64,000 nt of DNA, from contig NC_073387.1 of NCBI RefSeq assembly GCF_028641065.1, forward strand, positions 38,502,001 through 38,566,000, written 5' to 3'. The translations under genes were made by a program, and so were the position numbers. The notes below the pieces were generated by a model that made no database searches, was not told the origin of the DNA, and saw only the letters and a list, made by a program, of their open reading frames with translations. Numbering within the stretch: position 1 is the first letter of the stretch; each line of letters starts with the position of its first letter. This stretch comes from Leucoraja erinacea. Lineage: Eukaryota. Shown here one piece after another: positions 1 through 64,000 of the stretch.

Positions 1-759
1 CAGAGCTGGACTGTAAGTTTTACTGTATTTATCTAAGGACATTACTATCTACACATACATGTAAATGTGGCTTAGTGTGCATTAAATCTCAATTACACTT
101 TAAATTAAAAAAGTAAAATTTTAAAGACATTTCCAGTGCAAACAGTATCATGAATTCCAATAGAAGCCCAGATTTATTAAGCGTTTGCTTAGGATCCCTA
201 TGAATCAATGTATCCCATGGCAGAGGAGAGATTCACTGACAACTGCTGCTAGATTTCTACATTGAACTGTTAAGGGAATCTAAACCATCATTACAATGGC
301 AAAATCCGAGCAAATTAACTGACACTAATTCAGAATTACATAATTCATAATTTTACGACAATTCATATTTGAATTACCCAATCGCTGTTTGGGACATGGA
401 GCAAGTACACAGAAGTGGTTTGGAATGGTATCTTGTTTGATATGAAAGACAGTCTGTAAGGATTATTGTCAGTGTTGCAGTTATCCTATTGCAGACATGT
501 GTAATATCATCTTTATACAGTTTACTTGGTATTGATTTTCCGATTTACCATACACTATCTCCTGACTGAAGAGACAGGCAGCCAGTCAGTTCCCTGGACT
601 CTATCTATCCTCCTAATTGAACTTTTCCAACTGAGGTATTTAAGTTGCATCCTGTTATGTGCACAGGATATTCAACAACAAAAAAAGCTTCCTGTAAGGA
701 TTAGATAATTTGGAGCATAGGGTTCAAAATTGTAATTATTATTTTTTTAACCTTGATAG

Positions 760-831
760 GTACACTTACCATCAACATTGTGGATGCGAATGACAACCCA
801 CCTGTGTTTCTTGCCTTTAAAAGCAAGTCTG
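760..831 (+). CDS. CDHR2: CDHR2 exon: TLTINIVDANDNPPVFLAFKSKS
   Basis: ttgatag acceptor, G|gtagg donor; cadherin DxNDNxPxF calcium-binding motif. Confidence 0.9.
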
Positions 832-1654
832 GTAGGTCTCTAAACTGTACAATAACATTGCACAATGCAGTTAATTACGTGTAGAGCATTTGTATAAAGC
901 CCTGGTTTCAAATATAACATGGATGTTGATTCATTCATTTTACTGCGATCTTAATAATTATAAAATGTTGTGATCAAAACTGAGACAGGGGATTTGCATA
1001 AAATAATGTTTCTTTTCCCCCATAATGATTTCCTATAACTCTGCTGAATTCTACAGAACATGTTAATTACAACCATATGCCAGTGGTACAAGTGTAGCAA
1101 TGACAGGAACATAATGCACAGCTTGTTCTTATTCTGGAGAATAATTTTGCTGGCAAAATATTACAATATAAGATGATAGTTTTTTACCATCTTTCTCTGC
1201 CATTTCTTTTCTTTGGCTGCAAACGTGAGGCAAGGTTGTTGAATAATTATCACATTAGCTGAAGGTGAAAAGGTTGCAGTAAGAGGTCATAGCCAATTAA
1301 AAAATATGCTCAATTTTCTCTTCCTTTGTAGTAAATCAAAAGGAAAATTGAGTTTATAACAGGCAGGCCATCTACTTATACTGCTTTTCCTTTCCCAAGT
1401 GTAAATTGTATCCTTTCTCTTCCATGCTGCAAGAGGACTGGCAATTATTATGTTATCAGCTATATTTGTGGGCAATTTTGATGCAAAATTCTCCTTCCAT
1501 TCTTGATTGCCCTGAATGCACTTAAAGTCAAACACACACGGTATGGATGGGCAGATGACTAGGTGCTATCTGCTTGTTGATCGCCCAGAAGTCATATCAG
1601 ACTACATTGTCAACACCATACACTCAGTCTACAACAACCATCTTGAACTGTGCA

Positions 1655-2330
1655 AGAAGGACCTGCAGATGCTGGTTTACACCAAAAATGTGCACAAAAT
1701 GCTGGAGTAGCTCAGTGGAAATGGGTAACGTTTCAGGTCGAGACCTTTCTACAGATCATCTTGAGCTTGCTGTTGTGTGTCATTTTAACTCCCTTTCCCA
1801 TTCCTACACTGACCTATCTGTCCTTGGCCTTCTCCACTGCCACAGTGGGACCAAACTTGAAGAACAACACCTTATCTTCTGCTTGGGCAGCCGATAGCCT
1901 ATTAGTTTGAACATTGAATTTTCTCATTTCAGTAACAGACTCCCACTGTGTTCCTTTCCCATTGCCAGTCCACCCAGTGTCTCTCCCCTCTTTTTAATCT
2001 TATTTATCCCCCTCCCCCACCCTGATTACCTCAACTCCCCCACTTGGTTCCATCCGATCATCACCCACACAGCCATCAACTTGGATTTCTTTTCCCTCCA
2101 TTCATCTCTACTGTCCCCACCTAGATCTGATTCCATCTGTCCATGATACCTCCCTTATCTGATTTCACCATCAACTACCGGCCTCTGTCTCACCTCTTGC
2201 TTCTAAATACTGGTTATCTTCCATCTACACTCTTAGTCCCGATGGCCGATATTTCTCAGCCTGATATACCGACTATCTCTTTGCCTTTGCAGATGCGTGA
2301 CCTGCTGATTTCCTCCAGCAATTTGTTTTT
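1655..2330 (+). mobile_element. Penelope-like element 3' fragment with an inverted head (GIY-YIG C-terminus + 3' UTR)
   Basis: HFNSLSHSYTDLSVLGLLHC..KLEEQHLIF.LGS..LNIEFS matches the GIY-YIG tail. 1655-1755 is an inverted copy of the element terminus. Confidence 0.75.
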
Positions 2331-2472
2331 AACTTCATATCTGATCCGTGTGACTTGGACTGGAACAGATATGAAGTGATAAACAAACTGGGAGGCTTAC
2401 AGGGTGAATTGATCACACTTGAAGTTCTATGATGCCAATCTTTGAGATGTAGCATTTTCTTTTTCATTTCAG

Positions 2473-2522
2473 TTATCGTGGCCGAATTAGCAACAATTTC
2501 TGCTGAAGTAACAACAGTTCAG
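2473..2522 (+). CDS. CDHR2: CDHR2 exon: VIVAELATISAEVTTVQ
   Basis: tttcatttcag acceptor, CAG|gtctgt donor, phase 1 to 0; cadherin strand A/B pattern. Confidence 0.85.
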
Positions 2523-3039
2523 GTCTGTCAAAACTAATGTGTGCGTTTGTTAAATTTCACTGACTTGTTGAGTTCTTGTTAGTATCTGTTAGTCTGGAGG
2601 TGATACAGCACTAGAAGCGGAAAATCCAGACGGAAACTGCTGCTGTTTTAGAATTATTTTGTATCCTGACACAAGATATTTCCTTTTGTAGAAGAATTGT
2701 TCTGCACACCACCAGACAGGCCCTTCCAAATGTGTACTCCAATCAAATCTATACCTCTTTACGTTTAATTTGTTAAAAAGGCAAAAAGACAACGCTGAAA
2801 ATCTTTAATATTGATAGCACAATGATAAATTTATTCTCAGTGATATAATGATCTTAACAGGGAATGTTTTTTGCAGAGAGTTCTGTTTTCACATTGGAGA
2901 TCATATATACAAGTTTATACAAGTAATTTAATCAATTTCAAATATCTATTTCCAATGGGGAAACTGAAATGAAAATCTGAAGCTATTACTAGGTTATTTT
3001 TGTACCACTCAGATGGTATGAACTCCAAATGTTGTATTT

Positions 3040-3338
3040 CACAGTTGTGCAGAGGTAAAGTTGTTGTCTTACAGCACCAGAGACCCGGGTTCGATTCTGA
3101 CTATGGGTGCTGTCTGTACGGAGTTTGCACGTTCCCCCTGTGATGGCGTGGGTTTTCTTTGGGTGCTCCAGTTTCCTCCCACACTCCAAAGACGTATAGG
3201 TTTGTAGATTAATTGGCTTTGGTAAAGTTATAAATTGTCCTTCATGTGTAGGATAGTGCTAGTGTACGGGGCGAACGTTGATCTGTTCACTCAGTAAATG
3301 AACAATCTCTTTCTGTGCTGCATCTCTGAAGTCAAAAG
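3040..3338 (+). mobile_element. HE1-type V-SINE
   Basis: tRNA-like head (B box ggttcgattc), V-domain gctgtctgtacggagtttgcacgttc..tttcctcccacactccaaa. Confidence 0.8.
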
Positions 3339-3917
3339 TTCAGTGAGCTTAAGTTTAATTTTGCAATGATTTCAGATTTTTCTTTTGCCTACTGCAGACA
3401 AAGGTTTAAATTTGATTACAACATTTGTTGAATTATGGATATATACAGCCAGAAAGTGTTGCCTTTTTTTTAACATTGCTCATGTGCAAATTGGTTCTTT
3501 ACTGGAGGCCAAAATCTGATTTCACACCTTCCTGGAAATCAATCAGGCACTTCCTGTAGCAGACGGTATTTGTGGAATCAGTTGCTTTCCATATTGGATG
3601 CACACTAAATTATGTTTTTGCCCTGGAACAATACTTGTTTAGGTAATTAATTGGTGAAATTGGTTTACGTAACACTAATGCTGTTGTACACGCTCAATCC
3701 AATTCAATGTTAATAATTTTGTTTGCTGTGCAGCAGTGTGTTATAAAGTGATCCACCCCTGCACTGGTCACAACCTGGCACTGGAAGCTAATTTGAGTAA
3801 GTGCCCTCCAACTTACTTACCAGCTCTCCTCTGCTTCCATCATCTACAATCTTCCAAGCCTCAGCCTCCTTCACCTCACGATCCCTTCTGATTCCCTGGC
3901 TCAGATATCTCTACCGT

Positions 3918-4236
3918 GGGCAGCACAGTGGCGCAGCGGTAGAGTTGTTTACAGCACTTGCAGCGCCGGAGACCCAGGTTTGATCCGTACTACAGGTTCT
4001 GTCTGTACAGAGTTTGTACGTTCTCCCCGTGACCGCGTGGGTTTTCTCCGAGATCTTCGGTTAATTCCCACACTCCAAACACATATAGATTTGTAGGACA
4101 ATTGGCTTGGTGTATGTAAAATTGTTCCTAGTGTGTGTAAGGTAGTGCTAATGTGCTGGGATCGCTGGTTGATGCGGACTCGGTGGGCTGAAGGGGCTGA
4201 TTCACTGCTGTATCTCTAAACAAAACTAAACCAAAA
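3918..4236 (+). mobile_element. HE1-type V-SINE, full length
   Basis: gggcagcacagtggcgcagcggtagag head, V-domain, CR1-like tail, ctaaa repeats. Confidence 0.85.
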
Positions 4237-4459
4237 TCCTTTTAAGATCACTAAGTGCAGGCCTCGGACTCATTGATATGTCTTCACCTGCTTCCCAATC
4301 GCGGGCAATACCTTCTGGCCTAAAAATCCATTGGCTCACATGGAGGTATGTAAATAGTGTGCTATCATTATTAAAGATTTTTTGTGTGGTCTTTTTACCT
4401 TTTTAATAAATTAAATGTAAACAGATGTAGATTGGATTGGAGTAAACAGTTGGAAGGGC

Positions 4460-4595
4460 ATCAGTGTTCAAGAAGAAGGGTTTTTGGGGTTTCGGCACTG
4501 AGTGTTCAAGAAGAAGGGTTTCGGCCTAAACGTCACCTATTTCCTTCGCTCCATAGATGCTGCTGCACCCGCTGAGTTTCTCCATTTTTGTGTAC
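4460..4595 (+). mobile_element. Penelope-like terminal fragment with a 13-bp TSD
   Basis: Flanked by cagttggaagggc (4447-4459) and cagtcggaagggc (4596-4608); degenerate hammerhead motif. Confidence 0.7.
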
Positions 4596-4911
4596 CAGTC
4601 GGAAGGGCCTGTCTGATGGTGTGCAGATCAGGCACTGTTAAATATTCTACGAAAGGAAATGCCCCGTATCAACAAACAATTTAGTCATGGATTGCCACTT
4701 ATAATTTCACTGGCACTCTGGGCCAAAGGTGTTGGAAGTTCCTGAATCAGTCTGACATGAGGAAGGAATTCTCCCTCTTGTGCAACACCTGGTACTGTAG
4801 CCGTGTCCAAGGTGATTGTTGTTGGAATGAACTGCAGATGCTGGTTTAAACCGGAGATCATATATACATGTTACAATTTAATCAATGGGAAAACTGAAAG
4901 AAAACTGAAAG

Positions 4912-5205
4912 TTTAAGAATAAGGAGTAAGCCATTTACAACGAGACGAGGAAACACTTTTTCTCACAGAGAGTGGTGAGTTTGTGGAATTCTCTGCCTCA
5001 AAGGGCGGAGGAGGCAGGTTCTCTGGATGCTTTCAAGAGAGAGCTAGATAGGGCTCTTATAAACAGCGCAGTCAGGGGATATGGGGAGAAGGCAGGAACG
5101 GGGTACTGATTGGGGATGATCAGCCATGAGCACATTGAATGGAGGTGCTGGCTCGAAGGGCCGAATGGCCTACTCCTGCACCTATTGTCTATTGTCTCTT
5201 GTCTA
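4912..5205 (+). mobile_element. CR1 LINE 3' end
   Basis: FFSQRVVSLWNSLP-coding segment and UTR with (ctattgt)n tail. Confidence 0.85.
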
Positions 5206-6120
5206 TTAAAATCTGAAGCTATTTCTAGATTAGCATTTCTAGACTACCTGGCTAGCCACAAGAGACCGAGGCTCTTCCTCATGTTAGACTGATGCAGGAA
5301 CCTTTGACACCTTTGGCCTAGGGTGCCACTGAATTTGCAAGTGGCAGTCCATGACTAACCTGTTTGTTGACACAAACTGCAGCAAACTATTTACATAGCT
5401 CCATGCGAGCCTCTGAATTTTTAGGACTTTGCCCACAAATTCACGTTTCTTGTAGGCCTATAATAATTTGAAAATTACCTGCTTCAATTTAATTTCAGTT
5501 ATTTCAATTTAAAATAACTTTAAATTAACATAAAGGGCCCTCTGTCCATGAAAATGATTTCATACGCAGGTTTAAAACATTGCTGTGACACACCTGATTA
5601 CGTTGAGTAGCAATTACAGTAATTCAGAAAAAAAGATACAAGTATTCAAAGTTTAAAAAAAATGGAAATCTTAAGTATTGACATACCAGTCTATAAAATA
5701 CAAATTATGTGTTTGTCATGGTTAATCTCAAGGCAAGATGCTTAAAGCATTTCATTCAATCAAATGCATTTTGAGAGGGAGAGATGGAGCATAATTATCA
5801 ATGGTAGTAAAGCTTCAAATTGTCATAATTCACATATACTAATGTTATTCCATGTATCTTAGTCATTAATTTTAATCAATGAATGTCAGTGTAAAATAGC
5901 ACCCATGAGCATATTGTATAAATATGTTAAGTATAGATATGCTTCAGTGTTTGAATGCTCTTTCTCATGGTGGGCTCAAATCTTGTAATATTTAATCAAA
6001 TAAGAATATGAATTAAATGAGAATACGTTAGTTGCACTGAAGGGCTTTCCTCAGATTTCCAAATGTGTCTTCGTGCACTTTCTTTCTGATGTCTTCCTGC
6101 CCCAACTGATCTCTGAATTT

Positions 6121-6520
6121 GGTAGACAAAAATGCTGGAGAAACTCAGCGGGTGAGGCAGCAACTATGGAGTGAAGGAATAGGTGACGTTTCAGGTTGAG
6201 ACCCTTCTTCAGACTGATGTGGGGGTGGTGGGTGGGGGGCAGGAAGAAGAAAGGAAGAGGTGGAGACAGTAGGCTGAGGGAGAGCTTGGAAGGGGAGGGG
6301 AAGGAGGGAGAAAGCAAGGACTACCTGAAATTGGAGGTCAATGTTCATATCGCTGGGGTGTAAACTACCCAAGTGACATATGAGGTGCTGCTTCTCCAAT
6401 TTGCGGTGGGACTCACTCTGACCATGGAGGAGGCCCAGGACAGAAAGGTCAGATATGGAATGGGAGGGGGGGGAGTTGAAGTGCTGAGCCACTGGGAGAT
6501 CAAGTTGGTTAATGCGGACA
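6121..6520 (-). mobile_element. Penelope-like element 3' end (GIY-YIG tail, UTR, hammerhead motif)
   Basis: ORF 6145-6492 reads AQHFNSPPSHSISDLSVLGLLH..RKLEKQHLI..LGSLHPSDMNID; the minus strand carries ctgaagaagggtctcaacctgaaacgtc. Confidence 0.8.
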
Positions 6521-6673
6521 TCAAGCCAATTTTGTGATGTTTATAGCTGATGCATAAATGTGAACCTAACGCTGGTACAGCATTGAAAGGCCACTGGAGC
6601 TGGCATTAAAATTAATTAAAATTAATTTGGGTTATAAATTAGCTGCTAATTAATTCAAAGTTTCTCTTGACAG

Positions 6674-6831
6674 GCAGCTGACAATGATACTGGAAAAAAT
6701 GGCGAAATTAATTTTGTTGTAACCCATGTTCTATTCATTTATTCGGATGGCCGACCAAGCATTGTATTGCCAGATGTATTTGAAGCATCGAGAGCGACCC
6801 TCATTGGTGATGAATACACAGCAACTATCAG
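6674..6831 (+). CDS. CDHR2: CDHR2 exon: AADNDTGKNGEINFVVTHVLFIYSDGRPSIVLPDVFEASRATLIGDEYTATIR
   Basis: ttgacag acceptor, AG|gtaatg donor; AxDxD..G.NG cadherin motif. Confidence 0.9.
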
Positions 6832-6838
6832 GTAATGT

Positions 6839-7069
6839 AGAAACGAGGATCTGCAGAGGCTGATTCATATTAAAAGAGACACTAAGTGCTGCAGTAACTC
6901 AGCGGGTCAGGCAGCATCCCTTGAGATCATGGATAGGTGATGTTTCAGGTTTGCATGCTCTTTCAGACACTCAGACAAGTCTGAAGAAGGGTTCCGACCA
7001 AAAATGTCATCCATCCATGATCTCCAGGGATGCTGCCTGAACCGTTAAATTACTCCAGCACAGTGTAAT
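6839..7069. mobile_element. Palindromic Penelope-terminus mini-element with TSD
   Basis: Head-to-head termini; TSD tatcaggtaatgt at 6826-6838 and 7070-7082. Confidence 0.75.
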
Positions 7070-7127
7070 TATCAGGTAATGTTTGAATTTCTTTACTGAG
7101 TTACTTTACAGCAACTATACCTAATGA

Positions 7128-7225
7128 TAAAGATAGACACAAAATACTGGAATAACTCAGCGGGACAGGCAGCATCTCTGGAGAGAAGGAATGGGTGACG
7201 TTTCGGGTCGAGACCCTTCTTCAGG
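7128..7225 (-). mobile_element. Penelope-like terminus with a consensus hammerhead motif on the minus strand (7197-7224)
   Basis: Reverse complement reads ctgaagaagggtctcgacccgaaacgtc. Confidence 0.75.
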
Positions 7226-7987
7226 TTTCTTTGAATGTCTGGAAAAGCATCCCAACCTGCAAAATTATGCTAAACTGTAGTAATGCAACAGCAATCATCG
7301 AGAAATGTTCGAGAGAGTACAGGCCATCTTCCAGATATGAACCAGTCCACTCTAGATTTTCTGCTCTCGATTCTGACACTTTGAACCCCAATAAAGGTGG
7401 CCAGACATCCCCAGCTCCTTGCATTCAGCCTATCTTTGATCACAATGCTTTTCTGATGGGTAGTATTAACTGTAGCCAGAAGTGGTCAATTTTATATTGA
7501 TTTGGATGTATCAAATGTGGTGACAAATATTCTTATCTCCGGGTGTTAAATGAGGGTTACGGAAGTAAAACAAATATTTTCTTAATTACTTCTTTAGGTT
7601 TGATTTGTTTATGACCCGCAGGCTCATAAATTCACAAGGGCTTTGAAATGTATTTCTTCAAATGTATTTATTTTTTGTCTCTGGCACCATTGCTGTCTGT
7701 ATGGAAAGATATTGTATGAAAAGAGACCAGTTGGTCCATTGCCACTCTGTTACCTCTTCCAGAGAGATATTTAATTAGCCCCACTCCCATGCTCTGTCCC
7801 TGGAGCCTTGATTTTATTTTCCTTTGGAGTAAACCTAAATTTCGTTCCGAGAGTAAATTAAATAGGAACATTGCTTTGTTCAGGAATGGGCCCTTGTATA
7901 CAGAGGTCAGGGACATGAGCTTTCTTTCTGCTGTTCAATGCTTTTTCATGAAGTAAACATTCAGAATAATGTACTGTTGTTTTGTAG

Positions 7988-8090
7988 AATTAAATCCTCA
8001 CTGGACAAAACATTAAAGGGTCAATATAATGTAACCATAAAAGCAAAGGATAAAGGAGATCCCAGCTTAGATGCAACAAATTACTTAGAT
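7988..8090 (+). CDS. CDHR2: CDHR2 exon: IKSSLDKTLKGQYNVTIKAKDKGDPSLDATNYLD
   Basis: tttgtag acceptor, gtaagt donor; LD...Y.V.I.A.D.G.P.L cadherin signature. Confidence 0.92.
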
Positions 8091-8719
8091 GTAAGTATTG
8101 TTAAGATGATTCATTTTACTATTTGTTTCTTTATATCAATATATGCTCTCACTGATGAACTAATGTACAGTGTTGCTCAGTTTGGTATAGACAGATAAAA
8201 CACGATGCAATATGATGCAGCAACATGATGAATCTCTTTCCTATCAGTTCTAGTTTATGAAGTGTGATGTTGATGGGCTGATTCTCACACAACATAGATA
8301 TTTCAGAATTGATTGTCTTGCTTTTCACTTTCCGCTTTGTAATGGGGTTGAAGCTGGGAATGAAGGAATATATAATGGGAGTTATGCATCAATCTGATGC
8401 CACTGTTTGAATTTTCACCCTTTATCACTTTTTGGATGATCTCATATTCTGCCTCCTAACTTCCAAAAAATGTATTCCTATTATACGGCTCATTGATATG
8501 TATTGGGTTGTTTCTCTTCAAAAGTCAAAACATACCTTTACAAACAAAGTAGTGTCTCTTGGGCAGTGGGCATCCTCTTTTAGCTCTGCCAGGGGAAGGT
8601 TACATGGAGGATACACACAGGTTCCTTTCCATACAGAATTAAAACACCCTTTATCTAATATCATTCAATACAGATACAGTCTATACAGATATCAAGCAAA
8701 ATTTCAGTCTTATTATGTA

Positions 8720-9480
8720 AAGAAGGCAAAGGAAAATTGGCTTTTCTTATCAATTTGTACAGATGCACCAAATTTTGATGCATCACTGCTTGGTATGGTA
8801 ATTGCTTTGCCCAAGACCACAAGAAATTGTAAATAGTTGTGAACACAGCCCAGTCCATCACACAAACCAGTCTCCCACTCCCATCAACTCCATCTACACA
8901 TCACACTGCCTTGGGAAAGCAGGCAAAGTAATCAAAGACCACTCACTGGTACACAAAATTGCTGGAGAAACTCAGCGGGTGCAGCAGCATCTATGGAGCG
9001 AAGGAAATAGGCGACGTTTCGGGCCGAAACGGCACCTATTTCCTTCGCTCCATAGATGCTGCTGCACCCGCTGAGTTTCTCCAGCAATTTTGTGTACCTT
9101 CGATTTTCCAGCATCTGCAGTTCCTTCTTGAACACAAAGGCCACTCACTCCTTGGTCATTCTCCTCTCCCGATGAGCAGAAGATTCAAAAGCTTAAAAGC
9201 AATTACTACCAAATTCAAGAGCAGCGGCTTCCCCGCTGTTATCAGACTCGTGAACAGACCTCTCATATGCTTAGGATGAATTCCCAATACTTCCTCGTGG
9301 CCCTTGCACTTTTTTAAAATCTGCACTTTCTCTTTCGTTCTAACATTATATTCTGCTCTCTGTATATTTTCCCTTTTGCACTACCTAATGAGCTCATGTT
9401 TGGTATGATTTGCCTGTATAGCAAACAAAACAACGTTCTTCACTGTATCTTAGTACATGTGACAATAATAAAACAATAGT
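8720..9480 (+). mobile_element. Rex1/Babar-like 3' end hosting a Penelope palindrome
   Basis: CITAWYGNC...LQEIVN..AQSIT..LP....PAVIRL; UTR ending gacaataataaa. Confidence 0.65.
8948..9134. mobile_element. Near-perfect 151-bp palindromic Penelope-terminus element (8948-9098) plus a tail
   Basis: Arms are reverse complements about cgtttcgggccgaaacg; TSD caaagaccactcact / caaaggccactcact. Confidence 0.8.
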
Positions 9481-10355
9481 AAAAGGCATACAAATGCCAA
9501 ACTGCTAAATTCATGTTATCGCATAAAGCCTTTTTATTTCCACCTGCATGGGCATCTAAGCCATCTCTAATTGCTCTTTTTTAGGCTTCTGAAGTTTTCC
9601 CAGGCCTTGTTGCATTGTATTATAACTGAGTTTTCTAGACCTAGTGCTTTGAGAAACTGCTAAACAAAGTTTCTGCGAGAAATCCAGACTATTTACTTCT
9701 GTGATTGGACCCTGGAAGGACCGAAGTCCGTCACGTGTGCCAGCCCCCCCACCCCCATCGACTCCATGTACAACATGCTTCCTCATGAGAGTAGCCAAGG
9801 TAATCACAGTCCACTCATTTGGGAGAGCACATCAGGCCAGGCACCATCACTGATGATAGTGCGGCACTCCCTGTTGAACAATGCAATGACATCTGTCCCT
9901 TCAGACTCGAGTGTGTCTCTTCCCATGGTCACTGTTACAGGAGTAAGATCACACAAGGTTCAATAAATGCACAATGATAAGTGCACCTAATGATACACTT
10001 TAAGAAGATCCCAGGGTAAAATTGTTGACCTTGCTCTGGAAGCCTCTTTGGTACTATAACAATTTCTAAGTACTTATGTTCCCCTCATGCCCCAGATTAA
10101 ACTTTGTTATTCATCACTAAAAACAGTTTTCCAGTGGTGGATGTAAATAGTGTTGATGTTCTGCTTTAAACAACACAAAATGTGATCAAGGAAAGTTTAG
10201 GTTTGCTCGTCGTGGTTTGTGCTTAGGTGGTGATGCTGATGGTGATGTTTGACAAGCTCTGGAGAGTATTACAGTTCTGGCTCTAATCCAGAGGAAAGGA
10301 TGTAAATTTTCATCTTGCCCCTTGCAAAGGAGTATTTTATTTTCCCGTTCTGGAC

Positions 10356-10658
10356 TTTTAGTTTTTACTTTCAGAGATACAGCGCGGAAACAAGCCCTTC
10401 AGCCCACCAAGTCCACACCGACCAACGATTCCCGCTCATTCTACAGTAGGGACAAGTTTTACATTTATACCATGCCAATTAACCTACCAAACTGTACATC
10501 TTTGGAGTGTGGGAGAAAACTAAAGTTGTCGGAGAAAACCCACACAGGTCACTGGGAGACTGTACAAACTCCGTACAGACAAGCACCCATAGCCAGCATC
10601 GAACCCGTGTCTGCCGCTGTAAGCGCTGTAACTATACCACCGCGCCACCGTGCTGCCC
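10356..10658 (-). mobile_element. HE1-type V-SINE
   Basis: Reverse complement of the same consensus. Confidence 0.8.
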
Positions 10659-10919
10659 TGATCTTCTTGAGGATGACTCAATCATAATATTTGGACAGTA
10701 TTCTCTTCTGTGGGAAGGAGGAAGAAAATTGAGAAGGATATTTGCATTTCCCATTGCCATTAGTTTTATTCCTTGCTCGATATGAAGACAGTGAATGTAG
10801 ACTGACCTGCAAAAGACAGCATCATTGCAGTATAAGAATGGAAGATGATACAAAAGAAGAAGAAATTATCATCATTGGCAATACAGTTTATAATGCATGT
10901 TTTAACACTTCTTTTACAG

Positions 10920-11008
10920 TTAATTACAGTGGACGAGACTTTCAAGGCACGATTAGAATTTCAGGTGACAACTGAGGACGTTCAAAGAAATTTGAATAAC
11001 ATAGCCAT
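10920..11008 (+). CDS. CDHR2: CDHR2 exon: LITVDETFKARLEFQVTTEDVQRNLNNIA
   Basis: cttttacag acceptor, gtaagt donor, phase 0 to 2; resembles human LFTVDQSYRSRLQF. Confidence 0.88.
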
Positions 11009-11105
11009 GTAAGTTCCCAAACTGACTTACTTGTTACACTGCATCTGTAATGTATTATACTTTTTGCTTATGGTTGTTTAAGTATATTTTTAATCATTTT
11101 TACAG

Positions 11106-11189
11106 TATTCTTCGCAAAGCTACACAGTCAGATCCACGTGTGGTAAGCATAACTGGTGTTGGCAATGGACGTGTTCAATCATTAACCAG
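11106..11189 (+). CDS. CDHR2: CDHR2 exon: ILRKATQSDPRVVSITGVGNGRVQSLTR
   Basis: ttttacag acceptor, AG|gttaga donor, phase 2 to 2. Confidence 0.8.
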
Positions 11190-11499
11190 GTTAGACATTA
11201 ATATTCCTATACTACTTGATGGAAGCAATGCAGATATATACAGTAGTAATTAATGTATTAAGATGGAGATAAGTTAAAACAACAACAACCAGACAGTTGA
11301 ATTTTAATTGAACCCTTTCAGTGAATACCTCAAAAACAACACATATCTGTGCAGATATGTGATGCAAGTTATTTGAGATTTTGGATTGTGTAATGTTTAA
11401 TTTACAATGCATTTTCAAAATAAACATTGCAAACAGTGTGAAATGCATCATTGCAATCAAGTTGATGTGCTAAGAACGTAATTTAAATCACCTCACGTC

Positions 11500-11680
11500 A
11501 TGGACCAAAAGCCAGAAGCAGTATTAGGCCATCCGGCTCATTGAGTCTGCTCTGCCATTCGATCATTGCTGATCTATTTCCCCCTCTCAACCCCATTTTC
11601 CTGCCTTCTTTCCATAATCTTTAACACCCTTTACTAATCAAGAACCTATCAATCTCCGCTTTAAAAATACCCAATTAATT
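11500..11680 (-). mobile_element. CR1 LINE 3' UTR fragment
   Basis: ggccatccggctcattgagtctgctctgccattc...ctccgctttaaaaat. Confidence 0.65.
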
Positions 11681-12233
11681 GATGGATTAAATATGCTTGT
11701 GGTCTCCACTCATCTGTACTTAAATGGTTGGGGTACAATGGGCCAACCTCAATCTGACATTGAGAAACATTTAAGAGCTATTAAAAATGAAGCAGAAAAT
11801 AAAAAAAACATTATTATTATTGTTGAAATAAAAAAAGAAACTAGAAACATATGAACCACTTATAGATAATTAAAGCATTAAAGTAAAAGTAAATAATGTT
11901 CCCCTTTCCCTTTGCCTCTGCCATCTTTAATCCTAAATCATCCTGTTTCACCTGGTAAATGATCTTAAAAGTGATTTCCCAGTGTAATGCTGAGGAATCT
12001 CTGCCTTCATCTCTGGACTCTGTAGGGAGTTCAGCCGTGAAGCAAAGTGACAGATTTGGCCTGCTGAACCTGTCAGTAAATCAAAGACATTTTACAGCAT
12101 GAACATGAAAATCTCTGGATTTCTAACATTTAAACAACTAAACGCTGCTTCAGCCAGCAAATGCAGATCCATTGTGTTTTTAAGGAGGGCTGAGATTGTC
12201 AAAATGAACTTATCTCTCATGTTTCTCTCTTAG

Positions 12234-12311
12234 AAATGTAGCCAGATCCATTATGGAGGTTTACTTCATATATAACAACGGAACAGCTATAGCACCCAAC
12301 AACCTTAACGG
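12234..12311 (+). CDS. CDHR2: CDHR2 exon: NVARSIMEVYFIYNNGTAIAPNNLN
   Basis: ctctcttag acceptor, gtatgt donor; resembles human YFVFPNGSAL. Confidence 0.88.
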
Positions 12312-12639
12312 GTATGTCTTATGTCTATCATTTATGTTGTATATGCCTTCAAAAAACATCTGTGTAAAAGCACAAGATGTAGTCAAGCTCATACTCTGAT
12401 TTAGGACTATTCTGGTAGCAAAATGTGATTATAGAACTATAGATTACTTCATAATTTGTCATATACATTTACACAGCATCAATCTCCACTGTACAATCAC
12501 AGACCCTTCAGTCCACCAAGACCAAGCTAACCATTGAACAGCTTTTTTATAATAATCTCATTTTATTCTTCACCTATTTCCTTCTCTCCCTGGATTCTAC
12601 CACTAACCTATCCATTCGCCAATGATTAGGATCTATTTG

Positions 12640-13175
12640 CATGGCCAAGACAGGACAGTAAATAGTGGAGGTGTCATAGAACAGAGGGACCCTGGGGTGA
12701 AGGTACATAGTTCCATGAAAGTGGTAACACAGGGTGACAGGTAGATGAAGAAGGCAGTTGCCACCCTGTCCTTGAGTACATTAATTGGGATGTCATGTTA
12801 CACCTTACAAGATACATAGAAACATAGAAACTTAGAAATTAGGTGCAGGAGTAGGCCATTCGGCCCTTCGAGCCTGCACCGCCATTCAATATGATCATGG
12901 CTGATCATCCAACTCAGTATCCCGTACCTGCCTTCTCTCCATACCCCCTGATCCCCTTAGCCACAAGGGCCACATCTAACTCCCTCTTAAATATAGCCAA
13001 TGAACTGGCCTCAACTACCCTCTGTGGCAGAGAGTTCCAGAGATTCACCACTCTCTGCGTGAAAAAGTATCTCGGTTTTAAAGGATTTCCCCTTTACTGG
13101 TAAGGCTACATTTGGAGTACTGTTTTATACTGGTTGCCCTGCTATAGAAAATATGTCAATATACTAGAAATGGTG
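12640..13175. mobile_element. Old CR1 fragment (+) with a nested young CR1 3' end (-, 12814-13095)
   Basis: The + copy is split between LYK and LVRLHLEYC; the inner copy matches 16607-16890. Confidence 0.8.
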
Positions 13176-13179
13176 TAGA

Positions 13180-13910
13180 CAGACAGGAAGCAGCATGTGG
13201 GGCTGGGGAAGCACATCTCAGACCCGCAAACCCTCAGCATAGGAGCTCTGCAAGACTGCGTACTCTCCCTTCTTCTTTACTCTCTCTCTACACCAACAAT
13301 TGCACCTCCCCAGACTCCTCTGTCAAGCTTCCCAAGTTTGCTGACGACACAACCCTGATTGGACTGATCCAGGATGGGGAGGAATCTGCCAACAGACAGG
13401 AAGTGACACAGCTGGTGTCCTGGTGCCATCGCAACAACCTGCAGCTCAATGCTCTTAAGATAGTGGAATTGAGAGTAGACTTTAGGAGAGCTCCCCCTCC
13501 CCTCACCCCACTCACCATCAACAACATCACAGTCACATCTGTGCAGTATTTTAAGTTCCTGGGAACCATCATCTCCAAGGACCTTAAATGGGGGGGGGGG
13601 GGGGGTGTGGGGTGGGGCGGTACCATCGACTCCACAGTCAAAAAGGCACAACAGAGGATGTATATAGATCGAATGATGCGCTGCAGCCTCCGGATGTCAT
13701 GCTTGAGCCAAACCAGAACATGATGGAGAAGGTGAGGACAGACTCTATGATTGCAGTATAAAATTGGACCATCATTGCCTGTGGCAGATTGTGTTTTCTC
13801 AGTTGCCGTGGGAGGTACATCCTCTGTCGGGCCTTTTTGACAGTGGAGTCAACAGGTGGCCTCCCATTTAAGGTCCCTGGGGATGATGATTCCAAGGAAC
13901 TTAAATGACT
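13180..13910 (+). mobile_element. Rex1/Babar-like non-LTR retrotransposon RT fragment with an internal inversion
   Basis: KFADDTTLIGLI, WCHRNNLQLNALK.VE..VDFRR, FKFLGTIIS, KKAQQRMY; continuation on the minus strand (YTAIIESVLTFSI). Confidence 0.75.
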
Positions 13911-13954
13911 GCAAAATGCAGGGGGTCCAGCAGGGGGTTTGTGATAGCCAACAC

Positions 13955-14550
13955 AAGTCAAGTCAAGAGTCAAGAGTGTTTTATTGTCATATGTCCCAGA
14001 CGGGACAATGAAATTCTTACTTGCTGCAGCACAATAGAATATGTGAATATGTAAACATTGTATATAACGGGGAAAAAAAAGAAAAAGTTCAATAAATAAC
14101 AAATATAGTGCAAATAACAAATAATAATATAGTATTTTGCAGTTCATAGCTTATTCAATGTGATTAATAGCCTGATGGCTGTGGGGAAGCAGCTGTTCCT
14201 GAACCTGGATGTTACAGTCTTCAGGCTCCTGTACCTTCTTCCTGATGGCAGTGGTGAGATAAGTGTGTGGTCAAGATGGTGGGGTCCTTGATGATTTTGG
14301 CTGCCTTTTTGAGGCAGCAACTACAATAGATCCCTTCGACAGTGGGGAGGTCAAAGCTGGTGATGGACTGGACAGTGGTCACAACTTTTTGTAGTCTATT
14401 TTGTTCCTGGACGTTCAAGTTACCGAACCAGGCCATGATGCAACCAGTCAGAATTCTACAGTGTACCTGTGGAAGTTCAGGAAAATCCTCTTCTGCATGC
14501 CAAATCTCCATAATCTTCTCAGGAAGTAGAGTCGCTGATGTTCCTTCTTT
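13955..14550 (-). mobile_element. Rex1/Babar-like 3' end
   Basis: ILTGCIMAWFGN..RLQKVV..AQSIT..LP; (cttgact)n tail after aataaa. Confidence 0.7.
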
Positions 14551-14554
14551 ACAA

Positions 14555-15205
14555 TTGCAAAGGTTTATTTTTTAGTTGTGTATATGTTGGGGAGGGGGTG
14601 GGGAGGGAAACTTTAAACTTTTTTATCTCTTCCTTGAACGGAGACGCGACCTTATCCTTGTCGTGTCTCCGTTTGCTGGGGCCTAACCTCGTGGAGCCTC
14701 GGAGGCCTCACTGGCTGGCGTGGAGGCTGTGGTGGCGAGGCGGCGGCTACCCGACTGCGGAGTCTCGGAGGCCTCGGCCGCAGGACCTGTGGACGGTAAA
14801 ATTGGGAGCTCGCAGGTCCCTGGTGGGAGACCGATTTCCGAGAGCTCCCACAATGGCAACTTCGCCAGCCCTGAATCGAGGGGTTTGAAACGGCCCGTCG
14901 CAGGGCCTTACATCGCCCGGTGTGGCTTAATCGGCCGCAGAACTTACCAACGCCCGCCGGGGGCTTTAACATCAGGAGCCTCGATCGCCTCGATGCAGGA
15001 GAAGAATAAAGAACAGGGAAGAGATAAAACTTTTGCCTTCCATCACAGTGAGAAGGTGTTTGGAGATTCACTGTGATGGATGTTTGTATGAAACTGTACT
15101 AATTATGTGTTATGTTTATTTTATTGTTATGACTGCAGGAACAACATTTTGTTCAAACCACTGTCTGTTTGAATGATAATAAATGCAATTTGTATTGTAT
15201 TTGTT
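14555..15205 (+). mobile_element. GC-rich non-autonomous retroelement with a 3' stem-loop and microsatellite tail
   Basis: Hairpin ccatcacagtga...tcactgtgatgg, then aataaa + ttgta repeats; related 3' ends at 23265-23430 (-) and 46935-47145 (+). Confidence 0.55.
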
Positions 15206-16244
15206 GTCCTGGGCTATTGTTAGTGATGGAGAAGTGGCCAGACTGATGTTGGACAGCAAGGAGGGGGTGGGTAGTGGACAAGGGCCCAGTCTTTGCAGAC
15301 TGGAGTCAGGCTGGAAGTGGGTGTGAAGTGGTGATTAGGGAGGAGTTGGTGGGGGAGGGAAGGAGGGGGCACCGGAGTTATGTTTCTGTCTATTGAACCT
15401 GCAGTAGAACTCGTTCAGGTCATTGGTCAACTGACGATTGTCACTATGTAGAGTCACCATCACTATGACTCTGCTGTCCCGATTGTGAAAGAATAGAACA
15501 TTTTCCTTGTAAGAATTATGAAATGCAAATGTTTCTGAGGAGACATTAAAGTTCAAAGTTATTGGAAATTGGGAGTTTGCAGAAGACACAATTGCAGAAC
15601 ACTAGCTTCCATTGTACCAGTTATGTGCTGAGTTTCTTTCACAGGTGGTATGTGTGAAGAGCACAACTGTTAAAGATTTAAGTGATGAGTGCAACTTCTT
15701 CAGGTTTATGCAGCAGGTGATCTTGCTCCACAGTGTAGAGCAAAGTGACTCACTTGAATACTAGCCACAATGAAATGAGAGCATGTCCCAGATAGAACAA
15801 TTAAATTATTGCAGCAGCATAACAGAAAATGTTTATTTCTTGTATATATATATATGCATACATACACATTTTCTGTTATGCTGCTGCAAGTAAGAATTAT
15901 ATTTTCTGTTATGCTGCTGCAAGTACGAATTTATATATATTTATATACGTAAAACCAAACACACATAATAATAGTACAAAATGACAAAACCTAATCTTTT
16001 TGATTGGTTTTGACCAACTAAATCAAAATTTGCAGAAATTTCCAATGGTGATTGATTTATTCCAGGGCATGGTCAATTTATTGGTACATCTTCTAGCTGT
16101 ATGTTTATAAAAACTAATGCAAGATATTGCAGGAGCTTGATTTGGGCTTCTATAATTTGCATTTGAAATTTGTCAATCATTTGCATGGATTATGCTGATT
16201 TTAATGTAGGTGAATTGGTGAAAAAACTAACTGAGTAAAGAGGG

Positions 16245-16553
16245 TATACACAAAATGCTGGAGTAACTCAGCGAGACAGGCAGCATCTCTGGAGAGAAGG
16301 AATGGGTGATGTTTTGGGTTGAGACCCTTCTTCAAACAAAGGGTCTCGACCTGAAACATCACCTATTCCTTGTCTCCTGAGATGTTGAAGGAATGGGTGA
16401 CATTTCTGGTCGAGACCCTTTGTTTGAAGAAGGGTCTCGACCCGAAATGTCACCCATTCCCTCTCCAGAGATGCTGCCTGTCCCGCTGAGTTACTCCAGC
16501 ATTTTGTGTCTATCTTAGGTTTAAACCAGCATCTGCAATTCCTTTCTACACAT
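16245..16553. mobile_element. Nested-palindrome Penelope-terminus element with four hammerhead-like cores
   Basis: Cores in -,+,-,+ order; TSD tgagtaaagaggg (16232-16244) / tgagtagagaggg (16554-16566). Confidence 0.8.
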
Positions 16554-16606
16554 TGAGTAGAGAGGGCACTCACTTACAGTGACACACAGTGGCTTCCCAC
16601 ATAAGT

Positions 16607-18056
16607 ATAGAAACATAGAAACATAGAAATTAGGTGCAGGAGTAGGCCATCCCTTCGAGCCTGCACCGCCATTCAATATGATCATGGCTGATCATCCAAC
16701 TCAGTATCCCGTACCTGCCTTCTCTCCATACCCCCTGATCCCCTTAGCCACAAGGGCCACATCTAACTCCTCTTAAATATAGCCAATGAACTGGCCTCAA
16801 CTACCCTCTGTGGCAGAGAGTTCCAGAGATTCACCACTCTCTGTGTGAAAAAAGTTCTTCTCATCTCGGTTTTAAAGGATTTCCCCTTTATCCTTAAGCT
16901 GTGACCCCTTGTCCTGGACTTCCCTAACATCGGGAACAATCTTCCTGCATCTAGCCTGTCCAACCCCTTAAGAATTTTGTAAGTTTCTATAAGATCCCCT
17001 CTCAATCTTCTAAATTCTAGAGCAGTATAACACCAAGTCTATCCAGTCTTTCTTCATAAGACAGTCCTGACATCCCAGGAATCAGTCTGGTGATGCTCTG
17101 CACTCCCTCTATAGCAATAATGTCCTTCCTCAGATTTGGAGACCAAAACTGTACGCAATACTCCAGGTGTGGTCTCACCAAGACCCTGTACAACTGCAGT
17201 AGAACCTCTCTGCTCCTATACTCAAATCCTTTTGCAAAGAAAGCTAACATACCATTCGCTTTCTTTACTGCCTGCTGCACCTGTATGCCTACCTTCAATG
17301 ACTGGTGTACCATGACACCCAGGTCTCGCTGCATCTCCCCCTTTCCCAATCGGCCACCATTTAGATAATAGTCTGCTTTCCTGTTTTTGCCACCAAAATG
17401 GATAACCTCACATTTATCCACATTATACTGCATCTGCCAAACATTTGCCCACTCACCCAGCCTATCCAAGTCACCCTGCAGTCTCCTAGCATCCTCCTCA
17501 CAGCTAACACTGCCCCCCAGCTTAGTGTCATCCGCAAACTTGGAGATATTGCCTTCAATTCCCTCATCCAGATCATTAATATATATTGTAAATAGCTGGG
17601 GTCCCAGTACTGAGCCTTGGGGTACCCCACTAGTCACTGCCTGCCATTGTGAAAAGGACCCGTTTACTCCTACTCTTTGCTTCCTGTTTGCCAGCCAGTT
17701 CTCTATCCACATCAATACTGAACCCCCAATGCCTTGTGCTTTAAGTTTGTATACTAATCTCTTATGTGGGACCTTGTCGAAAGCCTTCTGGAAGTCCAGA
17801 TACACCACATCCACTGGTTCTCCCCTATCAACGCTACTAGTTACATCCTCAAAAAATTCTATAAGATTCGTCAGACATGATTTACCTTTCGTAAATCCAT
17901 GCTGACTTTGTCCAATGATTTCACCACTTTCCAAATGTGCTGCTATCCCATCTTTAATAACTGACTCTAGCAGTTTCCCCACTACCGATGTTAGACTAAG
18001 TGGTCTGTAATTCCCCATTTTCTCTCTCCCTCCCTTCTTAAAAAGTGGGGTTACGT
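16607..18056 (-). mobile_element. CR1-clade LINE (HER1-like), 5'-truncated, young
   Basis: ORF 17017-18096 has NYRPLSLTS, YLDFQKAFDKVPH, GVPQGSVLGP, KFADD and VRPHLEYCVQFWSP; 3' UTR with (tttctatg)n tail. Confidence 0.95.
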
Positions 18057-18892
18057 ATGTCCCAAGGCACTCTGCATCCAATGTTGTCTGTGACATGTAT
18101 TAGTGCAGCAGCTGTTTTGCACACTGTACAAACAGCAAATGAATAAATGAACAGTTAATTTGTTTTCAGTCATGTCATTTTAGAAAAGAATGTTAGCTTG
18201 ACTGTTCAAAGAAATAATGGTGATCCTTCGAATAGCAAATCCGTGAATTTGCCAAGCAAGCAGATATTTACTTAATGTAATCTGTGACAGTGATATCCTG
18301 CTGTGTGATATTTTCAATACGCTGCTTAATTTTGTCACCCTAATGCTTTTTGAAAAATGTCTCTTTAACATCACAACAGATTTATTAAATTGTTTATTTA
18401 AATTGTATTAACTACGTGGCTGCGGAAAACAACTGGGAATATAAAAGCTGGAATAGATAATTTAGTCATTTGAGTCTGTAACGTTGTCAGTGCCAAACGT
18501 GGCGACACTTGTGTACTGCCTGGATGAAGTCTACTATACAATTTTACTGGGTTGTATGCAAAACAAAGTGTTTCGCTGTACCTGTGTACATGTGACAATA
18601 AAGTATGATTGAATCTTTGAATAATCCTTTGAGCCTATTCCATCATGTTCATGTGGGATCTAAATCCACAAACCCATTTTTTACCTCCTATAACACCATC
18701 ATTTGATTTTTAAAAATCACCTTTTTAGGCTGAAAAGCCTTCTTTGTGTAATACGTTTCTGTGAATCTATGTCTCAATTTCAATTATGCCAGAATAATTT
18801 TCACAGCTCAAGTTATATTTGAGATTACTGTTTCGTACCACCGAGTTGAATGTCAAATTTGATTGCTCTGATTGTGATTTTCTCCTTTTCAG

Positions 18893-18953
18893 CATTCTCC
18901 AACATGATCCAGAGTCTGTAAATGAATTGATAGAGCTTGGTCTTCTGAATATT
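18893..18953 (+). CDS. CDHR2: CDHR2 exon: ILQHDPESVNELIELGLLNI
   Basis: ccttttcag acceptor, gtaagt donor, phase 2 to 0; resembles human IRNDQDSLTQLLQLGL. Confidence 0.88.
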
Positions 18954-19044
18954 GTAAGTACACAAAAAGTTTGGAATCTAGATAAAGGCTAAGTTTTATA
19001 TGTCGAGAAGCACTGCTGTAAAAATTAGACAGATTGTAAAAGTT

Positions 19045-19320
19045 GTATGAGGTGAGAAAAAACTTTTTCACCCAGAGTTGTGAATTTATGGATTTCCATG
19101 CCACAGAGGGCAGTGGAGGCCAAGTCACTGGATGGATTTAAGAGAGAGTTAGATAGAGCTATAGGGGCTAGTGGAGTCAAGGGATATGGGGAGAAGGCAG
19201 GCCCGGTTATTGATAGGGGACGATCAGCCATGATCACAATGTATGGCGGTGCTGGCTCAAAGGGTCGAATGGCCTCCTCCTGCACCTATTTTCTATGTTT
19301 CTATTTTCTATATTTCTATG
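19045..19320 (+). mobile_element. CR1 LINE 3' end
   Basis: FFTQRVVNLW-coding segment, UTR, tttctatg tail. Confidence 0.85.
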
Positions 19321-20254
19321 TCTGAGTATTAAACTACTGGGAACCAATAAAATGGAAGAAACCAAATTTGAGTTTATTTTAAGTGAAGAAAAACACTGGT
19401 AGATGCAAGTTGTCTGACTATTGCACAGAACATTTTCTTTCTATTACCTTCTCTGGAACAGAAAATCAATCTGCTTGCACAATGAATGTTCAATTTTCTT
19501 TCTGTTCATCTTTTATGTCATCTTTCTGTTGCTGCTGAAAGTTTAAAAAAAACACTTCTTTTTTTCAATGGACAAACAACATCTGCTGGACATTTTTTTC
19601 TGCTTTTCTGAAAACTGTTCTCTCTCCCCGTTTCCTTTTATCTTTCTCTCGTGTTCATTCTGTACTAATAGTTTCTCTTGATTTGATTGGGGAGAAAGAT
19701 TGAGAGAAACGTTAGGGGGGAGAGGGGGAGGAGAGGGGGTAGGGTGCAAAGAGGGGGGAAGGGCATGTCTTCCATACTCTCACCAGATTGAGGAAAAATG
19801 TTAACACTGTTGAAGATGGAGCATGATCTCAATAGGGTGGATTATGTTTGACAAAACCCTCGCCTTGCATTTATCCATCCCCTGGTCAAAATCAGGTAGA
19901 TCATTACTTTAGTTCAGACTGGTTGTGCCACTAGATGCTTTTGGTTTCTACAGAGAATGGTGAGTTGTTTTATTTTCACTGCCCTCATCAAGGAAAATAC
20001 TGGGAAATAGCAGTATCCATCAAGAGATTATACAATTGTGTGGGAGAGCAGAAAATCTGATCATTAGTCAATTGTGACCAAACTTACTTATCTATTGAAA
20101 TATGCTGATTCAAAATCATAATTATGGTTTCTTTTGTAGCTGTCTAAAATTCCATTCCAATTATTTTACTTGTATCACATGATTAAAAAACCCATTAATG
20201 AATATCAATTGTATTTCTTATAAACTGCATTTTATTGAATTTTGTATGTTCCAG

Positions 20255-20376
20255 AAAGAAACAACCAAACCCATTAATGGTGAAAGTCTACTCATTGTTA
20301 TCATTGGCGGATTGATAGCAGGTTTCGTTATTGTATTAGCCATCATGATAACCCTTCTGTTCTGTGTTCGCAAAAG
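20255..20376 (+). CDS. CDHR2: CDHR2 transmembrane exon: KETTKPINGESLLIVIIGGLIAGFVIVLAIMITLLFCVRK
   Basis: gttccag acceptor, AG|gtatct donor; about 25-residue hydrophobic helix followed by CVRK. Confidence 0.92.
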
Positions 20377-21234
20377 GTATCTATACAAGCAACACGCGGA
20401 AAAGCAGTTTAAAAAATCTTTAATTAACGTTCCATATATAAGTTTTAAATTTGTCTTTCTCATTGGTCATGGATTCTGCTCAATGAATAGCTGAGCCTTG
20501 CGTTTGGAAAGTCCTAAGCTTGAACCTTGATTTTTGCAACAATGCTGTCACTTGTAATGATGGTGGAAGTATTATATTCAGAATCTTAGCCACTTTTGCA
20601 TCTCAGGTCCAACTATTTTCTGCTTGATCATCTGTGGAAATGGTTAGAATTTCAACGTCCAATAAAAACCTGGAATTTTTATCAAAGCCTTAAATCTTTG
20701 ATTGGAGGGTGTATTGCAGAGTTTGTTGCCTTATCCTTAAGATTCTATTCTGGAGAAGTTTAGTTTTTCCATCAAGATTTAACAACATGCATGGAACGTA
20801 ATAGCAACATGGAGTATGTAGCATAATGTCACCGTAATGACACTGATGTCGCACAATGTCCGTGTCTCTCTTAATAAATCAGCATTGAGGAAGCAGCAAC
20901 TAATAGCTTTCCCACTCTTCACTGTGGAAATATACCTTAAGGCTGCAGCCTGATCCCGCATAGGCTGGCACAGATTCTGGCTGAAGGATTTGTGGTAATT
21001 AGTCATTATTAACATATTACCATCGACAAAAGAGATTAATTTGTTAATAATAGTCAGAATAATGTTTGGATGATGTGAAGGGGTTCTAACTGGAATAAAT
21101 TCATGTTTCTGCGCATTTGGTTGAAAGGAAACAATTTAGATTCCAGGACCTGTCAGAAATTACCTTGGAGCCCTTTATTCCTTACAAATGGCTGCCTGGA
21201 TATTTTTACCAACATGAAGAGAAAATAATTATTT

Positions 21235-21501
21235 GTAGCGTGGCACTGCAGATGCTGGTTTAAACCAAAGACAGACACAAAATGCTTGAGTTACTCAGCA
21301 GGACAGGCAGCATCTCTGAAGAGAAGGAAGGTGTAACATTTCTGGTCGAGACCCTTCTTCAATCTGAAGAAGGGTGGCGTTTTGGGTCGAAGAAGGGTCT
21401 TCAGTCTGAAGAAGGGTCTTGACCCGAAACATCATCCATTCCTTCTCTCCAGTGCTGCTGCCTGGACCACTGAGTTACTCCAGCATTTTGTGTCTATCTT
21501 T
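21235..21501. mobile_element. Palindromic Penelope-terminus element
   Basis: Inverted termini with several partial cores; TSD gaaaataattattt / gaaaataattgttt. Confidence 0.78.
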
Positions 21502-22355
21502 GAAAATAATTGTTTTTCAGAAATATTCCATTTCAAATATGATTTTTGAACAAAATGAGCAGCATTTGATTTAGCATCAAATCCTTGCAAAAATATTTAA
21601 AATACAATCTCTCAATTCTAATTGTAGTACTGTTATGAGGATATTCGTTAGATCTATATATCACCTAGGTCACAACTCTTTATAAATGAAGCTGGTTTGC
21701 TTTCAATACAGAAGGCCGATACTAAAGAGTTACTTAAGACCTCTTGTATCCTGGGAAGCACAGATCCACCCTACATAATCTATCAATAACCTGTTACCTG
21801 CTTTGATCTTCCTCTGAATTTTGAAAATACTTCAATATTAGTATCATGTTTTGACAATTCTACAGGGAATCTCAGTTCCTGTAGCTATCAAAGCCACCAG
21901 TCACACTTACATTTAAAAAAACCACGTAGTTCTGCAAACCTCTGTCACTCAGTGTCATAAAGCAAGTTCCCCATACCACCACCTAGTCACTAGATATCAA
22001 GATTCAAGTGCTCATGTTTTTCTACTACACCTGCAAAGCTAAAACCAGAGTGAACAAAACTAATAATGAGCAAAAAACAAAATGCTGGAGGAACTCAGAA
22101 GACCTGACAGCATCTGTGAGGGAAAATTGTTTTTTTTTTTTTTAAATATTGGAAATCTTGAACAGGTCAGGATGCATCTGGGGAGTGAAAGTGATCCTTC
22201 TTCAGAAAGGATTGTATTGCCATATAACATATTTCACACTCATAAAGCAAAGGATGAAATATCGTGGGGAAAATCAATCTCACTTGTTTATGATATGCAT
22301 ATTGACATTTTTCTGCTGATAATATATTAATTATGTTGTGTACACCTTCCTGCAG

Positions 22356-22469
22356 TTACAAAAGAAAATTAAAATCAGCAACTGCAATGAACACAGCTAA
22401 AACAATTTCCTTTGATGCACTACAGAGTGGACCTGTAGTTCCTGGCACAAATAAATACACCATGGAAGG
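22356..22469 (+). CDS. CDHR2: CDHR2 cytoplasmic exon: YKRKLKSATAMNTAKTISFDALQSGPVVPGTNKYTME
   Basis: cctgcag acceptor, gtgagt donor; SY.RKL and PGTN.Y motifs. Confidence 0.92.
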
Positions 22470-22599
22470 GTGAGTCAAGCAAAGTTGCAGAAAAATAGCT
22501 TTTAATTTAAAAGAGCATTTAAATTTATATATTATTCTAATTTAAAAAAACACGTAATTATATGTTATAATAGTAGAATTAATAAACTTTAGTGGTATC

Positions 22600-22792
22600 A
22601 TTGGTATCATTTAAAAATTGGTATCATTTAAAAAATAAATTGGATAGGCATATGGATGAGAAGGGAATGGAGGGTTATGGTATGAGTGCAGGCAGGTGGG
22701 ACTAAGGGGAAAAAAATTTGTTCGGCACGGACTTGTAGGGCCGAGATGGCCTGTTTCCGTGCTGTAATTGTTATATGGTTATATGGTTATAT
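22600..22792 (+). mobile_element. CR1 LINE 3' end, different subfamily, (atatggtt)n tail
   Basis: FKNKLDRHMD-coding end, then gggccgagatggcctgtttccgtgctgt tail shared with HE1. Confidence 0.75.
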
Positions 22793-23201
22793 AGTGGCAA
22801 ACAAATCTATAAATATAGCATTGAAGCCCTGATAGGATATACAAACCACGGATGCTGTTTGCTCTTTGGTACCACAATAAATATTGATGAATGACCCCGT
22901 TTTTGTTGTTCATCACTAGTTCCTGAGGTGGACCGTGACACTGTGATTCTTTTAGCATTGTGTAGATGTTGGGAAGCTTTGTCTGGAACTGCTGTAGGTG
23001 ACTGCCATTGACAGATAACTAGATCACTGAGAATATTACAACCACCAAGTGTGGTCCTTGATCATTGGTTATTCTCCTATACTGTAATTGAACAGTGAGT
23101 GGCCATATCCCTTTAAATATATCAATCGTGTACTGCAAACAGCCAGGTTTAATATTGGCTGGCAAATGAAGGTAAGTACACAAAAGCAGTTCCCCCTTCC
23201 A

Positions 23202-23605
23202 GGGCAGCACAGCAGCACAGTGGTAGAGTTCTGCCTTACAATGCCATAGACCCAGGTTCGATCATAAGGTAAGGTAAGGTTCATTTATTGTCACATACAC
23301 CAATTGGTGCCATGAAATTTCACTGGCCAGGTCAATCATATAATTTAAAAAAGCAACAGACCCAAAAATACATTTTAACATAAACATCCATCACAGTGAC
23401 TCCCACACATTCTTCACTGGGATGGAAGGCGATCCTGACCTTGGGTGCTGTCTGTAAGGAATTTACGCGTTCTCCCAAGACTGTGTGGGTTTTCTCTGGT
23501 TTCCTCCCACACTCCAAAGATGTGCAGTTTATAGATTAGTTGGCTTCTGTAAATTGTGCCTCGTTGTGTAGGATGGAACTACTGTATGGGGTCGGCGTGG
23601 ACTCT
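23202..23605 (+). mobile_element. HE1-type V-SINE with a nested insertion (about 23265-23430)
   Basis: Head ends at ggttcgatc and resumes at cgatcctgacc after the insert. Confidence 0.75.
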
Positions 23606-24035
23606 GATTTAATTTTACGATGATGTCCCGCTATGTTTCTTTGCTCTACAGAAGGAAATGTTTCCCCAGACCTAAAAATACTTTGAATCGTAAAGCATTA
23701 CTGTCAGATAACCCCTCAAACTCTACAAATTCAATTGAATGCATGACTTTACTCTTTATTTTCACCCTATTGTAAAAAATAAAATGAATCACCTTCAAGG
23801 CCACTGCATCTGTCCTGAGCTGGAATGTGTAAATTCTTCAAATGAAACTTCAAACAAATGAGGTCAAGGCAAAATTCCTGTCAACGATCACTTCAATAGA
23901 AATTGTGCAAGACTAGAACAGTAAACTAACAAAGAAGGAGTTGTTGATTATTATTGCTAATATAAAAAAAGTGAAGTAAAGAAAATATCCAATTATTTTA
24001 ATTGCTTGTTTTTTTAAATAATCCTGCATCTTTAG

Positions 24036-24113
24036 TGCAAATCCAGTTTGGAACACCAATTTTGACACTTCAACAGACCTCAATTTTGAAGACATTACTT
24101 CAGATCAAGCAAG
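24036..24113 (+). CDS. CDHR2: CDHR2 cytoplasmic exon: ANPVWNTNFDTSTDLNFEDITSDQA
   Basis: ctttag acceptor, AG|gtaaca donor; ANP motif. Confidence 0.88.
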
Positions 24114-24406
24114 GTAACATTGAATAAGCCATCTTCCGTATTTTCTAGGATACTGCATGACATTTCGTGGAGAAATGAGATGAAAATTATTATGTGTAAT
24201 AATTTACGTGATAAGAATTATAATGTAAAGATAAGAATAATTCTCATGATGCAGAAGGGGATCATACAGAGGCAGTGTATTGGTGCCACTAACTACTGTT
24301 TACTGCTCTGACCCCAATGCTATTATGACAAACATCATCTTTGATAGGACTTGTTAATGTGTGGCTAGAGTATATTTGTGTTTCCATTGGTAACCCCCCT
24401 TCTTAA

Positions 24407-24615
24407 ACATAGAAACATAGAAAATAGGTGCAGGAGTAGGCCATTCGAGCCTGCACCGCTATTCAATATGATCATGGCTGATCATCCAACTCAGTATCCT
24501 GTACCTGCCTTCTCTCCATACCCCCTGATCCCTTTAGCCACAAGGGCCACATCTAACTCCCTCTTAAATATAGCCAATGAACTAGCCTCAACTACCTTCT
24601 GTGGCAGAGAGTTCC
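24407..24615 (-). mobile_element. CR1 LINE 3' end (young subfamily)
   Basis: Near-identical to 12814-13040 and 16607-16825. Confidence 0.85.
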
Positions 24616-25445
24616 CATGCAACCCATGGTTCTATGATATACATAGCATAGAACCATGGTTCTAGCAGACCAGTTGGACGAGAGCTGTCAACATGAACCT
24701 TGATACTCCTGTGGGGCTCGAGGAACAGGAATGATCTCTGTTCTTCACAAGTTTAATGTAGGGTGCCAACCCACCAAATTCCCATCTCATTCCATGAACA
24801 ACTTTCCGCATCGCCTCCAGCCTTGATGTTAGCCAACATCTATTGGTTTTGCTGGTAATATCCAGGTACTGGTGGATTATATTGGGCCATCACTTTGTTA
24901 ACAAATTCTTGCTAGCTTTAGGTAGTGTAGCCCACAGCACAAAATGGACCTGGTTCCCATCAGTATTAAAGTCTACTCATTAATTATTTCCATATAGAGA
25001 GGAATATTCCACTCTTTGCTCTGTACAAAACAATATTATATAGTGCTTGTGAAACTAAATGAAGATGTCTTAAATCTCTTGGTGCATATATAATGCTACA
25101 CATATTACATTTTCTTTATCATAAGGTGCTGAGCAAGCATAAGGTATCTTACAAAATTGCTCATGGATGCAATTATAATTCTCATAATGGACCTCTGAAT
25201 TCTATTTTATTTTATTTTTATTTCTTCTTATGATCTTCTATTTCATTGACTGTAATGGACTATTAATGATGTAGTATCTGCCACGCAGAACATACCAGAT
25301 CATTTTAAATTGTTTAAATTTGATCCGATCCATATATATATTGAGGAATAATTAATAATTCTAATTGATTCAGGCATATAAAGAACTTTGAGGGGATAAC
25401 TCAAAGTTGTATATTTATTAATATTGGATGTCATATTTCTTACAG

Positions 25446-25518
25446 CATTAATTCGCTAGATGTGAATTTGGTAGATATGATGATAGAAAAACCTCAAGTG
25501 AAACCAAATGCATCAATG
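25446..25518 (+). CDS. CDHR2: CDHR2 cytoplasmic exon: INSLDVNLVDMMIEKPQVKPNASM
   Basis: tcttacag acceptor, gtaagt donor; S.NSLD.N.VD motif as in human SVNSLDDNSVD. Confidence 0.88.
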
Positions 25519-26154
25519 GTAAGTTAAAACCACATTGACAATCCATAAAACATTTGTATAAACATATGTAATATCAAAATTAAAACTTCCAAGTGTGACA
25601 AGTCTAAGACACCAGACTAATATAAAAATATTATGTTTCTTTAAATTTGATAGAAATATCAATGTTACTCTGAGATAATTGTATAGCTATAAACAGAGAT
25701 ATGCTGTCGGATTTGTGTATATTTTAGTATTTTTACCATCAAAACGCAACAATGCTGACAATCTCTTTCAATTAAGTAAAGCAAGCTATTTGAAGACACT
25801 GTGCCACCCAGTCCTCTGGGATTCAAGTGTTCGCTCATTATCCCTTTACACTGGTTGAAATGTAGGTCAAGGTTGTGTAAGGTTGTGAATTGGACGACAA
25901 GTTTTTTTCTCCAGTTCTGATATTAAAAGAAATTGGATAGCATCAACTCAAAGCCTAGAAAATGTAGACTCATTAAAATAAATGAAACAAACAATATGCT
26001 GTGATCTTCATGAATAACGTGACAATGTTGCAGTAAATTATTTCACCAAGTTAGGAAGCTAGGTGATGTGGATATCTTTTGGTGTGTTTTTCATAAAGTG
26101 ACGAATATTTGTCTGTTCTTAGTTTAAAAATTCAAATGTTTTTCTTTGTTTAAG

Positions 26155-26289
26155 ATGACTGAGAAGACAATGGGCATTCACACAAATGAAAATGCCAGAG
26201 TTTTGAACTTCGCACCAGATATAGAGAAAGAAAGAGATGGCTGGAAAAGAGGAGTTGACAATCTCACCACCTTGAGCACTGATATTTGA
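26155..26289 (+). CDS. CDHR2: CDHR2 last coding exon: MTEKTMG...DNLTTLSTDI*
   Basis: tttgtttaag acceptor, phase 0, 45 codons ending TGA; class I PDZ-type terminus (human TTDL). An additional small exon before it cannot be excluded. Confidence 0.82.
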   Translation: MTEKTMGIHTNENARVLNFAPDIEKERDGWKRGVDNLTTLSTDI

Positions 26290-27006
26290 GCATCAGATCA
26301 GGGGATTTTTGTCTCTAGCATTTGTTAAATTTTGAAATTTGCACATAAAATCTATTATCAAAAGAAATGTGTTGATAATAGTTAGTGTTGCCTTTGTCAA
26401 GTGGAAAGAGCTTTCTCAAATAATGCGGTTTTGTGAAAATCATTAACATGTCATTCTCACACATGTATTTGTTATATTTGTCTTGACATAATTTTATTAA
26501 TAAATTAGCATGTTTATCTAATGTTATTAATTCCCTCAATGCCCAGTAAACAATTGAGATTGTGGTTAAATTGTAAGATAGCAGCATTTCATTAATGAGG
26601 CCTAATAATAGGACATCGTTACAACCATTGTGATTAATTAAGAAGGACCTTAATCATCATCTGTTCTTCTTGTGGCGATAAAATCTGTAGTTCGTTTTCT
26701 GGTGTTCATTCTGGTTTATCTACATACACATGCTTGACAGTCTGGCTCCAAGTCTTGGTCACTCATTATATCAATACTTGTTAACAGTAATTTCTAACAT
26801 ATTACTATAGGGAAAATTCTTAGCAGTTTGAGTGAAAAATACAAGAGCATTTGGTTGTGCAATGTTTTCAAATAGAGCAAACATAAAATATCAAGTCTTA
26901 AAATCAAAGTCCGTAAAGTTTTGTCACAGAAGGAAAGATGAATATAGTTGACTATGTTGTAATTAAAAAATATTTTGTGTATGATATCCTACTTTTTACC
27001 CAAAGT

Positions 27007-27012
27007 AATAAA
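27007..27012 (+). terminator. Candidate CDHR2 polyadenylation signal (AATAAA); an alternative lies at 26499-26504
   Basis: AATAAA followed by a GT/T-rich tract (tcagttgttctctttttc). Confidence 0.5.
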
Positions 27013-28319
27013 TCATGTTTTATCAGTTGTTCTCTTTTTCAACTTTTATTGGAATAGCACCTTAGAATGAAGACAATAAGATTGGTTATTTTTGGGGTGG
27101 GTTCTTGTCAACATTTTACAGTGCATTTAAAATACATGCCTCAAAAAGATCACTATGATTTGCTGAGCCCCATAATTTATGTGATTTGAGGGTGTCAACA
27201 TGTCTCAAGTGCAGCCATTGAAGCCCAGGAAATCATAGTTCTGTTGTAGGCTTTCACTGTTTCATATCCACTAACATCCGACCTCAATGCACATGGGGCC
27301 CCACACTTCCGTTCATATTTAGAACTATTTCTGGTCTCTATTCCTCTCTTTATGAACCTTGAGTATAGAAGTTGGGAGGTCATGTTGCAGTTACATAAGA
27401 TGTTGGTTTAGAGGGATATAGGCCGAAAGTAGGCAGGTGAGACTTGTGGAGATGGGGCATGTTGGTCGTTGTGGGCAAGTTGGGCTGAAGTGCCTGTTTC
27501 CACGCTGTGTGACTCTATGTCTGCTTGTACAAGCTCCATTGCTCACCAGGTTCATTGCTGTTTTCATTGTTCCCCGACAGTGGTTGCTCTCTAGTCCTTT
27601 CAATAAGCAAAGGAGCAAGACCCAGGAGAGGAAAGTGAGAAAAAGGGCCTACCACTAACTGTTCCAATTGTTACAAGTAACATCTCAGAGACCAGCACTC
27701 AATTGTTTCGGGCAAAATGTATTTCTTTGCATTCTCACCCACTGGGTACTGCCAGGTAGCTTGGAAAGTACAGAAGCATGTTTTGAGAGCCACCAGACAT
27801 CCAAAGTCCCATTGACACATGCCTGACGCTACTATTGTCATGAAGTATGGAATATTGCACGAGGCTGCAAATACCTCAAGAAGGTAGTAACAGGCAAATA
27901 TGGTAAACTCCTTATAATTTACATAACAGGTGAACATTTAGAACAATTCCACTGGGGTACTACGCAGACAGTGGAAACAGATAATGAAAAAATGGCCATT
28001 TAACACAGCTACTGCAGTCTTAAGGGCGGGATAAGTGTCTTTTTGATTGACATGTGATCTATTGTAGGCCAGAATGTATGTAAAATAACTCTACAATCTT
28101 CCACTTAGTTTATACAAAATATTTCTGGCTAACACGCAGGACCCTCTGATCTATGGGAGAAGGGAACAGTTTGGTTGTAGTGGAGAAAAGTGGGTCCAGT
28201 TTCCTGACATAGTGATGGGCCACAATTGCACATCCGCTAACATAGAATATGCTGAATAGAGTTATTCATATCGAGGAACTGTGTTTTTCACACAGACTTT
28301 GAATTGTGCAGCTGATTGT

Positions 28320-28450
28320 GGGGCAGCTCGGCGGCACAGTGGTAGAGTTGCTGGATCACAGCGCCGGCCACCCGGGTTCGATCCTGACTACTTGTGCTGT
28401 CTGTATGGAATTTGTATGTTCTGCCTGTGACCTGCGTGGGTTTTCCTCCC
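28320..28450 (+). mobile_element. HE1-type V-SINE, 5' half
   Basis: Head with gggttcgatcc B box and the start of the V-domain. Confidence 0.75.
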
Positions 28451-28454
28451 CCTC

Positions 28455-28583
28455 TCGAAAACATGGATCGGTGATGTTTCGGGTTGGGATCCTGCTTTAG
28501 ACTGGGTTAGGGGGTGGGTGTGCAGAAAGCTAGAAGGTAGGAGGAGTGGGACGAAGCTTGGCAAGCAATTGGTGGATACAGAT

Positions 28584-28614
<31 letters not shown>

Positions 28615-29325
28615 ATAAGCAAATAGTTGAACAAAGGCCAGAGATTAAATGACGTGTGATAATGAGGAGTTGCAAATTGTGAAGCCAGAGGAATGAATGT
28701 AGATGGAAAGGGAGGAGGAGGGGGGAAGTGGGTACAAGTCCAGGTGGGATGGGGCACAGGGAAGAGAGGAATGAATAAAAGAGTAAGGAAGGGGAGAGAA
28801 GAAGGGGGTTGGTTGGTAAGTTTACTAAATTTGGAGAATTCATTGTTCAAACCATTGGGTTGTAAGCTACCCAAGCGGAATATTGAGTGCTATTCCACCA
28901 GTTTGCCTGTGGCCTCACTCTGGCAATGGAGGAGACCTAAGCCAGGAAGATCAGTATGGGAATGGGAAGAGGAGTTAACATGATTAGTAACTGGGAGATC
29001 TGGTAGGCTTTAGCAAACCGAGTGCAGATTTTGGGTGAAACAGTCATCAAGTCTACTCTTGGTCTGGCCAATGTAAAGAAGGCCACATCAGATACAGTAG
29101 ATGAGATAAGAGGAGGTGCACATGAAAACTGTCTCACATAGATGGATGTGCGGGGAGCAGATATAAGGACAGTGTTATATCTCCTGTGGTTGCAGAGGAA
29201 TGTACCTGGGAAGGGTGTGCTTTTGGTGGGAAGGGATGATTGAACCAAGGAGTGGCGGAGGGAGTTGTATCTAAGGTAGGCAAAATGGTGTGGGGATGGG
29301 AAGATGTGACTGATGGTATCTCTAA
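28455..29325 (-). mobile_element. Decayed Penelope-like element (Cys-rich linker + GIY-YIG endonuclease + 3' UTR), probably Neptune-type
   Basis: Minus strand encodes FPGTFLCNHRR, then LIYCI*CGLLYIGQTKSRL, then LGSLQPNGLNNEFS, with frameshifts. Confidence 0.8.
28586..28614. repeat. Poly-G run (about 29 nt) in the Penelope 3' UTR
   Basis: Direct observation. Confidence 0.8.
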
Positions 29326-32300
29326 TATGCTCCTCCAAAATCAATCAAAGTTAAATTCATGTGATGCGCCTGAGTGAAAATGAAAGTAATGCAACAGCAC
29401 TCTCAATGACATGGCCAATGTCCAACCTCCACGTTGCTAACTCTTTGGAGGACTGTTACAACCAGGGAATGATCCATCAGCCTCAGACTTCTTTTTCTAC
29501 AGCTACAAATGGAAGGTGTTCAATACAGCACAGAGAGAATCTCATTAACACCACCAATCTCTCTATCTATCAACGTGGTAGACATTTTCAATGCTCAACA
29601 AATCTTGGCCAAAGTCCAAAGATGCTGATTGAGTGCTACACTTGCCTCTCATTCTGCTGCTTACAACGGACTGAAGAATGGACTCCCCTCTTCAGCTAAA
29701 TTACAACAGTGACAGTTGCACAATCACGGTAACTCATTATTTACTCCATGTTTACTCGAAGTGGCACTGCACTAAATAATACTGCAGTATTGAGGAACAT
29801 CCTTTCCCTTACACAGGAAAGTAACAGGCTATATCAACTTTGATGTGAGTGTCACCCACTTTCTGCTACTTCACTAACTGCAAGATGAACTCCAGGTCAT
29901 TCTGCTGTGTCAGCAGATAGGTTTCTTTCCGCACGGCATCTGCATCCCTGTGCCAACGTAACATTCATCTCATCTGATGTGAGCTTCCCTCCTGCACAAT
30001 TACTGTTGCAAGTATAGGAAGAAATGGCCACTAAACTCATGATGAGTTAACTGTACTCCTAGCAAGGTTGCCTCTTCAACATAGTGAAGATATTGAATAA
30101 AAACAAATAATAATCCACAAAGTGACCTGGTTTTATGTTTTGCCTGCTGTTGCCGTAAACTTTGCAACACACCACTTGACAGCAGAATGGATGAATATTG
30201 TAATCAAAACAATCTTCATATCAGAGCATTTTAAAGCAAATATAGACCAAAGCAATTCACGATGATATTGCAAACTATTTCACCTGTGCTGAGTTTATAG
30301 ACCATATTATTTTCTTTGTCCACCTGTATCTAGGTATTGCTGTCCCACTGGCCATCACTGACCTGGAAGGGAATTGGCTAGGGTTAGCATGGAAGGTCAA
30401 ACATGAACAGTTCTGATCCTCGATGGACTAGTTTGGAATTGCACCAATGGTAAGAGCAGCACAAGCCTAGACTCCACGGTTAAAGGATAATTGCAAAGGC
30501 ACTGCCAGATTACCAACATTGGGGTTGCAAATGTTATCCTGAAATAGAAACATTCTTTCTCTATGGAACCACTGGCACCCTGGAATCAGGCCATTAGAGG
30601 GCTTTGCAATCTGCTGGAGTTCAGATCACACTCCACTATCATAATATTGAGGATTGTGCCAGCCTCATGATGTGACAACTCCTCGTGCTTTGATGGCTGC
30701 AGTTTGAGCTTCACTGCAGCACACTGACTTTGAGTGACCTCCGCCTGTGCTGCTATGGAAACAAAAACTTCTGCCACTGACTGACGCACAATGGCTGAGT
30801 CTGCATGGAAATACCCATTATTAACCAGTGACACAGGATGAACTCTTAGATAACACACACTCAAACCACCGCCGCATGATATTTCTAACAGGTACTTTTG
30901 GCAGGCTGATGACAGTGCCCAGATCAGCATCTTCCGATCAGTTGCCCCATTGTATCACCATCTGAGTTCTTTGGAACAGCACTGTTGCCCTCCAGGGAGT
31001 TGATGCAACAGTGACCATAGTGGACAGTGGGCAGGCTACAACCCATAGTGCCAGTTTTCATACCACATGGAATTCTTGCACATGCAATACAATCTATATG
31101 TTGTGCACTGCCAAGATCTTCACAGTTAATGACAGAGCTCTGGGGAGTGTTGCGGAGTAGAGGGATCTTGGAGTGCAGGTGCATAGGTCCTAGAGAGTGG
31201 TGACACAGGTTGATAGAGTGTTCAAGAGGAATTGGAATTAGTGCTTTGGGATGACAAGTACAATGATCCAACACGCTTCTACTCTTCCTTGTTGGAGTCG
31301 ACCTCCTCAGCAGCAAAAGAGTACATGGAAAAATGAAGCTGGGCAAGTGGAACCACTGCAATTCTGCAAAGATAATGGTTCAATGGTGCTTTCATTGTCA
31401 CGTGTGTAAAATGCAAACATATAGTGCAATTCATTTCTTACAAACAATCCAGTAGAGTATTGCCATATCTAAGCATATCCCCAATTAGCAAATTGTACAG
31501 AATTAGTCTACTGAACCCGCGTGCAAGAGGTGCCTTGATTTGATGCCATTTATCACACCAAAATAAGGCAAAGGACATTGACATGGCGAGGGAACACACA
31601 CAATGGCGCAAGGGGAGAAGGGATTGAAAGACGAGAAATGTGAATATTTTCATCTTCAACCCTCCTTTGTTTGCGGGCTCAATGGAAGTAAAAGCCTCAT
31701 TCACCAAAAAGCAAGTCAGCCCCTGCTCCTTACAGTTTCCCTCAGCTTATTGCAAGAGACACCAATTCCTTTCTGTCTTCAGCAAGATAGGAGAGTGCTC
31801 ATTATTGTTGCTCAATGTGTTTGCAGGAGACAACTCTAATGGGGACGTGTGCATGGGTATGCATGGTGCAGCAGTGGTAAACATTGCAGTGTTGGCTTTG
31901 TCAGGTGTTTTCCTTTTGTGTAACAGCCTTGAACTTGACCAAGTGGAATGAGGAATGAAGTGAAGAGATTGCTACCTTCACGTGGTCCACCCTGTTTCGA
32001 CGAATGCAATCAACCTGGTGTGCACAAACAGAAGATCAAACAGAACACGTTGTCTTACAACTTTAGGCTGTGCATGCCATACGCAAGAAGAAGAAGGACA
32101 TTCATAGCTTTCCACAAATGGGACCAGACTGTTCATGAATCATTCCTAGTGTTTATCTTTTTGACCAACTTAGCTTTAATTCTGCAGGAGCAGCTGGGTT
32201 GGTCTTTTGATAAAGGTTCGCGTTAGAGGAGTAGAATCTGGTAATTCAACCCATCGAGTCTACTCCGCCATTCAATCACGGCTGATCTAACCCCATTTTC

Positions 32301-33514
32301 ATGCCTTCTCCCCATAACCCTTGACACTCGTTCTCATCAGGACCTTTGCGGTAAGTAAGCTCTCTTTGTTTTGCTCTCCATCTCATCAGAAGAATATTTA
32401 AAACCTTTTAGTGGGTCTGGAGGCTTGCTCCCTCCATGGATGTAGATACAATCAGTCATGGAATTACAAAGTTGCAGCAATGGTTTGAATGAGTGATCAG
32501 TTCTCCTTTCAGAACCGGCACACTGCTGACAATTAGATTAGAATCCATTTTGCAGTTGTATAATATTGTTAAAGGACACACAGCAAGAAGGAAATTGAGT
32601 TTAGAATTTACACTACAAAGTACTGTAATAACTCAGCGGGTCATGCAGCATCTCTGGAGGACATGGATGGATTATTTTGGGTAAGGACCCTTCTTCACAC
32701 TGTTCTTTCAAAGCTAAAATATGTAGACTCTCTTGCACGGGGAATGCAACAGGAAAAATGTGTGCAAATGTAACCAGGGCCCTCTGTGGATAGTGCATCC
32801 TCCATGATCTCTACTCACTTTGAGCATATGTATGACTTATTCCACTTTGAATGTCGCCTTGGACCTTGTACACAGTATAATATCAGATCCCCGGAACCTT
32901 GCCTTAACCTGCTGCTGACTGCCATGAGTTTTCGTATATTGATACATTTTTACCCCATTCTTTTTTCTTTCACTGAAGATCAGAACTGTAAATGTAGACA
33001 ATAAATGGTTGTCCACTCTTTTATGGGATTATTTGTGTTCTTTATGGTGCACATTTTTTCATTTTATTTTCTACACTTTTAGGTCCATTAGTTCACCTGT
33101 CCTGCATATCCGCCTCAAATTAATAGCAAACCTTTTTTTTTTATTCCTCTAGTACAATAATATGCTTCAAAAAAAGTTGCTTCACCAGGTCCACATTACT
33201 AATTCCTCACATCCAACAGAAATACCTTATTTAACATTATTCCAAATTAATCTGTCATATAACTCACATTCCTCCTGTAATTATAATTGTCTAACTGAAA
33301 TCTTTCCTCGTTAGTACCATTTAATATTGCTCGTTCTCCTTACAGCCAGACAGCCGTTTATTCTCTGATTATGTAGTCGATTTTCTTTACATTTATCATG
33401 GTTCAGTACATTAACATACTCTGTACTGGAGACCTTGACATTCCAGAACCTCTGTCTGGTTCTCTCACCAAGTAGTTATTAGCTTCCTCTCTTAATCCTA
33501 AGGTTGCATCTCTC

Positions 33515-33925
33515 CAGAACATGTTTGATGAAAAGCTTCAAACATAAGGAACAGAACCTCATATTTTGCTTGGCAGCTTACAACCCAGCAGGGCATGAAT
33601 GTTGGTTTCTTTAACTTCAAGTAACCATTGCTTTCCCTCTCTCTCCATCCCTACCCCACCGTAGTTCTCCGACTAATTCAGTCCTCCTGATTAATTTGGC
33701 TGATTGTATGGCCTACACCTACCCCTCGGCTGACAATGTAGCATTCATCATTTCCTTAATCGACTTTGGCTTTGATCTGTCATTTTCACACCTTACCCTA
33801 CCATATCTCTAGTCTCCCCCTCCCCTGACTCTCAGTTTGAAGAAGTGTCTCAACCCAAAATGTCACCCATTCCTTCTCTCCAGCGACGCTGCCTGTCCCA
33901 CTGAGTTATTCCAGCAATTTGTGTC
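33515..33925 (+). mobile_element. Penelope-like 3' end (GIY-YIG tail, UTR, degenerate hammerhead motif)
   Basis: EQNLIFCLAAYNP/LQPS.MNVGF-like tail, pyrimidine-rich UTR, then tttgaagaagtgtctcaacccaaaatgtc. Confidence 0.72.
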
Positions 33926-35487
33926 CATGGAGTTTTGTAGACAATAACCTACATTTACAATGCACATTTTATATAAAATATTTCACAATGGTTTTGATAG
34001 AAGATTTAAAACACCTGCAGTTGACTTTAATAATTATCAGTTAAATACCTTTAGAATTTAAATACCTGCAGTTGAATGATGGGGAGGCCAGCTGTGTGGA
34101 AGGAGGGAACAAAGACAGCAATAGTCTTCTTTTTCTGGAATTTTGCTGACCATATCTGTGAAATTCTAGCATACATATGTTGATATCTTGTGATTAAATA
34201 CAATACTGTGGCCCCTCATCCCTGGATCCATGCATATGATTTCAAAGCAAACTGGAGATCAAATTCTGACCCATATTTCATATTAAAAATATTAGCAATA
34301 TTTTAATTACATCATTATCTTTTATTTCTGTTAAACAGCACTTGATTTTTTTTTGTAATAAATATGTTTAACATGTTTGACATCATTATGAAATTGGAGT
34401 GGGAGATTGAGGAAAAAGGGCATTATAAAGTGACTGAGTTCACCATCTTCTGCTTTCATATTGTTATTTTTCTGTAATCGAGTTAGGAGATCAGCAACAA
34501 TATAATCAGGGTATACGAAATAGGCATGTTAGATTTTTATGTTTCTCTCAGTTAATATAGTATTTGTAAATGCCAATATAATTCCTCGCAACTGTGCTAG
34601 TCAGGAAATAGACAGGCCATCTCAGTTACGATGCTTTAAATAAAAATCATTCTTCCATGTTTGCCTCAGTTGAGATAATTATGCAGAGTATTTCAGCATT
34701 TCGCAGTGGATTGCAACCGTATTTTAACTGTCTGATGCATGCTGCAAGATGGCCGTTTATACTTATTGCCAAGTACGATGTCCATGCTGACATTAGCTTA
34801 TTTTCTTGTGGTCTGCAGCTGCTGAATGTTAGCTCAAATGCACATTGCTTGACTAGGTGCAAGTGCAGTCTTAAAAAAGAAATATTTGTTGTTTTTGTTT
34901 GGTTGAAAGTACTTAAAAGTAAAATGTGTTTGTAGAACTCTTTCAGAAGGTACTGTCAAATGTGTTTCCCGAGTCTTGGAGAAACAGAAATCATAGCATC
35001 AGTTAGTGTGAAAAAGGGTGCCAACCCAAAATGTCATCTATCCATGTTCTCCAGGGATGCTGCACGGGTTACACCAGCACTTTGTGTCTTTTTTTTGGTA
35101 AAGCAGCATCTGCTGTTCCTTGTTTCTACAAAGCATTGGTCACTGTGTTCAGATGCTGGGCTTAACATGGAGTCCTGCAAAAAAGGCCAGTCGATTCATT
35201 GTGCTGAAGACTCAACCTCTCCAATGATACAGCAGTCAGAGTTGATGTGTTTTTCTTAAGTAATTACATTACTTACAAAAGTAGTCAATAAAATTAAGGT
35301 AATATGATGTATGTTACATTACGTTAATATTAATTAATGCAGCAAAGTCATCAAGAAAGGTGATGATATCTGTGTTCATATGGAGGTCACTATTTTGAAT
35401 GACATTGTTGAAGGTTAGCATGCAAATGGGGAATAGGAAGAAGCCGGTATAGATCTATGCAGTACATCAGAGGGAACAGTACGGGAT

Positions 35488-35712
35488 ATGCAGCATCTCT
35501 GGAGTGAAGGAATGGGTGGCATTTCTGGTCGAGACCATTCTTCATACTGATGAAGGGTCTCGATCCGAAACGTCACCTGCAGTCTGAAGAAGGGTCCCGA
35601 CCCGAAACGTCACCCATTCTTTCTCTCCAGAGATGCTGCCTGTTCCGCTGAGTTACTCCAGCATTATGTGTCTATCTTCAGTTTAAACTAGCATCTGTAG
35701 TTCCTTCCTACA
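35488..35712. mobile_element. Palindromic Penelope-terminus element containing tandem hammerhead motifs
   Basis: One inverted core followed by two direct cores (35547-35574, 35584-35611). Confidence 0.8.
35547..35611 (+). ncRNA. Tandem minimal hammerhead ribozyme motifs (activity untested)
   Basis: CTGATGA-a-GGGTCtcGATCC-GAAAC-GTC and CTGAAGA-a-GGGTCccGACCC-GAAAC-GTC; all core nucleotides present. Confidence 0.65.
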
Positions 35713-36914
35713 CAGAGGCAGCAGAACAAATCATGTTATTGATGCTTCCCAGCCAGCAGGGCAGTAGAGCTGCATATCAGGAGAATTGCATAAACTTTTA
35801 TCTCATTAACAGCTGGCTGGAATTGATGACAATTTCCATTGGTGTACAAATGTTAAAGTGAAAGTGAACATTTGTTGGAAGAATGTGTCTGTCAACAGTA
35901 TAACATTGGAATGTACTTTTGAAAAAAATACAATCAAAATATAATAAAAGTTAAAAAGAACACCTGTTCCATTTATCCTGTTACAGATTAAATAGCTTTA
36001 GTTCATCTAACCCATTCTAACACACACCATCCACAGAGTTGCAAAAAAAAGACCCATTTAAAGCATAACAAAAATTATGAAAAATTCCTTCTGTGATCCC
36101 TGAAGGCAGTGTAAGCTATAGTGTGAATAGTTACCAATTTTAAGCTTTGACAATACTAAAGTAATACTTCATTGAGATATTCTTTCCTTGCACAATGTTC
36201 ATTTCTTAAGCCAAGATCTTAATCATTGTGAAAGAAATTGGATCTTATGTGAGAAGACCTCATTTTGCACAATCCGCATTGTGTACCTTTTACTGTTAAT
36301 TTAAGCACTCAAAATAATGAATTACTGGCACTATATTTCTGATTGTTGTGACTGATGGTAACACACAAATGGTAGGAATTTTATACTGAATATTCTGAAT
36401 CACTGTTCATTTTAAACAAGTGAGCTTAAAGGAATCAATATTAAAATCAGTTGACTTTATCTAATAACACTCTTTCAAAAGATGAAGCCCTGAAACTATA
36501 AATCATCCCTGCAATTTGAATAAAAACCTTGAGGAGATGCTTTATATACAATTCCAAAATGCCTTATCACCTCTCAGCATGGATGGCAGCTCAAACCAAG
36601 TAAGAAAACAAACACAATCAGATTACAGCATTAGCTGCACTTTTGTCTTTGATATTCAAGCTGTGAGATATAAATGATATATAAAGAGTAACCTCATTAT
36701 CGCCCCAAACTATATTATGTAGGGTTCAAAGCACATCAACCAGTTGCTTCGATTCCCCAACATATCCTTAATACTATTAAAGCAAAACTACGCTATTACA
36801 CATTTGAAGGATGAACAGTATAGATCAAGAGTCAAGAGTCAAGAGTCAATTTAATTGTCATTTGGACCCCTGGAGGTCCAAACGAAATGCCGTTCCAAAC
36901 GAAATAGATAACAT

Positions 36915-37105
36915 AAAATGCTAGAGTAATGCAGCAGGACAGGCAGGCAGCAGCTCTGGAGAGAAGGAATGGCTGAAGAAGGGTCTAGACCCGAAACATC
37001 ACCCATTACTTCTCTCCAGAGATGCTGCCTGTCTCGCTAAATTACTCCAGCATTTTGTGTCTATCTTCGGTGTAAACCAGCATCTGCAGTTCGTTCCTAC
37101 ACAAT
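36915..37105. mobile_element. Palindromic Penelope-terminus element
   Basis: Exact 11-bp TSD atagataacat (36904-36914, 37106-37116); core ctgaagaagggtctagacccgaaacatc. Confidence 0.78.
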
Positions 37106-37437
37106 ATAGATAACATGCTATGATGGTGTTTCTTTTTGCTAACATTAGATAGTCGTTTCTTCAACTTTAACAACAAACTCAGCCAATTCAATTTAGAAAG
37201 ACAGAAGGAATCAATTATAGGAAAAAACAGTTGATTAAAACATATAACTCTTTTAAGGCATGAAACCAAAAAAGCCTAGAAAGAGGTATCTGGAGAGATT
37301 CAATAAATTATTTATGTCTACATAGTGAAATTGCAAAGAGGGATCTTGCTAGTGAGAAAGATTAGCACAAAGCTTAACATTCAAAAGAATGTTAATATTT
37401 AGTTCAGAAAGACAGAATACATCAGTTTGCATGTGGT

Positions 37438-37686
37438 TAAGAAGGAACTGCAGATGCTGGAAAATCAAAGGTAGACAAAAATTGCTGTAGAAACTCAGCG
37501 GGTGAGGCAGCATCTATGGAGCGAAGGAAATAGGCAACGTTTTGGGTCGAGACCCTTCTTCAGACTGATGTGAGGGTGGGAGGGGGGCGGGAAGAAGAAA
37601 GGAAGCGGCGGAGACAGTGGGCTGAGGGAGAGCTGAGAAGGGGAGGAGAAAGCAGGGACTACCTGAATTTAGAGAAGTCAATGTTG
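37438..37686 (-). mobile_element. Penelope-like 3' end
   Basis: Same subfamily as 6121-6520 (terminus, core, purine-rich UTR on +). Confidence 0.75.
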
Positions 37687-40587
37687 GTTTGTGGTGGTGA
37701 CGTCTAACAGCCTTATCAAATGAATATCAATGGATCTCATTTTTCTTTGCCTGTTTTATGTTAGTGGATCTTTGTCATGCAGTTACATTAGTGTTACTTA
37801 GCCATTGTTTAACATCCAAGCAGTACAGATGTCAGCTATTAAAATTAGTTGAAAACACATTGTTTTGTTTTACAAAATACATTGGTGTACAGGGGTATAT
37901 GTAACACAGGTGATACACACAGTGATGGCTATTTACCCACACACCACCCAAATGGCATCAACCATATACAAAAAGCTGAAAGGGTGATTGAGCCATGCAG
38001 TTCTGTCAAGATAAGCTTATCTTTAGGTAACTTGTAATTAGTGTTAGTCCATTGTATTTGTATCACTCTTTAATATTGTTGCACATATTCAATACAAGGC
38101 TTTTTCTTCTTCAGTAGAAATATGTGTCTATCATTTTCATTTAATTTTGCTGGAGCAGAACAATTATAATGGTACATTTGAAGGCAACTATTTGAACATT
38201 TGTTATATTTGCTGCTTCGCTGCTGTCATGTATCTGTACATTAGGGATGGCTCGACTGTGATCATGTTTTGTCTTTCTGCTAACTGGTTAGCACATAAAA
38301 GCTTTTACTGTACCTCGGTCAGGGGCTTCAATATTGTCTGTAAGTCTCAGCTAAGCAAACACATAAAGTGGATAATTTTGTGAGTGTTCATTTTGAGTTA
38401 CATGGGGTAGATATTATAATTTAACAATAAATCCCATTGCATGGCTGTGTATATTAAGGATGGTAATAAAGATTTTGCATATACCTCAAAAAATATTCAG
38501 AGCATCCTTAGCTGTGAATGGATATATAACAAGCAATCAATGAATACATTTCAGTAATGAAGAGAGAAATAAGAAGCAGGACAAATTGACTATTAGGGTA
38601 CCAAGTGATGGGTTTATAACAGCCAGATGTCTAATGAGCTTGAGATAATACTTTATCGGGCCCAAGCGAGAGAATAAACCAAGGGAAGTGGCAAGGTCTG
38701 TGGCTTATATTCAAAGATGGTTCATGTAAAAATAAAATATGCTGTAAATATTCATACCGTACATTATCACAATGCCGCAAATTGATACATAGAACAGTTC
38801 TTAAATATAATTTCAGCACTCTGGCTGGCGATTTCAAGCAAGGATCATAAATGGTTTTCATATTTTAATATTCTTCAGTTTTTGCTGTTGAAGCAATATA
38901 AACAAATTACGACAACAAATTTATTAGTATTCCTGTTATTAAAATGAAAGAAAAATATTCCAACTGGAGAGTGTGACTGATATTTCAATCTATCCCATTT
39001 TTATTGTGTATCATAACAATCGAGATGACATTATTTTACCAACCCACTCAGAAAATGTTAATAACACTAGAACAGAAACTAGACAGTGACATTTTGTTAA
39101 AGAAACAACGTCTGGCATTGAAATTAGTCACAAAAACAGCAAGATTTTACCGAAAGATTATTTTAAGTGAATCCAGGGAGCATCTTCCACAAAGGAAAAT
39201 AAACTAATGAGAAAATACTCGATTTCTCCAATGAGAGGATGAAGTAAACCATAACATTTGACTGTTATTTCTATCAATTCAACAAATAGTACCCAAAGGA
39301 TCAATTCAAACACACATCATAACATTCAGCAGCTACTTTCCTTCCATTTTCAGCTTTGGGGAATCTGAAATATCAATAATAACAATATATCATTTGAAGT
39401 GACAAAATACAAAACCTTGAGTTAACTTAACTATACCACCATATATCCTACTCAACTCTAAAAACCAGCAGATTATTGCGTATGGAAAATGGCTTCATAC
39501 ATCAATTAAATGGAGGAAAATGGGTTCCTAGGTGATTTTTTATACATTCAACTGACAAGTTATATTCAGTTAGGTTGACAGCCAAAATGAAAGCTAGAAG
39601 TAGTGAGAAAAATAGAAACATATATCGTCAAAAGGTAACAGGATTCTATTCAGATTCTGTCTAACAAATCTCAAAATACCTTCAAATGTTGAATTATTTT
39701 GCGTTCATTTTTCTTATTGTTTCATTGCTGCAAACCAACTATTTCCTGTAAAAGTATTTTAAAACATTTTTGGGAAGTTCTTATTTAGTATATATTAGAA
39801 TTAATTTGTCTTTTCACTGGGGGGTTTAGTAAATAATACATTCCCATATCTTTTCAAAAAAAGTCCTATGTTTTTTCTGACAATACAAAAACAAAATTAA
39901 AAGAGGAAAACTTTTAATAATCAGTCCTACTTTCAACTAAATTTATTTTGACAATGTGGTTGTGCAGCCCAATAAACGTTAACTATAAAATGTCACAAGA
40001 TTATATGAAACTGAATTTGATTGTCTATTACCAGTGAGGGGGATACACAAATACAAGGCAAGTAGATAAAATGTACTGCAGAGGTTATAAGGAATGCTGC
40101 ATTGTTCCTGGGGCACTGCCAAGCACTTCAAAGAGGGCTCTTTCAGAACACGTGGTGAATGATGCCAGAGCTACATTCTGCCAACTTAGTCTTTTGCCGT
40201 TAGCTAGATAGCAACTGGCAATTCCAAGTGGTGGGGATAAAATAGCACTTAATATTGATTTTGTGTTAAATCAATGAATCTATGTACGTTTGCCGTTACA
40301 CACATATTAATTAAATATTATGAAATGCAAAACACTGTTGTTTAAAATGAGTTAAGGTAAAGATACAAGAACTAGTAAAACAGATTTTCAGCTTTTAGCC
40401 TCTTTTATGTTTCACTTGCCTAAGTATTTATAATCTTTTATTTGTCTATGATGCAGGTTAATTTTGCTGCTTTATTAATTTGCTCAGGCAAAACGTGAAA
40501 AAGGTTAGAAACAATAGGAAATGTACTAATGAGACAAACTTTTTCAGGTTTTGTGATAATTTGTCAACAATCCTGATCAAAGATATA

Positions 40588-41823
40588 TCATTCCGCTGCG
40601 GTGTCCCCACGAATACAACATTGCGGACTTCTAATGTTGTGTAGAACTGCCTGAAAAACATTGCTTTGTCTTCTCTTATTTTCTTCCTTTCCCAAAGATC
40701 CTTTCAGTGAATTAGGTTTATCATTTTGGTACACCTCAATATTTTGCTTGCCATGTTCCTCTATTTGCTTTTCCAAATGTTTCTGGATAGCTATTCCAAG
40801 GACTTCGGCATCCACGGATGCTCCATAGACTTCCCATGTCATACCTTTTTCATCCCACTGGACTTCGCGCACCGGCTCATCCTCTTCCATGGCCTCCACA
40901 CACACCTCAGGGAGAGTAGGTAACGGAGTCTTCTCCAAAGGAGTCATTGGGCCGGTGGCAACTGATTTGCATTGCACGGTTATATCCACTTGCATCTGAA
41001 CATCTTTTTTTGGTGGCGCAGTTACAGATGGTATATCTGGTGGACAAGCAGTTGGCTTTTCAACGGGTGGATCTCTTAAGATGACCTCAGGAATTGTAAA
41101 CACTGGACAGTTATCCAGAGGAGCCATGGGGCTAGTAGCAATTGACCTGCTCTGCACTTGGATTGATACCTGCACCTCAGCGTCTTGACTTGTTGATGTG
41201 GACATACATGTCTGTGAACAGCATGCAACTGTCCCCAAGTCCTCGTTCTCTCTCTCGCTTTGCCGACCATTTTCTGTGATATTCCTATCCGGCTGAACAC
41301 GCAAATTAACCTTCGTTTTCTTTACCTCTGCCGGATCAGCGAGGCACTGGACATTAATGTTGTGGGCTGTCTCTATTCTCGTCGTCTCCTGGCCCAATCC
41401 GGCAAAGGGCACATCGGCACTGGGGTCAGAGCTCTTCATATCTAACCTTATTGTTTCTTTTCTATTTTGGTCTATCTCTGTGTTAATCTGGGCAGCGTCA
41501 CTGCAGAAGTTGCCGCTAGATTCTTCCTGCCCGTGTTCCTTGCTTATATCCATCGCCTGCTCTGAGATTTCGCTGGGATTGTCTATTTCTGCGCTGGCAA
41601 GTTCACCCACACTAGCGCTGATCTCCAGCGGGCGGCTGGTGCTCATATCGTTCGAGCAAGTATTGGAACAAAGAATAGGGCTGTTGGACTGAGTCGCAGG
41701 ATCCCCCCCTTGGTTATTGCAGGGGGTAGCGACAACGGCAGCCGTCAGCGTGCCCTTACTCTCCATCTCAACCGGATCTGATACTGCAAACTGCAAACTG
41801 TTGAGATCTTTAATGGTCCCCAT
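40588..41823 (-). CDS. GPRIN1: G protein-regulated inducer of neurite outgrowth (GRIN_C domain), probably GPRIN1, 411 aa, single coding exon
   Basis: PVREVQWDEKGMTWEVYGAS...LGIAIQKHLE, SVATGPMTP and C-terminal P.CC are GPRIN family hallmarks. Paralog assignment rests on the position next to CDHR2 and the TAAE ending. Confidence 0.88.
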   Translation of the reverse strand: MGTIKDLNSLQFAVSDPVEMESKGTLTAAVVATPCNNQGGDPATQSNSPILCSNTCSNDMSTSRPLEISASVGELASAEIDNPSEISEQAMDISKEHGQEESSGNFCSDAAQINTEIDQNRKETIRLDMKSSDPSADVPFAGLGQETTRIETAHNINVQCLADPAEVKKTKVNLRVQPDRNITENGRQSERENEDLGTVACCSQTCMSTSTSQDAEVQVSIQVQSRSIATSPMAPLDNCPVFTIPEVILRDPPVEKPTACPPDIPSVTAPPKKDVQMQVDITVQCKSVATGPMTPLEKTPLPTLPEVCVEAMEEDEPVREVQWDEKGMTWEVYGASVDAEVLGIAIQKHLEKQIEEHGKQNIEVYQNDKPNSLKGSLGKEENKRRQSNVFQAVLHNIRSPQCCIRGDTAAE

Positions 41824-41970
41824 CTTGTTTCATAGTTAACGTGGCGCTTTCGCTGAACTGGCTGCGCTCTCTCTGTTCTTACAATGGGCTGTTTGTGTTT
41901 TGCTCAGATCCCCAGGAGATTTCCATCGGAAAACGGAAGCATTCAAGTCTGAAAGAGAGAGGAAAAAATC
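41824..41970 (-). other. GPRIN1: 5' UTR part of the GPRIN coding exon and its splice acceptor (exon starts at 41948)
   Basis: Minus strand reads ttttttcctctctctttcag|acttgaatg, a strong polypyrimidine tract plus AG, 125 nt upstream of the ATG. Confidence 0.7.
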
Positions 41971-42099
41971 GTGCACAAAATGAAAATGTGGATTTAAAAA
42001 GCGAGAAACGTTCTTTGAAAAACCGTCCGAAAGAGCGAATATTAAAATTTGTGTCTACAGGCGAAAATTAAAATTGAGCCAACTAATTGTTGAATCACT

Positions 42100-42900
42100 C
42101 CAGTGGCACATCGCGCTGTTTGAAGCGGGCTATTACAGTACACCGGGGGTGAGGAATGATTGCAATGTGGGGAGTTTCTAGGCAGCATTCCTCCCCTTCT
42201 CCAGGTCTGACCGCAGCTCCTGACCCTGAAACCAACTCCCCCTGAAATGGTCAACTCTCCAGGCATCGTCCTGCCGTTACCGAGCAGCGCCCGCTCATTC
42301 CCCCACCCGTCCGGTCCAACTGGTTGATTTTTCTACAGTCCGAACTGAATCATATCTCGATCGCACTCGTTTTATTTATTTTTGCCTTCCCATACGCCGG
42401 GCTCTCGGCAATCCTCCCTCTCCCCCCACCTTCTTTCTGGAAAGATTTCGCACCCCCACCCCACTTGTTTGATTAATGGCGAGGTTGGAGAGACCCGGGA
42501 TCGAACCAATGGACGAATTCACCCCCCTCACCTGGATCTGGCGTGTCGCAGACGAAGGAGGCCCCTCCTGGTCGATTCTCCCACCCCCCTGCGCTGGACA
42601 CAAGACAGTCCTCGTCTCTCCTGGGAATGCACTAGGGCCTCGGAGGCTGCTGACCGGTTGGAGAAATGCAAAGAGGGACTTTCCTCAAAGGATTTCCAGC
42701 CGGCTTCTGGTTTCTCCGGGCTTTCCGCTATCCCTACAGAAAGGCTGGAGCCGTATCGGAGGAGGAGGAGGCGCCCTTCAGTCTCCCTGGAAACGTCCTC
42801 CGTTTTTTTTGTGTCTCCCTATTGACACCTAGATCCTTTATCAGCATTGCACCGACATTCGGGGCTGCGTTCCAGTCCCAGAAAATGCGTTCAGAAGTTG
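42100..42900 (-). promoter_or_regulatory. CpG-rich island, candidate GPRIN1 promoter or non-coding exon; possible donor cg|gtaacg at 42281/42280
   Basis: GC- and CpG-rich, repeat-free DNA in an otherwise AT-rich, CpG-depleted window, directly upstream of the coding exon. Confidence 0.55.
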
Positions 42901-43380
42901 CACCTTTTGAGATTAAACCAAGAGCAGATGTGAATAAATGCTGATTGGGTTGCATTCAATACACTAGGCAAGAGCATGCGTGTTAACATATGTGTGCATG
43001 GGAGTATATCGCCGAGTGAGAACACTGACAACACCCTTCTGTCACCCCTCCTTACCAATATTTCACATTTTACTTTGTCTGAGGTGAATGACTTGGGGCT
43101 GGGCCGACTCTCCGATGTGTTCAAACCAACGCAATGTGGGGACAGGAACGCTTCAGAGGAAATGAACCGATTAACTAAATAGCACGCGGTCTCTCTTGTA
43201 AACCCTAACTATTTATTATACGTTCACATTGATTGAAAGTGAAATAAACATCTTACGGATGAAATGTTCAAGTTGTGTTGGGCGTGGTGTTTAGTCAGTG
43301 TAGAGTGGAGATGGGGGCGGAGTGTTGGAATCCGGTGATCAATTCAATGCCTGCAAAGGGTTGGACTCTTGATCGGAGCC

Positions 43381-43915
43381 ACATAGAAAGTAGGTGCAGG
43401 AGGAGGCCATTTGGCCCTTCGAGCCAGCACCACCATTCATTGTGATCATGGCTGATCATCCACAATCAGTAACCCGTGCCTGCCTTCTCCCCATATCCTT
43501 TGATTCCGCTAGCCCCCAGAGCTCTATCGGACTCTCTTTTAAATTAATCCAGTGAATTGGCCTCCACTGCCTTCTATGGCAGAGGATTCCACACATTCAC
43601 AACTCCCTGGGTGAAAAAGTTTTTCTCATCTCAGTTTTAAATGACCTGCCCTTTATTCTTAGACTGTGGCCCCTGGTGCTGGACTCCCCCAACATTGGGA
43701 ACATTTTTCCTGAAACTAGCTTGCCCAGTCCTTATATAATTTTACGTTTCTATAAGATACCCTCTCATCCTTTTAAATTCAAGTGAATACAAGCCCAGTC
43801 TTTCCAATCTTTCCTCATATGACAGTCCCGCCATCCCGGGGATTAACCTTGTGAACCTATGCTGCACTGCCTCAGTAGCAAGGATGTCCTTCTTCAAATG
43901 AGGAGACCAAAATTG
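43381..43915 (-). mobile_element. CR1 LINE 3' fragment
   Basis: QFWSPHLKKDILATEAVQHRFTRLIPGMAGLSYEERLERLGLYSLE. Confidence 0.9.
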
Positions 43916-44421
43916 CCACATGGTGTCAATTAGTAAAATGATACATTCCCTACTTCCGATGATGGAAATTCCATTGGTGCTGTGTAAGCGGGGCGCTGGG
44001 AAATCGTCGAAATTAATTGGATTTTGCTTATTATAGAAAATAATTCTACCATTCATTAGCAATCAGTACTTGCTATGTGCAACTCTAGTTCCTTGTGTTT
44101 TTTGACGCGCCAAATATTTATTTGGAGCTATGTGTCTACTTCAGTACTTCATTTTAATGGATTGCTCGTTCAATGGCGGCCCAGGAAATGTAATGCCCAC
44201 TGTTCGTACATTTTAGCGATTAATTTGAAAGTATCAGTAGGTAATATATTATCAACTCCGACACCGGTAAATTAAATAACGGCCGCATTCTTGATTTTAG
44301 TCATTAACTCAAATTGTAAACAGCAATTGTAGAGGAAATGTGAATTTGTGTCCAACAGACGCCCGTGAATAGCATGGCCCAGGGAATATCAGACCAAAGA
44401 AGCATTTGGAAGGAAGCCTTA

Positions 44422-46010
44422 TTCGATGCCTGTAACATTGAATGCAACACTTCTTAATTTAAAATCCTAATTTTCTGGAGTGATTTGTGGTGAATAGGCT
44501 CTTTCAAGGCGGGTCCCGCGAAAGACAAGGGATATTTTATTCATCTTATAAGTAACCTGGATATTAGGAAGTGTCACTTGGAAATAATTTCAGACATGGC
44601 ACAGCAAAGGAATAAACTTTTTAATGACCGACATTTAGATTATCGCTTTCGTATTCTTAACAACCCCATATCATTAATAGTTTGTAGTTTAGAGACTGGT
44701 GTCTGACTGAAATCATTAGCTCAGGAACACTAAGGGATGATTAACCAATTTCACTTCCTTTATGCCAGTAGGAAGAAGAATGTGGCCCAATTTCTTTGGA
44801 CAACTTCTATTTCCAGTTCCCCTTTTTTGGTAGAGAGAATATGATGATCATTTGTGAACTTTATGTAACAGTTTGTGTGGAAGTTATTGCAAATCAACTG
44901 ATCACATACCCTGGAAATCTGAAGAAAAAACATAAGGTGCCGTTTGTTGAAAGATGTGAAATGTTATCGCTGTTTCTCTTTCCACAGATGCTGCCAGACC
45001 TGTTGAATTCTTCAATGGCTGTAACATTGAATGCAACACATCTTAATTTAAAATTCTAATTTTCTGGACAGATTTGCGGTGAATATGCTCTGTGAAGGCG
45101 GGTCCCGCGAAAGACATGGGATATTTTATTCATGTTATAAGTTACCTGGATATTAGGAAGCGTCACTAGGAAATAATTTCAGACATGACACAGATCAGGT
45201 GTAAAAATGCCCGCTCACTCTCAGAGATTGGAAATTTACAGACATTGAATAATTACAGAACTGGAAGAATGAAGTTGAGAATCCAGAACGACAACGCTTC
45301 CTGTAAAGATCCACCAAGTAGCTAATTTCCAGGGGGGAACCCGGCAACTGGTTACACCCCCTGAAATTGATGAGTTACTGGGTTTCATGTCGTGTGTTAA
45401 ATTCCAGATTATACGTGGTCATGGAGTAATGTTGTCATCTTATAGAATAATTAGTTATTGACTGGCTCTATTTATATATTTTTCATTTTTGAACCTGGAA
45501 GCCGTGCGTGAACATTATTAAATTTAGTGTGGTTGAGTTTGATCTAATTATTCTAAATCAACTTAGAAAATAACTGAATTGAATCTATGAAATATATAGG
45601 AATGCCTTCAAGGTTCTGACTTCGCATCACATATGTAATGTAATGTGTAATGTGTAATGGTCATATGAAAATTCAGGCACCTTATGTTTTTTCTTCAGAT
45701 TTCTAGGGTCTGTGATCAGTTAATTTGCAATAACTTTCACACAAACTTACATAAAATTCACAAATGATCATCATACTTTCTCTACCAAAAAAGGGGAACT
45801 GGAAATAGTTGTCCAAAGAAATTGGGCCACATTCTTCTTCCTACTGACATAAAGGAAGTGAAATTGGTTAATCATCCCTTCGTGTTCCTGAGCTAATGAT
45901 TTCAGTCAGACACCAGTCTCTAAACTGCAAACTATTAATGTTATGGGGTTGTTAAGAATACGAAAGCGATAATCTAAACGTCAGTCATTAAAAAGGTTAT
46001 TCCTTTGCTG
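44422..46010. repeat. Local direct + inverted duplication (A-B-A'-invB')
   Basis: A 44422-44604 matches A' 45011-45193; B 44602-44941 matches the reverse complement of 45676-46010. Confidence 0.92.
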
Positions 46011-47876
46011 GCAATTAATTCTGCTTCTATCTATGGAAAATTAATAACATTAGGCTTTAGTGCACAGCGAGGTTCTCAGCAACTATCTGTCCACTTTTCA
46101 TAATTTTGCATTTCATTAATTGTTTATATGGTCTGACTTTTACAAAAACATACCAAAAAAAATGCCCGGATGCTTTTAGCACTATGATTTATTTTTCTTA
46201 TTTGCATAGGAATCACTGAATGTTAACGGGATTAGTTAACCAGTGCATCATTACAAGTAGACCGTTTCAACTATTACTGCAGTTGTGAAAAAATAATTAT
46301 GCAAGCTGCATTTCGTCAATGGACTTCAGAAAATGACACAAACATATTTTATCACTGTGCAAATGTGGACACAGTGTTAAGAGGAGGTTTGAATGCATTT
46401 ATGATTTCTAAACCCTGTTTACTTGTGCATCACTTAACCACAGAACACATGTATAAACCTACTGCTAATAACTATGGAACCCTGGTAAATCTCGCTCCTA
46501 GGCAGCAAACACTTTCTGCTCCGAGGGGAAACTGCAGTTCCAATTGAACACCAGATTTACAATATGAATGTGTGAACAAAAGGTGAGAAAAACAAATGTA
46601 GCAATTGCTGACAAAGGAAGGTCCACCTTCAAGAACATTGTTAAAAAGGCTGTTCTTGATTGGCTAAGATGTTCGAAGAGGCAATGTACAGCCTTGTAGT
46701 ATATTCATATCTATAATGCCAAATTTTACAAAGTTACCAATTATACTAAACTATTTTACTAAACTACTTCAACAAGATTTAAAACATTTGGAACCAATCC
46801 TATTTAAAATAGAATGGAACATATAATTTGATATTAATATAACTCAAGGGTGAAAAATATTTTTTTCATCATATCCATAAATCACACTGCCATAAAGGAT
46901 AGTTGTTTCATCATATCCATTACACTTTCATAAAATAACAAAGAATGGAAGAGATTGACATTTTTTTCACCTTCCATCAGTGAGGAATGTGGAGGAGTCA
47001 CTGTGGTGGATGTTTATATTAAAATGTACTTTATGTGTCTTGTGACTTTTAATTATATGATGATTGTATGGCAAATCAAATTCCTCGTATGTTGCAAAAC
47101 ATCCTTGACTAATAAAGTATGATTATGAATATGATTATGATTATAAATGTTGACGATTCATTACCTGATTACTGAATAGAATCATGAAGGCCTTAAGGTT
47201 TTTATTGTATTTAGTATTTTTAAAAAAAGTATATATTTCAGTAGACTAATATAACTGGATATGAAATCTGTTTGGTGTTTTTAAAAGATATTCCATTCAT
47301 AATGTCTAATTAAGAAAATGAAGTGGATATGAGATGGATTAAAGTTAACAAAGGGTCAGAAATAATTTCTTGGTATATTAATTTATCGGTTATCATAGTA
47401 GACAACCAACAACAAAAGGTTACTGTTGAAGCTTCACATAAGCATTCTTTAACATATTTTGTATCTCTGTTAATAGCAGATCTACTTTTCAGTAACAATG
47501 TGTATTTATATAGTGCCTTTAACAGTAAGAACGCCCTAAGGCTCCCAAAATTATATTAAGAAAGACTACACTTGTTTTGTATCAAAGTAGTATTGTTCAT
47601 TCGGTATCCATTTCTAGTGTCAAAGAAAATCTAAGCCTAAAAGTAGAATATTTTGGCTACTCAAAAAAAATAATACTCACGAGTTCAACTTGAAAAAAAG
47701 AAATTGTTCAGGGCAAAGTTCATCAATTAAGCAATGCATTACAAAAGGGAGAAAGAGGTTTCAGAGTATGAGAGCTGAAGGAAGACCAAAGTCCATTTTG
47801 ATTAAACAAAGGGCTGGCAAAAATAAAGTTAACCCTTACAGGCCTCTCAAAGTGATATATTGGAATGTGATGTTTA

Positions 47877-47990
47877 TGATGCTGGAAAATCGAAGATAGA
47901 CAAAAATGCTGGAGAAACTCAGCGCGTGAGGCAGCATCTATGGAGCAAAGGAAATAGGCAATGTTTTAGGTCGAGACCCTTCTTCAGACT
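47877..47990 (-). mobile_element. Penelope-like terminus fragment
   Basis: gatgctggaaaatcgaag...gtcgagacccttcttcagact. Confidence 0.7.
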
Positions 47991-49329
47991 ATTGGAATAT
48001 GATTGTGGTTTGTCGGGTCTATTTGTTTAAGTTGCAACTAAATATGGTGGTTTAATTTTGTTTCGCAGCGAATAGTCTGAGGAATTAACGGGTGTTTTTA
48101 CAAAGTGCTCAGGATATTTTAGGCCCTGGTGTGGGCAAAGATCGGTATGTCCTATTTATAGAGAATCCAGCAACAGTAGACCATTTAGCCTCGTGAGCCT
48201 TTTCAATTATTAAATTAGATCATGACTGATCTTTGCTAACTCCATGTGTTTGCCGCTGCCCTGGGGACGCCAATGGGAGATTGAAGGGACAACATCTGCC
48301 TTAAGACCTTTAATTGTCAATTAATGAATTAGGTCTGGTTGTATGAGAATGATTCTAAACTTTCGAAACAGAGTTGAACATTAACAATACCATTCGACCC
48401 TATTTAGAAATGTCTATAATCATGAAATCTTAAATCCCGCTATATCTGTCCCTTGAGCCTTTAAAACATAGGAAACTCCACGCAGTAGGCAATTTTTTTT
48501 TCCACGTAAATGGCACATTTGATTATTAGCAAGTATATTTATGAAGAAGTTTACGAGAAGCACTAAATAGCTAACAGTTGTTCTTCACTGCTGAGAATTG
48601 TCATGAAAATTACATTTTCCAAAGAGAGTGAAAAGCCGTGTCATTGTGTCACGTTTTCCATGGATAAATTAATCAGAGTTATGGAGTCGTACAACATGGA
48701 AGCAGGCCCTTTGGTCCTACTTGCCCATACCAATCAAAATGTCCCATTACACTATACAAACCTGCTTATGATTGACTCATATCCCTCTAAACCTTTCTGA
48801 TTCTTTCAAAATACTCTCAAACCCATTCTGTATAGTTTGTGGCATTTGAGCTTTATCCAAAGGATTACCCTAAATACTAGTGAACAAGACTTTCATAATG
48901 CAATGGAAAGTCTGTGTATTTTTCTGCATTTTATGTTTGTTATTATATACAGATTGAATTGTTTAGAATTGTATGTAGATGGGAGTGATGGATGTACATT
49001 TTCTCCATCCAGTTTGATTTTTTATGTACCAGAAATTAAAACATAGTGAATGTTCATTTCAAGTTAGACTTGTGGTGAAGGGGAAGCGAGGTTTATTAAA
49101 AAAATCCCTAAATCCATGGAGAACATATAAGCTGCATTTTCTCATGTGTGTGTAAATTGTTAAAATATAATTAAATTTGCCCATTTGCACAAGTTTTAAA
49201 AGAACCTTCTAAATGTATTTTCAATGGATTTGTGCTTTGTCTTTAAGGTCTGATAGAATTAAATTTTGTTGCTGACAGAATTAAATAGGTATTAAGCAAT
49301 AAAAAACTAGCATGCTGAAGGTATAGAGT

Positions 49330-49850
49330 CGCAGTCTTTGGCCCTACTTGCCCATGCTGATCTAAGCTGAATCCATTTACCTGCATTTTGCCCATTTCCC
49401 TTTCAACTTTTCCTATCCATGTACCTGTCCATATGTCTTTTAAATGTTGTTATAGTATCTGCCTCAACTATTGTAATTCATCTGGCAGCTCATTCTGTAT
49501 ACTCACTACCCTGTGTGTGAAAAAACTGTCTCCCACATTCCTATGAAATCTTTCCCCTCTCACCTTAAAAAGATGCCGTCGAGACTTAATCCCCTTACCT
49601 TGGGGAAAAGACAATGTGTATTTACACTATCTATTCCCTTCATGATTTTATACCCCTCTATAACGAGGTCCCTCAGCCTCCTGTGCTCCAAGGAAAAAAG
49701 TCCCAGCCTACAAAATCTCTCCCCACAGCTATTAGCTGAAAAGAGTGCAGAGAAGATTTAGAAGGATGTTTGTAAATCTTCTCTGCACTCTTCCCAGCTA
49801 ATAACATATTTCTGCAAATATTCTAAGTGTGGCCTCACCAATGCAGAAAC
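49330..49850 (-). mobile_element. Degenerate CR1 fragment
   Basis: Minus strand resembles LGLFSLE.RRL.DL.E.YKIMKG. Confidence 0.7.
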
Positions 49851-50389
49851 ACAGTTGGAAAAAATCACCAGTAAATTCATATAAACATTTGCTTAATGGT
49901 TTGATGCCACACAGAGTTCAAGAAATGTTGATAGACGCCCACATTGTTCTTACAAATGAGCTAAGCATAAAATCTAAGAAGAAAAGTTTCAAGAAACCTA
50001 TATTTCAAGCATAAATGTGATGGAATAATTATCATTTATACAGATACGAGAATTTTTTGTAATATATTGTTATATGCTGAGTTAATTTGATATGTATCTA
50101 TTCTTTCTTTGCAATAATTGTACATTAATAGGACATTTTACTGATAAATATAATATCCTCCAACTGGGCAGAGAACAAAGAGATTAAGATGAATGCAACA
50201 ATTGTTTGCCACACTACATTTTTTTTTTGTGTGTTATTAACCCCAAAGTTGAGACAGATGTAAGAATGTGGGAACATTTCTGTAATTATGGTGAATGTAT
50301 GATTGCAGAGAATTGAACTTTTATGTGATAGATATATGGAAATATCCATATCCCACACCTGGATTTTTTATTGGTGATTACATGGTGCA

Positions 50390-51722
50390 GCTTTATAGGA
50401 CTTGGGTCCGGCAGCATTTGGAGTATTACATGCAGTTCTGGTCATCCCATTCCAGGAAGGATGTGAAAGCTTTGGAAACGATACAGAGAAGGTTTACCAG
50501 AATGATTCGTAGATTAGCGGCATTAGATCTTAAACCCATTCTCCTGCCTTCTCCCCATAACTTCTGACACCTGTACTAATCAAACATCTATCTATCTCTG
50601 CCTTAAAAATATCCACTGACTTGGCCTCCACAGCCTTCTGTGGAAAATAATTCCACAGATTCACCAGCCTGACTAAAGAAATCTCTCCTTATCTCCTTCC
50701 TAAAAGAACATCCTTTAATTATGAGGCTGTGACCTCTAGTCCTAGACATTCCCACTAGTGGAACCATCCTCTCCACAGCCACTATATCCAAACCTTTCAC
50801 TATGTATCAATGAGGTCCCCCCTCATTCATCTAAACTCTACCGAGTACAGACCCAGTGCCGACAAACGCTCATCATAGGTGAACCTACTCAGTCCTGGGA
50901 TCATTCTTGTAAACCTCCTCTAGACCTTCTCCAGAGCTAGTGCATCCTTCCTCAGATATGGTGCCCAAAAATTGCTCAAAATATTCCAAATGCGGCCTTA
51001 CCAGCACCTTATAGAGCCTTAGCATTACATCCCTGTTTTTGTATACAAGCCCTCTTGAAATCAATGCTAGCCTTGAGTTTGCTTTCTTTACTACTAATTC
51101 AATTTGCAGATTAACTTTTTGGGAATCCTGCACCAGCACTTTCAAGTCTGTTGCATCTCCGATTTCTGTATTCTCTCCACATTTAGAAATTAGTCTACAC
51201 CTTTATTCCTACTACCAAAATGCATGACTTCATACTTTACCACACTATATTCCATTTGCCACTTCTCTGCCCACTCTCCCAACCTGTCCAAGACCTTTTG
51301 CAGAGTCCCTGTTTTCTCTACACTACCTGTCCTCTCACCTATTTTTATATCACAAACTTGCCCACAAAGCCTTCAATCCCCTCGCCCAAATCATTAATAT
51401 ACGACGTGAAGAGTGGCCCCAGCACTTACCCTTGCGGAACTCCGCTGGTCACTGGCAGCCAACCAGAAAAAGCCCCCTTCCTTGCCACACTTTGTCTTCT
51501 GTCATCCAGCCAAACTACTCTCCATGCTAGTATCTGCCCTTTGATACCGTGGGCTCTAATCTTCCCTTGTAGCCTCATGTGTGGCACCTTATGAAAGGCT
51601 TTCTGAAAATCTAACTACATCTACTGTCTCTCCATTGTCTGTCCTGCTATTTACTTCTTCAAAAAATTCCAGCAAATTTGTCATACAAGATCTCCCCTTC
51701 ACAAAGCTATGGTGACTTCAGC
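50390..51722 (-). mobile_element. CR1 LINE fragments (+ 50390-50500; - 50530-51722 RT region)
   Basis: VRPHLEY, KVPH, VTSGVPQG motifs with frameshifts. Confidence 0.85.
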
Positions 51723-52654
51723 CTATACAATATTTTGAACTGTTTATTTTCTGATAAGATAGCATCACCCAGCTTGAAGAAGTAGATAAATAAAACATTA
51801 AGGATTGGCATGATTACTAGGTAAGATTTAAAAAATCTAATATGGACTTGCAAATTAACTCATTACTAAACACCAGATCAGTGCATTGACATGATGGGTA
51901 AAAAGGTTTTTAACCAAGGGAATGCAATTAAATATAGATCTCTTATTTTTTAACATGTTTGCATAAAAGTATTTTCTACATTACCTCAATACTAAAAGTA
52001 ATGTTTAAATGTGATGTCAAGGTCCAATTTGGGATCAGAAGAAAATAGAGTGAGAATTTTGGAGGAGAATGGAAGGTGAATCAACTGCATTGTCAGAGCT
52101 TATTTTCACAGAACACACACACACGTGATTTTACTTTTAATGATTGGTCTTTCTTTCCTGCTTTGTAAATATTTATATTTTCAAACATTTGAAAAAGAGC
52201 TTTGTCTGGATGTCTATGAGTTCATTTGCAGAGCTCTCTTCTTGGCAGGATAATTAATCAGCTGGAGAGAAAATAACTAATGGAAATAAGTGTCTGGCTA
52301 GTCAGACCCTGAGCTATAGCTTTAGGTTTGCATCTTTTTTTTAACGGATGAAAGCCTTCAGAAGGGTGTTCCATAATATAAGTGGAACCTGTCCTTTGTG
52401 TTTGATGCTGTAGTTGTATTCCACTTAAGAAATCTTTGGTTCTAATGACTTTGTGGAGTGGAGTAAAACATGTATTGACTATTTTCAGCATAAGCCACAG
52501 AGGACTATTTTCTGCCCCTGCATAATCTGTTTTGAAATACTGTAGCTGAGGATAAACTGAAAGATACTTCAAAATAGTAGTAAATTAAATGCCGAACATA
52601 TTCAACCAACGTAGAATAACAATTAACAGATGCTTGAACAAAATCGGCCAATTT

Positions 52655-52950
52655 GGGGAGACACAGTGGCTCAGTGGTAGAGTTGCTGCCTTACAGCGCC
52701 AGAGGACCCAGTTTGATCCTGACTATAGGTGCTGTCTGTACGGAGTTTGTATGTTCTTCCTGTGACCGCATAGGTTTTTGCCAGGTGCTCGGGTCTAAAG
52801 ATGTACAGGTTTGTAGGTTAATTGCCTTTGGTAAGTTGCAAAATTGTCCCTAGTGTGTAGGAGATTATTAGTGTACGGGATGATCGCTGGGCGGTGCAGA
52901 CTAGGAGGGCCGAAAGGCCTGTTCCCGCGCTGCATCCCTCAAGTCTAAAC
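52655..52950 (+). mobile_element. HE1-type V-SINE
   Basis: Head, V-domain and tail match the other copies. Confidence 0.8.
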
Positions 52951-53679
52951 CAATGAGAATTTATCTCAAAAAGAGATAATTTAAAAGTGAACTCAATTCA
53001 AAAGTGAACATTCAAGCCACTTTTGTATGTTCCAGTGGTTTGGTAGCATTATAGTAAGGCCGTTTTCCTCATTGTGAATGGGTTGAATACACATCTTGAA
53101 TTCTACAACTAATATCAAGGCAGGCAAGCTGTGAAGGTAGTACAGAGGGGACTGTTAGGTTGACTGCACTGCTATTATGAAGAGTCGGAGAAATTTGGAT
53201 CTTTTCCAAGGTAAAAAATAGGCGATGATACAGAAGCATACAGGGTTGAGACGTAATGATTATTTTAAAAAAAACTATGCCTTATATTCCTTTAAATTAT
53301 ACTGTGGAAAATTGAATTTGGGAATATATCAGCCAGGAGAATTCGCAAAAAAAAAAATTATAACCAGTATCAGTAAAGTTTTCTTTATGCAGGAATCAAT
53401 ACATTTTCAAATGGAGCAGTGGTGGAAAATAAATCTTGAGTTGATCAGATACAGTGGGATAATCCAGTGGACAGAATATTAAATTTCTCCCTGAATTGAT
53501 GACCTAAGTTTATAATGATCTTTGAAGAAAAGTTGAGTCTTTACTTAGATTAGGCTAAAATAAATGTTTGGTTTTGAACCCTTGCAATTTGTATAAAGGA
53601 AAACATAAGTCACAGTGGACACCATCTCTGTTATATTACATTCAGCTCTGGATTACTCTGACGATAAAAGCACCTAAGG

Positions 53680-54950
53680 CAGGAGGTATATCTGCTCAGC
53701 TTTCACCATAATACCAAGTAAACCGATCCCTGAACTTCTGGATCTTGCCTTGGGGCCTCTACCTGCAACTGGTTTCTGGACTTCCTGACCGGCAGACCTC
53801 AGTCAGTTAGAATTGGTTATACCATTTCTTCCTTCCTGACCCGCAACATTGATGTCCCTCAGAGTTATGTGCTCACTCACTTACTCTACTCCCTGTACAC
53901 CCACGACTGTCTAGTTAGGTACGTCATTAACTCAACCTTTAAATTTGCCAGTGTTGTTTCACTGTTGACAGCTGGATTAACAACAGTGATGAGACAAAGT
54001 ATAGGAAAGAGATTAAGAACCTTGCGTAATGGTCAAGGACAACACCCTATCCCTTAATAGCAGCAATTTGAAATAGTTGTTTGCGTAGGAAGGAACTGCA
54101 GAAGCTGGTTTACATCGAAGATAGACACAATATACTGGAGTAACTCAGCGGCTCAGACAGCATCTCTGGAGAAAAGGAATAGGTGACATTGTGGTTTGAG
54201 ACCCTTCTTCAGACTTCTTCAGAGTTGGTTGGTGACCAAATGACAGGGGGAACATAACTTGGTGTTATCAACAAAGCAGCATTAGTAGAGATGGTCAATG
54301 GCTTCATATCACCTGGTCCCTTCACATTAGTGTGATGATTAATAAAGAGAACCGAATCGCTACTTTCTTAGGCATCTGAGAAGAGTTGGCAGGTCTATGC
54401 GGATTCTCTTGAACCTCTTCAGATGAGCTATAGAAAGGATTCTGATGGGATGTATCTCCAGCTGTACAACAACTACTATTCTCTTGACCATCTAAACCTG
54501 CAGAGAGTGGTGAATATAGCCCAATCGATCATACTCTCATCCGCTCCATCCAGTTAATCTTCAGGAAGACCGATGTATTGTCGAGGATGTCTATTTTCTG
54601 GCAATTTCCTGACATCTGGGAGAAGACACAGGAAGTTCAGATGTTCAGATGTCCAGGCTTAAAAACTGTTTTTCCCCCCACTATTCTTAAACCCGTGAAC
54701 TAATCACCTCTTTCACAATCCCTTCCTGGAGATGCTGCCACGTATTCTTAACTCCAACTCATTCAGTCATTTTGGTTATTGCACTTTAATTAATTTGCTC
54801 TACTTGGGATTACACTGCAATCTTGCACCATTCTGCTGTTTTGCACTCTTTTATTCTATTTATGCTATTAATCATTACTGTATGTGACCCAGTAAATCTG
54901 TCAGCTTTATGTAAACAAGACTATTTTATGGTGCAGATGACAATAAACTC
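53680..54950 (+). mobile_element. Degenerate Rex1/Babar-like fragment
   Basis: [38 protein letters not shown]. Confidence 0.7.
54083..54215 (-). mobile_element. Penelope-like terminus inserted in a Rex1-like fragment
   Basis: aggaactgcag...gagacccttcttcagact. Confidence 0.7.
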
Positions 54951-55057
54951 ATCTCAATGTGATTTTGAATTGATAACGTCATCCCCATAGTTAAGACCCA
55001 ATGGAGAAATATTGCTTTAGAATAAGTTTGTGAGAAGATAAATATTTTTTTCCTTAA

Positions 55058-55282
55058 AGACACAAAATGCTGGAGTAACTCAACGGGACATGCAGCATCT
55101 CTGGAGAGAAGGAATGGGTGACACTTTTGGATGAGCCCTTTCTTCAGACTGGTCTGAAGAAGGGTCTCGTCTTGGTGTCACCCATTCCTTCTCTCCAGAG
55201 AAGTTGCCTGTCCCGCTGAGTTGCTCCAGCTTTTTGTGTCTCTCTTCAGCTTAAACCAGCATCTACAGTTCTTTCCTACACA
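55058..55282. mobile_element. Palindromic Penelope-terminus element
   Basis: Inverted arms about ttcagactggtctgaag. Confidence 0.75.
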
Positions 55283-55767
55283 TTTATTTTCTAAGTTTGC
55301 TTCCAATGTTGTTGATCCTGTGCCTCAGATTGTGATGAACATTACTATTCCATAAACCTAATAAAATACTAACATTAAAGTAAAATTTATAATTGCTAGA
55401 AGACTTTCTTATTTATTGTTAATTATTTTGGAATTAAGAATATATTTTGTTGAACACCTAACCTTACATCACATTTTCACCTAGGATTGACATTTGGAGA
55501 ATGGAGTGAAAACATTCAGAATCTGAACTTAATTTCACTTCAAATTAAAGGAAATGTTCTGTTAATTATAAAGCACTCTAGCTTTAAAACAAATACATCC
55601 TTTATTTGCATATTAAGTAGTTCTGATGAAAGTCCAGTAGATATATATTTTTTCTCTTTCTTATAGTTGACTTTTAATCTTTTTACTTCAGATTATATGG
55701 TTGACTTTAAGCAAATAGACGTCTCTAAATATGTAAACAGTAAATTTGCTAATGTTTAATCTTGTAT

Positions 55768-56430
55768 TGTTTATTCTTCTTGCGTACTTCTTGCGAATGG
55801 CGTGCACAGCCTAAAGACATCCCGGCCAGGACAGCATCAGTTACTGGGTGGATGGCTTTGATGCCACCGGGGAAAAGCCTCAGTGGGCAGTCATTCACGA
55901 TGTGTGGGATGGTCTGGTCTGGATGTCTGCAGTCGCTAGCAGGGCTGTCTGTCATCCCCCACTAATGCAGGTGATGGGCTGTTCTTGCATGGATGGGTGC
56001 GGATCCTGTTCAGGGTTAACCATTGCTTGCGATGGAGGTCAAAACCCAGTGGTTTCACTGTGGCGTCTGTGATGACCTCTCCGTTGTTGGTGTTGGCATC
56101 TTTCCAGGCTCTGCGCCACTAAGTCGTGGAGTCAAAGTCTTCCAGGGATTTAACGGAAGACCAGAAAGGTTTGTGGGCCTTCAGGCGCATGTTGGGCAGT
56201 TTGTTCAAGTCAGCATGGATGGGAAGTTCAGGGTTAGCCTCGATGGTGCGCCAATCTTTTAACATCCTCTCCCTCCTGTGTATGCTGGGAGGGGCAATAT
56301 GTGAGAGGACAGGGAGCCACTGCAAAGGTGTTGACTTAAACATCCCTGTGATGACCCGCATTGCAGATTTAAGGATAATGTCAACTTGTTTGGTGTGGCA
56401 GCTATTAGCCCAAGCTGTTGAGCAAAACTT
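55768..56430 (-). mobile_element. Non-LTR retrotransposon 3' fragment, I-group, Vingi/Ingi-like
   Basis: HTKQVD..L.SAMRVITG..KSTPLQWLPVLSHIAPPSI.R, zinc-knuckle-like DC.HPDQTIPHIVNDCP, and a cgcaagaagaa tail. A short matching tail lies at 32057-32097. Confidence 0.6.
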
Positions 56431-58299
56431 GGTTGTTTGTTTATTACAGTCACACCATATAGTAGAGCTATGCACGTGCAGAGAACATCTGTTAGATCAA
56501 GGTGTTATCAGCAAGGATATTTTACACACTAGTCTGATGACAATATTTATAAAATGGTTGCTCTCAAAATTTTTTAACCACCATATTTTCCCATTAAGGT
56601 CAAGCATTACCAGAATAAATTCTATTGCAGGTAGACTTTTCAGGAAACGTGTTACATGATTGCAAATGAATGCACAGTAATTTATCAGAATTTTTTATAT
56701 AAACATACTCACATAAGCAAATGTTGCAATAATCCAGCCCTGTCACAGTCCATGTGAGTTCTTCTCTGTGTAACAGTAATATATCTAAACTGGAATACAA
56801 AATGCTCACAGGTTGAAAAAATCTTCCCATCCAAATAATAGAGGTGGTTGCACTTCAGCTCTACATAATACATACAAGGAATCAATTTGCCTGTCAAATA
56901 AATATTGTTGGTTAGCAATAATTGCATCTGCACTTTACACTGGATTCAATATTATTTCAATGCAAGGTTTAGAATGAAAAAAATAATTTCCTTAAATGCA
57001 TTTTTTTTACAGCTTGTTCTCTATATGGTTTGACATTAACTGAAACAATAATTAAGTTGGAACATTTACAGATTCACAAAATAATTCTCAATATAGTGTA
57101 CGGAGCAGCAATCTACAATTGCCTACTCTCATATTTGCAGAGGTGTTAATATAGTTTACTGAAAAAAACTGGAACTGAATGAGGCAAAGTCAGAATACCC
57201 CCAAACATTATTAATATTTATATTCAAGAAGACTATTATTCAATTTTGCCGATAAATAAATATTCATTAGACTGGGACTAGTCAATTTATAATTGGTTCT
57301 TGTAATACTTTTAAAAATGGCTAAGATGAAAAGAATTGAAGTGCAATACACATATTACATCTTGAATAAAATGAAAATCAAGAATGTTATTTTGTTTCTA
57401 AAATAAAGCAAAAACATTGCTATGGTAACAATGGAGCACAGGATAATTCCTTATGCTAGTCAGAACCTTTTGCTGAATAACTGACTCATGACACATTACC
57501 TAACATAATTACAATGCTTGTGATTACAATAAGCAAGGCTATAAGTAAAAGTAATCCTGGAAATCACAGAGGTATTCTATCTAGATGACTTGTAGCTGTT
57601 ATTTTATAACATTTTATTTTATATTTTTGTGAATGCCTAAGGAACGTAAAAGTGTTCAAGAATAATCTTTGCTTAATCATACTTTGTTTTTATTCATTTG
57701 GCGTTACATCACAAATTCCTAGCTTACTCAAAATTTGAAATAAACGGTAAGTGCAATTTCTTTTGATAATACAATTAGGATTTAAATTAGCAGTAACTAA
57801 GTGCACAAATTAACACAATTTCCTGTCAGCTTTGTGCAGTTTTGTTTATGTTCTTCCCTTAAATATAAAAAAATATTATTTGATACAGTGGCTTGTACAA
57901 TTACACTAAATTTATAGCAGTGGTCACCATGACAATGGAATATATGTAGGAGCACACATATATTCTTCTTTTATTATAGTTTACAATTTTTCAAAGGAAA
58001 AACATATTTCTGTTTAAGGAGCCAGAAACACTCTGCTGGTGTTGGGTTTCGACCTGAAATGTCATCTATCCCTCAGACAGGTGCTGTCAGACCTGCTGAG
58101 TAGCTCCAACAGTTTGTTTCTTTTTGTTCCAGATTCCAGCATTAGCAGCTTCTTGTGTCTCTAGCTTTCTCTTTAAGGATACCGTATCTTATTGAATTAG
58201 CGTGGTCAGGGATTTAAGCCATTTTACACCTTGTTTGCATCCACAATGTCAAAATGGAGCTGAGCCCCCTCTGACCATGAACAAAAGCATACTTTCATA

Positions 58300-58469
58300 T
58301 GTAGAAATAAAGAACTGCAGATGCTGGTTAACACACAAAAGGACAGACAGTGCTGGAGTAACTCAGCAGGTCAGGCAGTCTCTCTGGTGAACATGGATAG
58401 GTGATGTTTCTGGTCAAGATCCTTCTTCTATCCATTCTCTCCGGAGATGTTGCCTGAGATGCTGAGTTA
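58300..58469. mobile_element. Palindromic Penelope-terminus element, interrupted; resumes at 59862
   Basis: The consensus gctgagttactccagc is split at TTA by the MITE and CR1. Confidence 0.65.
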
Positions 58470-59063
58470 AGGGCCTGTCCCATTGGATGACCTAATCCAT
58501 GAGTTTAGAAGACCCTAGACGATTTGAAAAAAATGTCAAGGTTGTGTTGACTCGCCAAAGTAAAAGATCTCCAATGACCTACTAGGACTATGTCTACAAC
58601 CTCCCACGACTATGTCTACGATATCCTACGTCCCCCCTTGACCTCAGTCTTCCACACCTAAGACCAACTACGACTTGCTACGAGTGGAAAATGATCGCAT
58701 GATAAAATTATGTCATGTTTGCATTTTTTTCTCGGGCCAGTTACCGACCAACGACTATGTATAATTACCTACGACTACCATCACGAGCTACTACGACCTA
58801 CCTACGACCCACCTACAAATAAAAAGTATCGATTTTTTCCATGCCGACCTTTTTTTTACTCGTGGACATTTTTTATCAGGCTGGAAAAAACGCCGCAACC
58901 TACTTGAGGCCACGAGTACGTGGAGACCACTCACGGGCATGAGGAAGAGTTACAAAGACCTCATACGACCTCCTATGACCTCGTGGCGACCATGCTGCGA
59001 GTATGAGTCAAGCAGAAATTCGGCAGAGATCACCAATTAGGTCATGAAAGTGGGACAGGGGCT
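58470..59063. mobile_element. Non-autonomous DNA transposon (MITE), PIF/Harbinger-like
   Basis: About 27-bp imperfect TIRs agggcctgtcccattggatgacctaat / attaggtcatgaaagtgggacaggggct; TTA target; internal ctacgac repeats. Confidence 0.72.
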
Positions 59064-59860
59064 TTGGTGGCAAAAACGGGAAAGCAGACTATTATCTAAA
59101 TGGTGGCCGATTGGGAAAGGGGGAGATGCAGCGAGACCTGAGTGTCATGGTACACCAGTCATTGAAAGTAGGCATGCAGGTGCAGCAGGCAGTGAAGAAA
59201 GCGAATGGTATGTTAGCTTTCATAGCAAAAGGATTTGAGTATAGGAGCAGGGAGGTTCTACTGCAGTTGTACAGGGTCTTGGTGAGACCACACCTGGAGT
59301 ATTGCGTACAGTTTTGGTCTCCAAATCTGAGGAAGGACATTATTGCCATAGAGGGAGTGCAGAGACGGTTCACCAGACTGATTCCTGGGATGTCAGGACT
59401 GTCTTATGAAGAAAGACTGGATAGACTTGGTTTATACTCTCTAGAATTTAGGAGATTGAGAGGGGATCTTATAGAAAACTTACAAAATTCTTAAGGGGTT
59501 GGACAGGCTAGATGCAGGAAGATTGTTCCCGATGTTAGGGAAGTCCAGGACAAGGGGTCACAGCTTAAGGATAAGGGGGAAATCCTTTAAAACCGAGATG
59601 AGAAGAACTTTTTTCACACAGAGAGTGGTGAATCTCTGGAACTCTCTGCCACAGAGGGTAGTTGAGGCCAGTTCATTGGCTATATTTAAGAGGGAGTTAG
59701 ATGTGGCCCTTGTGCTAAGGGGATCAGGGGGTATGGAGAGAAGGCAGGTATGGGATACTGATTTGGATGATCAGCCATGATCATATTGAATGGCGGTGCA
59801 GGCTCGAAGGGCCGAATGGCCTACTCCTGCACCTAATTTCTATGTTTCTATGTTTCTATG
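59063..59860 (+). mobile_element. CR1-clade LINE 3' fragment, same subfamily as 16607-18056
   Basis: Near-identical RT C-terminal coding sequence and tail. Confidence 0.93.
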
Positions 59861-62654
59861 TTTACTCCAGCTTTTTAAATACGTTCCCGTGGTTTGGGTC
59901 TTTTTTCATGTAGATACAATACAATTATTCTTAGAAGTCAATCAGTACTTTGAACAACTGAGCAACTTAATTAAGCAGCAATCAGATCACAAATTGAAAT
60001 TCAGCTTTTTTTCCTCATTTGCATTTGACAATTGCAATCCCACGATATCGAAGACAATTTAAAAGTTCACCAATAACTTGCTAATCTGAGCCAAATGTCT
60101 CAACCAGTAAGTCGAGATTCTGGTGAGAATGTATGTTCATAGTAAAGGGTAATTTGAAAGAGTACAGCCATGTATTAGTATGGCACTAGTGATTAGTTAT
60201 GTTCCTCAGTAAAATTTAATTGACTGATTCTTTCATACCATTCTTCCAAATAAAATACTTTTTGATGTGTAAAGCAACTGCATTGTGGGTAAGCAATATA
60301 ATGTATTATCCTGCAATAAGTTGTTCAAAAAAATCAGATTAAAAGTATTGAATACATTTCAGTTGGAGCCATATAGTATGTTATTAAATTGAAATCTTCA
60401 GCATGCCAAGCAAGGTTGTCAACACTTGAAATATAGTGTAGGAAGCAATTTTCATATTCTCCACAAAAAAAAACACCTTTGTACGCGAGTGCTCACGTGC
60501 ATGTTGAATATGTACTACTTAAAATGTTTCTTTATATTTTGAGGGCATGAAGGATATGACTGCAGCGAAGGATATTTGTTGCAGTGAGTTCAAATTATGC
60601 TTAGATGGTCAAAGGGATCACCAAAGCCCTTTTGTATCCAACTTCATGTTGCACTTACAGTATATCATAGTCCATACAACACCTCCTGGATTTTGATGAT
60701 TTCCTGGGCAATGTAATGGATATGTTTCGGCACCTACTGAAATTTCTGTTCTGTTAACTACACTTCGATGTTCTGCGTCTTCTAATAAATTGACATTGAT
60801 CAGTCTGTGACCAGGTGAGCTGTCACTGTACAGAGTAGCAGTTCGTCACTTGACCCGTGTCAAAAATAACCAGAAAGAAAAGCCCAGTCAAGGCAAGGAA
60901 AAGGCAGAGAAGAAGGTATCACACCTTGAACATTAACTCTGCTGGTAAATCAAAACACGTTGTATGGTTTGATTACTGTTAGCATGATGGTTGGCAAATC
61001 TAGGAATAGTCACTTAACAATTGAAGGCATGGGCTAGAGGATGGCAATATATAACTGCTCATGTTCATGTTCCTTTAGAAAAATTATTAGTTTGGTGACA
61101 TTAATCAGCTGAGAATGAAAAAGGAGAAGGAAGCACTGGCCAAATGGATGTATGCATGATAATTGTATAATAATTGTATTTTGCTGATAATTTATATTAT
61201 TCCTATACTACCATTGAAAAAAATAGAGATAAAACAAATTTAAGAAGGATGTACTACCCCTTGAATTATCTTTCAAATTATACCGGGTAATTTTTGAGAA
61301 ACAAATGTAAAATTACTTAGATTAAAATTGAATTTCAACTATTTAGATTTCATTCTTGGTAAAAGATCAACTTAATTTGCAAAGAAAAGGTGCAAGCTGG
61401 GCATTTGCTTGAGAAAGTGACCAAAAAGATCAAATATAAATTTGCTATTTGAGTTAAAAAAAACTGATTTGCAGCTTTTTGATTAAAACGATTATTTGAA
61501 TATTAGTCAAGTTGTTTTCCGAGAAGATGGCAGGCAGCCATTTTTTTTAAAGATCCATACGTTTGATCTGAAGTCTTTGAGGAGAGGTTACCAGAATGAT
61601 ATTTCCAAAGAAAGTGACTTGGCAAATATATATATATATATTTTTTCCCATTTGGATATTGGATACTGTTAGCATTTAAAAAAAACAGTTAAGTATATCT
61701 GATTTGCAAAGTATTGCAGTCCAGCCAAAAGAATAGTAAGTCAATTTTCTTCTGAAACCCTTCATTATACTCACAGTTGTGCCTGCTATGGTATTGATGG
61801 AATGATGGGGGTGGGATCGGTGTGGATTTGCAACATGGATTTGGGGACAGTAACTCTGTACAGTATGTATGAGGAAGTTGTTTCTAGCTGCTCTGTACTT
61901 GTATGAAGGGGGTTCCTGATACTGGTGTGAGGTTACTCTGTGCTGATACTGGAGTTGGACATTATGCAGCTATAAAAAACCACCAACAGTTGATAAATCC
62001 TGTACTGTACTCTGTCCTTACCAGCCTTATTTTAGTACCTTATTTCCTCGTCTCCAATAGTATTAGAATCTCTCCTTTTTGTCTTTACACGGATTGTGAA
62101 GCTTCCTCCTTGAGAATATCTAAAGCATTTGTCTGCATGCCCCCAACAACCCATCCCACCTAATTATTCTTTAACACTTCTCAGACACTTCATTTTCTGT
62201 TGCAATGAGATAAAGGACTGGGGAGCATGGATTTTTCTTATCACCCAGATCTCTACATGCATGTGATTATTATCAGACTTGTATTTGCATGCTTTTTCAG
62301 ATATCTATTTCAAGTCTACTAAACTTATGCGGAAGGTTATATATATTCTCAAATAATTTGAATTGATAGTGTGTATTATTGTTTGCAGAGATTCACTTTC
62401 AAAGGTAAGTTGATCTGGTATTTACATTGTAGCACTGATACCATGGCGCATGTGCATGGTCATGACACCATTGCAGAGGTCATTAAATATCTTCCTGCAT
62501 ATTAGCAAAGGTTTACTATGGCATCCAAAATCTTTGCATTTCTTCCCATTAAGTCTGAACCATCCTGCTGATGAAGTTTGCAATCTAGCCTCCAAATTAC
62601 ATTTTTATTTCTCAAGGTAATTGTTTCTTTTACATTGCCCTGTATACGAGGCTA

Positions 62655-62958
62655 CTTTAGACTTTAGACTTTAGTGATACAGTGCAGAAACAGGCCCTTC
62701 AACCCACCGAGTCCACGCCGACCAGCGATTACCCCATACACCAGCACTATCCTACACTTCAGGGACAATATACAATTGTACCAAAGCCAATTAGCCTACA
62801 AACCTTTGGAGTGTGGGAGGAAACCAGAGCACTGGGATAAAACCAATGCAGTCACAGGGAGAACGTACAAACTCCTTACAGAAAACTCGTTGTCAGGATT
62901 GAACTTGGGTCTCTGGAGCAGTAAGGCAGCAAATCTACTGCTGTGCCACCATGCCGCT
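62655..62958 (-). mobile_element. HE1-type V-SINE
   Basis: Reverse complement; tttagac tail repeats. Confidence 0.8.
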
Positions 62959-63042
62959 CTATTGAGTCCAATTCTCTTGGGAATCTGACCAGCAGGGAAA
63001 AGAAGAATGCAACTCAATCCCACACGACAGAACACATTTCAT

Positions 63043-64000
63043 TGTAGAGTTGATGCCTCACAGCGTTAGAGATCTACCTGGATTCAATCGTGATCTTGGG
63101 TGCAGGCTATGTGGAGTTTGCATGTTCTACTTGTGAATGCATGGGTTTCCTCTGGGTACTTCCTTTTCTTCCCACATCTCAAAGTCATGTGGGGTTGTAG
63201 GTTAATTGGCCTCCGTAAAAATTATCCCTTCTGGGGAGTGGATGATCAAGTGGGATACCATAGAACTAATGAGAACGGTTGATCAATGGTCAGTGTGGAC
63301 TCGGTGAGCTGAAGGTTCAGTGGTTCATTTAATAGAAAGAATCAGTCATTGAGAGATAATTGAAATTGGACATTTGACTATGCTGTATCTCTAAGCTAGA
63401 ACTAAAACTAAAACCAAAAACACTAAGTAGATGGAAAAAGGAGCTTATTATGTAAAATAAAACAAAGGCGGCATTTTGTTGAGACCACCTCCCCGAGGCT
63501 CCTTCATGTAGGACATCAATTAGGACCGAAGCGGTATGGTCTGGCTTTTGGGTCTGAGCCAGATTTTGTTTCTCACAGCATTTCTCCCAGTACTATTCAC
63601 AAACTCTTGTGCATGAAAAAAATCTGCCATGTATCCAATTGTTGAAATATGTGTTTAAAATTTCTGGGGAAAATAGCAATGGTTCAGTGGTTCATTTAAT
63701 AGAAAGAATCAGTCATGGAGAGAGAGATACAGCACAGAAACAGGAACTTTGACTAACTGAGACTGCACCAACTATCAAGGACCAATTCACACTAACCTAT
63801 TTTCCAGGCCATTTTATTCCCCCCACATTTGCATCAATTCCTCCCAGATTTCACCACACCTACACTCTAGTGCAAGATACATAGGGCAATTAACCTAATA
63901 ACCCACTTATTTGGGATGTGGAAAGAAACTGGCGCATCAGTTGGGCGGCACAGTAGGGCAGCAGTAGAGTTGCTGCCTTATAGCACTTGCAACACCGGAG
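63043..64000. mobile_element. Cluster of HE1-type SINEs (63043-63420 +, 63725-63935 -, 63943-end +)
   Basis: Recognisable V-domain, head and tail segments. Confidence 0.7.

Follow-up and report, generated by a model that had tools for sequence, protein, structure and literature searches.

Small head-to-head inserts in a little skate genomic window are likely by-products of Penelope-like element integration

EN+ Penelope-like elements (PLEs) insert as units in which an end repeat (pseudo-LTR, pLTR) is joined by an adjacent inverted, 5'-truncated copy and a one-sided tail of 30-40 bp (PMC3846280, PMC8557442). PLEs carry minimal type I hammerheads, and in Schistosoma pairs of these motifs on opposite strands lie 100-700 bp apart (PMC4209133). 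The protein of an anole Penelope element nicks and extends both target strands, reverse transcription begins at two internal sites bracketing the tail, and hammerhead cleavage is dispensable in vitro (PMC11167929). Animal non-LTR retrozymes are non-coding units of 50-970 bp with a type I hammerhead; they are related to Penelope pLTRs and include one from a chondrichthyan (bioRxiv 10.64898/2026.07.22.740005; PMC7761336). Against this background stands the question of how end repeats are restored in PLEs and what leaves behind inverted copies tailed on one side only (PMC2377424, PMC3846280, PMC11167929).

We analysed a 64-kb stretch of little skate DNA (the window), for which a sequence-only reading had proposed at least eight small head-to-head inserts, several with target-site duplications (TSDs) of 11-16 bp. 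Inverted-repeat analysis confirmed all eight as head-to-head palindromes of 170-309 bp; seven solo termini accompany them. TSDs of 11-16 bp with 0-1 mismatch clearly bound five (6839, 8948, 16245, 21235 and 36915), with scores of 10-13; a score of 9 was not attained by any of 300 random position pairs. Palindromes 35478 and 55058 have decayed TSD candidates only, and 58300, whose right arm is cut by another element, has none. Additional inner pieces occur in three (16245, 21235 and 35478). With the C of CUGAnGA as +1, and A, B and C denoting subfamilies, the palindromes are:

6839-7066, minus strand: palindrome, subfamily C; tail-bearing arm 6839-6968 (minus), short arm 6977-7066 (plus); TSD 6823-6838 / 7067-7082, 16 bp, 1 mismatch
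8948-9134, plus strand: palindrome, subfamily B; short arm 8948-9022 (minus), centre 9023, tail-bearing arm 9024-9134 (plus); axis at +18, in stem II / GAAA; TSD 8933-8947 / 9135-9149, 15 bp, 1 mismatch
16245-16553, plus strand: doubled palindrome, subfamily A; antisense +91 to -1, sense +7 to +55, antisense +40 to +7, sense -1 to +131; TSD 16232-16244 / 16554-16566, 13 bp, 1 mismatch
21235-21501, minus strand: palindrome, subfamily A; tail-bearing arm 21235-21362 (minus), short arm 21402-21501 (plus); inner piece of 40 nt between the arms, two fold-backs; TSD 21221-21234 / 21502-21515, 14 bp, 1 mismatch
about 35478-35714, plus strand: palindrome, subfamily A; short arm 35478-35546 (minus), tail-bearing arm 35581-35714 (plus); inner sense motif copy 35547-35577, so that two hammerhead cores follow each other in tandem at a distance of 37 nt; TSD decayed
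36915-37105, plus strand: palindrome, subfamily A; short arm 36915-36972 (minus) from +31, tail-bearing arm 36973-37105 (plus) from +1; TSD 36904-36914 / 37106-37116, 11 bp, exact
55058-55283, plus strand: palindrome, subfamily A; short arm 55058-55151 (minus), tail-bearing arm 55152-55283 (plus); TSD decayed
58300-58469, minus strand: palindrome, subfamily C; tail-bearing arm 58300-58428 (minus) from +3, short arm 58429-58469 (plus) from +32, interrupted by another element

Judged from its sequence context, the palindrome arm is the pLTR of Penelope-like elements. GIY-YIG coding remnants precede the same terminus at the three loci named earlier (6121, 37438 and 33515, refined to 33525), and a fourth can be added; all four are 5'-truncated Penelope-like elements:

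6121-6540, minus strand: subfamily B; C-terminal remnant of GIY-YIG, then 3' UTR and hammerhead motif (core from 6212), end without tail
28455-29344, minus strand: C-like end; decayed Cys linker, then GIY-YIG including the YIG motif, followed by 3' UTR and hammerhead motif (core from 28500)
33525-33930, plus strand: subfamily A; GIY-YIG tail with a frameshift, then 3' UTR and hammerhead motif (core from 33837), end without tail
37438-37685, minus strand: subfamily B; final codons of GIY-YIG, then 3' UTR and hammerhead motif (core from 37563), end with tail

The remnants at 33525 and 37438 were recognised by DNA alignment only and not detected by tblastn, and a Pfam search matched none of the GIY-YIG remnants in the window. 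The C-termini of two little skate proteins carrying the YIG motif share 71-75% identity with P0001, and a 902-aa RT and GIY-YIG protein shares 43%. The window remnant at 28827-29317 can be aligned across the entire GIY-YIG domain; the Cys-rich CX2-5CxxC linker between RT and EN is seen in homologs P0003 and P0007 and is decayed in the window remnant (29120-29317). No RT of this family was found in the 64-kb window. The source elements likely belong to the Neptune clade of EN+ Penelope-like elements. The inserts share the head-to-head repeat, junction palindrome and one-sided tail of published EN+ units (Arkhipova et al. 2013; Craig et al. 2021), as well as a TSD of about 10 bp or more and a GIY-YIG endonuclease upstream of the repeat; unlike those units, they lack the ORF wholly (170-309 bp), are very densely packed (eight palindromes and seven solos in 64 kb) and begin sharply, on the 5' side, at the hammerhead core. 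The Penelope-like origin suggested earlier is upheld, and it is highly probable that the inserts are inverted-pLTR by-products of Penelope.

The two arms are copies of one terminus, as had been claimed, but unequal ones: tail-bearing arms end at about +131 and the five short arms that are uncut or TSD-bounded at +84 to +96, with the tail of 30-40 nt on one arm only. Ends without a tail, at +89 to +97, are likewise found in solo or body-bearing copies (7128, 4510, 32612, 6121 and 33833), so the short end arises without fold-back. The solo termini are:

7128-7224, minus strand: solo terminus without tail, from +1, core intact
47872-47989, minus strand: solo terminus, subfamily B, from -1/-2; TSD 47858-47871 / 47990-48003, 14 bp, 1 mismatch
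54082-54215, minus strand: solo terminus with tail, from -2; short repeat of its own first bases just before
1650-1756, minus strand: solo terminus with inner deletion, within an older GIY-YIG remnant; TSD 1639-1649 / 1757-1767, 11 bp, 1 mismatch
4510-4598, plus strand: solo terminus, subfamily B variant, from +3; stem II U-G pair and UUCG loop
32612-32702, minus strand: solo terminus, subfamily C, from -3
35005-35130, plus strand: solo terminus with tail, subfamily C, from -2

At 14 of 19 loci, palindromes and solos alike, the 5' edge lies at -3 to +3 of the hammerhead core (P from 6e-13 to 3e-21 against even truncation across 100-400 nt); the 19 omit six old fragments with no mappable 5' edge (2304, 4820, 22077, 23565, 44977 and 58036). 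Every solo copy counted (7/7) has this edge. The earlier reading had the breakpoint set by the ribozyme hairpin. A cause in ribozyme cleavage, which would create an RNA end where copying halts and folds back, gains something from two of the eight short arms (36915 from +31, 58300 from +32) and from the inner pieces of 21235 and 35478, which end at +31/+32, 2-3 nt beyond the cut predicted after +28; these leave room for cleaved templates. However, none of the 19 long or solo arms starts within 3 nt of the predicted cut, and most arms retain the entire core upstream of it, indicating an uncleaved template. Further points against cleavage are the short helix I and competing monomer fold described below, its dispensability for the anole element in vitro (PMC11167929), and the origin of loose-end peaks near 37529-37530 in public contigs, which reflect a subfamily indel rather than truncation. 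We therefore consider this cause of the fold-back very improbable. Upstream of the edge lies a splice-acceptor-like pyrimidine tract and AG, as at the D. virilis motif; splicing as the cause is not favoured, since loose contig ends share no upstream exon (agreement 0.32-0.33), unless that exon is tiny. A candidate downstream promoter element at the GUC site matched 5/8 letters of the motif in PMC2377424 and was dropped as confounded with the hammerhead core.

The motif itself recurs 19 times in the window in a pattern search allowing at most 3 mismatches, where shuffles give an expectation of 0.06. The window copies also served to build a model, which by construction finds 27 places. The claimed minimal type I hammerhead with an extra base after the core holds at the level of sequence, except for helix I. 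The CUGAnGA / GAAA / UH core, the extra base before helix II (between 9 and 10.1), G10.1-C11.1, the palindromic 15.2-16.2 and the missing loop 3 all agree with the PLE hammerheads of Cervera and De la Pena (2014, PMC4209133). Compared with the motif pairs of that study, the opposite-strand motifs here directly adjoin, and the predicted hammerhead has a helix II of 4 bp with a tetraloop and a helix I of only 2 bp, like that of the D. virilis variant. Across 23 arms the majority letter agrees at every core position; six arms are fully intact and the rest decayed, mostly at CpG. Helix I is 70.4% paired and falls short of the expected 4-5 bp, and no longer helix I was found in folds of body-bearing copies. 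In the helix II alignment, 89.8% of cells are paired, with two-sided changes in just three; the counts were reached by 114 and 227 of 500 shuffles, and the covariation score, which relatedness can produce, by 9 of 500. Rfam returned 21 matches at E up to 5, with no hammerhead family among them, only sub-threshold generic hairpin families. The motif was also said to be readable from both strands. This is so in the letters of five palindromes, but not in 8948, where its 5' half is missing from both arms, nor in 36915 and 58300, which have it on one strand at most. Thermodynamically the claim fails: in five of six scorable palindromes stem II is unformed (pair probability 0.000), buried by a long hairpin 14-58 kcal/mol below the hammerhead-constrained fold, and monomers favour an alternative fold by 3-11 kcal/mol. 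We infer that the ribozyme motif is a passenger marking the start of the repeat.

Because the fold-back lies at the start of the motif and not at the predicted cut, the inserts are likely integration by-products. The best explanation, in our view a probable one, is that two short cDNAs were joined at their 3' ends. Each would have its primer on a different strand of the cut target and run to the RNA 5' end, the long and short arms being cDNAs from two internal RT start sites bracketing the tail. The common edge would correspond to the 5' end of the element RNA, whose transcription probably starts, with a cap, at -2/-1. Priming inside the 5' end repeat of the RNA would yield cDNAs that run off at lengths of about 95 and 133 nt, comparable to retroviral strong-stop DNA. 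Annealing or template switching could then connect the ends of the two cDNAs at micro-palindromes native to the sequence (4 bp plus 1 nt at position 0 or, in a B variant, 6 bp plus 1 nt at +18); brief snap-backs may produce the inner pieces. We lean slightly towards the joining of twin cDNAs, and hold a capped RNA start as the cause of the edge to be evenly balanced. In L1 twin priming, a second primer on the other target strand produces an inverted 5' part. L1 inverts without duplication, whereas both window arms copy the same 90 nt. A biochemical likeness is found in anole Poseidon PAc, with two RT start sites around the tail, 100-130 nt past the hammerhead, and uncleaved RNA as template; PAc belongs to a different clade from the likely Neptune elements here, and the accessible part of the report describes no palindromic products (Frangieh et al. 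2024, PMC11167929).

Alternatively, a single strand may fold at the 5'-edge palindrome and be copied back on itself, the kind of self-priming that has been put forward, with an antisense template, for Penelope elements of rotifers. Palindromes at inverted junctions have been reported and self-priming argued (PMC3846280); here, just one 4-bp micro-palindrome within the 400-nt copy at 6121 is perfect, the one at position 0, palindrome 8948 folds at one native to a B variant, and the inner pieces of 21235 and 35478 resemble short snap-backs. Yet only two of eight loci have the exact position-0 junction, and snap-back explains neither the same 5' edge in solos without an inverted arm nor a second arm ending 30-40 nt early, at a site used by unfolded copies. 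Moreover, the centre base at all three micro-palindrome junctions (8948, 21235 and 35478) is that native to the tail-less arm, which is not expected from snap-back of a tail-bearing cDNA alone (n=3; P = 0.125 if both bases are equally likely). Snap-back is thus unlikely.

The sequence-only reading had left a choice between extreme truncation-inversion products, which proved right, and a self-propagating MITE- or retrozyme-like class. In the latter case (SINE-like forms included), most copies would be palindromes transcribed and moved in trans. Against this, junctions differ in all eight window palindromes, with no identical one recurring, and the palindromes fall into three subfamilies, two with 99% support (short arms 35478 and 36906 were omitted from the tree or half-filled), each with solo or coding-remnant copies; they are therefore not one MITE or retrozyme family. 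MITEs of DNA transposons have matching terminal inverted repeats, uniform size and a short fixed TSD. Here, the ends differ by 30-40 nt, sizes range over 170-309 bp and TSDs over 11-16 bp. Non-LTR retrozymes form head-to-tail arrays that give circular RNA, whereas the inserts are head-to-head, TSD-bounded and not arrayed, and no head-to-tail hammerhead array was found in the 64-kb window; the hairpin fold also hides the motif. What stands of the claim is a limited form at 16245, whose two halves have an odd inner junction and a C3-to-T core change in common, with inner pieces of unequal length. It is likely a second-generation copy, the retrotransposed transcript of an older palindrome, although it refolded during copying and is not faithful. 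pLTRs can moreover suffice for mobilisation in trans (PMC3846280).

Public contigs were aligned to positions 37380-37760, around the subfamily B copy at 37438-37685. In three large runs, summed depth drops 7- to 15-fold across the 5' edge, the excess of terminus over B body that a self-propagating class would predict; the drop partly reflects bodies of other subfamilies failing to match the B reference, and summed depth is not copy number. Head-to-tail joints of 138 nt, which would also fit, are rare (1-4 contigs per run among the joints listed, which probably miss short contigs at a perfect hairpin). Overall, such a class appears distinctly improbable. Loose contig ends with mixed flanks accumulate at -1 and -2, and four of five rows listed at -2 to 0 begin their loose part with a C on the cDNA strand, a place for which composition predicts A or T. 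This is a hint of a cap-copied G, read from consensus letters (agreement about 0.32) in five listed rows of a longer table, from related and hence non-independent species.

The inserts, likely by-products, thus represent the shortest form of a known Penelope-type insertion and not a new element class. As elements they are mostly ordinary; their value is as data. Many minimal insertions permit a counting approach, in which the 5' edge serves to test the position of the RNA start, the centre base at simple junctions tells snap-back and twin priming apart, and odd junctions common to several loci gauge the frequency of hairpin re-mobilisation. A bolder scheme, quite unlikely in our estimation, is that a dimeric RT-endonuclease uses the capped 5' end of its own RNA to prime two strong-stop-like cDNAs, which it then fuses, and that the hairpins, retaining promoter and both priming sites, are re-transcribed and moved again. 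If so, the inserts would be a fossil record of missing steps in the Penelope cycle and a SINE-like class numbering roughly 100,000 copies among skates and rays, consisting of two ribozyme-bearing ends only and a likely source of hairpin small RNAs.

A motif pattern scan gave 0 matches in viral contigs and 0 in prokaryote genomes; a second viral-contig scan gave two short matches, of which the one inspected was a chance match with no flanking likeness. Three metagenome contigs carry a related motif with different flanks and a longer helix III, and entered the alignment only. Among the public contigs, the common stem II variants affect loop positions or create a U-G pair.

All eight fold-back inserts described in the sequence-only reading (named here by start: 6839, 8948, 16245, 21235, 35478, 36915, 55058 and 58300) are present in the window as inverted repeats of 170–309 bp, each with two head-to-head copies of one Penelope-like end repeat (pLTR): a long, tail-bearing arm and a short, tail-less one. 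The motif pattern has 19 matches in the window versus 0.06 expected. Target-site duplications (TSDs) of 11–16 bp, claimed for several inserts, were borne out at five of the eight and stand above every one of 300 random position pairs; two further inserts have decayed TSD candidates. Insert 58300 is interrupted by another element, a different repeat that breaks its short arm from window position 58469 onward.

The same terminus lies behind endonuclease remnants at 6121, 33525 and 37438, as had been claimed, and also at 28455. A tblastn search of the window recovered GIY-YIG remnants at 1691–1933, 6262–6537 and 28794–29317 but missed those at 33525 and 37438, which were placed by DNA alignment. 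The C-terminal remnant at 6121 (P0001) is 71–75% identical to the C-terminal ends of two proteins recorded for little skate, both with the YIG motif and one also with a CX4CxxC linker, and 43% identical to a 902-aa protein with RT and GIY-YIG. Because PMC8557442 gives the Cys linker as a mark of Neptune and Nematis, and Neptune is present in vertebrates, the arms likely derive from a Neptune family of skate or ray. In a tree, the copies split into three subfamilies, with 99% support for B and C and with A as the unresolved rest. Each contains palindromes alongside solo copies (a terminus without an inverted arm) or body-bearing copies (a terminus behind a GIY-YIG coding remnant), and the two arms of any insert belong to the same subfamily, with 75–96% mutual identity. 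One solo terminus (1650–1756) is inserted in opposite orientation, with an 11-bp TSD, inside the older GIY-YIG remnant at 1691–1933.

Positions within the terminus are numbered with the C of CUGAnGA as +1, so that the predicted hammerhead cut falls directly after +28. Edges were read by eye, counting one arm per locus at 19 loci (8 palindromes, 7 solos and 4 body-bearing copies, with six old fragments excluded). The arm starts at −3 to +3 in 14 of these, and one palindrome folds at +18; contrary to the proposal that the ribozyme sets the breakpoint, a start within 3 nt of the predicted cut was found at 0 of the 19 loci. Five of the eight short arms start at −3 to 0, two at +31/+32 and the remaining one at +18, and all eight junctions differ from one another. 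Public contigs from four runs, one of which may be the window's own source, were aligned on the subfamily B copy at 37380–37760 (107,000–112,000 contigs in each of three large runs). Between +13 and −8, summed contig depth falls 15-, 13- and 7-fold in the three large runs, a fall that owes part to bodies of other subfamilies, and loose contig ends with mixed flanks pile up at −1 and −2. The starts at the 19 loci, together with the depth and loose ends of the public contigs, indicate that the 5′ edge is general, common to solos, and not the predicted cleavage site.

The putative hammerhead has all the marks of the minimal type of Penelope-like elements, extra base included. This part of the original proposal stands; the minimal hammerheads of Penelope-like elements described in PMC4209133 are a closer precedent than the CChMVd viroid. 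A Rfam scan of the window, proposed in the sequence-only reading, gave no hammerhead match. The core is intact in 6 of 23 arms, helix I has 2 bp, and helix II is 89.8% paired, with two-sided changes no commoner than in shuffles. In predicted folds, single arms favour an alternative structure by 3–11 kcal/mol, and in five of six scored palindromes (36915 being the exception) the long hairpin leaves no stem II on either strand, which speaks against a ribozyme readable from both strands. Two intact cores lie in tandem, 37 nt apart, at 35547–35620 (+), buried in a long hairpin; they are a natural candidate for a dimeric hammerhead fold. Three metagenome contigs of another repeat family (L001 339–370, L002 501–532 and L003 1–38) hold a related motif, in which helix II again has the same 4 bp, helix III is palindromic and longer, and helix I has 3–4 bp.

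The long arm ends at about +131, and the short arm at +84 to +96 unless cut or shortened. Published Penelope-like insertions, as described in PMC8557442 and PMC3846280, likewise combine an inverted pLTR with a one-sided 30–40 bp tail; the inserts differ from them in missing the ORF. Five copies without an inverted arm likewise have tail-less ends, at +89 to +97, which fits the two start sites of reverse transcription mapped for an anole element in PMC11167929.

Each flank, read 5′ to 3′, runs into an antisense arm, as expected from priming on both nicked strands. We infer that twin run-off cDNAs fused at the RNA 5′ end: two cDNAs, one per start site, would reach that end by run-off and then join. 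The Penelope promoter is located in the pLTR, and the edge sequence seems to match the initiator consensus, whose A would fall at −2. In four of five rows among those listed for the public contigs, the first loose letter is that expected from a cap-copied G, a hint only of such a G at the edge. Joining would be eased by a micro-palindrome of 4 bp with its centre at position 0; the 400-nt copy at 6121 has no other of this kind. The published rival to two-cDNA joining is self-priming (PMC3846280). At 8948, 21235 and 35478 (n only 3), the base at the centre is the tail-less arm's native base, which speaks against a snap-back that involves just the tail-bearing cDNA; two inserts with starts at +31/+32, and an acceptor-like sequence upstream of the core, count against the two-cDNA reading.

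The two halves of 16245 share one odd inner junction and one core change, and its inner pieces measure 49 and 34 nt. These features would result directly if an older palindrome's transcript were copied by two cDNAs halting at different places, whereas a double snap-back would require a later deletion. Since junction and core change are shared between the halves, hairpin remobilisation probably occurs at times (one of eight inserts in the window). Insert 16245 was refolded when it was copied and did not spread as an unchanged unit; a junction at position 0 would in any case turn up repeatedly on its own. In the public contigs the 138-nt terminus is on rare occasions joined head to tail (37568 to 37431; at least 1–4 contigs per run in three runs), and such joints are possible seeds of retrozyme-like arrays.

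The general pattern of such inserts is already well described. Our literature search, which left repeat libraries and most subscription journals outside, found neither these inserts in cartilaginous fishes nor a report of twin priming in Penelope; a shark or ray motif may be present in the supplementary alignments of PMC4209133, also outside the search. What makes the inserts useful is that such a genome permits counts bearing on open steps of the Penelope cycle.

Other features of the window are as follows.
40588–41829 (−): GRIN_C single open frame, 413 aa (domain match E 4.8e-40), a host gene of the GPRIN family
7962–8102 (+): frame of exon size that weakly matches a cadherin domain (E 2e-4, below cut-off)
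15806–15893: AT-rich hairpin with 27-bp arms and a (TA)n loop, with below-threshold scores against several microRNA models
13542–13913 and 50390–51017: long inverted repeats in LINE-like reverse-transcriptase remnants
17017–18099 (−) and 59048–59494 (+): long, little decayed LINE reverse-transcriptase frames

Several inserts likely lie within introns of a cadherin-type gene. The AT-rich hairpin is unrelated to the Penelope terminus, and the two long inverted repeats are probably 5′ inversions of other retroelements.
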